A DNA stretch of 64,000 nucleotides, taken from the NCBI RefSeq assembly GCF_030028105.1, contig NC_092389.1:19579180-19643179 (forward strand), in the 5' to 3' direction. Position 1 is the stretch's first letter, and every line of letters starts with the position of its first letter. This document shows positions 1 through 64,000 of this stretch, in pieces. The stretch comes from Mobula birostris (lineage: Eukaryota). The translations under genes were made by a program, and so were the position numbers. The notes beneath the pieces were generated by a model. It worked only from the letters and a program-made list of their open reading frames with translations, did no database searches and had not been told where the DNA came from.

Positions 1-454
1 TCTGGTGCAAAAAAAATATGCCCAGGGATTAAAGTTTATAAAGATGCAAGAAAGCTGCTGATCACTTAAGGGAAATTATGCAGTGCTGCATATGGAAAAT
101 AGTGAAGGTACAGCAAACATTCTGGGATACTGTGCACACAAAGCTGGTGATGGTAATGGCTTCATGGTGTTCTGTTACAGGAGGCTTGGTGGAGTAAGAT
201 GCATTGATGTTGCTGAGTTTGGAGTTAGAACACAAACACAGAACATAGAACAGTACAGTATGGGAACAGACCCTTTGGCACTCAACGTTTTGCCAAACTA
301 ATTAAATTAGTAATAAAATGTCCATCTCTGCTAATCTCTTCTGCCTGCACAATGTCCATATCTTTCCATAGAGAGAAATAAAGAGTCAACATTTCAGGCT
401 GAGATCCTTATCGGGAGAAGCCTTTCCAGTCCTGATGAAGGGTTTCACCCCAAA

Positions 455-975
455 ACATAGAAACATAGAAATCTAGAAAGCCTACAGCACAACACAGGCC
501 CTTCGGCCCACAATGCTGTGCCGAACATGTACTTACTTTAGAAATTACCTAGGGTTACCCATAGCCCTCTATTTTTCTAAGCTCCAGGAGTCTCTTAAAA
601 GACCTTATCATATCTGCCTCCACCACTGTCGCCGGCAGCCCATTCCATGCACTCACCACTCTCTGCGTAAAAAAAACTTACCCCTGACATTTCCTCTGTA
701 CCTACTTCCAAGCACCTTAAAACTGTGCCCTTTCATGTTAGCCATTTCAGCCCTGGAGAAAAAGCCTCTGACTATACACACATTGACTTTTTATTCCTCT
801 CCATCGTTCCTCTGGCATTTCCTGTGTGTTACTCTAGATTTTCAGCACCTACAAAATCTCTTGTGCTCATATCCTTCCATATTCTGCACATTCACATGCC
901 TATCCAAGAGCTTCTTTAATGCCTCTATCATATTTACCTTCACCAGTATGCTAGGCAGCAGATTCCAGGCACTTA
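455..975 (-). mobile_element. CR1-type LINE 3' remnants
   Basis: Starts with the (AACATAGA)n complement of the CR1 tail and resembles the 3' end at 17785+. The older part resumes at about 2545 after the Rex1 insertion. Confidence 0.75.
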
Positions 976-976
976 C

Positions 977-2539
977 ATAGTCATAGTCATAGTCATACTT
1001 TATTGATCCCGGGGGAAATTGGTTTTCGTTACAGTTGCCCCATAAATAATAAATAGTAATAGAACCATAAATAGTTAAATAGTAATATGTAAATTATGCC
1101 AGTAAATTATGAAATAAGTCCAGGACCAGCCTATCGGCTCAGAGTGTCTGACCCTCCAAGGGAGGAGTTGTAAAGTTTGATGGCCACAGGCAGGAATGAC
1201 TTCCTATGACGCTCTGTGTTGCATCTCGGAGGAATGAGTCTCTGGCTGAATGTACTCCTGTGCCCAACCAGTACATTATGTAGTGGATGGGAGACATTGA
1301 CCAAGATGGCATGCAACTTGGACAGCATCCTCTTTTCAGACACCACCGTCAGAGAGTCCAGTTCCATCCCCACAACATCACTGGCCTTACGAATGAGTTT
1401 GTTGATTCTGTTGGTGTCTGCTACCCTCAGCCTGCTGCCCCAGCACACAACAGCAAACATGATAGCACTGGCCACCACAGCCTCGTAGAACATCCTCAGC
1501 ATTGTCCGGCAGATGTTAAAGGACCTCAGTCTCCTCAGGAAATAGAGACGGCTCTGACCCTTCTTGTAGACAGCCTCAGTGTTCTTAGACTAGTCCGGTT
1601 TATTGTCAATTCGTATCCCCAGATATTTGTAATCCTCCACCATGTCCACACTGACCCCCTGCATGGAAACAGAGGTCACCGGTACCTTAGCTCTCCTCAG
1701 GTCTACCACCAGCTCCTTAGTCTTTTTCACATTAAGCTGCAGATAATTCTGCTTACACCATGTGACAAAGTTTCCTACCGTAGCCCTGTACTCAACCTCA
1801 TCTCCCTTGCTGATGCATCCAACTATGGCAGAGTCATCAGAAAACTTCTGAAGATGACAAGACTCTGTGCAGTAGTTGAAGTCCGAGGTGTAAATGGTGA
1901 AGAGAAAGGGAGACAAGACAGTCCCCTGTGGAGCCCCAGTGCTGCTGATCACTCTGTCGGACACACAGTGTTGCAAGCACACGTACTGTGGTCTGCCAGT
2001 CAGGTAAATGAGAATCCATGATACCAGGGAAGCATCCACCTGCATCGCTGTCAGCTTCTCCCCCAGCAGAGCAGGGCGGATGGTGTTGAACACACTGGAG
2101 AAGTCAAAAAACATGACCCTCACAGTGCTCGCTGGCTTGTCCAGGTGGGCGTAGACACGGTTCAGCAGGTAGACGATGGCATCCTCAACTCCTAGTTGGG
2201 GCTGGTAGGCGAACTGGAGGGGATCTAAGTGTGGCCTGACCATAGGCCGGAGCAGCTCCAGAACAAGTCTCTCCAGGGTCTTCATGATGTGGGAGGTCAA
2301 TGCCACCGGTCTGTAGTCATTGAGGCCGCTGGGGCGCAGCGTCTTCGGCACAGGGACGAGGCAGGACGTCTTCCACAGCACAGGAACCCTCCGTAGCCTC
2401 AGGCTCATGTTGAATACATGGCGACGTACTCCACATAGCTGAGGGGCACAGGCTTTGAGCACCCTGGTACTGACACCATCCGGTCCTGCAGCCTTGCTTG
2501 GGTTGAGACGTTTCAGCTGTCTTCTCACCTGTTCTCACC
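977..2539 (-). mobile_element. 5'-truncated Rex1/Babar-type LINE (RT ORF, frameshifted)
   Basis: ORFs 1590..2528 (KAAGPDG, YRPVALTS, FFDFSSVFNTI, PQGTVLSP, KFSDD) and 1131..1502. (CTATGA)n tail at 977-997. CTTAC TSD at 972-976 and 2540-2544. Confidence 0.92.
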
Positions 2540-3211
2540 CTTACCACTCTGTATCAAAACTTGCCCCGCACATCTCCTCTGATCGGACTTCCTCTCACCT
2601 TAAATGCATGTCATCTGGCTGACGTTACTGATTCCTATAATGCTTCTCTTGCAATGATTAGATAGTGACACCATTTCAAGACTCTTGTTAGTCAAATGAC
2701 GCACTGAAGTTCTATGATCTACTGCAAAAAACAATCTGCTGGAAGAAATGATCAGGTCCTGATGTCGGATCTTGATCCGAAATGTCAACAATTTCTTCCC
2801 CTCCACCCTCCCTCCCAGATTCTGCTCAATCTGCTGAGATCCTCCAGCAGATTGTTTGTTGCTCCAGATTCTAGCATCTGCCATTTCTTGTGGCTCTACC
2901 ATCTAGTTCTATGTTCTGCTTGTGTAGTTTACAATCTACGGCACGAATAATGCATTTTCCAGTCTCAGGTAACCCACACCCCTGATATGCTCTTCCCACA
3001 CACAGCACTCCACCTAGTTTTCTTCTCCATTTGTTCATCCCTCCCCACCTGGTTCCATCTACCCAACATTCTCTCCCCATCTGGCTTAACATATCATCAA
3101 AGAGCTTCAACCTCCACACTGGCAATTCTTCCGGTTCCCTTTCAGTCCCAATGCAGCATCTCGACAGTCCAGGGGTTGCAAATTCCAAGGAAACCTTTTT
3201 ATAAATCCTCT

Positions 3212-3522
3212 ATGAAGATTAGCTTTATGTACATGTACATCAAACACATCAAAACATACAGTGAAATACGTTTTTTCGCATCAGCAACCAAGACAGTTCA
3301 AGGATGTGCTGGGAGCAGCCCGCAAATGACACCGTGCTTCCAGTGCCAACATAGCATGCCTACAACTCACTAACCCCATAAGTCTTTGGACTGTGGGAGA
3401 AAACTGAAGCACCCAGAGGAAACCCACACGGTCACAGGGAGAACGTGCAAACTCCTTACGGACAGCGGTGGAATTGAACACTGATTGCTGGTGCCGTAAG
3501 GTATTCCACTAACTGCTACACA
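3212..3522 (-). mobile_element. HE1/V-SINE-like tRNA-derived SINE
   Basis: Reverse complement shows a tRNA-like head with a GTTCAATTCC B box and the V-domain-like core GTGTGGGTTTCCTCTGGGTGCTTCAGTTTTCTCCCACAG. Confidence 0.75.
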
Positions 3523-4544
3523 AATGTGCCGCCACTTTCTCCTCCTTGAGCTTCTTTTCCTCATCCTTTTTCATCTTCTGAAGGTCCATTCATGTTAAAG
3601 TGTTAAAATATGAAGCAAACATGTTGATGTTCTTTTTCCCCTTCCAGGAATGCACAGCAGCAACCCTCCCTCTGGTCCAAACAACAATTCTTAAATTGGT
3701 AACCATGGAGATGGCATAAAGCTCACTAAAGGAAAGCTTTGTTACTTTGTTGGAGTTTTCTTGCTGGACAACACACTTACCATTGGACAACTGCAGCCTT
3801 GTCAGCATCTTTCTGTTCTCAAACATGCTGGGGTTATTTCTGGAGCCCACAAGACTATCTGACTGTCATTTACATTTCTCAGCACTGCTGGGAATTTTGC
3901 CAGTTGGAATAATGTGCCCATCTGATCACTGAATGTATTGTAATGAGAAGTCATGAAGATTATCCCTGCTGAATGGCAAGTTTCCCCAGCCAAACTTTCT
4001 GTGTGTCAATTTGGAAGGAATCCTCTCCCAAATATCTCAAATCCTATCTTAAGCCTAAAAGATATATTTTAAAAAATCTGTAGGTTGTGGAAATCTGAAA
4101 TAAAACCAAAAGTGCTGGAAAAACTCAGGGAAACTAGTAAAAGAATATCAATCTGGAAAATTGACTCCACAGATGCCGCCTGACCAGCTGAATATTTTCA
4201 GTATCTATTAATTTGCCTGCAATTACACTTACTAAGCTGATACTCTAGGTAATCTGCAAACATTATTTTTGTTATTGTTGTAGAATATAAGTTTAAAAGT
4301 TAGATAAACTGAGATTAACAAAACAAGGGTTCCTCTCCTAATTCAGGCAATGCAACAAACTGGAAGAAAGTTACTAACATAAAGCAAGCTTATGAACACG
4401 AAGCTGTGAGATGTATAAATCCATTCTCAATGGTTAGCTGTTGAACTTTCTACAGACAGGAACAGCTGTAACTTTTGTCAGGGTTGGTAAAGAAAGAGAG
4501 CATGATAACTTAGATCAAGGCCAAGATGATTTTCCCCTTGACTT

Positions 4545-4745
4545 TTCCCCACCCACAGGGTTTCACTTATCACCTTCTAGCTTGTCCACCTTCCCCCTCC
4601 CCCCACTTTTTTATTCGGGTGTCTTTTCCCCTTCCTTTCCAGTCCTGAAGGAGGATCCCGGCCCAAAGTGTTGACTGTTTATTCATTATCATAGATGCTG
4701 CCTGGCCTGCTGAGTTCCTCCAACATTGTGTGTGTGTTGCTCAAG
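4545..4745 (+). mobile_element. Penelope-like element 3' end with decayed hammerhead motif
   Basis: Pyrimidine-rich tract, then agtcCTGAAGG...CCCAAAG, then the family sequence GATGCTGCCTGGCCTGCTGAGTTCCTCC. Confidence 0.7.
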
Positions 4746-6044
4746 ATGAAAGAAGATTGGTTAAACAACGGTGGTAATAACCACATTGTTAACACTATGC
4801 CAAGTTATATATATTTATGCAATCCAATTGTGTTTGTTGGTACACTTGAAAATGTCATTAATTATATCAGCTATTCTGAAAGTGTGATTTGAATGAAAAA
4901 TGATCTGCTAGTAATTATGTGACTTTGTTACTGGATTTTTATTGAACGAGGCTACAAAATATCAAAGGATTAACGCAGCAGGACCTTCTATTCTGCTTAT
5001 ATGCCCTTTGCAATTTGTCAGTACAGTACCCTGAGTTCATGTTAATAACATGATGATATTTCAATTCAAGAATCCATATAATTCTCTAGCTCTTCTGTTT
5101 AATTTTTACAATAAGAAATGAAGATAGCAGCTCTGAAGTTATAGAATCACCCAGAGCTTTTAACTAAGTTAACTACAGTATTTTTTTCATCAATAATTTT
5201 AATTGGCTGAAAATAAGCTTCGTTTTAGAAACTAAATCTGACTGACTACTACACTCCAACTCTATCTTCTTTTAGAAATTGTTCTTCTTTGTCGGTGTTA
5301 CATGACTTTATGCAATACGTTACAATACTGCGGAGGTAGTTACCATATCAAGTGATTTTTGTATATTTTCTGACTAATGGACAAATCGACTTAAGGACTT
5401 CTATAGAAACGGACCACGTTCATTACCCAGGGATGGCGTGTATTCATACTTTTTATCAATAACGTGAAAAAATATTTGACGTCTCTTTTGTGCATCCTAC
5501 TTGGAGAATGTATGTGGTTCAAGTTTGAGGTTTGTTTTTCTCAGAGCTCAATTTGTTATAAATGAGCTTTTATTTCTGAGGTAAGCACAGCAGAAATACG
5601 CTGACACCAGTTTCAGGAAGTTTTGCGGTAATTCTCAGACACAATGATTAGGATCAACTCCTCAGTTACAATTAGAACTTTGGATCTTGGAAAAGACATA
5701 AATTAGCATTTGAGAGATTTGGTGGATGTGAAATGCATTAATCAAATTGGATACACATTACAAATATGTTAGTCAAAATGTACTTTTCTAATATATTTTC
5801 ATCTCGTTAAAATTTCAGTCAGCATGAAATATGTTGTGTAAAAATACAATGACCACATTAAATAATAATTCATACCTCAGCTCAGTCGATACATTTACCG
5901 GATCTGGAGAAAGAAACATACATATAATTTAGAATCTCTTAATTTCCAGCAAACTCAGATTTCGATACATATCTTAACAGTTATAACTATTAGACCATTC
6001 ATTCCTGACATACCATCAATAGACATTGTTTGCTCCCTCAGCAG

Positions 6045-6535
6045 AGAGTATCAGCATGGCATGGTTTGTAATACTCTGAATCAGAAGATTGTGGGTTTGC
6101 AGCACTTTCCAGAAACCTTTGCACAAAAGGGTAGGCAGACACTTTAGTGCAATGCTAAAACCGCGCACAACTCTATGAGGTGCCTTCTTTCAGATGAGGC
6201 ATTACATTAGGCCCTTGTTTTTATTGACTTATATGGACTTACCATTCTTTTATGTAGAAGGAAAGGTATCCTTGGTCTCTTGACCGTGTTTATTCTTCAT
6301 TCAACATATTCAAATATAAACTAACTGGCCATTATCACTTTGCTGTTTTTTGGTGAAAAATCACTTATCTCTATTTCCCTCCTCACAGATGCAGCCTGCC
6401 ATGTTGAGTATCCTCTGCATTTTATGTCCTTATATCACTTTGCTGTTTGGGCGATCCTGTAGTGAATAAGTTAGCCGCCATGTCCTGTGACTACATTTCT
6501 CAAGTACCTCACTGGTTCTAAAGCAGTTTGAGATT
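6045..6535 (+). mobile_element. Old DeuSINE (SacSINE1-like), interrupted by an 84-bp insert
   Basis: Recognised by resemblance: head CTCTGAATCAGAAGATTGTGGGTTTG, GGTGCCTTCTTTCAGATGAG, ATTATCACTTTGCTGTTT, GTGACTACA. Insert 6349-6432 sits between two 16-bp direct repeats. Confidence 0.65.
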
Positions 6536-7029
6536 TTGTTAGGCAACACTTCCTATACTTCTCTAACTAAACAATATCACTTGGTTTCCCTTACAGCACC
6601 TAGCGGGAAAATTCCACTTTCTGCTAAAGTCAAAGCACTTCAAATTCTGTTCTGGCTCAGTATTCCAAAAGAGAATGCAATCATCAAATCCTTCAGATTT
6701 AGGAGTTGCAAGTACCTTGAATGAAGCCAGCATAACTGTTCAGAAAATATGTTCCTCCCTATAATAAGCAATGCTAAAATTAAGTTCTCTTTTAACACTT
6801 CTTCCATTCTGACCTCTTGAACAGGACAGAATAGTTTAATTATCTCATCAATGACAGACATGCCTTTAGGTCATCCTAAGTCCCTCAATTCTGAATGTCC
6901 CCTCCTAAATCTCTCTACGTAGTTGTGTCTCTCTCTTAAGCCATTTAATAACAACTACCTCTTTGCCATTGATTTTATGTGTCTGTCCAAATGTACCTTC
7001 GTGCCAAATTTTATTTTATGCATATTTTA

Positions 7030-7480
7030 TGCATTTAGCGATACAGCGTGGTGTAGGCCTACCGGGCCATCATGTCGTGCTATTCCAGCAACCCCAATTA
7101 ATCCTAACCTAATCACAGGACAATGTACAATGACCAATTAACTTACTCGAGCTGACCGGTGGTATAGTGGCATCAGCGCCAGACTTGGAGGCGAGTGGTC
7201 CCGGGTTCGAATCTGCTGCTGGCTCGAGCCAGCAACTCAGCCTCATAAAAAACAGACAAAATGATAAAGAAATGGCGAGACTGCCACCTGATGCGCCACA
7301 AGGCGTGGAGAGGAATAACGTAACAATTAACCTACTCAGTATATCTTGGAATGTGGGAGGAAACTGGAGCACCCGGGAAAACCACGGGGAGGACGTACAG
7401 AGACTCCTTACAGAACGGCGCCGGAATTGAACTCCAAACTCCGGAATGCCCCGAGCTGTAATAGCATCGTTTGATAACAT
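7030..7480 (-). mobile_element. HE1/V-SINE-like SINE hosting a nested SINE
   Basis: Same V-domain-like core as 3212-3522 on the minus strand, split at 7149-7323. Confidence 0.75.
7149..7323 (+). mobile_element. 175-bp tRNA-derived SINE with 14-bp TSD (copy 2 at 23761-23935)
   Basis: A box TGGTATAGTGG, B box GGTTCGAATC. Flanked by CAATTAACTTACTC (7135-7148) and CAATTAACCTACTC (7324-7337). Confidence 0.85.
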
Positions 7481-8709
7481 CCCTGAGAAGTGGTTTGGAA
7501 TATTTTCTGGATATTAAGTTTGTGAATAAAATATAGATAATGTGTACTATTTTAGAAGCTTAGCCCTACATAAAGCACGACTGAAGGCAATTCCATCATA
7601 ATGACAGATTCAAAGTATTATGGAGATAATCAAAATTTTTGTTGAAACATCTTTTATAAGTAAGCATTTCAAAAAAACAATGAATCAATCAATACAAATG
7701 GCATCAAGAGTTTAAACTATACACTTCGTGTAACTCCTTGAGTGGCAGCAACACGTTCCTTTTAATCTCTTCTTTGAGTTTTGCATCATACCTTAAGAAC
7801 CAAAATCAATTCGTAGCCTTCACAATTTTAGTAAACGCAATACTTGTTATGATTAATCTCCTCTCATAATTTAAACCTAGGGGTCTAGATGCCATTCTGA
7901 TAAAGTTGCATGTCATTTCATCTAATGTTGTAACGTGCATGTCTTTGATCATAAGCAATATATGTTGTTTTAATATTACTAAATTTTATAGCATGTGACT
8001 AACAGCTCTCTGGATTGTAATGGTAACTATATTAAGTTCCAGAGAGAAACTCTTGAGGAATCCTTGAATAAAAGTCAAACCTTGATCTCTATATGTACCA
8101 TGGGCATTTATCTGCATGTTTTGCAAATGGACTTCGTTGGTCGTTAAGAATCTATAGAGAACTCATACTACACAAAGGGAATTTAGGAGTGTTCCCCAAG
8201 ATCTGTTCAAAGTGCTCCTGGTATCTAATCACATCTTTATATAGCTGAGGCATAACTTCTACCCCACTGGATTCTGCATATAAAAAAATTACATCCAATC
8301 AGCTTTCTGATTGCTTTCTGTACCTGATTGTGACACTTTACTGAACATAAAGCCCCAACTTTCTTCTTCATCGGAAGTTCTCCATTTGAGGTCATTCAGG
8401 TACAAAACAATAGCTTTATCTCAGTGTAAATTGAAATCCATTTGCCACATTTATAAAATACAATCTCCAACATGGATGCAGACCCAGCATGGTTGAACAT
8501 TGGGATTCAGACTTACTAAAATAAAAAAATGAAGCCAAAAAGTGAAAAAAAATCAGTAGGTACCTGTTTACCATCTAAGCATATTTACATTTTAGACTTT
8601 TAGATGCCATTATACAAATGCTAGTTTCAATCTTCCAAAGTGTACTTTAATTACCATGAAATACTTATTATCTTTGTAGTCTGTTCGGATTTATTCAGGA
8701 CTTATGGAA

Positions 8710-8864
8710 TTATGTGAATATAGGAGTTATTAATTCAAATGAGAACCAGTCCTCAGGAAATGCAATCTGTCCACAAGCTTCCATTGATATTTTGTGGCCC
8801 ATGGCACCAGCTATGGGGTTAGGGTCATGGTCATAGGGATATTCTAATTCTGTCCCGTTTAAAA
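8710..8864 (-). CDS. Second copy of the candidate terminal exon
   Basis: Matches 25322-25476 at offset 16612; AATAAA at 8695-8690. Confidence 0.25.
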
Positions 8865-9690
8865 CTATGCAGGGGAAGACAACAGATGAACTGGTGATCA
8901 TGGAAAACTTCAGAATGAGATCAGGAAGGCATTAAGGTCCATGTATAGGATTTTCAAGCAATGGCTGCAATAATCTATGTTTTTCTCTTTAAGATATTAA
9001 TTATGGTACATAAGGACATGAATCATAATTGTATGTTTAACACATGAAAAGGCTATTTGATGAAATTATTTCTCTTTCAGCACACTGCCACAAATACTGT
9101 ATGTAAGATTACTCATTCCATTATGGAATTTTGAAGGGTACTTCACAGTATCAAGAAGCAATCAGTCCAACAGGCTTGGAGAGTGGGCAAAGTTTCCACC
9201 ATCTGCTACAGTTAACTAGAGCATGGAGGGATGTTCTGCTCAAAGAAACTTTGATAACTGTCTAACAGCATCGGCACTGGCTTAGCTGCCTTCTGACTCT
9301 AGTTTCTGCCATTTTTAATGTACTGTATCCCAGATTTGTTGCAAGAGCGCACGAGTCAAACCAAAAAATTCAGTCAATAACAATTTTACTGTGAATGATG
9401 ATGAAAGGCTGTGCAGAGCTTCCAGACAACACCCATGAGCACTTTAAAATATTACTACTGAATCTTTAATACTGCCTGTATTTGTGGAATAGACAAACCA
9501 AGTGTTCTTTTATAGTTTCTCTAGCAACACTATGCATAATGCCCTACTTATTAATTGTAAGTTAAAATTGGCCTGGTTAGTATTAATCTCAACCCTATAG
9601 CAATAAGAGAGATCTGATATAAATATACCCTGATGCATTTGTGGTAAAGTAATGTGCAGAACTGAATACAAGCACAAATATGTTTTCAAA

Positions 9691-10099
9691 CCACAAGCAA
9701 GAGAAAATCTGCAGATGCTAGAAATCCGAGCAACACACACAAAATGCTGAAAGAACTCAGCAGGCCAGGCAGTATCTACGGAAAAAAGTACAGTCGCCGT
9801 TTCAGGCCGAAACCCTGCACCTCAGTGAGACTCGCCATAGATCAGGAGACCGCTTTGCCGAGCATCTATGCCAGAACAAGCAGGATCTCCCAGTAGTCAA
9901 CCATTTCAATTCGACTTCACATTCCCATTCTGATATGTCCATCCATGGCCTCCTCCACTGTCGTGATGACAGTCCTGACGAAGGGTTCCGGCCCGAAACG
10001 TCGACCAATCTTTTCCACGGATGCTGCCCGACCTGCTGAGTTCCTCCAGCACGTTGTGAGTGTTGCTTTGACCCCAGCATCTGCAGATTATTTTGTGTG
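9691..10099 (+). mobile_element. Penelope-like module: GIY-YIG fragment between inverted terminal-repeat arms
   Basis: 9820-9965 is a decayed GETR..GDRFAEHL..DLPV..HFN GIY-YIG segment, the same family as 58264..58533. Arms at about 9695-9816 and 9982-10099 are reverse complements. Confidence 0.8.
9971..10005 (+). ncRNA. Minimal type-I hammerhead ribozyme motif, core intact
   Basis: aGTC-CTGACGA-A-GGG ttccgg CCC-GAAA-CG-TC-GAC: conserved core, stem II, palindromic stem III, GUC cleavage triplet, and GTC/GAC stem I. Confidence 0.75.
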
Positions 10100-10199
10100 A
10101 TGAAGCTAAATATAGGTTTGTGGAACAACACCTTATATTCTGTTTGGGTATATAACATCTTGGTGGAACATATATTCCGTTTGGGTATATAACTCCATT

Positions 10200-10460
10200 T
10201 TCCATCCCTTTTTTCCCTCCCTATCTCACCTCATCTCACCAATCAACTTCCCAGCTCTTCACTTCATTCCACCCCACCCCAATCCAGGTTTCACCTATCA
10301 CCTGGCATTTCTCTCTCCCATCCTCCCACCTTTTAAAACTACTCATCTTTTTTTTTTCTCCAGTCCTGCCGAAGGGTTTCGGTCCAAAACGTCAACTGTA
10401 CTTTTTTCCATAGATGCTGCCTGGCCTGCTGAGTTCCTCCAGCAGTTTGTGCGTTTTGCT
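10200..10460 (+). mobile_element. Penelope-like 3' end with decayed hammerhead motif
   Basis: Pyrimidine tract, then agtcCTGCCGAAGGGTTTCGGTCCAAAACGTCAACT, then the family terminal sequence. Confidence 0.7.
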
Positions 10461-10529
10461 ACAACAAATGTTTCATTACCCAGAGACACATTTTCTCCAT
10501 CTTGCTGAATTTTTGAAAAAGTCTCCAAA

Positions 10530-11440
10530 TATCCATGGCTTATACTTCAATGTCATTCTGTGTGTGCTGCTTTGTTGCCTCATGGATGTGTGCTTAGCCC
10601 ACTGCTCTACTCTCTACACTCATGACTGTGTGGCTAAGGACAGTTCAAGTACCACCTACAAATTTGCTGATGGCACCACCATTATGGGTGGAATCTCAGT
10701 TCATGATGAAAAATTGTATAGAAGAGATCTCTCTGGTTGAATAGATCAGCTGGTTGAATGATGTTGGAACAACAACTTCTTACTCAACAACAGAAAGACC
10801 AAAAAATTGATTGTGGACCTCAGTAAGGGTCAGTTAGAAGAACACACACCAGTCCTCATTGAGGGGTCAGTGCTGGGAAGGATGAGCAGCTACAAGTTCC
10901 TGGGTGTCAACATCTCCAAGAATCTATCCTGGGCTCAGCACATTCATACAATCATGGAGAAGGCACACCAATGGCTTTACCTCATAGATTTTGTATATCA
11001 TTGAAGACTTCTACAAATTACTAAAGATATACAGTGGAGAGCATTCTGACTGGTTGTATCACAGCTTGGTACAGAAACACCAATGCACAGGATTGCAAGA
11101 GGAGTATATCACGGGCAGAACCTCCCCCACCATCGTGGAGACCTTCAAGAGGCAGTACCTCAAGAGGCTGAATCCATCATTAAGGACCTTCAACATTTGG
11201 GACATGTCCTCATCTTGTTTCTACCATCAGGATGGAGGAAACAGCCTGAAGATCCACAACCAAGAATTAGGAAGAGCTTCTGCCCCTTCTACTCAGATTT
11301 CTAAATAGTCCATGAGCATTAATTAATTACTTCCTTTTTCTTACTTTTTTTTAATTGATAGTAATTTAAAGCTTTGCACTGTACTGCTGCCACAAAAATT
11401 ACACGTGTCAGTGATAAGAAACCTGAATCTGATGCTGAAG
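10530..11440 (+). mobile_element. Degenerate Rex1-like LINE 3' part
   Basis: YKFADGTTIMG (YADD-derived motif), IVDL and SYKFLGV in ORFs 10414..10740 and 10807..11004, with many frameshifts. Confidence 0.75.
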
Positions 11441-11459
11441 TACAGGAAGCATTACATGA

Positions 11460-11670
11460 TCACAAATACAAAAGATTCTGCAGATGCTGGAAATCCAAAG
11501 CAACACACACAAAATGCTGGAGGAACTCAGCACCTATAGAAATGAATAAACAGTCAACCTTTCAGACCGAGACCCTTCTTCAGGACTGAAAATGAAGGGG
11601 AAGATCCCAGAATAAAAAGATGCGGGGGTAGGGAAAGGTGGTGATAGGAGAAGCCAGGTGGGTAGATTAC
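11460..11670 (-). mobile_element. Penelope-like 3' end, antisense
   Basis: CACAAAATGCTGGAGGAACTCAGC family sequence, a decayed hammerhead on the minus strand at about 11550-11588, and a purine-rich tract. Confidence 0.7.
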
Positions 11671-13289
11671 ACAACATGACATCTTCCTGTTGTGGTAACC
11701 ACAGAAAATTATGTGGTACCACTGAGCTAACAGAAAGGTGTTTTACAATGGTTGTAGCCAAAGTTTCCTCATTCAATCATCATGAGCAAAATCAGACAAT
11801 GCAGTCATTCTTTAGTTGACTATCTTGCTAAATGCTAATTATCTGTCCTATTTCCATGGTGAATAAGTGTAACAGTATATCTGGGGAAAAATACCCATTG
11901 TAAAATGCTGTGAAATATTCTGAGAATGCCATGAGGGCTTTTTAAGTGCTTGCCTGAAGTGTTTTGAGCTCACTGATATCTGACTTAAATAATTACTGAT
12001 AAATGATTCTGATTGATACTTAAGTTTTTGATTTGAAAATGAGTTGTTACTCATTACAAGGTTATTTTCCAGAGCCAGTGCTATGCTTTTATCAATCTAG
12101 CAGAAAATGGCTGAAATGGCTCCTTTCGGTTCTTAGAAAATGCAACTAAAGTACCTCGGTTAGAAAGATAGCCCACAGCCCAACTTATGCTCAAGTTTAG
12201 ATCACAACTCTTGGACAAGTTATTTATTTCTTTCACTGGGTACAAGTGACAATTGTACCTCTTTAATTTTGTGCTTCTTTTAATGATTTAATAAAACTTA
12301 TGCCTTATGATGAATTTACTGAAATTTACGTGCTCTAAATTCATCAGTTTTTGGACAAATGTTGAGCAATGCATTACATCACATAAAGCACCAAGCACTT
12401 GGAGTGTCACTCAAAAATTTGAAGAAATGGACAAAAGCATATCCCTGTGTAACAAAGGATTTGATCAATTTGTGATTGTTACTCAGTTCAGGATGTCGAT
12501 TTACTGCAAATGCACCAGGGTACATTTATATCTGCCATAAATTTCATTTATATCTTCCAAACATTGACAATTGATTAAATGGTCAAATGAAATGTTTCAT
12601 AGTACGGTTTATAGTAATCTTTATGTGAAAGATATTCTGCATTCATTTAATGCAAACCTTAACTTTTTTAAAGAAGGGATCCTTATGCTCCACAACCGCT
12701 GGACTAAGTGTGTAAATGTAGGAAAAGTAAATGTGCTAGGTTTTCTGAAATTGACTCCTTCTGCCCTAGGCCACGAACTTATCAATCACCCCTTGTATGA
12801 ATCAACATTGGTAAGAATCATGACGAGCACACATAAAGAAAATGTGTTCTTTTAAGTGTTAAGAACGTAATAGTGTAGATGTTTGAAAGTGGCAATGTGG
12901 CCATACTGATAATAAGAACACAATCAAAATTAAGCACATGAAATGGATATTTTCTCTAAGGGAAATATTTAAAAACAACTAACTTCTTCAAGAAAAGAAT
13001 AAATAAAATCTGCAAATCTGCAAATGAAAAGGCTTTTTTGTTAAGGCTAAGCATGAGGAATACGTGCATAATGGCTCAGACAGATAAAGATAAAGAACCG
13101 TTAAGTTATCAGCAGAAATAATACATATACTGTCATATTTTTTACTACATAACCCAAAATCATGCATTCATAATGAGATCAGCAGCATAGTTTACCAATT
13201 TAAATAGAAAGTGCTTTTGGTCAGTTAATTGACAATAATTACATTAATATATTAAAACGTGAATATGTCCATTTATGAATTGATCACAA

Positions 13290-13610
13290 TAATCAATTGT
13301 TGATGGGTTTATTATTGTCACGTGTACTGAGATACAGTAAAAAATTGGTCTTTCGTACATTCACTCGGATGAAATTATTGCAACAGTGCATTAAGGTAGG
13401 ACAAGGTAAAACAGTAACACAATGCAGAATAGAGTATTACAATTACAGAGAAAGTGCAGCACAGGTAGGCAATAAGGTACAAGATTATAAAGAGATAGAT
13501 TATGAGGTCAAGAATCCATCTTGTTGAAATAAGGATCCATTCAATAGATCAATAGTGGGATAGAAGCTGTCCTTGAGCTTGGTGGTATATGCTTTCAGGA
13601 TTCCACGTAG
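13290..13610 (-). mobile_element. Rex1/L2-like LINE 3' end
   Basis: TTTATTATTGTCAC...GATACAGT complement of the tail type also seen at 48430-48490 and 53845+. Confidence 0.55.
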
Positions 13611-13729
13611 GGGAGATGGGGAAAACACATGTTCACACAACTATATTTATTTAAAGTGGTTTCACAAAATCTAATATTAGAAATGATAGACAACAATAAA
13701 ATATTATCAGATAAGGGTTAGGAAGTCTG

Positions 13730-14310
13730 TCTGATGTAGTCTGATGAAAGATCTTGAGCCAATACATCAACTGTATATTTTGCTCTATTTTTGCTTCCTG
13801 ACCTGTTGAGTTCCTCCAGCACTTTGCGTGTGTTGCTCATGATTTCTAGCATCTGCAGAATCTCTTATGTTTAGAAAATGAACTTTCAATTGGAAGATTA
13901 AGTAATAAATTGGGGTAGGAGGAACTACAAAAGCTTTAAATAGAGCATTAAAATATCAGAGAACAGAAATAAATTAAGTAAGAATTAAGAAATTATTCCA
14001 AAAACCAAGGATTTAAGAGTGAACATCAAATAAAAACATTGGACATTACAAACTAAAATTTAAGAAAACATTAGACCTTGATGTTATGATTAGAAATCTT
14101 AGTCAGTATAGGCTGGGGATGGAACTGTTTAATATGCTCAGATTGATATGTTGACACATTTGGCAACATTCCTAATATATGATTATTCAGGTTAATGAAC
14201 AGAAATATTTTTGAGCAACACACACAAAATGTTGGAGGAACTCAGCAGGTCAGGCAACATCTATGGAAAGGAGTATAGTCAACATTTCAGGCCAAGAACC
14301 TTCATCAGAT
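13730..14310. mobile_element. Two opposed Penelope-like terminal fragments (about 13730-13870 on +, 14215-14310 on -)
   Basis: The family sequence appears in both orientations with decayed CTGATGA...GAAA motifs. Confidence 0.6.
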
Positions 14311-14474
14311 CTCAATTTTTTTTGAGCTGGAAGGAAGGGAAAATATATTTAATGAAATAGGACAATTTCTCTAAGGGGCGCTTTTGGTAGGACACATACA
14401 ATGGAGCTGGGCCAGTTTCGGAGATGACTTCCTTGTGAAACTCATTGGAGTCAAGCAATTTAAAGAGATAAAGA

Positions 14475-14790
14475 TTAAAGATTAGCTTTATTTGTTACAT
14501 GAACATTGAAGCATCGAAACATACAGTGAAATGCGTCTTTTGCATCAATGACCAACAGGGTCATAGGATGTGCTGGGGGCAGCCCACTGGTGTTGCCATC
14601 CTTCCAAGACTAATATAGCATGGCCATAGCATAACTTAGTAACCACAAGCCATACATCTTTGGAATGTGGAAGGAAACCAGAGCTGCTGGAGGAAACCTA
14701 TGCAGTCACAGGCAGAACATGCAAACTCCTTAAACTCCAATCTTGAAGGTGGAGGTATAAAGCACTACGGTAATCATTACACTGCCATCC
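14475..14790 (-). mobile_element. HE1/V-SINE-like SINE
   Basis: Parallels 3212-3522 (AGATTAGCTTTATTTG...GGATGTGCTGGG...GGAGGAAACC...GCAAACTCC). Confidence 0.65.
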
Positions 14791-17784
14791 TACAATCTAT
14801 AAGCATACACAATCCATATTTCAAAAATGGCACTGCACAGGATCCAATATCAGTTATTTCCTATGTGTCCTCATTCCTGTTTTGGAAAGAGTATGATTGT
14901 TGACAAAAATTCAACAATCTCAACAAATTCAGTTATTTACATAACTGGCTTGGGGACTGTGAAATTATATATGCACTAATAATTTTTAGTTCCTAAAGCC
15001 ACTGCTATAAATTCACCATTTCCATTAAAAATGTACTTGAAAATTTGTGATATTGCACACAGTAAATTGTCCTTGTTTTCAAATAGCGACAATAAAAATT
15101 GCACAATACCAGCAGCCTTCATACAGTCAATCAGATTTGTGACTACTTGAATTGGACCATAACCTGAACCAACCAAAAATAATCTTTGCAAAGACTGGAA
15201 CAGATGACATCCTCATTGTAACATCTTATCTTTCCCAGTTTACTTAAAAATTTTTTAATAATATGGTTTGATTGATTATAAACTGATTTTTGTAACGATG
15301 CATTTCTTAGATATTACTGATCTGTAATAATAGGTGACATGTTGCGATAAACAAAGGAATTTTTGGAATGGAATATTACCTCCCAAGCTATCTTATTTAA
15401 AAACATAACTTGCACACTATATGCTATCAATTTCTACGATTGTAGATCTCAATCCAGACATTCCTCTAATCTTCACATTTACAGGCTTGGTGAACTTTTG
15501 TTAACCTCTATTTGTAATCAAAATAAAAATAATAAAAATGTAATAATTTGACAAACTTTCATTGCACAGATGTTGTTTGACCCAGTGAGTTCCTCCAGCA
15601 GATTGATTTTTGTTCCATATTCCAACATCTGCAGTCTCTTGTGGCTCCGAAGTGTAGCAATTGACAGCTTGACAATTAATTGATAGCGATGTACTATTTT
15701 CTACTGCGGTCACCAAAGCCTATGCTAAAGGCATATCCAGCTGCATACCACACACTGTTCTCACTTACAATTGCTGCAGTTAACCACACTTCTTAAAGTC
15801 ATAGAACTGTGGCTCCAAACCAGAGCGAGCAGAAATGCAAATACAAAGCTACCACCCTTTCCAGTTATTGCAAGGTTTTTTTCTATGATTTCTTGTAACA
15901 GGAGCAAAATGTGATTTAATATATGAAGGCTGCGATTGTACTATGGAATTCTTATCTCTACTGTTCTTTCACAAGGGCGATTTAATGTATAGAACACCAG
16001 ATCTTTTCAAATACTGTCCTATTATCCCATCAAAACTCTTTAATCAGAAAAGACTGTATCAAGGGGCTGGATACATTACTATTAAGATTAAAAAGCCTAC
16101 TTCATTTGCTTCAGTAATTAACAATGAAGGGGAAAACATTTCTGGCGTTCAGTGTCCATTATCCTGAATCTGAGTTAGGATGATTACTCTGATGATAAAT
16201 TAATCAGTTACTTTGTAGATGTATTTTGTTAATTTAAAAGAGTAATCAAATATGTAAGTTGTTTGATTCATTTTTAATTGTTACATAATTTTCTTCAATT
16301 TTAATTTGGCCTTGTTACATGTAGGATAATAATACTTAGCTCATCTTCCCTGAGTATGATAATCATTGGAGCAGATATTCTTCTTGTCTTCTAGTGAAAA
16401 ATGGGTGGAATGTCTTCATTTCTGACCAAGATAATCCTAGTCAATATTTCGTCCATGTGTGTCTGTCATAGTGGTTGTCATTTACTGTCGCTGCTGCATG
16501 TAAATTTCTACCTTTTCATTAAGTCGTGCCTTAAAACCTGTTGTGCCCACTGACCAGCAGTCTATCAGCCCCCAAGTAAACTATAAGACAAGCCATGCAA
16601 AATGGAAAGGGCAACCCTTTGGCATAGAATACAACTCGTCACCAAATCCTAATGTAGTGTCAGGGGACTCATCCAGTATGGAATTCACGGCAGAAAGATA
16701 TAAACCAGAGTCAAGAAAGCAACACAATTTTCAGAGAGAACCTTGAAAACCCAAATTTTGGAATATCTTGCCAAAGAATGGAGAATAAATCTGTTTCAAA
16801 TTCAGTCCAGAAAACCAGAGAAAGGCCACTTAGATGCAGGATATCCTCTGATTTTGCTTAAAACATTTATTAAAATTAATTTCTATTCTCTTTTGGTAGG
16901 GATGTGTATGGCAATATTAATATAAAATGGAAACACTACAATTGAGTAAGCTGTATCTATTAGACATGAAACTTTTAAAGATATATATTCCCAGCATACG
17001 TTTTAAATATCTTCTCATGGGCTGCACAATGTTTCTAATGGATTAACACCACCATAGATGTAATTCAGATAAATTTCCTCTAACCTTGGTCCTGCTTATA
17101 CAAGACACAGAGCAGGATATCTTTCTTTAAGAAATCCATGGCAAAGAGTAGTACATCATGGAAACTGGCCTACCAGCCAAACCGCTCCAACCAAAATGTC
17201 CAACTAAAGACTGTGTGCATTCACTTTGTCTATGGCCCAAATTTATGAAATGTATTTAAATGCATTTAAATTTTAGATGCTGAGATAGCACCATACTTGA
17301 GTTGAGAAAATGTTGTATATTAATTTTGAAAAGACCATAGGTGACGATGAGAAACCCAAGAACTAGTGGTCAGATCACATCACGCTTTGGTTACAAAATC
17401 CTGTAAACTGCACTCAATCTGCATTGCAGAGGGAGAAAAAGGTTTCCTCCGTCATGAGGATTTTTGGTGATCTCATTGCACCCTTGGAGCTTAGAACAGG
17501 AAATTCATGGGTGATGGGGGACCTGGGGCCCAAGAGGAGCAAGGGGAGAAAATTCAGCACGCTGATGATGAAACATTAGTCATTATGAGAACATAAATTT
17601 AAATCACTCTCTATGCACAGTGGAAAAATACACCAATGTCATCTAGTTAATTTAAGCTTGAATTTCACATATAGATATAATAGTCTGAGTGACACTCAGT
17701 ATGTTCTTCTATATCAAGAATAATAATATTACTATTTAGAAAAGTCTGTGGTGTTCCTCCATCTAATCTGCTCCTACTCTGCTG

Positions 17785-20700
17785 CAGAAACATAGAAAAC
17801 CTACAGCACAATACAGGCCCTTCGGCCCACAAAGCTGTGCCAAACATGTCCTTACCTTAGAAATACCTAGGCTTACCCATAGCCCTCTATTTTTCTAAGC
17901 TCCATGTATCCATCCAGGAGTCTCTTAAAAAACCCTATCGTTTCCATCTCCACCACCGCCAATGGCAGCCCATTCCTCACACTCACCACTCCCTGTAAAA
18001 AACTTACCCCTGACATCTCCTCTGTACCTACTTCCAAGCACTTTAAAACTATGCCCTCTCGTGCTAGCCATTTCAGCCCTGAAAAAAAGCCTCTGACTAT
18101 CCAGATGATCAATGCCTCTCATTATCTTGTACACCCCTATCAGGTCACCTCTCATCCTCCGTCGCTCCAAGGAGAAAAGGTCAACTTCACTCAATCTATA
18201 AGGCATGCTCCCCAATCCAGGCAACATCCTTGTAGTTCTCCTCTGCACCCTTTCTATGGTTTCCGCAGCCTTCCTGTAGTGAGGCGAATAGAATTGAACA
18301 CAATACTCCAAGTGCGTCTGACCAGGGTCCTATACAGCTGCAACATTACCTCTCAGCTCTTAAACTCAATCCTACAATTGATGAAGGCCAATGCACTGTA
18401 TGCCTTCTTAACCACAGAGTCAACCTGCTTGGCAGCTTTTAGTGTTCTATGGACTCAGACCCCAAGATCCCTCTGATCCTCCACACTGCCAAGAATCTTA
18501 CCATTAATGCTATATTCTGCCATCATATTTGACCTACCAAAATAAACCACCTCACACTTATCTGGGTTGAACTCCATCTGTCACTTTTCAGCCCAGTTTT
18601 GCATCCTATCAATGTCCCGCGGTAACCTCTGACAGCCCTCCATACTATCCACAACATCCCAACCTTTGTGTCATCAGCAAACTTACTAACCCATTCCACC
18701 ACTTCCTCATCCAGGTCCTTTATAAAAATCACAAACAAAGAGTAGGGGTCCCAGAACAGATCCCTGAGGCACACCACTGGTCACTGGCCTCCATGCAGAA
18801 TATGACCCATCTACAACCACTCTTTGCCTTCTGTGGGCAAACCAGTTCTGGATCCACAAAGCAATGTCCCCTTGGATCCCATACCTCCTTACTTCCTCAA
18901 TAAGTCTTGCATGTACTTTACCAAATGCCTTGCTAAAATCCATATACACTACGTCAACAGCTCTACCTTCATCAATGTGTTTAGTCACATCCTCACAAAA
19001 TTCAATTAGGCTTGTAAGGCACGACCTGCCTTTGACAAAGCCATGCTGACTATTCCTAATCGTATTATGCCTCTCCAAATGTTGATAAGTCCTGCATCTC
19101 ATGATCTTCTCCATCAACTTACCAACCACTGAAGTAAGACTCACCGGTCTATAATTTCCTGGGCTATCCTTACTCCCTTTCTTGAATAAAGGAACAACAT
19201 CCGCAACCCTCCAATCCTCTGGAACCTCTCCCGTCCCCATCGATGATGCAAAAATCATCGCCAGAGGCTCAGCAATCTCCTCCCTCACCTCCCACAGTAG
19301 CCTGGGGTACATCCCGTCTGGTCGCAGTGACTTATCCAACTTGATGCTTTCCAAAAGCTCCTGCACATCCTCTTTCTTAATATCTACATGCTCAAGCTTT
19401 TCAGTCTGCTGCAAGTCATCTCTATGATCACCAAGATCCTTTTCCGTAGTGAATATGAAGCAAAGTATTCATTAAGTACCTCTGCTATCTCCTCCAGTTC
19501 CATACACACTTTTCCACTGTCACACTTGATTGGTCCTATTCTCTCACATCCTATCCTCTTGCTCTTCACATTCTTGTAGAATGCCTTGGGGCTTTCCTTA
19601 ATCCTGTCCACCAAGGCCTTCTCATGGCCCCTTCTGGCTCTCCTAATTTCATTCTTATGCTCCTTCCTGCTAGCCTTATAATCTTCTAGATCTCTATCAT
19701 TATCTAGTTTTTTGAACCTTTCGTAAGCTCTTCTTCTCTTCTTGACTAGATTTACAACAGCCTTTGTACACCATGATTTCTGTAACCTACCATCCTTTCC
19801 CTGTCTCATTGGAACATACCTACGCAGAACCCCACGCAAATATCTCCTGAACATTTGCTGCATTTCTTCCGTACGTTTCCTTGAGAACATCTGTTTCCAA
19901 TTTATGCTTCCAAGTTCCTGCCTGATGGCTTCATATTTCCCCTTACTCCAATTAAGCATTTCCCTAACTTGTCTGTTGCTATCCCTCTCCAATGCTATGG
20001 TAAAGGAGATAGAATTGTGATCATTATCTCCAAAATGCTCTCCCACTGAGAGACCTGACCCTGACCAGGTTCATTTCCTAATACCAGATCAAGTACAGCC
20101 TTTCCTCTTGTAGGTTTATCTACATATTGTGTCGAGAAACCTTCCTGAACACACCTAACAAACTCCACTCCATCTAAACCCCTCACTCTAGGGAGATGCC
20201 AATCAATATTTGGGAAATTAAAATCTCCCACCACAACAACCCTGTTATTATTACTCCTTTCCAGAATCTGCCTCCCTATCTGCTCTTCGATATCCCTGTT
20301 ACTATTGGGTGTTCTATAAAAAACACCCAGTAGAGTTATTGACCCCTTCCTGTTCCTAACTTCCACCCACAGAGACTCAGTAGACAACCCCTCCATGACC
20401 TCCTCCTTTTCTGCAGCTGTGACACTATCCCTGAGCAACATTGCCATGCCCCCACCTCTCTTCCCTCCTTCCCTGCCCGTTCTGAAACACCTAAAGCCAG
20501 GCACTTGAAGTAGCCATTCCTGCCCCTGCACCATCCAAGTCTCTGAAATGGCTACAACATTATAGCTCCAAGTGCTGATCCACACTCTATGCTCATCCAC
20601 TTTGTTCATAATACTCCTTGCATTAAAATAGACACATCTCAAACCATCGATCTGAACGCGTCCCTCTCTATCACCTGCCTATGCTCCCTTTCGCCCTGTC

Positions 20701-22590
20701 TCCAAGCTTTCTCTATTTGTGAGCCAAGCTCCCTTTTCCTCTGTCACTTCAGTTCTGTTCCCACCCCCCAGCAATCCCAGTTTAAACTCTCCCCAATAAC
20801 CTGAGCAAACATCCCCGCCAGGATATTGGTCCCCCTGGGATTCAAGTCCTTTTTCTACAGGTCATTCTGATGGAATGAAGGGATAGGTAAATAGGGGGAA
20901 AAACAGAGGACAATGATTAACTTATAATCAATCACATTGTAAGCACCTTAGCTTACTGCTTTGGACAAGTTTGCGCAGTCAAAAAGAAGTTTCACTCTGC
21001 AACCGGTGACATACTAGTCATTGTTCTCTAAAGATAGACAAAGACTCAAATAAGGAACCATCTGATCTTGCAGAAGCAGCTCAAGATACAGCTAAATATG
21101 AAGAGTATAGTGTAGGGGCTAGAATGTTCTGGAGAAAAGGGGAAGGGTCCGAATGAGGAACTGATGGGATAGCTTTGGCTTAAAATAATTATAACTAACT
21201 GACCAATGATTATTTTACATCTAATTGTATCTTTGCATGTGATTGAAATGATTCTAACATTACCTAAACTTGTAATCGTAAGATTTCCTGCTACCTGATC
21301 AATGTTATAAATTGTGGAGAACTGTGCAATTCGGGGGCAGTCTCCGGACTAGCTCCTTTGTGAGATCAGTCTGCAACTTCCCCCATAGCATGCTATGAGT
21401 AGAGAATAAAGGTTTGAAACAAATTACGTATGTCAGTGTATTTGTGGTACAATTGCTATTGCATCGGGTCCGATCGAGTAAAGACAATTCCTGCCCCAAA
21501 AGAGTTCCCAATGATCCAGAAATCTGAATCCCTGCCCCGTGCTCCAATCCCTCAGCCACGCATTCATCCTCCATCTCATTCTATTCCTATACTGACTGTC
21601 CTGTGGCACAAGCAGTAATCCCAAGATTACTACCTGTGAGGTCCTGCTTCTCATCTTCCTTCCTAACTCCCTGTGCTTTGTTTTCCTCCCTTTTCCTACC
21701 TATATCGTTGGTACCAATATGTTCCACAACCTCTGGCTGTTCTCCTTCCCACTTCAAGATATCGTGGACGCGATTAGAAACATCCTGGACCCTGGCACCT
21801 GGGAGGCAAACTACCATCCACGTTTCTTTCCTGCGCCCACAGAATCGCCTCTCTGACTCCTTAACTATAGAGTCCCCTATCACTGCTGCCATCTTCTTCC
21901 TTTTCCTACCCTTCTGAGCCACAGGGCCCGACTCTGTGCCAGAGGCATGACCACTGTTGCTTCCCCCAGGTAGGCCGTCTCCCCTAACAGTACTCAAACA
22001 GGAGTACTTATTGTTAAGAGGAACAGCCACAGGGATACTCTCTAGCACCTGCTTCTTGTCCTTCTCTCTCCTGACTGTTATCTACTTATCTGTCTCCCCA
22101 GTTCCCGGAGTGACTACCAGCCTATAGCTCCTCTCTATCACCTCTTCACTCTCCCTGACCAGATGAAGGTCATCGAGCTCTATCTCCAGTTCCCTGAGGC
22201 AGTCCCTAAAGAGCTGCAGCTCGACGCACCTGCTGCAGATGTGGCCGTCCGGGAGGCTGGGAGTCTTCAGGACCTCCCACAACTGACACCGAGCACAGAA
22301 AACTGGCCTCACACACATTCTTTCTGTCTGTATTCTAATCAGATAACCCACCTCGCTTCGACCCTTTATCGCTGAAGCCCCATGGAGCCATAGCCTTCCT
22401 TCTCTGTCTCCCTCTACTCTATCGGCCGCTCTGTAAAGCTGTCTTCTTTTTAAACTCTTCCCTCTGTTCTCACTGGCCGACCTCCGTGCACTTGCGCAGT
22501 CGTGCCCCTTCAAACTGCTGAAGAAATAACCGTCACCTTTTCAACTCTGCCCGCTTTAAAACTCTTCCCACTGTTCTCACCGGCTGACCT
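17785..22590 (-). mobile_element. Near-full-length CR1 LINE (ORF1 with Cys-rich N-terminus and SGNH esterase; ORF2 APE endonuclease plus RT; multiply frameshifted)
   Basis: ORF1 pieces 22082..22513, 21587..22048 (VIGDSIV, GTNDIG) and 21433..21654. Endonuclease 19995..20642 (AISETW, GDFNFP). RT 18707..19414 (YRPVSLTS, YMDFSKAF, VPQGSVLGP) and 18523..18777 (KFADD). TTCTATGT-type tail at 17785. Confidence 0.95.
20868..21486 (+). mobile_element. 619-bp solo LTR inserted in CR1 ORF1
   Basis: TG...CA termini, ATTC TSD at 20864-20867 and 21487-21490, TATAAA at 21306-21311, AATAAA at 21405-21410. Removing it restores WGRNDLY of CR1 ORF1. Confidence 0.85.
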
Positions 22591-25321
22591 GTATTTTAAG
22601 GCTTCACTTCTTCAAACAGTTAATTATTTCTCAAAGATAACATAAACTATTCTAACATCAACCTGAGAATCATAGTTTTTTTTCCGAAGTTTGCTTCAAA
22701 TTATTTTCATTTCAAAAACTTCTTGTGAGAGATTGTAGTAATTTCTCATTAGTCATATTGCCCATAGATCCTGTTAGACAACTTTTGACCTCTGCAGCAG
22801 AACTAAATAAAACCTATTTTCTTTTAATCCTCTTAATGAGTAACTCCACATCCTGATAGCCTTATGTAGAAGGAAAGGTATCCTTGGTCTCTTGACCGTG
22901 TTTATTCTTCATTCAACATATTCAAATATAAACTAACTGGCCATTATCACTTTGCTGTTTTTTGGTGAAAAATCACTTATCTCTATTTCCCTCCTCACAG
23001 ATGCAGCCTGCCATGTTGAGTATCCTCTGCATTTTATGTCCTTATATCACTTTGCTGTTTGGGCGATCCTGTAGTGAATAAGTTAGCCGCCATGTCCTGT
23101 GACTACATTTCTCAAGTACCTCACTGGTTCTAAAGCAGTTTGAGATTTTGTTAGGCAACACTTCCTATACTTCTCTAACTAAACAATATCACTTGGTTTC
23201 CCTTACAGCACCTAGCGGGAAAATTCCACTTTCTGCTAAAGTCAAAGCACTTCAAATTCTGTTCTGGCTCAGTATTCCAAAAGAGAATGCAATCATCAAA
23301 TCCTTCAGATTTAGGAGTTGCAAGTACCTTGAATGAAGCCAGCATAACTGTTCAGAAAATATGTTCCTCCCTATAATAAGCAATGCTAAAATTAAGTTCT
23401 CTTTTAACACTTCTTCCATTCTGACCTCTTGAACAGGACAGAATAGTTTAATTATCTCATCAATGACAGACATGCCTTTAGGTCATCCTAAGTCCCTCAA
23501 TTCTGAATGTCCCCTCCTAAATCTCTCTACGTAGTTGTGTCTCTCTCTTAAGCCATTTAATAACAACTACCTCTTTGCCATTGATTTTATGTGTCTGTCC
23601 AAATGTACCTTCGTGCCAAATTTTATTTTATGCATATTTTATGCATTTAGCGATACAGCGTGGTGTAGGCCTACCGGGCCATCATGTCGTGCTATTCCAG
23701 CAACCCCAATTAATCCTAACCTAATCACAGGACAATGTACAATGACCAATTAACTTACTCGAGCTGACCGGTGGTATAGTGGCATCAGCGCCAGACTTGG
23801 AGGCGAGTGGTCCCGGGTTCGAATCTGCTGCTGGCTCGAGCCAGCAACTCAGCCTCATAAAAAACAGACAAAATGATAAAGAAATGGCGAGACTGCCACC
23901 TGATGCGCCACAAGGCGTGGAGAGGAATAACGTAACAATTAACCTACTCAGTATATCTTGGAATGTGGGAGGAAACTGGAGCACCCGGGAAAACCACGGG
24001 GAGGACGTACAGAGACTCCTTACAGAACGGCGCCGGAATTGAACTCCAAACTCCGGAATGCCCCGAGCTGTAATAGCATCGTTTGATAACATCCCTGAGA
24101 AGTGGTTTGGAATATTTTCTGGATATTAAGTTTGTGAATAAAATATAGATAATGTGTACTATTTTAGAAGCTTAGCCCTACATAAAGCACGACTGAAGGC
24201 AATTCCATCATAATGACAGATTCAAAGTATTATGGAGATAATCAAAATTTTTGTTGAAACATCTTTTATAAGTAAGCATTTCAAAAAAACAATGAATCAA
24301 TCAATACAAATGGCATCAAGAGTTTAAACTATACACTTCGTGTAACTCCTTGAGTGGCAGCAACACGTTCCTTTTAATCTCTTCTTTGAGTTTTGCATCA
24401 TACCTTAAGAACCAAAATCAATTCGTAGCCTTCACAATTTTAGTAAACGCAATACTTGTTATGATTAATCTCCTCTCATAATTTAAACCTAGGGGTCTAG
24501 ATGCCATTCTGATAAAGTTGCATGTCATTTCATCTAATGTTGTAACGTGCATGTCTTTGATCATAAGCAATATATGTTGTTTTAATATTACTAAATTTTA
24601 TAGCATGTGACTAACAGCTCTCTGGATTGTAATGGTAACTATATTAAGTTCCAGAGAGAAACTCTTGAGGAATCCTTGAATAAAAGTCAAACCTTGATCT
24701 CTATATGTACCATGGGCATTTATCTGCATGTTTTGCAAATGGACTTCGTTGGTCGTTAAGAATCTATAGAGAACTCATACTACACAAAGGGAATTTAGGA
24801 GTGTTCCCCAAGATCTGTTCAAAGTGCTCCTGGTATCTAATCACATCTTTATATAGCTGAGGCATAACTTCTACCCCACTGGATTCTGCATATAAAAAAA
24901 TTACATCCAATCAGCTTTCTGATTGCTTTCTGTACCTGATTGTGACACTTTACTGAACATAAAGCCCCAACTTTCTTCTTCATCGGAAGTTCTCCATTTG
25001 AGGTCATTCAGGTACAAAACAATAGCTTTATCTCAGTGTAAATTGAAATCCATTTGCCACATTTATAAAATACAATCTCCAACATGGATGCAGACCCAGC
25101 ATGGTTGAACATTGGGATTCAGACTTACTAAAATAAAAAAATGAAGCCAAAAAGTGAAAAAAAATCAGTAGGTACCTGTTTACCATCTAAGCATATTTAC
25201 ATTTTAGACTTTTAGATGCCATTATACAAATGCTAGTTTCAATCTTCCAAAGTGTACTTTAATTACCATGAAATACTTATTATCTTTGTAGTCTGTTCGG
25301 ATTTATTCAGGACTTATGGAA

Positions 25322-25476
25322 TTATGTGAATATAGGAGTTATTAATTCAAATGAGAACCAGTCCTCAGGAAATGCAATCTGTCCACAAGCTTCCATTGAT
25401 ATTTTGTGGCCCATGGCACCAGCTATGGGGTTAGGGTCATGGTCATAGGGATATTCTAATTCTGTCCCGTTTAAAA
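25322..25476 (-). CDS. Candidate terminal cytoplasmic exon (F)LNGTELEYPYDHDPNP...TPIFT* (duplicate copy nearest the gene)
   Basis: Strong acceptor tctgttgtcttcccctgcatAG, open in phase 1 for 50 codons to TAA, AATAAA on the minus strand at 25307-25302. No homology support. Confidence 0.3.
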
Positions 25477-26582
25477 CTATGCAGGGGAAGACAACAGATG
25501 AACTGGTGATCATGGAAAACTTCAGAATGAGATCAGGAAGGCATTAAGGTCCATGTATAGGATTTTCAAGCAATGGCTGCAATAATCTATGTTTTTCTCT
25601 TTAAGATATTAATTATGGTACATAAGGACATGAATCATAATTGTATGTTTAACACATGAAAAGGCTATTTGATGAAATTATTTCTCTTTCAGCACACTGC
25701 CACAAATACTGTATGTAAGATTACTCATTCCATTATGGAATTTTGAAGGGTACTTCACAGTATCAAGAAGCAATCAGTCCAACAGGCTTGGAGAGTGGGC
25801 AAAGTTTCCACCATCTGCTACAGTTAACTAGAGCATGGAGGGATGTTCTGCTCAAAGAAACTTTGATAACTGTCTAACAGCATCGGCACTGGCTTAGCTG
25901 CCTTCTGACTCTAGTTTCTGCCATTTTTAATGTACTGTATCCCAGATTTGTTGCAAGAGCGCACGAGTCAAACCAAAAAATTCAGTCAATAACAATTTTA
26001 CTGTGAATGATGATGAAAGGCTGTGCAGAGCTTCCAGACAACACCCATGAGCACTTTAAAATATTACTACTGAATCTTTAATACTGCCTGTATTTGTGGA
26101 ATAGACAAACCAAGTGTTCTTTTATAGTTTCTCTAGCAACACTATGCATAATGCCCTACTTATTAATTGTAAGTTAAAATTGGCCTGGTTAGTATTAATC
26201 TCAACCCTATAGCAATAAGAGAGATCTGATATAAATATACCCTGATGCATTTGTGGTAAAGTAATGTGCAGAACTGAATACAAGCACAAATATGTTTTCA
26301 AACCACAAGCAAGAGAAAATCTGCAGATGCTAGAAATCCGAGCAACACACACAAAATGCTGAAAGAACTCAGCAGGCCAGGCAGTATCTACGGAAAAAAG
26401 TACAGTCGCCGTTTCAGGCCGAAACCCTGCACCTCAGTGAGACTCGCCATAGATCAGGAGACCGCTTTGCCGAGCATCTATGCCAGAACAAGCAGGATCT
26501 CCCAGTAGTCAACCATTTCAATTCGACTTCACATTCCCATTCTGATATGTCCATCCATGGCCTCCTCCACTGTCGTGATGAC

Positions 26583-26617
26583 AGTCCTGACGAAGGGTTC
26601 CGGCCCGAAACGTCGAC
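26583..26617 (+). ncRNA. Minimal type-I hammerhead ribozyme motif (duplicate copy)
   Basis: Identical to 9971-10005. Confidence 0.75.
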
Positions 26618-29600
26618 CAATCTTTTCCACGGATGCTGCCCGACCTGCTGAGTTCCTCCAGCACGTTGTGAGTGTTGCTTTGACCCCAGCATCTGCAGAT
26701 TATTTTGTGTGATGAAGCTAAATATAGGTTTGTGGAACAACACCTTATATTCTGTTTGGGTATATAACATCTTGGTGGAACATATATTCCGTTTGGGTAT
26801 ATAACTCCATTTTCCATCCCTTTTTTCCCTCCCTATCTCACCTCATCTCACCAATCAACTTCCCAGCTCTTCACTTCATTCCACCCCACCCCAATCCAGG
26901 TTTCACCTATCACCTGGCATTTCTCTCTCCCATCCTCCCACCTTTTAAAACTACTCATCTTTTTTTTTTCTCCAGTCCTGCCGAAGGGTTTCGGTCCAAA
27001 ACGTCAACTGTACTTTTTTCCATAGATGCTGCCTGGCCTGCTGAGTTCCTCCAGCAGTTTGTGCGTTTTGCTACAACAAATGTTTCATTACCCAGAGACA
27101 CATTTTCTCCATCTTGCTGAATTTTTGAAAAAGTCTCCAAATATCCATGGCTTATACTTCAATGTCATTCTGTGTGTGCTGCTTTGTTGCCTCATGGATG
27201 TGTGCTTAGCCCACTGCTCTACTCTCTACACTCATGACTGTGTGGCTAAGGACAGTTCAAGTACCACCTACAAATTTGCTGATGGCACCACCATTATGGG
27301 TGGAATCTCAGTTCATGATGAAAAATTGTATAGAAGAGATCTCTCTGGTTGAATAGATCAGCTGGTTGAATGATGTTGGAACAACAACTTCTTACTCAAC
27401 AACAGAAAGACCAAAAAATTGATTGTGGACCTCAGTAAGGGTCAGTTAGAAGAACACACACCAGTCCTCATTGAGGGGTCAGTGCTGGGAAGGATGAGCA
27501 GCTACAAGTTCCTGGGTGTCAACATCTCCAAGAATCTATCCTGGGCTCAGCACATTCATACAATCATGGAGAAGGCACACCAATGGCTTTACCTCATAGA
27601 TTTTGTATATCATTGAAGACTTCTACAAATTACTAAAGATATACAGTGGAGAGCATTCTGACTGGTTGTATCACAGCTTGGTACAGAAACACCAATGCAC
27701 AGGATTGCAAGAGGAGTATATCACGGGCAGAACCTCCCCCACCATCGTGGAGACCTTCAAGAGGCAGTACCTCAAGAGGCTGAATCCATCATTAAGGACC
27801 TTCAACATTTGGGACATGTCCTCATCTTGTTTCTACCATCAGGATGGAGGAAACAGCCTGAAGATCCACAACCAAGAATTAGGAAGTGCTTCTGCCCCTT
27901 CTACTCAGATTTCTAAATAGTCCATGAGCATTAATTAATTACTTCCTTTTTCTTACTTTTTTTTAATTGATAGTAATTTAAAGCTTTGCACTGTACTGCT
28001 GCCACAAAAATTACACGTGTCAGTGATAAGAAACCTGAATCTGATGCTGAAGTACAGGAAGCATTACATGATCACAAATACAAAAGATTCTGCAGATGCT
28101 GGAAATCCAAAGCAACACACACAAAATGCTGGAGGAACTCAGCACCTATAGAAATGAATAAACAGTCAACCTTTCAGACCGAGACCCTTCTTCAGGACTG
28201 AAAATGAAGGGGAAGATCCCAGAATAAAAAGATGCGGGGGTAGGGAAAGGTGGTGATAGGAGAAGCCAGGTGGGTAGATTACACAACATGACATCTTCCT
28301 GTTGTGGTAACCACAGAAAATTATGTGGTACCACTGAGCTAACAGAAAGGTGTTTTACAATGGTTGTAGCCAAAGTTTCCTCATTCAATCATCATGAGCA
28401 AAATCAGACAATGCAGTCATTCTTTAGTTGACTATCTTGCTAAATGCTAATTATCTGTCCTATTTCCATGGTGAATAAGTGTAACAGTATATCTGGGGAA
28501 AAATACCCATTGTAAAATGCTGTGAAATATTCTGAGAATGCCATGAGGGCTTTTTAAGTGCTTGCCTGAAGTGTTTTGAGCTCACTGATATCTGACTTAA
28601 ATAATTACTGATAAATGATTCTGATTGATACTTAAGTTTTTGATTTGAAAATGAGTTGTTACTCATTACAAGGTTATTTTCCAGAGCCAGTGCTATGCTT
28701 TTATCAATCTAGCAGAAAATGGCTGAAATGGCTCCTTTCGGTTCTTAGAAAATGCAACTAAAGTACCTCGGTTAGAAAGATAGCCCACAGCCCAACTTAT
28801 GCTCAAGTTTAGATCACAACTCTTGGACAAGTTATTTATTTCTTTCACTGGGTACAAGTGACAATTGTACCTCTTTAATTTTGTGCTTCTTTTAATGATT
28901 TAATAAAACTTATGCCTTATGATGAATTTACTGAAATTTACGTGCTCTAAATTCATCAGTTTTTGGACAAATGTTGAGCAATGCATTACATCACATAAAG
29001 CACCAAGCACTTGGAGTGTCACTCAAAAATTTGAAGAAATGGACAAAAGCATATCCCTGTGTAACAAAGGATTTGATCAATTTGTGATTGTTACTCAGTT
29101 CAGGATGTCGATTTACTGCAAATGCACCAGGGTACATTTATATCTGCCATAAATTTCATTTATATCTTCCAAACATTGACAATTGATTAAATGGTCAAAT
29201 GAAATGTTTCATAGTACGGTTTATAGTAATCTTTATGTGAAAGATATTCTGCATTCATTTAATGCAAACCTTAACTTTTTTAAAGAAGGGATCCTTATGC
29301 TCCACAACCGCTGGACTAAGTGTGTAGATGTAGGAAAAGTAAATGTGCTAGGTTTTCTGAAATTGACTCCTTCTGCCCTAGGCCACGAACTTATCAATCA
29401 CCCCTTGTATGAATCAACATTGGTAAGAATCATGACGAGCACACATAAAGAAAATGTGTTCTTTTAAGTGTTAAGAACGTAATAGTGTAGATGTTTGAAA
29501 GTGGCAATGTGGCCATACTGATAATAAGAACACAATCAAAATTAAGCACATGAAATGGATATTTTCTCTAAGGGAAATATTTAAAAACAACTAACTTCTT

Positions 29601-32600
29601 CAAGAAAAGAATAAATAAAATCTGCAAATCTGCAAATGAAAAGGCTTTTTTGTTAAGGCTAAGCATGAGGAATACGTGCATAATGGCTCAGACAGATAAA
29701 GATAAAGAACCGTTAAGTTATCAGCAGAAATAATACATATACTGTCATATTTTTTACTACATAACCCAAAATCATGCATTCATAATGAGATCAGCAGCAT
29801 AGTTTACCAATTTAAATAGAAAGTGCTTTTGGTCAGTTAATTGACAATAATTACATTAATATATTAAAACGTGAATATGTCCATTTATGAATTGATCACA
29901 ATAATCAATTGTTGATGGGTTTATTATTGTCACGTGTACTGAGATACAGTAAAAAATTGGTCTTTCGTACATTCACTCGGATGAAATTATTGCAACAGTG
30001 CATTAAGGTAGGACAAGGTAAAACAGTAACACAATGCAGAATAGAGTATTACAATTACAGAGAAAGTGCAGCACAGGTAGGCAATAAGGTACAAGATTAT
30101 AAAGAGATAGATTATGAGGTCAAGAATCCATCTTGTTGAAATAAGGATCCATTCAATAGATCAATAGTGGGATAGAAGCTGTCCTTGAGCTTGGTGGTAT
30201 ATGCTTTCAGGATTCCACGTAGGGGAGATGGGGAAAACACATGTTCACACAACTATATTTATTTAAAGTGGTTTCACAAAATCTAATATTAGAAATGATA
30301 GACAACAATAAAATATTATCAGATAAGGGTTAGGAAGTCTGTCTGATGTAGTCTGATGAAAGATCTTGAGCCAATACATCAACTGTATATTTTGCTCTAT
30401 TTTTGCTTCCTGACCTGTTGAGTTCCTCCAGCACTTTGCGTGTGTTGCTCATGATTTCTAGCATCTGCAGAATCTCTTATGTTTAGAAAATGAACTTTCA
30501 ATTGGAAGATTAAGTAATAAATTGGGGTAGGAGGAACTACAAAAGCTTTAAATAGAGCATTAAAATATCAGAGAACAGAAATAAATTAAGTAAGAATTAA
30601 GAAATTATTCCAAAAACCAAGGATTTAAGAGTGAACATCAAATAAAAACATTGGACATTACAAACTAAAATTTAAGAAAACATTAGACCTTGATGTTATG
30701 ATTAGAAATCTTAGTCAGTATAGGCTGGGGATGGAACTGTTTAATATGCTCAGATTGATATGTTGACACATTTGGCAACATTCCTAATATATGATTATTC
30801 AGGTTAATGAACAGAAATATTTTTGAGCAACACACACAAAATGTTGGAGGAACTCAGCAGGTCAGGCAACATCTATGGAAAGGAGTATAGTCAACATTTC
30901 AGGCCAAGAACCTTCATCAGATCTCAATTTTTTTTGAGCTGGAAGGAAGGGAAAATATATTTAATGAAATAGGACAATTTCTCTAAGGGGCGCTTTTGGT
31001 AGGACACATACAATGGAGCTGGGCCAGTTTCGGAGATGACTTCCTTGTGAAACTCATTGGAGTCAAGCAATTTAAAGAGATAAAGATTAAAGATTAGCTT
31101 TATTTGTTACATGAACATTGAAGCATCGAAACATACAGTGAAATGCGTCTTTTGCATCAATGACCAACAGGGTCATAGGATGTGCTGGGGGCAGCCCACT
31201 GGTGTTGCCATCCTTCCAAGACTAATATAGCATGGCCATAGCATAACTTAGTAACCACAAGCCATACATCTTTGGAATGTGGAAGGAAACCAGAGCTGCT
31301 GGAGGAAACCTATGCAGTCACAGGCAGAACATGCAAACTCCTTAAACTCCAATCTTGAAGGTGGAGGTATAAAGCACTACGGTAATCATTACACTGCCAT
31401 CCTACAATCTATAAGCATACACAATCCATATTTCAAAAATGGCACTGCACAGGATCCAATATCAGTTATTTCCTATGTGTCCTCATTCCTGTTTTGGAAA
31501 GAGTATGATTGTTGACAAAAATTCAACAATCTCAACAAATTCAGTTATTTACATAACTGGCTTGGGGACTGTGAAATTATATATGCACTAATAATTTTTA
31601 GTTCCTAAAGCCACTGCTATAAATTCACCATTTCCATTAAAAATGTACTTGAAAATTTGTGATATTGCACACAGTAAATTGTCCTTGTTTTCAAATAGCG
31701 ACAATAAAAATTGCACAATACCAGCAGCCTTCATACAGTCAATCAGATTTGTGACTACTTGAATTGGACCATAACCTGAACCAACCAAAAATAATCTTTG
31801 CAAAGACTGGAACAGATGACATCCTCATTGTAACATCTTATCTTTCCCAGTTTACTTAAAAATTTTTTAATAATATGGTTTGATTGATTATAAACTGATT
31901 TTTGTAACGATGCATTTCTTAGATATTACTGATCTGTAATAATAGGTGACATGTTGCGATAAACAAAGGAATTTTTGGAATGGAATATTACCTCCCAAGC
32001 TATCTTATTTAAAAACATAACTTGCACACTATATGCTATCAATTTCTACGATTGTAGATCTCAATCCAGACATTCCTCTAATCTTCACATTTACAGGCTT
32101 GGTGAACTTTTGTTAACCTCTATTTGTAATCAAAATAAAAATAATAAAAATGTAATAATTTGACAAACTTTCATTGCACAGATGTTGTTTGACCCAGTGA
32201 GTTCCTCCAGCAGATTGATTTTTGTTCCATATTCCAACATCTGCAGTCTCTTGTGGCTCCGAAGTGTAGCAATTGACAGCTTGACAATTAATTGATAGCG
32301 ATGTACTATTTTCTACTGCGGTCACCAAAGCCTATGCTAAAGGCATATCCAGCTGCATACCACACACTGTTCTCACTTACAATTGCTGCAGTTAACCACA
32401 CTTCTTAAAGTCATAGAACTGTGGCTCCAAACCAGAGCGAGCAGAAATGCAAATACAAAGCTACCACCCTTTCCAGTTATTGCAAGGTTTTTTTCTATGA
32501 TTTCTTGTAACAGGAGCAAAATGTGATTTAATATATGAAGGCTGCGATTGTACTATGGAATTCTTATCTCTACTGTTCTTTCACAAGGGCGATTTAATGT

Positions 32601-34396
32601 ATAGAACACCAGATCTTTTCAAATACTGTCCTATTATCCCATCAAAACTCTTTAATCAGAAAAGACTGTATCAAGGGGCTGGATACATTACTATTAAGAT
32701 TAAAAAGCCTACTTCATTTGCTTCAGTAATTAACAATGAAGGGGAAAACATTTCTGGCGTTCAGTGTCCATTATCCTGAATCTGAGTTAGGATGATTACT
32801 CTGATGATAAATTAATCAGTTACTTTGTAGATGTATTTTGTTAATTTAAAAGAGTAATCAAATATGTAAGTTGTTTGATTCATTTTTAATTGTTACATAA
32901 TTTTCTTCAATTTTAATTTGGCCTTGTTACATGTAGGATAATAATACTTAGCTCATCTTCCCTGAGTATGATAATCATTGGAGCAGATATTCTTCTTGTC
33001 TTCTAGTGAAAAATGGGTGGAATGTCTTCATTTCTGACCAAGATAATCCTAGTCAATATTTCGTCCATGTGTGTCTGTCATAGTGGTTGTCATTTACTGT
33101 CGCTGCTGCATGTAAATTTCTACCTTTTCATTAAGTCGTGCCTTAAAACCTGTTGTGCCCACTGACCAGCAGTCTATCAGCCCCCAAGTAAACTATAAGA
33201 CAAGCCATGCAAAATGGAAAGGGCAACCCTTTGGCATAGAATACAACTCGTCACCAAATCCTAATGTAGTGTCAGGGGACTCATCCAGTATGGAATTCAC
33301 GGCAGAAAGATATAAACCAGAGTCAAGAAAGCAACACAATTTTCAGAGAGAACCTTGAAAACCCAAATTTTGGAATATCTTGCCAAAGAATGGAGAATAA
33401 ATCTGTTTCAAATTCAGTCCAGAAAACCAGAGAAAGGCCACTTAGATGCAGGATATCCTCTGATTTTGCTTAAAACATTTATTAAAATTAATTTCTATTC
33501 TCTTTTGGTAGGGATGTGTATGGCAATATTAATATAAAATGGAAACACTACAATTGAGTAAGCTGTATCTATTAGACATGAAACTTTTAAAGATATATAT
33601 TCCCAGCATACGTTTTAAATATCTTCTCATGGGCTGCACAATGTTTCTAATGGATTAACACCACCATAGATGTAATTCAGATAAATTTCCTCTAACCTTG
33701 GTCCTGCTTATACAAGACACAGAGCAGGATATCTTTCTTTAAGAAATCCATGGCAAAGAGTAGTACATCATGGAAACTGGCCTACCAGCCAAACCGCTCC
33801 AACCAAAATGTCCAACTAAAGACTGTGTGCATTCACTTTGTCTATGGCCCAAATTTATGAAATGTATTTAAATGCATTTAAATTTTAGATGCTGAGATAG
33901 CACCATACTTGAGTTGAGAAAATGTTGTATATTAATTTTGAAAAGACCATAGGTGACGATGAGAAACCCAAGAACTAGTGGTCAGATCACATCACGCTTT
34001 GGTTACAAAATCCTGTAAACTGCACTCAATCTGCATTGCAGAGGGAGAAAAAGGTTTCCTCCGTCATGAGGATTTTTGGTGATCTCATTGCACCCTTGGA
34101 GCTTAGAACAGGAAATTCATGGGTGATGGGGGACCTGGGGCCCAAGAGGAGCAAGGGGAGAAAATTCAGCACGCTGATGATGAAACATTAGTCATTATGA
34201 GAACATAAATTTAAATCACTCTCTATGCACAGTGGAAAAATACACCAATGTCATCTAGTTAATTTAAGCTTGAATTTCACATATAGATATAATAGTCTGA
34301 GTGACACTCAGTATGTTCTTCTATATCAAGAATAATAATATTACTATTTAGAAAAGTCTGTGGTGTTCCTCCATCTAATCTGCTCCTACTCTGCTG

Positions 34397-37300
34397 CAGA
34401 AACATAGAAAACCTACAGCACAATACAGGCCCTTCGGCCCACAAAGCTGTGCCAAACATGTCCTTACCTTAGAAATACCTAGGCTTACCCATAGCCCTCT
34501 ATTTTTCTAAGCTCCATGTATCCATCCAGGAGTCTCTTAAAAAACCCTATCGTTTCCATCTCCACCACCGCCAATGGCAGCCCATTCCTCACACTCACCA
34601 CTCCCTGTAAAAAACTTACCCCTGACATCTCCTCTGTACCTACTTCCAAGCACTTTAAAACTATGCCCTCTCGTGCTAGCCATTTCAGCCCTGAAAAAAA
34701 GCCTCTGACTATCCAGATGATCAATGCCTCTCATTATCTTGTACACCCCTATCAGGTCACCTCTCATCCTCCGTCGCTCCAAGGAGAAAAGGTCAACTTC
34801 ACTCAATCTATAAGGCATGCTCCCCAATCCAGGCAACATCCTTGTAGTTCTCCTCTGCACCCTTTCTATGGTTTCCGCAGCCTTCCTGTAGTGAGGCGAA
34901 TAGAATTGAACACAATACTCCAAGTGCGTCTGACCAGGGTCCTATACAGCTGCAACATTACCTCTCAGCTCTTAAACTCAATCCTACAATTGATGAAGGC
35001 CAATGCACTGTATGCCTTCTTAACCACAGAGTCAACCTGCTTGGCAGCTTTTAGTGTTCTATGGACTCAGACCCCAAGATCCCTCTGATCCTCCACACTG
35101 CCAAGAATCTTACCATTAATGCTATATTCTGCCATCATATTTGACCTACCAAAATAAACCACCTCACACTTATCTGGGTTGAACTCCATCTGTCACTTTT
35201 CAGCCCAGTTTTGCATCCTATCAATGTCCCGCGGTAACCTCTGACAGCCCTCCATACTATCCACAACATCCCAACCTTTGTGTCATCAGCAAACTTACTA
35301 ACCCATTCCACCACTTCCTCATCCAGGTCCTTTATAAAAATCACAAACAAAGAGTAGGGGTCCCAGAACAGATCCCTGAGGCACACCACTGGTCACTGGC
35401 CTCCATGCAGAATATGACCCATCTACAACCACTCTTTGCCTTCTGTGGGCAAACCAGTTCTGGATCCACAAAGCAATGTCCCCTTGGATCCCATACCTCC
35501 TTACTTCCTCAATAAGTCTTGCATGTACTTTACCAAATGCCTTGCTAAAATCCATATACACTACGTCAACAGCTCTACCTTCATCAATGTGTTTAGTCAC
35601 ATCCTCACAAAATTCAATTAGGCTTGTAAGGCACGACCTGCCTTTGACAAAGCCATGCTGACTATTCCTAATCGTATTATGCCTCTCCAAATGTTGATAA
35701 GTCCTGCATCTCATGATCTTCTCCATCAACTTACCAACCACTGAAGTAAGACTCACCGGTCTATAATTTCCTGGGCTATCCTTACTCCCTTTCTTGAATA
35801 AAGGAACAACATCCGCAACCCTCCAATCCTCTGGAACCTCTCCCGTCCCCATCGATGATGCAAAAATCATCGCCAGAGGCTCAGCAATCTCCTCCCTCAC
35901 CTCCCACAGTAGCCTGGGGTACATCCCGTCTGGTCGCAGTGACTTATCCAACTTGATGCTTTCCAAAAGCTCCTGCACATCCTCTTTCTTAATATCTACA
36001 TGCTCAAGCTTTTCAGTCTGCTGCAAGTCATCTCTATGATCACCAAGATCCTTTTCCGTAGTGAATATGAAGCAAAGTATTCATTAAGTACCTCTGCTAT
36101 CTCCTCCAGTTCCATACACACTTTTCCACTGTCACACTTGATTGGTCCTATTCTCTCACATCCTATCCTCTTGCTCTTCACATTCTTGTAGAATGCCTTG
36201 GGGCTTTCCTTAATCCTGTCCACCAAGGCCTTCTCATGGCCCCTTCTGGCTCTCCTAATTTCATTCTTATGCTCCTTCCTGCTAGCCTTATAATCTTCTA
36301 GATCTCTATCATTATCTAGTTTTTTGAACCTTTCGTAAGCTCTTCTTCTCTTCTTGACTAGATTTACAACAGCCTTTGTACACCATGATTTCTGTAACCT
36401 ACCATCCTTTCCCTGTCTCATTGGAACATACCTACGCAGAACCCCACGCAAATATCTCCTGAACATTTGCCGCATTTCTTCCGTACGTTTCCTTGAGAAC
36501 ATCTGTTTCCAATTTATGCTTCCAAGTTCCTGCCTGATGGCTTCATATTTCCCCTTACTCCAATTAAGCATTTCCCTAACTTGTCTGTTGCTATCCCTCT
36601 CCAATGCTATGGTAAAGGAGATAGAATTGTGATCATTATCTCCAAAATGCTCTCCCACTGAGAGACCTGACCCTGACCAGGTTCATTTCCTAATACCAGA
36701 TCAAGTACAGCCTTTCCTCTTGTAGGTTTATCTACATATTGTGTCGAGAAACCTTCCTGAACACACCTAACAAACTCCACTCCATCTAAACCCCTCACTC
36801 TAGGGAGATGCCAATCAATATTTGGGAAATTAAAATCTCCCACCACAACAACCCTGTTATTATTACTCCTTTCCAGAATCTGCCTCCCTATCTGCTCTTC
36901 GATATCCCTGTTACTATTGGGTGTTCTATAAAAAACACCCAGTAGAGTTATTGACCCCTTCCTGTTCCTAACTTCCACCCACAGAGACTCAGTAGACAAC
37001 CCCTCCATGACCTCCTCCTTTTCTGCAGCTGTGACACTATCCCTGAGCAACATTGCCATGCCCCCACCTCTCTTCCCTCCTTCCCTGCCCGTTCTGAAAC
37101 ACCTAAAGCCAGGCACTTGAAGTAGCCATTCCTGCCCCTGCACCATCCAAGTCTCTGAAATGGCTACAACATTATAGCTCCAATGCTGATCCACACTCTA
37201 TGCTCATCCACTTTGTTCATAATACTCCTTGCATTAAAATAGACACATCTCAAACCATCGATCTGAACGCGTCCCTCTCTATCACCTGCCTATGCTCCCT

Positions 37301-39201
37301 TTCGCCCTGTCTCCAAGCTTTCTCTATTTGTGAGCCAAGCTCCCTTTTCCTCTGTCACTTCAGTTCTGTTCCCACCCCCCAGCAATCCCAGTTTAAACTC
37401 TCCCCAATAACCTGAGCAAACATCCCCGCCAGGATATTGGTCCCCCTGGGATTCAAGTCCTTTTTCTACAGGTCATTCTGATGGAATGAAGGGATAGGTA
37501 AATAGGGGGAAAAACAGAGGACAATGATTAACTTATAATCAATCACATTGTAAGCACCTTAGCTTACTGCTTTGGACAAGTTTGTGCAGTCAAAAAGAAG
37601 TTTCACTCTGCAACCGGTGACATACTAGTCATTGTTCTCTAAAGATAGACAAAGACTCAAATAAGGAACCATCTGATCTTGCAGAAGCAGCTCAAGATAC
37701 AGCTAAATATGAAGAGTATAGTGTAGGGGCTAGAATGTTCTGGAGAAAAGGGGAAGGGTCCGAATGAGGAACTGATGGGATAGCTTTGGCTTAAAATAAT
37801 TATAACTAACTGACCAATGATTATTTTACATCTAATTGTATCTTTGCATGTGATTGAAATGATTCTAACATTACCTAAACTTGTAATCGTAAGATTTCCT
37901 GCTACCTGATCAATGTTATAAATTGTGGAGAACTGTGCAATTCGGGGGCAGTCTCCGGACTAGCTCCTTTGTGAGATCAGTCTGCAACTTCCCCCATAGC
38001 ATGCTATGAGTAGAGAATAAAGGTTTGAAACAAATTACGTATGTCAGTGTATTTGTGGTACAATTGCTATTGCATCGGGTCCGATCGAGTAAAGACAATT
38101 CCTGCCCCAAAAGAGTTCCCAATGATCCAGAAATCTGAATCCCTGCCCCGTGCTCCAATCCCTCAGCCACGCATTCATCCTCCATCTCATTCTATTCCTA
38201 TACTGACTGTCCTGTGGCACAAGCAGTAATCCCAAGATTACTACCTGTGAGGTCCTGCTTCTCATCTTCCTTCCTAACTCCCTGTGCTTTGTTTTCCTCC
38301 CTTTTCCTACCTATATCGTTGGTACCAATATGTTCCACAACCTCTGGCTGTTCTCCTTCCCACTTCAAGATATCGTGGACGCGATTAGAAACATCCTGGA
38401 CCCTGGCACCTGGGAGGCAAACTACCATCCACGTTTCTTTCCTGCGCCCACAGAATCGCCTCTCTGACTCCTTAACTATAGAGTCCCCTATCACTGCTGC
38501 CATCTTCTTCCTTTTCCTACCCTTCTGAGCCACAGGGCCCGACTCTGTGCCAGAGGCATGACCACTGTTGCTTCCCCCAGGTAGGCCGTCTCCCCTAACA
38601 GTACTCAAACAGGAGTACTTATTGTTAAGAGGAACAGCCACAGGGATACTCTCTAGCACCTGCTTCTTGTCCTTCTCTCTCCTGACTGTTATCTACTTAT
38701 CTGTCTCCCCAGTTCCCGGAGTGACTACCAGCCTATAGCTCCTCTCTATCACCTCTTCACTCTCCCTGACCAGATGAAGGTCATCGAGCTCTATCTCCAG
38801 TTCCCTGAGGCAGTCCCTAAAGAGCTGCAGCTCGACGCACCTGCTGCAGATGTGGCCGTCCGGGAGGCTGGGAGTCTTCAGGACCTCCCACAACTGACAC
38901 CGAGCACAGAAAACTGGCCTCACACACATTCTTTCTGTCTGTATTCTAATCAGATAACCCACCTCGCTTCGACCCTTTATCGCTGAAGCCCCATGGAGCC
39001 ATAGCCTTCCTTCTCTGTCTCCCTCTACTCTATCGGCCGCTCTGTAAAGCTGTCTTCTTTTTAAACTCTTCCCTCTGTTCTCACTGGCCGACCTCCGTGC
39101 ACTTGCGCAGTCGTGCCCCTTCAAACTGCTGAAGAAATAACCGTCACCTTTTCAACTCTGCCCGCTTTAAAACTCTTCCCACTGTTCTCACCGGCTGACC
39201 T
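34397..39201 (-). mobile_element. Duplicate of the near-full-length CR1
   Basis: Same ORFs at offset 16612/16611, with an extra 1-bp deletion in the endonuclease domain. Confidence 0.95.
37479..38097 (+). mobile_element. Duplicate of the solo LTR
   Basis: ATTC TSD at 37475-37478 and 38098-38101. Confidence 0.85.
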
Positions 39202-40194
39202 GTATTTTAAGGCTTCACTTCTTCAAACAGTTAATTATTTCTCAAAGATAACATAAACTATTCTAACATCAACCTGAGAATCATAGTTTTTTTTCCGAAG
39301 TTTGCTTCAAATTATTTTCATTTCAAAAACTTCTTGTGAGAGATTGTAGTAATTTCTCATTAGTCATATTGCCCATAGATCCTGTTAGACAACTTTTGAC
39401 CTCTGCAGCAGAACTAAATAAAACCTATTTTCTTTTAATCCTCTTAATGAGTAACTCCACATCCTGATAGCCTTCTGGAGAATCCATGTTGCAATTTTCC
39501 ATTACTGAATTTCCTCTGCATATAATGCTCTAACTTCAGCAAGTAAAAGAAGTTCACAATCATTCCCTTTTCTTTCACAAAGGTCAACAAGTGTCAGGGG
39601 CTCCTACATCATGTGAATTAATGAAAAACATTTATGTCTCCACAGGCAATACTGAAGAGTTCCATCCTTTGGCCTAATTTACTCATGGATTAAACTACAG
39701 ATTAAAGCCACCCAATCTAAACATTTCCCATAAAATGTCTTCCTTTTATTTTCCAAAGTTTGAAAAATTTCTTAGAATTTTCCACGTTGCTAGTCATATT
39801 ATTTCTTATGCCCTCATAATGTAGATCCTGATTCCAATTTTGCAAATCTTCCAATTCCATATGGTTAGCCATTTTTATATTATTTCATGAATTGCCAAAT
39901 GCTTTATTTAAGTCTGCATTTATTGCCCTTTCCAAGCTGTCCTGGAGAAGGTGATGAGCCACAGAGGTTCCTCTTAGAGAGAATTCACACAGTGTTGTTA
40001 GCTAGCGAGTTCCACCAGTTAGATGTAGTGATTATAAAGGTCTGACTATATACTTCCAGGATGGTGTGTGACTTGGAGGTGAACCAGTAGATGGTAGCAT
40101 TCCAATCTTACTATTTATCAATGAAGAGTAAATAAAATTACCCAATACAAATAGGAGCATTAGTTCTATTGTATTAGTACAATATTGGTAAATG

Positions 40195-40985
40195 CGAAGT
40201 CATCCACTTTAGAAGTAAAAATGGAAGATCAGATTATTATTTAAATAAAAGATTGCAACATGCTGCTGTGCAGAGGGACTTGGGGAGTGCCTGTGCATGA
40301 ATCGCAGAGGGTTGGTTTACAGGTGCAGCAGGCTATCAAGAAGGCAAATGGAAAGTTGGTTTTCATTGCTAGAGGATTGAATTTAAGGGCAGGGAGGTTA
40401 TGCTGCAACTGTACAGGGTACTGGTGAGGCCGCACCTGGAGTACTGTGTGCAGTTCTGGTTTCCTTACTTGAGGAAGGATATACTGGCTCTGGAGGCGGT
40501 GCAGAGGAGGTTCACCAGGTTGATTCCGGAGATGAAGGGGTTAGACTATGAGCAGAGATTGAGTTGCCTGGTATGGTACTCGCTGGAATTCAGAAGAATG
40601 AGAGGAGATCTTATAGAAATGTATGAAATTATGAAAGGGATAGATAAGTTAGAGGCAGGAAAATTGTTTCTACTGGTAGGTGAAACTAGAACTAGGGAAC
40701 ATAGCCTCAAGATTCGGGGGACTAAATTTAGGACGGAGATAAGGAGGAACTGCTTTTCCCAAATCTGTGGAATTCTCTGCCCAATGATGCAGTAGAGGCT
40801 AACGCAGTAAATATATTTAAGACAAGGTTGGATAGATTTTTGCATAGTAGGGGAATTAAGGGGTATGCAGAAAAGGCAGGTAGGTAGAGATGAGTTTATG
40901 GCCAGAGCAGTTATGATCTGATTGAATGGCGGAGCAGGCTCAATGGGGCCAGATAACCATCTCCTGCTCCTATTTCTTATGTTCA
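40195..40985 (+). mobile_element. CR1 3' fragment
   Basis: ORF 40400..40795 (LVRPHLEYCVQFW, RRMRGDLIE) and a TTCTTATGTT-type tail. Confidence 0.9.
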
Positions 40986-41130
40986 CATTAGTCACTGAGC
41001 CATTTCACTCTTAAGAAATTACATTTTAATATTATACCTTATTTATGCTCTGTTGCCAAAGACGTGTGCTATCTGTTTACCATAAAGCTCCAACTTAAAA
41101 ATCTTTTCCCAAAAATATATTTAAACTTAC

Positions 41131-41184
41131 AATCACTGCAGCTTCTCTCTGGTGTAAAAAAATACTGTAACCTGCTCAACTTGC
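41131..41184 (-). CDS. Ig-superfamily receptor, exon 6: first cytoplasmic exon (G)KLSRLQYFFTPERSCSD
   Basis: Acceptor tattttcaaAG, donor GTAAGT, 54 nt, open in phase 1-1, 692 nt below the TM exon. Support is splice signals and phase only. Confidence 0.65.
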
Positions 41185-41876
41185 CTTTGAAAATAGTAAA
41201 TCTTACTAATTCCTGTTGATAATTTCATTCCAAATTTTATGCTAACATCAGAACCAAATTAAATTGAAATCTAGTTTATCTTCTTTTTTGCAGAAAATCA
41301 GTTTTGCAAATTTCATCATCTAGCATGTTTCTTTACCAAAGACTTCTGGAAAATAATGGTCACAGCCTGTTTTATCATTTACAAACCTTCATTTCCCTCT
41401 GACTTGCTGAATCAGCTCTTCAGTATCATTTCCAGTCAAACGCTGAACAATATTACAGAAAACAAAATTTATATCACCTTTCATTCACTTCCTTCAACTT
41501 AATCCAATTAGGACTTTTAAACATTTAGTATCTAACAGAAAATGAGAGCATAATTTCTGTGAAGTCTAAAATAACAGTTTTATCTTTATCAAGGAAAATG
41601 TTACTCATTTTAGCATAAATTTTACGATGACATCAAGAGTACAAGTAATAAAATTTCAAACATTGAACAAGCTCTTCCACAATCCTCTAACTTCAAATGA
41701 TTTGCTTATTTAACAGAGGGAGGTTAGGTCATGCAAATAACCCAAAAATTGAACACACAAAATTGAAAAGCAATGTATAATCATGCAGTCTGTTGAAAAC
41801 CACATCGTTTTCAGCTCACTATTGATGTCAATAGTAAGGTTAACACCTACAACCAATGATTTATTTTAAGATTTAC

Positions 41877-41966
41877 CTTTCCGTTGCCTCTTGCAGATCA
41901 GCCAAAAAAACATTATTGTCATAATGATGACTGTAGTTATGGGGAGCACAGCATAAAGTTGATAAT
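41877..41966 (-). CDS. Ig-superfamily receptor, exon 5: transmembrane exon (Y)YQLYAVLPITTVIIMTIMFFWLICKRQRK(G)
   Basis: Acceptor tatttttcacAG, donor GTAAAT, 90 nt, phase 1-1. A hydrophobic run of about 20 aa followed by a KRQRK stop-transfer cluster. The ORF track shows a different frame here. Confidence 0.9.
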
Positions 41967-42367
41967 CTGTGAAAAATATAATAAATAACAAAATAAAAAT
42001 TCAAGATGTCAACATTTTCACAAAATAAAATGTTTGGAGACATAAAAATAAAATAAAACAAATGCTTTATTCAATTTGAAAGCAGGTTAAATATTTCCAA
42101 CAGTTCTAGAGGGTGTACACATTCATTAATAAACAAAATTGCAGCATTTTAATTTTTAGAAGTTATTTGCCCTACAGTGTAAAAGCATTGTAAGCACTTG
42201 ATGCTTATAGCACTGAATGTGTATTTTAAAATGCAAACAAATATAACAATCATCAACTACTAAGACCAAGAAAGAAGATACAGAATTAATTATTCTGAGC
42301 TTTCATTTCCTGAGATTGAGTCAAACTCAATAAGTACTGTAATGTACACACATGCATGCATACTTAC

Positions 42368-42694
42368 AGTTATTGGTTTCATGATTTGCTTTAATCCAAA
42401 TGCTTGTGTTTCTGCTGCCGTAGTCGTTGTATGCCATGCACCAATAGATTCCCTCATCTTCAGATTGAAAATGTATCTGTACTTTGGCGCAGTTTAATCC
42501 AATATTAGTTTGTAATGTTCCATTTGGACTCTCCCTGACCCTTGTCCACATCACAGTGGAAGCGGGGTTACTCGTCATACAGCAATTCAGCGCCAAGGAT
42601 GAACCGACAACAGCAATGATTTCACTATGGTTGATAGGAAGATAATTATCCATGGTATTCAACTTGTATGTTATTATTGAATCATGTGGTCCAT
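42368..42694 (-). CDS. Ig-superfamily receptor, exon 4: I-set/C2-type Ig domain
   Basis: Within ORF 42327..42785. Acceptor ttttattgttAG, donor GTAAGT, 327 nt, phase 1-1. Motifs (Y)GP, GSSLALNC, SNPASTVMW, EDEGIYWCMAYNDYGS. Confidence 0.93.
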
Positions 42695-44392
42695 CTAACA
42701 ATAAAAGCAATGCATACGTTATTGTAGACCGTAGCAATATAGATACAATTGATGCATGAGTAGACAATAAAAGCAGACTGAGCACTTCTGAAAGGTCATC
42801 AGTTCCAAGGGATCTATGTGTTGAAGATCAAACTACTACCAAAACAAAGTTTTGTAACTAAGGTTTAGACAAAGATAATGTTCTTGCCTATGGATGTACA
42901 GATGTACGGTGAGTGAATTCAGGAGCTTAGCACACCAATCACATGAAAGAAGTTGAGATTCCGCAAGGTTACAGCTGGAAAAATGTAGAGTTCTTGGGGG
43001 GGTTATAGGGCTGTGAGGGGTTTACCATGAGGGTAGGTCATGGAGGAATCTGCCCAGAAGTTAATAGTTCAAAAGTAATAAATCATTGATTTGGAAACAA
43101 TAAAAGTTTTAATTACAGAAGAAGTGTAAGAGTGAAATCTGTTGTGTCATTACATATTGAAAGAGATTTGGATATTCCTTTATTTACAGTAGCATAAAAG
43201 TTAATGCAATCACTTTACAATGCCGGTGATTACTGATTGGGGTTCAATTCCCAACACTGTTTGTAAGGAGTTTGTACGTTTTCATGTTGACCGCAAATGA
43301 TCCATTTCACTGTATATTTTATAGTACATGTGAGAATCTTTCTTTGATCTAATACAAGCTAGCCAGAACAGTTGGCAGAAAATCAAGTCTGCATGCAATA
43401 AAAGACTGGATGATAGATTAGCAGTTGAGTCAAAGTAAAGGTGGAGAGAGGAAATAAAGAGTGGATATAGGGAGTCTCTGTGATGATGTGATTGAAATTA
43501 CATCGAAAGAGTCAAAAGACTGGTCAGTACATTGAATTAGCTGCGTGAGGCAGTGTACATTAATAATATTTTAAAAGTACTTGGGCAGGTACATGGATAA
43601 GAAAGACTTGAAGGGATGTAGGGGAAACATGGGAGTATGGGGCGAGCTTAGATGGGAAACATGGACCAGATTGGCCAAATGGCCTTTTCTGTGCTGTATG
43701 GATTCAATGACTCTTTGTCACTAGGATAAGATGAAGGGCACTGAACTTTAGCAGCAGCCAAAGACAACGTCTTCCCAAGGTTTAACTATTGCAAATCTTC
43801 CAGGGTTGAATCTCGGACAGGCAGTCTCTGAGCAAAGACGTAATGGAGAAATTGTACAAGGTGGTGGTGAAGTAAGTACGCATGTCTGAAGCTTTATATT
43901 TTTTGGATAATGTAAGCAATAGGGGAGGTTAGGTGAAAAACAGGAAGGGGTCATCTAATGATGCATGACCGTGTGGGGGGTGGGGGTGGAGTAAGTTGAT
44001 CTGTGGTTAAAACTTAATGGATCAAAGTGGAACCATGTAGAGACAGCCACACTCACTAGAATGTATTGCAATGTTGGAATTGACCCTTCATAAAAGAGGT
44101 AGTAATGAGTGGGTCAAGAGTCACAGAAAGGATCAACTTTGTGTCCTAGAGATTGGGAAATTTAATGGAGAGCTCTGAAGTATACAACAAGGAAAGGTGC
44201 AAAAGGAAAAAGTGTTGTGAAAAGTGGATGAGTGATCAAAGTAGTGGAATTGGGTCCACAAGCATCAAAAGCACACGTAGGAAATTCAGTTGCACTATCA
44301 CAGACAGCAATATACATCTCAGTTACAACAGGGAATAATGTCGATATAATAAAAGTTTGAAGATTAGCATACACAATGAAGATTATACTTAC

Positions 44393-44695
44393 ACATAACA
44401 TTTAGTTTGATATGGATTTTAATTGGTTGTCTGAAGGTGGCATGATCAATCTGACAGCTGCAAACAGACCCATGGTCTTCCACTCTTGGGACAAGCTTAA
44501 GCTGGCTGGTGACAACAGAAGTGCCGTTATTATTCTTCCACAGAGTTGGTCCAGCAACTTCTGTAAAATTGCTTGTTCCTGAGCATGCCCATGTAAAGGA
44601 GATATCCTCAGCCAACAACCCGTTGCCTGAGCAGTTGAGGACGGATTCATTATCAGCAACCAAAGGACCATCCAGAACAGAAATTTCAGGAGGTT
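44393..44695 (-). CDS. Ig-superfamily receptor, exon 3: C-type (C1/CD80-like C2) Ig domain
   Basis: Within ORF 44364..44768. Acceptor ttctcttttAG, donor GTAAGT, 303 nt, phase 1-1. Motifs EPPEISV, LNC, ISFTW, SQLKL, EDHGSVCSCQIDH. Confidence 0.93.
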
Positions 44696-44864
44696 CTAAA
44701 AGAGAACAAAGCACAATATACTGTATTAAACTATATTGACTGTATCTTACTCTGTCAACAAACTTCACTAATGTATTTTTATGTTAGTGAAGCTTACTCA
44801 CAAATTTGCTTTAGCTTGATACAGAATATGTTAATTTAAAAGAGTTATATCAAATGATTACCAT

Positions 44865-45345
44865 ATAACCATATAACAATTACAGCACGGAAACAGGCCA
44901 TTTCGGCCCTTCTAGTCTGTGCTGAACTCTTACTCTCACCTAGTCGCACCGACCTGCACTCAGCCCATAACCCTCCATTCCTTTCCTGTCCATATAGCTG
45001 TCCAATTTAACTTTAAACGACAACATCGAACCTGCCTCAGCCACTTCTGCTGGAAGCTCCTTCCACACAGCTACCACTCTCTGAGTAAAGAAGTTACCCC
45101 TCATGTTACCCCTAAATTTTTGCCCTTTAACTCTCAACTCATGTCCTCTTGTTTGAATCTCCCCCACTCTCAATGGAAAAAGCCTATCCACGTCAACTCT
45201 GTCTATCCCCCTTATAATTTTAAACACCTCTATCAAGTCCCCCCTCCGCCTTCTACGTTCCAAAGAATAAAGACCCAACTTGTTCAACCTTTCTCTGTAT
45301 CTTAGGTGATGAAACCCAGGTAACATTCTAGCAAATTTTCAAGTA
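44865..45345 (-). mobile_element. CR1 3' fragment in intron 2
   Basis: ORF 44940..45326 (LERRRRRGDLIEV, TRGHELRV) and a (CCATATAA)n tail complement. Confidence 0.9.
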
Positions 45346-46104
45346 AAACAGCCTATTCTTTAGGTGAGAAACATCAAGGAACAAACATATGTTGGAGAAG
45401 TATGATATTACTCCATGTTTATGCTTAAATTGGATTATATACTAAAATATCGCAAGAGCAATTGTTGGATCAAACTCACATGCAGCAGCCCCATGGTCTG
45501 TATTAATTACAAGATAATCTTAATGCACAGTAAGTCAATTCAGTGGGAAATTGATGGGCTTCTGAATTATTCTAGCTGTAAATGTTAATGCAATCAAAAA
45601 ATCATGGCATGGAAGGAGACCGCTGCCGTACATAGGAGCCAAAATAGATTTTAATCTAATTTCCCAGGTTCAAAGCCCTACAGGTACTTATGAAACATGT
45701 TGAGAATTTCACCTCTGATCACCCATTCAGCTGGTGAGCTCCAGACTCTGCCACATAGTCACCTTTTATCAACACTTACTTAATTCTTTTTGGCTCCCAA
45801 GTTACTTACATTTCTGCTGGGATAACTAGATCCTTGCTGTTTTCCTTGTTGCAGAAACTCATAAGTTTATACTCTTTATACTACATCCCCATTAAGCTCC
45901 AAACTGTGTACAATAGATATTTCTTTACCATTGCCTGGTGTCTATTTATAATAATTACTTTCATTTCATTGGATTGTTAATATATTGGAAATGAAACAAC
46001 TGTTGGCTATTTGGAATATTAAATAGAGTGATTGGCATTGGCACTTTTTAATTATTCTTAAAAAGGTAAATGAATGTAAAAGTCACATGAACAATTATAT
46101 AACC

Positions 46105-48060
46105 ATATTATATTTAACAATTACAGCACGGAAACAGGCCATCTCAGCGCTTCTAGTCCGTGCCGAACTCTTACTCTCACCTAGTCCCACCGACCTGCAC
46201 TCAGCCCTTAACCCTCCATTCCTTTCCTGTCCATATAGCTATCCAATTTAACTTTAAATGACAACATTGAACCTGCCTCAACCACTTCTGCTGGAAGCTC
46301 ATTCCACACAGCTACCACTCTCTGAGTAAAGAAGTTCCCCCTCATGTTACCCCTAAACTTTTGCCCTTTAACTCTCAACTCATGTCCTCTTGTTTGAATC
46401 TCCCCCACTCCCAATGGAAAAAAGCCTATCCACGTCAACTCTATCTATCCCCCTCATAATTTTAAATGCCTCTATCAAGTCCCCCCTCAACCTTCTACGC
46501 TCCAAAGAATAAAGACCCAACTTGTTCAACCTTTCTCTTTAACTTAGGAGATGAAACCCAGGTAACATTCTAGTAAATCTTCTCTATACTCTCTCAATTT
46601 TGTTGACATCTGTCCTATAATTAGCTGACCAGAACTGTACACAATACTCCAAATTTGGCCTTACCAATGCCTTGTACAATTTCAACATTACATCCCAACT
46701 CCTATACTCAATGCTCTGATTTATAAAGGCCAGCATACCAAAAGCTTTCTTCACCACCCTATCCACATGAGACTCCACCTTCAGGGAACTATGCACCATT
46801 ATTCCTAGATCCCTCTGTTCCACTGCATTCTTCAATGCCCTACCATTTACCATGTACGTCCTATTTTGATTAGTCCTACCAAAATGTAGCACCTCACATT
46901 TATCAGCATTAAACTCCATCTGCCTTCTTTCAGCCCACTCTTCTAACTGGCCTAAATCTCTCCGCAAGCTTTGAAAACCTACTTCGTTATCCACAACTCC
47001 ACCCACCTTAGTATCATCTGCATACTTACTAATCCAATTTACCACACCATCATCCAGATCATTAATATATATGACAAACAACATTGGACCCAATACAGAT
47101 CCCTGAGGCACACCACTAGACACCGGCCTCCAATCTGACAAACAGTTATCCACCACTACTCTCTGGCGTCTCCCATCCAGCCACTGCTGAATCCATTTTA
47201 CTACTTCAATATTAATACCTAAAGATTGAACCTTCCTAACTAACCTTCCATGTGGAACCTTGTCAAAGGCCTTACTGAAGTCCATATAGACAACATCTAC
47301 TGCTTTACTCTCATCTACTTTCCTAGTAACCTCTTCAAAAAATTCAATAAGTTTTGTCAAGCATGACCTTCCACACACAAATCCATGTTGACTGTTCCTA
47401 ACCAGACCCTGTCTATCCAAATAATTATATATACCATCTCTAAGAGTACTTTCCATCAATGTACCAACCACTGATGTCAAACTCACAGGCCGATAATTGC
47501 TAGGTTTACTCTTAGAACCCTTTTTAAACAATGGAGCAACATGAGCAATACACCAATCCTCCAGCACCATCCATGTTTCTAATGACATTTGAAATATTTC
47601 TGTCAGAGCCCCTGCTATTTCCACACTAACTTCCCTCAAGGTCCTAGGGAATATCCTGTCAGGACCCGGAGACTTATCCACTTTTATATTCCTTAAAAGT
47701 GCCATGGTTCTTTAATCATCATAGTTTCCATAACTACCCTACTTGTTTCCCTTACCTTACACAATTCAATATCTTTCTCCTTAGTGAATACTGAAGAAAA
47801 GAAATTGTTCAAAATCTCCGCCATCTCTTTTGACTCCACACATAGCCGTCCACTCTGATTCTCTAAGGGACCAATTTTATCCCTCACTATCCTTTTGCTA
47901 TTAATATAACTGTAGAAACCCTTTGGATTTATTTTCACCTTACTTGCCAAAGTAACCTCATATCTTCTTTTAGCTTTTCTAATTTCTTTCTTAAGATTCT
48001 TTTCACATTCGTTATATTCCTCGAGCACCTCATTTACTCCAAGCTACCTATATTTATTGT
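46105..48060 (-). mobile_element. 5'-truncated CR1 (RT largely open) in intron 2
   Basis: ORF 46584..47705 has the full set of RT motifs (YADD); 47693..48028 lies upstream in another frame. Confidence 0.95.
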
Positions 48061-48541
48061 AGATAGCAAAAGAAGAAATACAATATCAATTTCAGATATG
48101 ATCTTCACAACTGATTTATGATCCTCTATTAAAATGAAACCACATATAACCTATCAGATCTGGCAAAATTCGCTCAAAACACCAGCACCGATTTACCCCT
48201 ATTTGCTGTGGTTGAAACCTAATGCCCATTTCATAAGCTTTCTCATTGGTTGTGCTTGTTGTCATGTATATTAATGTTTCAGTATATGGCTTGGTACAAA
48301 TGTCACCATGTTTTAACATTATTGTATCAAATAAATGTGCAGTGCAAAAATTGCATATTTGCAGAATGATACAAATGTTTAATCATAAACCTACAGCAGT
48401 GTTTCTTGGCCTGTTATGAATAATGGCTGCTGCCACAGCACAACAAATTTCACTACATATGTCAGTGATAATAAACCTGATTCTGATACTGATACACATT
48501 GCAGAAACTATACTTGTAGAATGACAAAAAAAAAAGTTTAC

Positions 48542-48889
48542 CATAAACCTGTAGCTGTGTTCCTTGGCCTCTTGCCTCTAATGGTGGGTAGACACTGGGT
48601 ATCCTCAGGATACAGGAGTAGCGATTACCAGAGTGACCAAAGGAGACATGTTCAACCTTCAGTGATGCATTACAGTGTTTCAATCCATGCAGACAGGCGT
48701 CAAAGACACAATGCGAATTATTCACTTTGTAAAAAGCATCTGCAGCCCTTGGTGATGTCCTGTACCAGAAAATGATGACCCAGCTATCCTCGGTTGCATT
48801 ATGAGTAAATCTGCAGTTTAACGTGACTGACTCCCCTCTCCCGACACTGACGAGACGCGGCTGGTTCACCTCCAAGAGCACTGGAACCC
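48542..48889 (-). CDS. Ig-superfamily receptor, exon 2: VJ-type Ig V domain
   Basis: Within ORF 48462..48956. TCAG acceptor, GTAAAC donor, 348 nt, phase 1-1. Motifs VNQP, GESVTLNC, IFWYR, ASLKV, YSC and J-like GQGTQLQV. Confidence 0.93.
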
Positions 48890-49328
48890 CTGATGGGAAA
48901 GAAGTAAAGCTTGTCAGATTTGGTCCTAAATTATATGTTAATTTGGGATCCAACATTCTGCCTGAGCTTGGTTTAAATGCACTGAGCGGTTGCAGAGCGG
49001 TGTAGCCACGATTAACTTTGATTCAAGTTCCATGATGGTGCTATACTAACCAAATGTTAACTCAAATACAATTTTAAATTATCGAATCAGCGTCTGGACT
49101 CGCATTCAACGAATACGCAAAACATTTTTCAACCCAAATAAATATAGATTTAATTGAGGCGAAACCTTATGAAGGTGTTCTAGACCTCTGAGTAGAAATT
49201 TTAATCGATTAGCTATCTCAATAATAGACTCGTTCTGTAATGACATTTAAATGCAGAAATGTTCCAAAATTATGATCCTCATCACAGGTTTTTGTTAGTG
49301 CATACATCGTCAGCTCAAAGTAACTTAC

Positions 49329-49377
49329 CCTGGACTAGTGCCTGTAAGAGGAAAAGAAGTTTCAGGAATAATTGCAT
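49329..49377 (-). CDS. Ig-superfamily receptor, exon 1 (signal peptide MQLFLKLLFLLQALVQ-G)
   Basis: ATG at 49377-49375, 16 mostly hydrophobic codons plus 1 nt, then a consensus GTAAGT donor. Phase 1 joins in frame to the V exon. Too short for the ORF track. Confidence 0.85.
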
Positions 49378-49439
49378 CTTTCTCTGATTCCAGCGGTCCC
49401 TATACGGTTTAAACTCTCGGCCCCCTTAACCAGCTCGAA

Positions 49440-49560
49440 GTGTTCGGGCTGCAGTAAAGGATGTGGATGTTTTGCCCGTAAGTAATTTATATGTTCCAGG
49501 CGGAGATCAGCAGAGACTGAGAAATGCCAGAGGATGTGCTGAACGGAGGAAGTTACGTTC
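49440..49560 (-). promoter_or_regulatory. Putative proximal promoter of the Ig receptor gene with ETS and ETS:RUNX-like motifs
   Basis: Repeat-free, relatively CpG-retaining DNA 60-180 nt upstream of the ATG. AGGATGTGG at 49458-49466, a second AGGATGTG near 49531, GAGGAAGT at 49546-49553. Confidence 0.35.
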
Positions 49561-49939
49561 GAGGTGAAGCTTTTCGCTCTCCCCCCTCTTAAATGTTCTG
49601 CTTAGCTCAACCAACAGTGAGATGCTACGTAAATGAAGTGTGGGAAAATGGAACCGAATCCTGTCACAACATCTAAGGTAACTTCTGCTCCGTCAGTATC
49701 ATTTCAATGACCTTTATTGTCAGTTCCGATGGATTATTGTTTTGCATCAAATTGTTTTTATTCACCTTTGAAAATCTCTCACAAAATTTACCTCTCATTT
49801 CCTGCAATTCCACTAGCAAAATCAGTGTGAATAGTGTTTTTTTTAACCTTACTTAACCTTTCTGTGGTCCTTATGAATAAAATGTATGAATTAGCTGCAT
49901 AAACAATGCTGTTTACATATTCATAAACTGCCCTATTCT

Positions 49940-52380
49940 GCCTTCAGGTTTGACCTTCCTAAGTGAATCACTTCACTCTGGATTGAACTCAATCTGCCAC
50001 TTCTCTGCCCAGCTCTGTATCCTATCACTGTCCCGTTTTAACTCTGCACACTATCCACAACTCCACCAACCTCCATGTCATCTGAAAATGTACTAACCCA
50101 TCCCTTCCACCATCTCAACCAAGTTATTTATAAAAACCATAAAGAACAGATCTCTGAGGAACACCACAGTCATCAACCACCAGGAAAAATATGCTCCATC
50201 TCCTACCATGCTCTACTTTATATGAGCAAGCCAATTCTGAATCCACACAGCCAAGTTTCTCTAGATCCCAAACCTCCTGACTTTCTGAGCCTTGCATGGG
50301 GGACCTTATCAAATTCCTTACTAAAATCCATTTACACTACATACACTACTGTACCTTTATCAATGTGTTTTGTCACATCCTCAAAGAATTCATTCAGGCT
50401 TTTGAGGCATGACCTGCAACCCACAAAGCCATGCTAATTATCCCTAATCCAGTCTCCAAGAATTCTCTCCAATAGTTTGCCCATCACTAACGTAACATTC
50501 AAACACAAGAAAATCTGCAGATGCTGGAATTTCAAGCAACACACATAAAAGTTGCTGGTGAACACAGCAGGCCAGGCAGCATCTCTAACGTAAGACTCAC
50601 TGGTTTATAATTCCCTATTACCTTTATTGAACAAAGGAATAACATATGGGTGCCACAGTAGTGTAGTGGCTAGCACAAGCATTAGAGTACCAGAGATCTG
50701 GGTTCAATTCCTAACGCTGCCTGTAAGCAGTTTGTATGTTCTCCATGTGACAACGTGGGTTTCCTCTGGGTACTTCAGTTTTCACCCACAGTCCAAAGGC
50801 GCACTGGTCGGTAGGTGAATTGATCATTGTAAATTGTCCTGTGATTAGGCAAGGATTAAATAGGGCGTGGCTCGAGGGGCCAGAAGGGCCTATTCTGCAC
50901 TGCATCTCAATAAACCAACAAATAAACAAATAAATTTGACAAACTCCAATCTTCTGGTACTACTCTTATGGCCAAAGTTCATTGCCAAAGGCACAGCAAT
51001 CTCTTCCTTCATTTTCTGTAGTAACTTGGGGTATAAGACCAAATGACCAAAAGACATAGGAGCAGAATTAGGCCATTTGGCCTCTTGAGTCTGCTCTACA
51101 TTTCATCATGGTTGATCCAATTCCCTCTCAGCCCCAATCTCCTGCCTTCTCAGTGTATCCCTTCATGCCCTGACTAACCAAGAGTCCATCAGCCTCTGCC
51201 CTAAATATACCCAATGACCTGGCCTCTACAGCTGCCTGTGGCAATGAATTCCATAGATTCAGCACTCTCTGGCTAAAGGAATTCCTTCTCATCTCCATTC
51301 TAAGTGGATGTCTCTCTATTGTAAGGCTGTGTCCTCTGATCTTTGAGCCACCCACCATAGGAAACATCATCTCCAAATCTACTCTATCGAGGCCTTTCAA
51401 TGAGATCCCCTCTCATCCTTCTGAATACTAGTGAGCACAGACCCAGAGCCATCAAATACTCCTTTAATCCTGGAATTATTTACATGAACTTCCTTTGAAC
51501 CCTCTCCAGATTCAGCACATCCTTTCTAAGATAAGGGCCCAAAACTGCTGACAATACTCCAAATGAGGCCTCACCAGTGCTTTATAAAGTATCAATATTA
51601 TATCCTTGCTTTTATATCCTAGTCCTCTTGAAACGAATGCTAACATTGTATTTGCCTTCCTCACCACCGACTCAACCGGCAAATTAACCTCGGTGAATCC
51701 TGCACAAGGACTCCCAAGTCCCTTTGCACCTCAGATTTTTGTATTTTCTCTCCATTTAGAAATTAGTCTATGCTTTTATTTATTCTACCAAAATACATGA
51801 TCATACACTTCCCGACACTGTATTCCATCTGCCACTTTTTTGCCCATTCTCCTAATCTGTCCAAGTCCTTCTGTAGCCCCACTGCCTCCTCAACACTACC
51901 TGACCTCCACCTATCTTTGTGTCATCTACAAACTTGGCTGCAAAGCCATCAATTCCTTCATCCAAATCATTGACAAATAATATAAAAATGAAGCAATCCC
52001 AACACAAAACCTTGGGGAACACCAGTAATCACCGACAGCCAATCAGAAAAGGCTCTCTTTATTCCCACTCTTTGTTTCCTTCCTCCAACCAGCCAATGCT
52101 CTGACCATGCTGCTGTCTTTCCTGTAATACCATATGTTTTTATCTTGTTAAGCAGCCTCACATGTGGCACCTTATCAAAAGGCCTTTTGAAAATCCAAGT
52201 ACACAACATCCCCCGATTCTCCTTTGTCTCTCCTGCTTGTTATTTCTTCAAATAATTCCAACAGATTGTTCAAGCAAGATTTTTCCTTCAGGAAACCATG
52301 CTGACTACTGCCTATTTTATCATGTGCCTCCAAATACCACAAAACCACATTCTTAATAATCCGCTGCAACATCTTCCCAA
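49940..52380 (-). mobile_element. Cluster of decayed CR1 fragments with nested Penelope-like and SINE inserts
   Basis: ORFs 50124..50312, 51128..51400, 51967..52209 and 52175..52477 carry CR1 RT pieces. An 89-bp insert at 50496-50584 has a CTAACGTAA TSD. Confidence 0.8.
50648..50935 (+). mobile_element. HE1/V-SINE-like SINE
   Basis: Head TAGTGTAGTGG...GGTTCAATTCC, V-domain-like core, CR1-like 3' end and (AAATAAAC)n tail. Confidence 0.8.
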
Positions 52381-52739
52381 CTGCGGGTGATAGTAGGGAA
52401 AAATCAGGTGACAGCTGTAGAGGAGAGGGAGCAGTTAGGAGAACCTGTGTAGAGCAGAAGGAAGGAGAGAAGAGCACAGGAATTTTGGCTATCTAAAGTG
52501 TAACAAATTCACTGTTCATACTATTGGATTGTGGATTACCCAGGTGAGGTCAAAGGTGATGTTGATAAAAGTCTGTGTTTATGTTCACCTTGGTAGTGGA
52601 GATGGCAGAGGACATCCCTGCAGTCAGTGTAGGGAAGGGAAGCTGAAATAGTATTAACACTCCTCCTCCGTCCTCCCCCCGATCACTACCACCTGGATAT
52701 TGTAGACTAATACCACACACAGACTCTCATTAAATACAA

Positions 52740-53495
52740 AATCACTCCATAACACTTACTGATGTGAAAACTAGGTCATTGAGCAATGCTATAGAACAAA
52801 GAGATCTGGGAATACAGGTCCAAGATTCATTGAAAGTGGTGGCACAGGTAGATAGGGTCATAAAGAAAGTTTTTTGGCACATTAGTCTGCATAAATCAAA
52901 GTATTCTGTACGGGAGATGTGATGTTATATTGAAGTTGTATAAGACATTGTTGAGGCCTAATTTGGAGTATTGGGTGCAATTTTGGTCACCTACCTACCA
53001 GAAAAATGTAAATCAGGTTGAAAGAGTACAGAGAAAATTTACAAGGATATTGCTGGAAATGGAGGACCTGAGATTGAATAGGTTGGGACTTTATTCCTTG
53101 GAATCCAGAAGGTTGAGGGGAGATTTGATAGAGGTATACAGAATTATGAGGAGTATAGATCGGGTAAATACAAGCAAGCTTTTACCTCTGAGGTTGATTG
53201 GGACTACAACTAGAGGTCATAGGTTGAGGGTGAAAGGTATAAGAGGAACATGAGGGGAAACATTTTCACTCAAAGGGCCGTGAGAGTGTGGAACAAGCTG
53301 CCAGTGCAAATGGTACAAGAAAGTTCAATTTCAACATTTGAGAAGTTCGGATAGGTACATGGATGATAGGGGTATTGAGGTCTACGGTCCCGGTGCACGT
53401 CGATGGGAGTAGGCAGTTTAAATGGTTTGGCACAGACTAGATGGGCTGAAGGGCCTGTTTCCGTGCTGTACTCTTCTATAATTCTATGACCCTAT
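52740..53495 (+). mobile_element. CR1 3' fragment
   Basis: ORF 52930..53253 (LRPNLEYWVQFW, RLRGDLIEV) and a TTCTATAATTCTATG tail. Confidence 0.88.
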
Positions 53496-54081
53496 GTCAT
53501 ACATCACCATCAAAAGGAGTACTGGAACTAATTTTCACATATTAAACTCCTCCTCTTGGGATCCAAGTACCACTTGTCACAATTACAGATGTGTGCCAAT
53601 CCCACATTTCAACTCATCAATACTCAAAGAACAAAGTTTTGTGAATCTGCCAGACCCCACTATCAAATACACCGCTGCATTGGATTATTGGACTTTTATC
53701 CTAACTTCAAGCTGTTTCTACTTTCTCTGACACCGTTGGTACAGTTCTGCAGATATCAGTATTTCCATTCATTTACTAAATCCTAGTGTAGTTTATGCAC
53801 CACCTGTTGGTCAAATGCAGCATTAACCAGAACAGAATTCTCCTGAAGTTCAAAGTAAATTTATTATCGAAGTACATGTATGTCACCATATACAACCCTG
53901 AGATCCTTGTGTGCATGCTCAATAAAACTATAGATTAATAACCTTAACAAAATTAATGAAAGACTGCTCAACTTGGGCATTCAACCAGTGTGCAAAAGAC
54001 AAAAACTGTGCAAAAAGAAAAAGAAAGAAATAATAATAATAAATAAATATTGAGAACGTGAGTCCTTGAAAGTGAGTCCAT

Positions 54082-54390
54082 TAGTTGTGAGAACAGAGGG
54101 CACAGTTTTAAAGTGCTTGGAAGTAGGTACCCAGGAAACGTCAGGGGTAAGTTGTTGTTTTCTCCCCCACACAGAGAGTGGTGAGTGTGTGGAATGGGCT
54201 GCCGGCAACGGTGGTGGAGGCGGATACGAATACGATAGGGTCTTTTAAGAGACTCTTAGATAGGTACATGGAGCTTAGGAAAATAGAGGGCTATGGGTAA
54301 CCCTAGGTAATTTCTAAGGTAAGTACATGTTCGGCACAGCATTGTGGGCCGAAGGGCCTGTATTGTGCTGTAGGTTTTCTATGTTTCTAT
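54082..54390 (+). mobile_element. CR1 3' fragment (same subfamily as 17785+)
   Basis: Reverse complement of the 17790-18070 type sequence, ending TTTTCTATGTTTCTA. Confidence 0.85.
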
Positions 54391-54579
54391 TTCAATGATG
54401 AGGCAAGTGAAGTTGAGTAAAGTTACCCCTTTGGTTCAAGAACCTGATGGTCCAGGGGGATTAATTGTTCCTGAACGTGATGGTGAGAGTCCAGATGGCA
54501 GCAGTGAGAAGAGAGCATGGCCTGGGTGGTGGGGATTCCTGATGATAGATGATGCTTTCCAGCGACAGTGTTTTACATA

Positions 54580-56718
54580 GAAACATAGAAAATAGATGCA
54601 GGAGTAGGCCATTCGGCCCTTCGAGCCTGCACTGCCATTTATTATGATCATGGCTGATCATCCAACTCAGAACCCCGCCCCAGCCTTCCCTCCATACCCC
54701 CTGACCCCCGTAGCCACAAGGGCCATATCTAACTCCCTCTTAAATATAGCCAATGAACTGGCCTCAACTGTTTCCTGTGGCAGAGAATTCCACAGATTCA
54801 CCACTCTCTGTGTGAAGAAGTTTTTCCTAATCTCGGTCCTAAAAGGCTTCCCCTCTATCCTCAAACTGTGGCCCCTCGTTCTGGACTTCCCCAACGTCGG
54901 GAACAATCTTCCTGCATCTAGCCGGTCCAATCCCTTTAGGATCTTATACGTTTCAATCAGATCCCCCCTCAATCTTCTAAATTCCAACGAGTACAAGCCC
55001 AGTTCATCCAGTCTTTCTTCATATGAAAGTCCTGCCATCCCAGGAATCAATCTGGTGAACCTTCTTTGTACTCCCTCTATGGCAAGGATGTCTTTCCTCA
55101 GATTAGGGGACCAAAACTGCACACAATACTCCAGGTGTGGTTCACCAAGGCCTTGTACAACTGCAGTAGTACCTCCCTGCTCCTGTACTTGAATCCTCTC
55201 GCTATAAATGCCAGCATACCATTCGCCTTTTTCACCGCCTGCTGTACCTGCATGCCCACTTTCAATGACTGGTGTATAATGACACCCAGGTCTCGTTGCA
55301 CCTCCCCTTTTCCTAATCGGCCATCATTCAGATAATAATCTGTTTTCCTATTTTTGCCGCCAAAATGGATAACTTCACATTTATCCACATTAAATTGCAT
55401 CTGCCATGAATTTGCCCACTCACCCAACCTATCCAAGTCACCCTGCATCCTCTTAGCATCCTCCTCACAGCTAACACTGCCACCCAGCTTCGTGTCATCC
55501 GCAAACTTGGAGATGCTGCATTTAATTCCCTCATCCAAGTCATTAATATATATTGTAAACAACTGGGGTCCCAGCACTGAGCCTTGCTGTACCCCACTAG
55601 TCACCGCCTGCCATTCTGAAAAGGTCCCAGTTATTCCCACTCTTTGCTTCCTGTCTGCTAACCAATTCTCCACCCACACCAATACCTTACCCCCAATACC
55701 GTGTGCTTTAAGTTTGCACACTAATCTCCTGTGTGGGACCTTGTCAAAAGCCTTCTGAAAATCCAAATATACCACATCCACTGGTTCTCCCCTATCCACT
55801 CTACTAGTTACATCCTCAAAAAATTCTATGAGATTCGTCAGACATGATTTTTCCTTTCACAAATCCATGCTGACTTCGTCTGATCATTTCACCGCTTTCC
55901 AAATGTGCTGTTATCACATCCTTGATAACTGACTCCAGCAGTTTCCCCACCACTGACGTTAGGCTAACCGGTCTATAGTTCCCCGGTTTCTCTCTCCCTC
56001 CTTTTTTAAAAAGTGGAGTTACATTAGCCACCCTCCAATCCTCAGGAACTAGTCCAGAATCTAACGAGTTTTGAAAAATTATCACTAATGCATCCACTAT
56101 TTCTTGGGCTACTTCCTTAAGCACTCTAGGATGCAGACCATCTGGCCCTGGGGATTTATCTGCCTTCAATCCCTTCAATTTACCTAACACCACTTCCCTA
56201 CTAACATGTATTTCGCTCAGTTCCTCCATCTCACTGGACCCTTTGTCCCCTATTATTTCTGGAAGATTATTTATGTCCTCCTTAGTGAAGACAGAACCAA
56301 AGTAATTATTCAATTGGTCTGCCATGTCCTTGCTCCCCATAATCAATTCACCTGTTTCTGTCTGCAGGGGACCTACATTTGTCTTTACCAGTCTTTTCCT
56401 TTTTACATATCTATAAAAGCTTTTACAGTCCGTTTTTATGTTCCCTGCCAGTTTTCTCTCATAATCTTTTTTCCCCTTCCTAATTAAGCCCTTTGTCCTC
56501 CTCTGCTGAACTCTGAATTTCTCCCAGTCCTCAGGTGAGCCACTTTCTCTGGCTAATTTGTATGCTTCTTCTTTGGAATTGATACTATCCCTAATTTCTC
56601 TTGTCAGCCACGGGTGCATTACCTTCCTTGATTTATTCTTTTGCCAAACTGGGATGAACAATTGTTGTAGTTCATCCATGCGATCTTTAAATGCTTGCCA
56701 TTGCATATCCACCGTCAA
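54580..56718 (-). mobile_element. 5'-truncated CR1 with well-preserved RT
   Basis: ORFs 55816..56718, 55098..55799 (YLDFQKAFD, KFADD) and 54667..55122; (ACATAGAA)n tail complement. Confidence 0.95.
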
Positions 56719-57281
56719 TTTGTGTGGATGTGCTCAATGGCGGGGAGGGCTTTACCCGTGATGGACTGGGCTGTATCCACTACTTTTTGCAGGATTTTCC
56801 ATTCAGGGATATTGGTGTTTCCATACCAGGCTGCGATACAGCCAGTCAATATACTCTCCACTACAGATCTATCAAAGTTTGTCAAAGGTTTAGATGTCAT
56901 GCCAAATCTCTGCAAATTCTTAAGGAAATAGAGGTGCTGCTGTGCGTTCTCTGTAATTGCACTGACGTGCTAGGCTCAGGACAGCTCCTCCGAATTAGTA
57001 ACACCGAAGAATTTAAAGCTGCTGACCCTCTCCACGTCTGATCCTCTGATGAGGACTGGCTCGTAGACCTCTGGTTTCCTTCTCCTGAAGTCAATAATCA
57101 GCTCCTTAATCTTGCTGATGTTGAGTGAGAGGTTGATGTTATAGCACTACTCAGCCAGATTTTCAGTCTCTCTCCTACATGCTGATTCATCACCATTTGA
57201 TTCAGCCAATGACAGCAGTGTCATCAGCAAACTTGAATATGGCATTGGAGCTGCACTTAACCACACAGTGAATGTGCAGAG

Positions 57282-57987
57282 ACATAGACATAGACATAGA
57301 ATAGTACAGCACGGTACAGGCCCTTCGGCCCACAATGTTGTGCCAACCCTCAAACCCTGCCTCCCATATAACCCCCCACCTTAAATTCCTCCATATACCT
57401 GTCTAGTAGTCTCTTAAACTTCACTATTGTATCTGCCTCCACCACTGACTCAGGCAGTGCATTCCATGCACCAACCACTCTCTGAGTAAAAAACCTTCCT
57501 CTAATATCCCCCTTGAACTTCCCACCCCTTACCTCAAAGCCATGTCCTCTTGTATTGAGCAGTGGTGCCCTGGGGAAGAGATGCTGGCTATCCACTCTAT
57601 CTATTCCTCTTATTATCTTGTACACCTCTATCATGTCTCCTCTCATCCTCCTTCTCTCCAAAAAGTAAAGCCCTAGCTCCTTTAATCTCTGATCATAATC
57701 CATACTTTCTAAACCAGGCAGCATCCTGGTAAATCTCCTCTGTATCCTATCCAATGCTTCCACATCCTTCCTATAGTGAGGTGACCAGAACCGGACACAA
57801 TACTCCAAGTGTGGCCTAACCAGAGTTTTATAGAGCTGCATCATTACATCACGACTCTTAAACTCTATCCCTCGACTTATGAAAGCTAACACCCCATAAG
57901 CTTTCTTAACTACCCTATCCACCTGTGAGGCAACTTTCAGGGATCTGTGGATATGTACCCCCAGATCCCTCTGCTCATCCACACTAC
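57282..57987 (-). mobile_element. CR1 3' fragment
   Basis: ORF 57350..58018, (ACATAG)n tail complement, and a CAGAG repeat at both ends. Confidence 0.9.
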
Positions 57988-58267
57988 AGAGGGCTAAGCA
58001 TACAACCTTGTGGTGCACCTGTTCTGCTGGAGATCATGGAGGAGATGTTGGTGCCAATCCAGGATTCAATTGCCCAATTAAGTATTGAGGCCAAAGTCTT
58101 GAAGCTTTTTGATTAGTTTTGAGGGGATGATGGGATTGAATGCTGAGCTGTAATCGATAAAGAGCATCCTAATTTATGCATCTTTGCTGTCCAGATATTC
58201 CAGGGTTGAGTAAAGAGCCAATGAGATGGCATCTGCTGTGGACCTGTTGCTCCTGCAGGCAAATTGG

Positions 58268-59035
58268 AGTGCAAGGGTCCCTACACCTCATCCCTCGCTA
58301 CCATTCAGGGCCCCAACCAGTCCTTCCAGGTGAGGCGACACTTCACCTGTGAGTCTGTTGTGGTCATATACTGTGACCGGTTCTCCTGCTGTGGCTTCCT
58401 ATATATCGGCGAGACCCGACGTAGATTGGGAGACCGCTTCGTCAAGCACTTACGCTCCGTCTGCCAGAAGAAGCGGGACCTCCCTGTGGCCACTCATTTT
58501 AATTCCTTTTCTCATTCCCGTTCCGATATGTGAATCCATGGCCTCCTCTACTGTCACGATGATGCCACACTCAAGTTGGAGGAACAACACCTTATATTCC
58601 ATCTGGGTAGCCTCCAACCTGATGGCATGAACATTGATTTCTCGAACTTCCTGTAATGCCCCTCCCCTTCACAATTCCCCATCCCCTTTTCCCTCTCTCA
58701 CCTTATCTCCTTGCCTGCCCATTGCCTCCCTCTAGTGCTCCTCCCCCTTCCCTTTCTCCCACGGCCTTCTGTCCTCTCCTATCAGACTCTCCCTTCTCCA
58801 GCCCTGCATCTTTTTCACCAGTCAACTTCTCAGCTCTTTACCTCATCCCTCCCACTTCCAGTTTCACCTATCACCTTGTGTTTCTCTCTCCCCTCCCCCA
58901 CCTTTTAAACCTACTCCTCATCTTTTTTTTTCTTCAGTCCTGCCAAAGGGTTTCAGCCTGAAGTGTCGACTGTGCTTTTTTCCTCATAGATGCTGCCTGG
59001 CCTACTGAGTTCTTCCAGCATTTTGCATGTGTTGC
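58268..59035 (+). mobile_element. Penelope-like element 3' part (GIY-YIG endonuclease, pyrimidine tract, decayed hammerhead)
   Basis: ORF 58264..58533 VIYC...LYIGETRRRLGDRFVKHL...PVATHFN; decayed hammerhead at about 58936-58971. Confidence 0.88.
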
Positions 59036-61269
59036 TTAAAGCAGATCCAAGTTGTTTCTCAGGCAAGGGTTGATATATTTCCACACTAACCTCTCAAAAC
59101 ACTTCTTCACTGTGGATGTAAGTGCTACTGGGTGATGATCATTGAGGCAGGCTACCACATTATTCTCAGGCACCGGTATAATTGAAGCCTGCTTGAAGCA
59201 GTTGGGTACCCCAGACAGCTGAAGTGAGAGGTTAAAGATCTCAGTAAACTCTCCAGCCAGTTGATTAGCAGTCTCCAGTACTTGGCCAGGTACACCATCT
59301 GGGCTGGATGTTTCTCGCGGGTTCACCCTCACGGCTTCAGAGACTGAAATCATAGAATCATCGGGGGATGTGGGCATGTGGCACAACTGTTAAGATTGAT
59401 GCCACTTTGCCTGTGAGGTGGTTTTCTGGAGGTCATACCTGGTCCTCTTGGAGCTTTCTTGGTCACCAGACTTAAATGTCTTTGATCTGGCCCTTAGCAA
59501 ATTGTGGATTTCATGGTTCATCCAGGGCTTCTGATTGGGGAAGACTCTGAATGACTTTGTTGGGGGACACTTATCCACAGCTGTTTTAATAAAGTCCATT
59601 ACAACCATGGTGTATTCATTCAGATACACAGGTGAGTCCTTGAACACAGCCAAGTCCACTGTAGTCACTCCTCTGCCTCCCGCTTTTACTTTGCAGTGAC
59701 AAAATACTTTGTTAATAATGTCGGACTTGAGCAATTTATCCAAAGCATTGAGAGTTGAATTCCACCTTTGTCTTTGTTGCTCTGTTAAAATGCTTCAGCT
59801 AATGATGAGTAGATTGACTGACTGAATTACTGGCACGCACAAGAGGTGCGAGAACCTCTGATGGAAAATAAATCTCACTTAAATCAGTTTGTTATAACTG
59901 CATCAGTGATGAAACCACTGAATGCGATGGATGACTATGGACTTTCTTGCTATCAGAGACTATCTTACTACCTTATTCAAGTCTACTTCTGAAAGATATT
60001 CTTCCATTTCTAATGGGTAGGTGGGACTAGGCAGAAAAATGGGTCAGCACAGACTGGATGGACCGAACAGCCTGTGTCTCTGCTGCAGTGTGTTAAAACT
60101 CTAATTTGACTCACATACTCAAATTGCCTTTTACCTTAGAATGTTACAGCATCAATGGACTCTGAACTCATGCTGTGTAAACATTAGGTGCCCAGCTTAA
60201 AACACCTCATTCTCATACTACAGTAACCCTTCGATATGCAACTCTGGACTGAAATCCAGCATTTGATTATAGTTTACACATAATGTCTGCAATGGGAATG
60301 TGAGTATCATTGAGTCCAACTATATCATTCAATTTCAATAAAACAAAATCCGTCGTGCATCAGACTTGATGGCTTTGAGTTGTCATAACCAACTCAAAAA
60401 CACTAACAAAAATAAGCTTTCATGGTAATTCTAGACTCACTGGTAAGACCTACTTGATGAAAGCAACCATGATTGCAATTTGGAACTGATTTCATGAACG
60501 CCTCCAGCAAAAGATTGATAAGGGAAAACTGATCTTTCAGGACATAGCCAAGAATCACCACACCATGGTTGAGTGATTCCACCAAGAACTTCATATTTTG
60601 GAGTGCGAGTTGTCCATGGGTGGATTTGTTTGATGTGGATTAGTTATTGCACACAGGCCACCCAGTGGCAAGATGCTGATCCAGTAGCAAGAGGGACCAG
60701 CTCTGCTAAATGAAACTTTTCTCTAAAAAAAAAACAACCAGGACTGGTTAAATGAGAAGGGCAAGGAGATGAAGTAGTTACTTAACCTCAAATGTGAAAT
60801 AAAAGCTTCACTCTCCTCAAGGGAAAAGAATCAGCCCTATGACCCATGAAGCATAAGTCCCACAACTGAGACCTGAAGGAAAGGTGGTGGATGGAGAGAG
60901 CTCAGAAGCCTCAACAACTCATCTACAGTATGCACAGGTTTCTCAGCACTATAGAGTCTATCTATGGTACAATCACTCAAGGACCCAACCCACTTAGACC
61001 TAGGAATGGAAGGCACATTCTCCAAGAACACAGAGACTCTCGATGGAACAATTTAAAGCAGAGTACTAGAGAAAACTTAAAGAAAATTATAATAATCAAA
61101 TGGCAGCATGGTTGCTGAAAAGATCTTACTTGATGAATCTCATTTAAGTTTCTTCATATAGTTATAGAGAGATACAGCACAGAAACAAGTCCCTATGCCC
61201 ACTAAGCATACGTTGACTATCAACTGCTCGTTTACATTAATCCTACATTAATCATATTTTTAATTTTTT

Positions 61270-62185
61270 CCCATCGGGCTTCTAAATTCCAGAGTATACA
61301 AGCCCAGTCACTCCAATCTTTCAACATATGACAATCCCGCCATCCCGGGAATTAACCTTGTGAACCTATGCTGCACTCCCTCAATAGCAAGAATGTCCTT
61401 CCTCAAATTTGGAGACCAAAACTGCACACAGTACTCCAGGTGTGGTCTCACCAGTGCCCTGTACAGCTGCAGTAGTACCCCTCTGCTCTTATACTCAATT
61501 CCCCTTGTTATGAAGGCCAGCATGCCATTAGCTTTCTTCACTGCCTGCTGTACTTGCATGCTTGCTTTCAGTGACTGATGTACAAGAACATCTAGATCTC
61601 GTTGTGCTTCCCCTTTTCCTAACTTGACTCCATTTAGATAATAATCTGCCTTCCTGTTCTTACCACCAAAGTGGATAACCTCACAGTTATCCACATTAAA
61701 CTGCATCTGCCATGCATCTGCCCACTCACCCAGCCTGTCCAAGTCACCCTGCATTCTCATAACATCTTCCTCACATTTCACACTGCCACCCAGTTTTGTG
61801 TCATCAGCAAATTTGCTAATGTTACTTTTAATTCCCTCATCTAAATCATAAATATATATTGTAAACAGCTGCGGTCCCAGCACTGAACCCTGTGGTACCC
61901 CACTGGTCACCGCCTGCCATTCAAAAAGGGACCCGTTAATCACTACTCTTTGTTTTCTGTCAGCCAGCCAATTTTCAATCCATGTCAGTACTCTACCCCC
62001 AATACCATGTGCCCTAATTTTGCCCACTAATCTCCTATGTGGGACTTTATCACAGGCTTTCTGAAAGTCCAGGTACACTACATCCACTGCCTCTCCCTTG
62101 TCCATTTTCATAGTTACATCCTCAAAAAAATCCAGAAGATTAGTCAAGCACGATTTCCCCTTCGTAAATCCATGCTGACCCGGAC
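61270..62185 (-). mobile_element. CR1 RT fragment
   Basis: C-terminal two-thirds of ORF 61308..62636 (QHGF, YLDFQKA, VPQGSVLGP, KFADD). Confidence 0.92.
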
Positions 62186-62189
62186 CGAT

Positions 62190-62470
62190 CCTGTTACTGC
62201 TATCCAGATGTGTCGTAATTTCATCAGAGTCAGTGTATGAAAGTGGGTGGGTTGAGGCAAGAGGCTCATAGGTGATGGGTAGAGCCAGATAAGGAAGGGA
62301 TGATGAGCAGATGGAGCCAAGTGGGGAAACAGAGAGGGAGGAGTAAGACAAAGGCTGGTAGGTAATAGGTGCCAGGAACCGGGAACAAGGAAAAGAAGGG
62401 AGCATAAAGTGGGTGGAGCAGGTTGGGGGTAGTATGATGCCAACCAGTGAGGCCATGCACATCAAAGCTT
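62190..62470 (-). mobile_element. Penelope-like pyrimidine-rich 3' region, antisense
   Basis: Purine-rich tract that resembles the reverse complement of 58640-58930 and 2990-3110. Confidence 0.5.
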
Positions 62471-63089
62471 CTCTGTCCACAGAAGATATCATTGTCTTCT
62501 GCTTAGATCCACAGGTGGTTTGCAGATTAACTAGCACCATGTTGTGTGAGTCATCTGCAGGAAAAGTGATGCCATGCTGATTGAGAGAAGACAGGGCTCT
62601 CGGCAAGAATTGGCTGGAGCAGGGAAGCAAAGCCAAACCAAAACTGGTTCAGATAGGAGGGGTGCTTCCTCTTGATGGTGAGAAAAAGCATATCATCAGG
62701 TGTGAGGTTCTCAGTATTGTCATATTTGGCTCTCATCTCGCTCCGATGGAGTGGAGTTACTTGAGCCACTTTCCAATTCACCTAGAGCTCCAAGATGGAG
62801 CACATCTAATGAACTGCGATGCCCAAGTTCCAAAGACTGGGGAAAGAGTAAGCATACTCTCATCCTAAATGCCACCATCAGGAGAATTCACTGTTACTAC
62901 ATGCTGAGTAGTGTTGTTCTGCAATGTTCTACTCAGTTGGATTTTGCCCCAATGCCAATTCTCTGGAGTTTATTGTGGTGAAACAACTTTGGCCACGATT
63001 CCAGTAAGCAGTGGGCAGTATGAAACATCCTGAAGGAGAAGACCTGATGGATCCTCGAGATGGCTGCAGTAGGGACGAGAGAGTCATCT

Positions 63090-63600
63090 ATTGTGGACTA
63101 TACATTTGCAAAGAACATCTCGAAAGAGATTTAAAGATTCAAGCATTCAAAGTACATTTATTATCAAAGTATGTATGCAGTATACAACTCAGATATTTCT
63201 CTTTCCACAAGCAGCCACAAAACAAAGAAACACCATGGAACCCATTCAAAGAAAAATATCAAAACCCCAACACACAAAAAAGGAACAAATTGCACAATGG
63301 CAAAAAAAATGAGTGAGAAACACAGAACATAAACCACCAAACCACAAAGTCATTAAAAGAGTCTGGGCATATTCAGTTCAGTTCAGTTCAGTTCCATCTA
63401 GTGCTGTGTTGTTCATTGCCTGCAGGCCACAGAGACAGTCCACCCCGATCAAAAACGCATAAAATAACAACAAAAATAAAGGAGTGACCAGAAGCCAGAA
63501 ACAGATCATAATGTGAACTACAGAGTCCAAACCACAAGCCGTATTGATTAAACCTTGCCCAAGACCTAGAACTCCGGAATCATCGGGCGTGAGGAAGAGA
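63090..63600 (-). mobile_element. LINE 3' end (Rex1/L2-like) with (CAGTT)n microsatellite
   Basis: GATTCAAG...ACATTTATTATCAAAGTA head similar to 53845+; CAGTT x4 at about 63373-63393. Confidence 0.5.
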
Positions 63601-64000
63601 GAGACCATTCGTACGCAGGCACATTCCTCAGGGAGCAGTGGGCAAGAGGGAAACAGAGCGGTCACACACAGGTAGACGGCACTGAACATCCACCTGCCTT
63701 CGGCTCACGTCCTCGTTGATTACAATCTTCCTCAACGCTTTAATCAGCGAGAAATGGAGTTGATTGTGGGCGTGTACCCCATCTCCAGGCTTCTTGGACT
63801 CCAGGCTGCTACCTTCACTTGAAACCTCACCGAATGCCCTCGGAGACAGCAAAGCGCCAGATCGCTCAAACAGCCTGAAAACACACAACCAAAATGTAGA
63901 TCAACAGCTCCAACAGTAGTGGAACCACACTTGAAAGAAAAAAAGAAAAGAAGTAGTTTCGTGAACACAGAAGGATGCTGTGTTATTCACTGGTGTTGCC

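What the first reader, a model, noticed from the sequence alone, without database searches (positions are those of the whole stretch)
6250..39474. Very recent 16,612-bp head-to-tail duplication (or an assembly false duplication)
The two copies are nearly identical. I found five differences (search not exhaustive): A/T 11275/27887, A/G 12715/29327, T/C 19859/36471, deletion of G20572 in copy 2, and C/T 20974/37585. Two are CpG-to-TpG changes, one in each copy, so both copies carry derived changes. That fits independent drift after duplication or two haplotypes joined in series. Copy-number change next to an immune receptor gene is plausible (inference).
Basis: seen in the sequence. Interest (0 to 1): 0.7.

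Follow-up and report, generated by a model that had tools for sequence, protein, structure and literature searches.

The report
Recent 16.6-kb tandem duplication, real
A 16.6-kb stretch of non-coding, transposon-bearing manta ray DNA sits twice in a row with only five differences; public read-derived contigs indicate the doubling is real and not an assembly slip, but it is an ordinary young structural variant with no gene inside it.

Summary
Copy 1 is 6250-22861 (16,612 bp) and copy 2 is 22862-39472 (16,611 bp). The edges are sharp, share only a 2-bp TT overlap, and there is no N in the window.

The duplication is probably real (about 0.87). In two runs of one sample of the same species, error-free contigs stop exactly at 22863 and start exactly at 22862. 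A k=31 graph simulation predicts those ends only if the junction words are in the reads. In a sister species about 1.9% diverged, contigs run straight through both edges, so that species is single-copy and the duplication is derived. No contig spanning the junction was shown, and read depth was not available.

The unit holds no recognisable gene: 101 ORFs gave no Pfam hit, and there was no Rfam family or tRNA. It carries a decayed high-copy LINE (about 17790-22550, minus strand) and short repeats. It lies about 1.7 kb 3' of an Ig-superfamily receptor gene on the minus strand and does not include it.

The breakpoints share no homology, so unequal crossing-over between repeats is excluded. End joining or replicative template switching at microhomology fits best. 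Its age is about 1.3% of the split from the sister species. The finding is ordinary and of low interest.

The parts
6250..22861 (.). Copy 1 of the duplicated unit (16,612 bp)
   Evidence: Offset comparison and blastn: 99.97% identical to copy 2.
22862..39472 (.). Copy 2 of the duplicated unit (16,611 bp; lacks the G that stands at 20572 in copy 1)
22862..22863 (.). Junction microhomology TT. The same TT stands at 39473-39474 as the first two bases of the right flank.
   Evidence: One search gives the junction contexts. In one search, contigs of runs X1 and X2 end at 22863 and begin at 22862.
17790..22550 (-). Decayed LINE inside copy 1, with apurinic-endonuclease and reverse-transcriptase pieces in broken frames. 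It belongs to a very high-copy family. Its twin in copy 2 lies at about 34402-39161.
   Evidence: One search finds Pfam Exo_endo_phos at 19995-20642 and RVT_1 at 18707-19414; the nearest solved protein is LINE-1 ORF2p (E about 1e-15); word depth is 1e5-1e6 up to about 22550 and about 15 beyond it; the 3' end matches other LINE tails from 17786.
6928..7518 (.). High-copy short interspersed repeat inside the unit. Its twin in copy 2 lies at 23540-24130.
   Evidence: word depth is about 5e4-2.6e5 at 23540-24130 in all three species, with many contigs skipping about 200 bp (23754-23958).
11275..11275 (.). Difference 1: A in copy 1, T at 27887 in copy 2
12715..12715 (.). Difference 2: A in copy 1, G at 29327 in copy 2
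19859..19859 (.). Difference 3: TpG in copy 1, CpG at 36471 in copy 2 (inside the LINE)
20572..20572 (.). Difference 4: a G present in copy 1 and absent in copy 2. It is not in a homopolymer. It shortens a LINE endonuclease ORF from 215 to 195 aa.
20974..20974 (.). Difference 5: CpG in copy 1, TpG at 37585 in copy 2 (inside the LINE)
41131..49377 (-). Neighbouring Ig-superfamily receptor gene, which is not part of the duplication. Its exons include V-set at 48465-49022, C1/C2-set at 44367-44783 and I-set at 42330-42827.
Evidence: Pfam.

Best explanation
This is a real, evolutionarily young tandem (head-to-tail) duplication of 16.6 kb of non-genic DNA in the giant manta ray lineage. It arose from a single non-homologous event: the end of the unit (...GATAGCC-TT) was joined to its own start (TT-ATGTAG...) at a 2-bp microhomology. 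The likely route was end joining after breaks on sister chromatids or a replicative template switch (FoSTeS/MMBIR type), not unequal crossing-over between repeats. After the event the two copies picked up four substitutions, two of them at methylated CpG, and one 1-bp indel. The unit carries a dead LINE, short repeats and otherwise unique non-coding sequence, so the event is most likely selectively neutral. Shown here: the anatomy, the lack of breakpoint homology, the lack of genes, the single-copy state in a sister species, and contig ends that require a graph branch at the junction. Inferred: the repair pathway, neutrality, and the age.
For: (1) Searches show two copies at 99.97% identity with sharp edges. 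They share only a TT overlap, and there is no N between them.

(2) laid Logan contigs of runs X1 and X2 (organism A, sample S1) on the junction. In both runs a whole 343-nt contig lies at 22521-22863 and a whole 873-nt contig at 22862-23734, each with 0 mismatches. Their other ends sit at high-copy repeat borders.

(3) simulated a k=31 graph. If the duplication is real, unitigs end at 22863 and start at 22862, exactly as observed. If there is a single copy with two haplotypes, unitigs run on into the flanks (to 44997 and from 4693).

(4), organism B (about 1.9% diverged): a 1096-nt contig matches 22528-22871 with its first 341 nt and continues for 755 nt. A 2377-nt contig matches 22862-23734 with its last 876 nt and has 1501 nt before that. 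There is no break at either edge, so this species is single-copy and the flanks are not high-copy repeats.

(5): 600 bp of each flank match nothing else in the window; the local alignment score between the breakpoint neighbourhoods is 17, against a shuffled mean of 16.8 +/- 2.2, so there is no homology.

(6) The published hallmarks of false duplications are a gap or depth-gap between the copies and half depth (PMC9516828). No gap is present here.

(7) The 1-bp indel is not in a homopolymer, so it is unlikely to be a long-read consensus error.

(8) The junction bin 22752-22948 carries extra contig depth in X1 and X2 beyond the two listed contigs. That excess is nearly absent in organisms B and C. 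This is weak support, because depth from contigs is unreliable.
Against: No contig or read spanning the junction was actually displayed. The expected 58-nt junction unitig (22834-22891) is not among the few pieces listed, so the presence of the junction is inferred from contig ends. Read depth relative to the flanks could not be measured, because only contigs were available and only one read-laying run was allowed. Sample S1 may be the very individual that was assembled, so it is not independent of the assembly's reads. The junction-word run search was inconclusive. Five differences in 16.6 kb (0.03%) is also in the range of allelic divergence.
Confidence: 0.87

Rival explanations
1. This is an assembly false duplication: the two haplotypes of a single-copy 16.6-kb locus were placed in series inside one contig.
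For: The five differences (0.03%) look like allelic variants, and each copy carries one CpG-to-TpG change. Depth was not measured. No junction-spanning contig was listed. False heterotype duplications are a known error class (PMC9516828).
Against: There is no gap or N between the copies. The junction has no overlap beyond 2 bp, so an overlap-based assembler had nothing with which to join the haplotypes. Contigs from two runs end and start exactly at 22863/22862, which a single-copy genome does not produce. Contigs of the sister species pass through both edges, so the breaks are not caused by flanking repeats.
Confidence: 0.08
2. The duplication is real but was formed by non-allelic homologous recombination between interspersed repeats (for example LINE copies) that flank the unit.
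For: The window is full of LINE copies on the minus strand. One of them fills the last 4.8 kb but 310 bp of the unit.
Against: Both breakpoints lie in low-copy sequence. In one search, word depth is about 15 at 22555-23539, and the LINE ends near 22550. The breakpoint neighbourhoods share no homology. Identity drops to random within one base at both edges. NAHR would leave a repeat at each edge and at the junction.
Confidence: 0.02
3. The locus is a real tandem array whose true copy number differs from two, either three or more copies collapsed to two or a variant present on only one haplotype. The five 'paralogous' differences would then partly mix allelic and paralogous variants.
For: Nothing here measures copy number. 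A k-mer graph looks the same for 2 or more copies and for a heterozygous duplication.
Against: A contig with two cleanly distinguishable copies and unique flanks is the simplest reading. No third variant state was seen, although the LINE part was too noisy to read.
Confidence: 0.15

Closest known systems
Microhomology-associated tandem duplications (non-homologous end joining / alt-EJ, or FoSTeS/MMBIR replicative template switching), as catalogued among structural variants of human, fly and other genomes (own knowledge)
   Same: It has head-to-tail orientation and a single clean junction with 2 bp of microhomology. There are no flanking repeats, the size is in the kilobase to tens-of-kilobases range, and the copies are near-identical.
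   Different: Nothing is known to differ. The pathway cannot be told apart from sequence alone, and no inserted or templated bases at the junction point specifically to MMBIR.
False heterotype duplication in genome assemblies (Ko et al. 2022, PMC9516828)
   Same: Two adjacent near-identical copies differ by a handful of SNP-like sites.
   Different: There is no assembly gap between the copies, and contig ends in read-derived graphs imply that the junction words exist in the reads. Half depth, the other hallmark, could not be tested.
NAHR-mediated segmental duplication between LINE/SINE copies
   Same: The result is a tandem duplication in a repeat-rich region.
   Different: The breakpoints lie in unique sequence and share no homologous repeat.

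Membership tests
True tandem duplication (as opposed to an assembly false duplication) | The junction sequence exists in the sequencing reads | tested here: met
   This is indirect. In two runs of the same species, whole contigs end at 22863 and start at 22862. The simulation shows this happens only if the junction words are in the graph. No junction-spanning piece was displayed.
True tandem duplication (as opposed to an assembly false duplication) | No assembly gap or depth-gap between the copies | tested here: met
   There is no N in the window. Contigs abut at the junction with 0 mismatches.
True tandem duplication (as opposed to an assembly false duplication) | Read depth over each copy equals that of the flanks (summed depth is twice the flank depth) | not testable with these tools
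   Only Logan contigs were available, with no raw reads.
Microhomology-mediated / non-homologous tandem duplication | Breakpoints share at most a few bases of homology and no repeat lies at the edges | tested here: met
   There is a 2-bp TT overlap. The local alignment of +/-300 bp is no better than shuffled sequence. Neither flank matches anything else in the window.
NAHR-mediated duplication | Homologous repeats in direct orientation at both breakpoints | tested here: not met
Lineage-specific (derived) duplication | A related species has the single-copy arrangement | tested here: met
   Organism B contigs run through both edges for 755 and 1501 nt without a break. The continuing letters were not shown, so their identity with the window's flanks is inferred. 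One supporting detail is that the match extends to 22871, as the right flank would.
Gene duplication (copy-number change of a functional gene) | The unit contains a gene or exon | tested here: not met
   101 ORFs of 45 aa or more in 6250-17800 gave no Pfam hit. Only LINE domains were found in 17800-22861. There was no Rfam family or tRNA. The Ig receptor exons lie outside the unit on the minus strand. Short exons or UTRs without a domain cannot be excluded.

The most novel reading that the evidence does not exclude
The duplication is a segregating copy-number variant that doubles a downstream regulatory region of the adjacent inhibitory Ig-type receptor gene and changes its expression. Immune-receptor loci of rays would then be a hotspot of ongoing non-homologous structural turnover.
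Probability: 0.05. Interest if true: 0.45.

Novelty: new member of a known kind. Interest (0 to 1): 0.15.

Why it matters
The main value is for quality control and annotation. The two copies should not be purged as a false duplication without a read-depth check. Anyone counting LINE copies or mapping reads near the neighbouring Ig receptor gene should know that about 33 kb here is a two-copy region. Biologically it is one datable example of a microhomology-type tandem duplication in a slowly evolving elasmobranch genome. It contains no gene, so no change in gene dosage is expected.

Tried and rejected

(2) The 120-nt junction stretch gave shares of 0.64-0.91 in runs of sample S1 and 0.55 in organism B. 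With 0 or 1 junction-specific words sampled, this cannot show presence or absence and is inconclusive.

(3) The three variant sites inside the LINE (19859, 20572, 20974) could not be read from contigs. At least 1e5-fold word depth from other LINE copies swamped them at the 90% threshold.

(4) Depth comparison with the flanks was not possible, because only contigs were available, read laying allows one call, and the junction stretch contains no flank.

(5) A test for clustering of the differences gave 3 of 5 within 1,115 bp with P = 0.11, and 3 of 5 in the LINE with P = 0.15. Neither is significant.

(6) A mobile-element origin of the whole unit was rejected. Its unique parts are low-copy. There is no target-site duplication and there are no terminal repeats.

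(7) A literature search for the manta assembly method found no description of how this assembly was made.

Full report
**Observation.**
An offset scan of the window and a self-blastn confirm a head-to-tail repeat. Copy 1 is 6250-22861 (16,612 bp) and copy 2 is 22862-39472 (16,611 bp).

- 11275 A / 27887 T
- 12715 A / 29327 G
- 19859 T / 36471 C
- G20572 absent from copy 2 (AAGTG versus AATG, not a homopolymer)
- 20974 C / 37585 T

Two of these are CpG/TpG pairs, one with the TpG in each copy. Identity is 99.97%. Every other repeat pair in the window is 65-85% identical, apart from one 485-bp pair at 93%. The window has no N.

Identity falls to random within one base at both outer edges. The only overlap at the junction is TT: the unit begins TTATGTAG, and the right flank begins TTCTGGAG after ...GATAGCC.

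**What the unit contains.**
The last 4.8 kb of the unit, except for its final ~310 bp, is a decayed LINE on the minus strand at about 17790-22550.
- It has an apurinic-endonuclease piece (19995-20642) and a reverse-transcriptase piece (18707-19414) in separate broken frames.
- Its reverse transcriptase is nearest to LINE-1 ORF2p among solved structures.
- The family is extremely abundant. Contig word depth over 19600-22550 is 1e5-1e6 in three species, against about 15 in the adjacent unique sequence.

A second high-copy short repeat lies at 6928-7518 (twin at 23540-24130).

The remaining 11.5 kb shows nothing recognisable. 101 stop-to-stop ORFs of 45 aa or more on both strands gave no Pfam hit. 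The window has no Rfam family and no tRNA.

I confirmed Ig exons there, all on the minus strand: V-set at 48465-49022, C1/C2-set at 44367-44783 and I-set at 42330-42827. The duplication therefore ends about 1.7 kb beyond the 3' end of that gene and includes none of it.

**Real or artefact.**
Only Logan contigs, not raw reads, were on offer. I laid two runs of the best-holding sample (X1 and X2, organism A, sample S1), one run of organism B and one of organism C on 19600-25500, which is centred on the junction.

- In both X1 and X2, a complete 343-nt contig lies at 22521-22863 and a complete 873-nt contig at 22862-23734, each with no mismatch.
- Their far ends coincide with the borders of the LINE and of the short repeat, where a k-mer graph must break.
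- Their near ends coincide to the base with the duplication boundary.

I simulated k=31 unitigs on the window as assembled and on a single-copy locus with the two copies as haplotypes.
- With the duplication, unitigs end at 22863 and start at 22862, and a 58-nt junction unitig (22834-22891) appears.
- Without it, unitigs run on into the flanks (to 44997 and from 4693).

The observed contig ends therefore require a branch at both edges. That means the junction words are present in the reads of both runs alongside the flank continuations.

The alternative is that the flanks begin with high-copy repeats that break the graph at the same bases. This is unlikely for two reasons:
- 600 bp of each flank match nothing else in a window that holds at least seven LINE copies.
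- In organism B the contigs pass both edges without a break, continuing 755 nt past the unit end and holding 1501 nt before the unit start.

The published hallmarks of false duplications are half depth and an assembly gap or depth-gap between the copies (PMC9516828). The gap criterion is not met here, and the depth criterion could not be tested. An overlap-based assembler also has no overlap with which to join two haplotypes at a junction that shares 2 bp.

I put the real duplication at about 0.87 and an artefact at about 0.08. Copy number (exactly two, and on both haplotypes or one) is untested and cuts across these odds. The weak points are:
- No junction-spanning piece was listed.
- Sample S1 may be the assembled animal.
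- Two attempts to query the junction words directly were uninformative.

**Polarity and age.**
Organism B differs from the window by about 1.9% in the unique parts laid (50 substitutions in 2,659 nt) and is single-copy at both edges. The duplication therefore arose on the manta side after that split.

The copies differ by 4 substitutions in 16,611 sites, or 2.4e-4 (Poisson 95% interval 0.66-6.2e-4). That is 1.3% (0.35-3.3%) of the A-B distance.

In absolute terms, d/2u gives about 1.7e5 generations at the epaulette-shark rate of 7e-10 per site per generation (PMC10587355). At 1e-8 it gives about 1.2e4 generations. Gene conversion between the copies would make it look younger.

CpG observed/expected is 0.30, and CpG positions are 2.3% of sites yet account for 2 of the 4 substitutions. 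This fits ordinary methylation-driven decay. The three differences inside the LINE are not significantly clustered (P about 0.1).

**Mechanism.**
The breakpoints lie in low-copy sequence: 22555-23539 has single-locus depth, and the LINE stops about 310 bp before the unit end. A local alignment of +/-300 bp around the two breakpoints scores no better than shuffled sequence (17 versus 16.8 +/- 2.2). Unequal homologous recombination between repeats is therefore excluded.

A single junction with 2 bp of microhomology and no inserted bases is the usual signature of two processes (established knowledge; the pathway itself is inferred):
- end joining of breaks on sister chromatids
- a replicative template switch (FoSTeS/MMBIR)

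The unit has no gene, so the event is most likely neutral.

**Verdict.**
The suggested connection to the immune receptor is one of position only. This is an ordinary young structural variant, useful to flag for assembly curation and read mapping, and of low biological interest unless it proves to be a polymorphism that affects the neighbouring gene.

Noticed in passing
window 20848-21489 (twin at 37459-38100): Contigs from all three species join 20847 directly to 21490, skipping 642 bases (table 5). Word depth falls from about 1e5 to about 3e3 between 20979 and 21372. Most genomic copies of this LINE family therefore lack a 642-bp segment that this copy carries, either as a subfamily-specific insert or through a common internal deletion.
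   Followed up: no
window 23540-24130 (twin at 6928-7518): This is a short interspersed repeat with word depth of 5e4-2.6e5 in three species. Very many contigs skip about 200 bp (23754-23958), which suggests a composite or two-part SINE-like element. It has no tRNA or Rfam match.
   Followed up: no
window 44857-45340 and 46099-46582: A 485-bp direct repeat at 93% identity lies inside the intron region of the Ig receptor gene. It is by far the closest repeat pair in the window after the duplication. Both copies encode a similar LINE-tail-like ORF.
   Followed up: no
window 41131-49377, minus strand: The Ig-superfamily receptor exons are confirmed on the minus strand: V-set at 48465-49022, C1/C2-set at 44367-44783 and I-set/Ig_3 at 42330-42827. 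LINE reverse-transcriptase fragments (46584-47705) sit in its introns.
   Followed up: partly
window 22448-22483 and 22555-22590: A 36-bp direct repeat (89%) stands at the 5' border of the LINE. A related 26-bp match lies at 54087-54113 on the other strand.
   Followed up: no
whole window: The plus strand has strong negative GC skew over the LINE-rich parts, down to -0.45. This reflects several same-orientation (minus-strand) LINE copies at 1590-2528, 17790-22550, 34402-39161, 46443-47705, 54600-58000 and 61279-62636.
   Followed up: no

Follow-up and report, generated by a model that had tools for sequence, protein, structure and literature searches.

What kind of receptor is encoded by a set of immunoglobulin (Ig)-domain exons on the minus strand of a 64-kb window (the whole stretch of DNA that was analysed) of the Mobula birostris genome, and does it belong to any named family? 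The first-pass annotation had regarded the gene as hidden, but the locus matches an existing RefSeq model, XP_072094954.1 of Mobula birostris (494 aa), whose automatic name is ‘sialic acid-binding Ig-like lectin 14’ (Siglec-14). The explanation that we favour, and to which as a whole we give a probability of roughly six in ten, is that the window contains exons 1–6 of an intact, transcribed gene with a total span of ~68 kb, that the ectodomain consists of a non-rearranging, antigen-receptor-like VJ domain followed by a genuine C1-set domain and an I-set domain, and that the product is an inhibitory receptor of this V-C1-I type and not a Siglec.

Gene structure and transcription

Six exons were assigned (Table 1). 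The first five have AG/GT borders, are all in phase 1, and keep the frame open, the coding part of exon 1 (49377-49329, 49 nt) beginning with the ATG at 49377. A 1359-nt contig from RNA run X1 (depth 35.8, 0 mismatches) joins these five exons exactly at four junctions (49329>48889, 48542>44695, 44393>42694, and 42368>41966). Some of these joints were repeated in runs X2 and X3, and the joint 41966|42368 was seen in both X1 and X2. The X1 contig contains 160 nt located 5′ of the 49329>48889 joint, and the upper bound of exon 1 was deduced from the length of this contig, with colinearity seen up to 49400.

Table 1. Exons of the manta gene located in the window
Feature	Position	Strand	Support
Exon 1, 5′ UTR and leader	49329..49488	-	donor GTAAGT; RNA joint to 48889
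Exon 2, single-exon VJ-type V domain, 348 nt	48542..48889	-	Pfam V-set 2e-6; joined to both neighbouring exons in RNA
Exon 3, C1-set constant-type domain, 303 nt	44393..44695	-	Pfam C1-set 8e-7; joined to both neighbouring exons in RNA
Exon 4, membrane-proximal I-set domain, 327 nt	42368..42694	-	Ig_3 1.3e-7, I-set 7.7e-7; joined to both neighbouring exons in RNA
Exon 5, end of stalk, transmembrane segment, and stop-transfer CKRQRK, 90 nt	41877..41966	-	translation; RNA joint 41966|42368
Exon 6, juxtamembrane mini-exon (D)PVNVSTEL(S), 28 nt	5876..5903	-	AG/GT; tblastn with orthologue tails

The leader, V, C1, I-set, and transmembrane (TM) exons of the first-pass annotation, together with the four junctions that link them, were confirmed. 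Its sixth exon, a first tail exon placed at 41184-41131, and the junction leading to it (41877>41184) were rejected: none of the four runs gives any RNA depth over 41056-41839, even though the X1 contig continues for 132 nt past exon 5, and the real exon 6 lies ~36 kb downstream of exon 5. The open frame of ~390 codons that had been proposed therefore holds through residue 372, beyond which it is incomplete and wrong, the true product having 494 residues. The spliced frame of exons 1–5 is the same as XP_072094954.1 over residues 1–372, and exon 6 extends the agreement to about residue 381.

Exon 6 begins in phase 1 and ends in phase 2, and its frame reads ‘DPVNVSTEL’, in agreement with XP_072094954.1 and with every elasmobranch orthologue. 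Its assignment is based on the splice borders, tblastn, and the RefSeq frame, with the RNA support covering exons 1–5. The 36-kb intron between exons 5 and 6 is packed with retroelement debris and also contains a 16.6-kb duplication. The remaining tail exons were not found in positions 1-5876 by a motif scan and a sensitive tblastn search; the last ~113 of the 494 residues are encoded beyond the start of the window. Neither a further Ig exon nor a paralogue was found within the 64-kb window. Other genes are absent from the 10-kb flank of the gene in manta, and likewise in skate.

Domains of the ectodomain

Pfam searches with the exons identified one domain each, namely V-set, C1-set, and I-set/Ig_3, in line with the previously proposed type I receptor with three Ig domains, of which the first is a J-bearing V domain, the second of the C1 type, and the third I-set. 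Ten N-x-S/T sequons were counted in the ectodomain, where at least nine had been claimed.

The V domain contains the canonical B-F Cys pair and the core Trp, and its exon ends in the J motif G-Q-G-T-x-L-x-V. V and J reside in one 348-nt exon and a phase-1 intron interrupts the leader, as in UrIg-type genes, and no heptamer or nonamer of a recombination signal sequence (RSS) was found across 48300-49000. C25 (B strand), W41, and C92 (in the F-strand Y-x-C) are invariant in all 16 family members compared, and the full set of invariant V positions across the V-C1-I family (C25/W41/C60/C72/C92/G107/T110) includes an extra Cys pair, C60/C72, which sits in the C″-D region. Beyond the family, the closest matches to V are Ig-lambda-like domains and the V domains of SIRPs.

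Domain 2 was assigned to Pfam C1-set in 12 of 12 elasmobranch family members and, with 59-67 bits, in sturgeon and bowfin; as a CD80-like C2 domain, the ray-finned members score 24-42 bits. In the predicted V-C1 model (pLDDT 85), domain 2 has the strands A-B-C-C′-D-E-F-G. The V-C1 family profile aligned contiguously with the IgA1 heavy chain (3e-35), shark UrIg2 (1.5e-32), and SIRP-alpha (1.3e-24, over profile residues 4-204), and the sturgeon member aligned with UrIg2 (9e-21) and Ig light chains (7e-14) along the whole of V and C. The C1 family profile matched UrIg2, Ig CH domains, and SIRP domain 3 (SIRP-gamma, 1.4e-9; SIRP-alpha d3, 2.6e-8), and UrIg2 (PDB 9dmx) was the best or second-best solved match to both the C1 and V-C1 profiles. 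A J-bearing V domain combined with a genuine C1-set domain is a hallmark of antigen receptors and is shared by few relatives (SIRP, UrIg, and tapasin).

Other searches gave a more mixed picture. In a word-indexed search, the C1 region alone returned only the protein itself. The best single-sequence PDB match to the manta C1 exon was the C domain of B7-H6 (NCR3LG1; 1.7e-7), which left the best 60 matches once the family profile was used, and the best Swiss-Prot structural match to the V-C1 model was chicken tapasin (6e-14). B7-H6 and tapasin share the V and C1-set unit, but both are without the third I-set domain and the ITIM/ITSM tail. PDB matches to domain 3 were contactin, DCC, MAG, and CADM4 (CADM4 d3, 1.7e-7), as well as Siglec-8. 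In Foldseek searches with the whole ectodomain and the V-C1 unit, MAG, nectin, CADM, CD22, SIRP, tapasin, and Ig light chains could not be told apart, and these matches were not used for family assignment.

The two membrane-distal domains differ in how they change between two Mobula species, in a comparison that takes run X3 to be from M. hypostoma or a closely related species (an assumption with which two diagnostic changes agree). Of the 16 V-exon differences, at least 14 are nonsynonymous, compared with one of four in the C1 exon (Fisher p = 0.03; counts from contig mismatches and two proteins, not exact codon-based dN/dS), and the replacement excess in the V exon taken alone is not significantly above the neutral expectation (binomial p = 0.27). 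The C1 exon is conserved between the two species and under purifying selection. The V domain appears to be fast-evolving and is probably the ligand-facing domain.

Distribution, cytoplasmic tail, and proposed function

Because the family tree agrees with the species tree, the manta gene is, as judged from sequence comparison, the orthologue of a gene that sharks, skates, and rays carry mostly as a single copy, with orthologues kept in about 20 species. Homologues with the same V-C1-I layout are also present in paddlefish, sturgeon, gar, and bowfin, i.e. in non-teleost ray-finned fishes, and the suggestion that the receptor may be chondrichthyan-specific is thus incorrect. The V-C1-I family is old, not confined to chondrichthyans, and unnamed. 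The automatic names of the orthologues conflict (Siglec-8/12/13/14, MAG-like, sialoadhesin-like, SIRP-alpha-like, hemicentin-2-like, CADM1, and uncharacterized), in keeping with the earlier view that this combination of V, C1, and I-set domains fits no named family, and a literature search on the V-C1-I family found no paper. A full-length one-to-one orthologue among the named genes (SIRP, nectin, CADM, or MAG), which the first-pass annotation had said would remove the novelty, was not found.

The TM helix, LYAVLPITTVIIMTIMFFWLI, contains no charged residue and aligns with the TM segments of all orthologues. In the RefSeq model, the cytoplasmic tail of ~122 residues carries one ITSM, TVYAVV (398), and two ITIMs, VSYADI (430) and SEYSAV (479), which conform to (S/I/V/L)xYxx(I/V/L) or TxYxx(V/I) and are kept in nearly all elasmobranch orthologues; the exons for these motifs lie outside the window, and the motifs rest on the RefSeq model and the orthologues. 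With one ITSM and two ITIMs in the tail, an inhibitory receptor is the best reading of the gene. Some adhesion molecules, among them PECAM-1, CEACAM1, and PVR, carry ITIM-like motifs as well. The homologues in ray-finned fishes have short tails without ITIMs; thus, inhibition is not shared by all members of the family.

The structure of the gene, the splicing of exons 1–5, the types of domain, the membership and distribution of the family, and the tail motifs of the RefSeq model were established directly. The product is a 494-residue type I membrane glycoprotein, which most likely acts in immune inhibition in a manner similar to SIRP-alpha. A ligand, probably a protein, would be bound by the V domain, upon which Src-family kinases would phosphorylate the tail tyrosines. 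The phosphorylated tyrosines would then recruit SHP-1/SHP-2-type phosphatases, which would be expected to dampen the activation of the cell carrying the receptor, presumably an immune cell. The V-C1-I receptor is a candidate SIRP-like checkpoint receptor of sharks and rays.

Comparison with known receptor families

UrIg and UrIg2 resemble the manta gene in being elasmobranch genes in which a single-exon VJ without RSS is followed by a C1-set domain. Their constant domains, numbering three to eleven, are all of the C1 type, and ITIMs are unmentioned in the text of the paper (PMC12227049). In contrast, the manta gene encodes one C1 domain and one I-set domain followed by an inhibitory tail, and its family extends to ray-finned fishes. 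A possible, still tentative scenario is that the V-C1-I family represents, beside UrIg/UrIg2 and SIRP, a third surviving lineage of the non-rearranging VJ-C1 genes that gave rise to Ig and TCR, and that it has persisted as one gene from the last ancestor shared by cartilaginous and bony fishes; the elasmobranch gene may then have turned inhibitory, with its V domain under diversifying, perhaps pathogen-driven, selection. VJ-C1 genes have been used to reconstruct the origin of rearranging receptors (PMC12227049, PMC10751288), and a family that is expressed, orthologous in elasmobranchs, and present in basal ray-finned fishes provides a new comparison point for the origin of these receptors.

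The product might instead be an adhesion molecule of the nectin/CADM type, with a V domain binding itself or a partner in trans and ITIMs that merely modulate, as in PVR or PECAM-1. Nectins, CADM1–4, and PVR share with the manta receptor the three-domain order V, C1-like, and I/C2 followed by TM, and they include its best structural matches among reviewed proteins: the whole ectodomain matched CADM1–4 and nectins best in Swiss-Prot (E about 1e-15 to 1e-13), the V-C1 model reached its highest TM-scores with nectin-3/4 D1-D2 (0.55-0.59), and the third domain matches that of CADM4, as described above. We nevertheless consider such an adhesion molecule unlikely. Domain 2 is a true C1-set domain, which in ray-finned members fits far better than a CD80-like C2 domain, nectins and CADMs are absent from the best 60 matches of every V, C1, and V-C1 sequence or profile search, and fast change of the V domain between close species is unusual among homophilic adhesion molecules. 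Nectins and CADMs are not known to possess a J-type V domain with antigen-receptor affinity, and their cytoplasmic ends differ; the C-terminus of the family (…QDLITA or …QDLRTV) is presumably unlike the afadin- or PDZ/4.1-binding ends of these molecules.

More doubtful still is a co-orthologue of the tetrapod SIRPs in cartilaginous and basal ray-finned fishes, in which domain 3 was exchanged and which would bind a CD47-like ‘self’ marker. Like SIRP-alpha, the manta receptor has a non-rearranging V domain with a J-like G-x-G-T, a C1-set domain next to it, an uncharged TM segment, and several ITIM-type tyrosines. The SIRP matches to the V-C1 and C1 profiles given above agree with this idea, the sturgeon and paddlefish members are automatically named ‘SIRP-alpha-like’, and SIRPs are among the top structural matches. 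However, SIRPs have two C1-set domains, whereas the membrane-proximal domain of the manta receptor is I-set/Ig_3 and its V domain carries the extra conserved Cys pair. Moreover, Ig chains and UrIg2 score equal to or above SIRP. The synteny that bears on the question consists of the one neighbour of the gar homologue that was seen, an RIIa+IQ gene, which is not known to us from the human SIRP region.

A true Siglec, i.e. a sialic acid-binding lectin whose tail is inhibitory, as implied by the RefSeq name, is very improbable. The top solved-structure match to the whole ectodomain was MAG Ig1-3 (4.8e-15, 20-22% identity), and the third domain matches Siglec-8 and MAG. The manta receptor also resembles CD33-related Siglecs and MAG in its I-set or C2-like membrane-proximal domain and in a tail with an ITIM and a distal ITIM-like motif (the membrane-distal xEYSxV presumably recalls CD33-type Siglecs), and these proteins are the source of the automatic Siglec, MAG-like, and sialoadhesin-like names. 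The MAG structural match, however, is no better than those of nectin, CD22, or SIRP, and Siglecs are absent from the best 60 matches in the V, C1, and V-C1 sequence searches. Siglec V domains lack the B-F disulfide and have instead a B-E disulfide and an interdomain Cys, whereas the B-F Cys pair and Trp are invariant in the V-C1-I family, which is without the latter two features; in addition, domain 2 is a C1-set domain, and Siglecs have only C2-set domains after V. An Arg on the F strand of Siglecs binds the sialic acid carboxylate (a placement taken from general knowledge and not from alignment to a Siglec); the family has no conserved Arg on this strand, and the residue following the F-strand Cys is I, A, E, V, T, or K. 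The Siglec names on about twenty RefSeq models are thus probably wrong, and models named in this way would mislead surveys of Siglec evolution.

That the gene is a decaying or non-functional copy is hardly credible: the loss of the signalling tail in ray-finned relatives and the debris and duplication in the exon 5–6 intron would agree with decay, but the frame is open, the splice sites are all canonical, the spliced reads whose absence had been said to suggest a pseudogene are present for exons 1–5, and spliced RNA occurs in two Mobula species, so that decay is largely refuted by the RNA, by the purifying selection on the C1 exon, and by the tree with its retained orthologues.

Exon structure and transcription of the manta gene

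In assembly GCA_030028105.1 the gene covers 68,154 bp and has no other called gene within 10 kb. Splicing of its first five exons, all in phase 1, generates a single open frame, and Pfam assigned one domain type to each of the three large exons, namely V-set (2e-6), C1-set (8e-7), and Ig_3/I-set (~1e-7), with exon 3 also scoring as a CD80-like C2 domain (8.5e-6). In the public RNA run X1 (organism A), a 1359-nt contig (depth 35.8, 0 mismatches) contains exact joints between the five exons; one of these joints was seen again in run X2, and two were seen again in run X3 (organism B, 93–98% identical). Because of these joints, the gene is real and is spliced as the first-pass annotation proposed through exon 5, including its four junctions, which also have canonical borders. 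The ectodomain contains 10 N-x-S/T sequons, where at least nine had been predicted.

Features of the manta gene and retroelement-like ORFs in the window
Feature	Position	Strand	Borders and phase	Joint to next exon in X1
Exon 1, coding part (leader)	49377-49329	minus	canonical border, phase 1	49329>48889
Exon 2 (V)	48889-48542	minus	AG/GT borders, phase 1	48542>44695
Exon 3 (C1)	44695-44393	minus	AG/GT borders, phase 1	44393>42694
Exon 4 (I-set)	42694-42368	minus	AG/GT borders, phase 1	42368>41966
Exon 5 (TM)	41966-41877	minus	AG/GT borders, phase 1	
28-nt mini-exon	5903-5876	minus	phase-1 entry	
Intron 5 repeat, first unit	6250-22871			
Intron 5 repeat, second unit	22862-39482			
Retroelement-like ORF	1131-2528			
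Retroelement-like ORF	18707-20642			
Copy of the preceding ORF	35319-37194			
Retroelement-like ORF	46584-48028			
Retroelement-like ORF	55098-56718			
Retroelement-like ORF	57350-58018			
Retroelement-like ORF	61308-62636			

The gene had been described as hidden, which it is not, because RefSeq already contains its model. Six close representatives (44–51% identical), all from sharks and rays, came out of an exhaustive search for which the V exon was the query, and a subsequent profile search retrieved P0053 (XP_072094954.1, "sialic acid-binding Ig-like lectin 14 [Mobula birostris]", 494 aa). The spliced frame is identical to this protein over residues 1–372 and diverges only at the start of the sixth exon that had been placed after 41877. 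This exon was rejected, as RNA depth is zero across 41056–41839 in all four runs examined. The tails of relatives instead match the mini-exon (ATCCGGTAAATGTATCGACTGAGCTGAG, bordered by tctccag and gtatga), which codes (D)PVNVSTEL(S) and with which the match to P0053 goes on past residue 372. No additional tail exons were found in 1–5876. The X1 contig extends 132 nt past exon 5, and no placement of this extension was seen within 38900–41876. Transcripts that read through after exon 5 would encode a tailless form ending in …RQRKGKS.

Most of intron 5 (~36 kb) is occupied by a direct tandem duplication of 16.6 kb, the two units of which share 99.96% identity. The gene is 51.3 kb long in M. hypostoma vs. 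68.2 kb in M. birostris, a gap of approximately one repeat unit, and the duplication is either a very recent event or an assembly artefact. The retroelement-like ORFs, called by eye as fragments of reverse-transcriptase/endonuclease type, include one within intron 2. They were matched at very high depth by contigs from several other organisms, which explains most of the apparent matches to the window.

Domain types and related receptors

Searches with the V exon and with the V profile of the family matched Ig lambda V, TCR alpha V, VNAR, and SIRP-beta, and the nearest non-family V domains among 1.84 billion representatives were Ig-lambda-like and SIRP V domains. The C1 exon matched B7-H6, Ig Fc domains, SIRP-alpha d3, and MHC class II beta-2, and the C1 profile matched UrIg2 (a non-rearranging shark antigen-receptor-like gene), Ig CH domains, and SIRP-gamma/alpha d3. 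Contiguous alignments of the V-C1 profile were obtained with the IgA1 heavy chain (3e-35), UrIg2 (1.5e-32), and SIRP-alpha (1.3e-24), and those of the sturgeon V-C1 region with UrIg2 (9e-21) and whole Ig light chains (7e-14). The sequence searches are mutually consistent. Domain 2 was assigned to C1-set by Pfam in all 12 elasmobranch members and scored 59–67 bits in sturgeon and bowfin. The surroundings of the V exon contain neither an RSS heptamer nor an RSS nonamer. We rate the manta gene as a variant within the group of non-rearranging VJ-C1 IgSF receptors; its VJ-C1-I-ITIM combination matches no named family, and our literature search found no paper describing this family.

An adhesion molecule of the nectin/CADM type is the best-surviving alternative, although we consider it rather unlikely. 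In structure searches with AlphaFold models (pLDDT 77 for the ectodomain and 85 for V-C1), the overall layout is that of nectins and CADMs. These structure searches did not tell the candidate families apart: CADM, nectin, MAG, CD22, SIRP, tapasin, and Ig light chains were among the matches, all at similar scores. In sequence searches, the third domain, an ordinary I-set, matches CADM4 as well as contactin, DCC, MAG, and Siglec-8, and no nectin or CADM was among the best 60 matches of V, C1, or V-C1. Co-orthology with SIRP genes is less probable still, with SIRP-alpha standing behind IgA1 and UrIg2 in the V-C1 alignments.

In both Mobula species, the V exon encodes a fifth cysteine (Cys82 of P0053, in …FDAC…) besides the four conserved family-wide; if free, it could give a disulfide-linked dimer. 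The C1 domains of all elasmobranch members, and of no ray-finned fish member in the alignment, contain a second invariant cysteine pair (W-x-C in strand C and C-x-C in strand F), which probably forms an extra buried disulfide.

Inhibitory-type tail and the Siglec name

The tail contains an ITSM (TVYAVV) and two ITIMs (VSYADI and SEYSAV), which are encoded outside the window and kept in nearly all elasmobranch orthologues, and the transmembrane helix lacks a charged residue. The analysis shows the anatomy of the manta protein, from which it is read as an inhibitory receptor working like SIRP-alpha. The V domain would capture a ligand, the ITSM and ITIMs would then be tyrosine-phosphorylated, and SHP-type phosphatases would be recruited to the phosphorylated tail, the signalling steps being drawn from established knowledge of ITIMs and ITSMs.

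That the protein is a true Siglec, as its RefSeq name implies, is very improbable. All members possess the core tryptophan together with the canonical cysteines of strands B and F, the residue following the F-strand cysteine is variable and is never a conserved arginine, and domain 2 is of the C1 type. No Siglec was among the best 60 matches in the V, C1, and V-C1 sequence searches. The I-set domain and the ITIM-bearing tail are probably the source of the automatic Siglec-type names. A dead gene is scarcely credible in view of the open frame and the exact RNA joints.

Distribution and divergence of the family

Orthologues were found in rays (Mobula hypostoma, Hemitrygon, Hypanus, Narcine, Leucoraja, and Rhinoraja) and sharks (Hemiscyllium, Chiloscyllium, Rhincodon, Stegostoma, Heterodontus, Heptranchias, Carcharodon, Cetorhinus, two species of Scyliorhinus, and Pristiophorus), and their automatic names disagree with one another. 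Contrary to what the first-pass annotation had tentatively suggested, the family is not chondrichthyan-specific: an alignment of 313 residues with a paddlefish protein (29% identity, E = 1e-43) covers the V, C1, and I-set domains, and the V-C1-I-TM layout with the family-specific extra V cysteine pair is also present in sturgeon, gar, and bowfin proteins, which have short tails without an ITIM. The maximum-likelihood tree agrees with the species tree, separating elasmobranchs from chondrosteans and holosteans and recovering batoids, orectolobiforms, and lamniforms plus carcharhiniforms each as monophyletic, with one divergent extra copy, in Pristiophorus. This pattern is that of a vertically inherited, mostly single-copy gene already present in the ancestor shared by cartilaginous and bony fishes.

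X3 carries S174N and R285K, changes found in the M. hypostoma protein. With X3 taken as this species, the V exon showed 16 differences in 243 nt (at least 14 nonsynonymous; rough dN/dS ~2), the C1 exon 4 in 248 nt (1 nonsynonymous; ~0.1), and the I exon 7 in 229 nt (5 nonsynonymous; ~0.7). Replacements differed between V and C1 (Fisher p = 0.03), and the V excess by itself was not significantly over the neutral expectation. The V/C1 contrast fits a fast-changing ligand-binding V domain on a conserved scaffold.

The divergent second copy of Pristiophorus japonicus (P0004, 'sialoadhesin-like') is basal in the elasmobranch clade and has no ITIM tail, and an arginine stands at the beginning of its membrane segment; it could be an activating counterpart in a paired-receptor system. 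The Hemiscyllium orthologue (P0051) contains two V domains in tandem. At the Leucoraja erinacea locus (L002), second copies of the leader exon (29497–29547, 94% identical) and the C1 exon (33525–33815, 96% identical) lie within the annotated gene, which suggests a tandem duplicate, possibly merged by the gene model. Rhinoraja has two products that are 96% identical.
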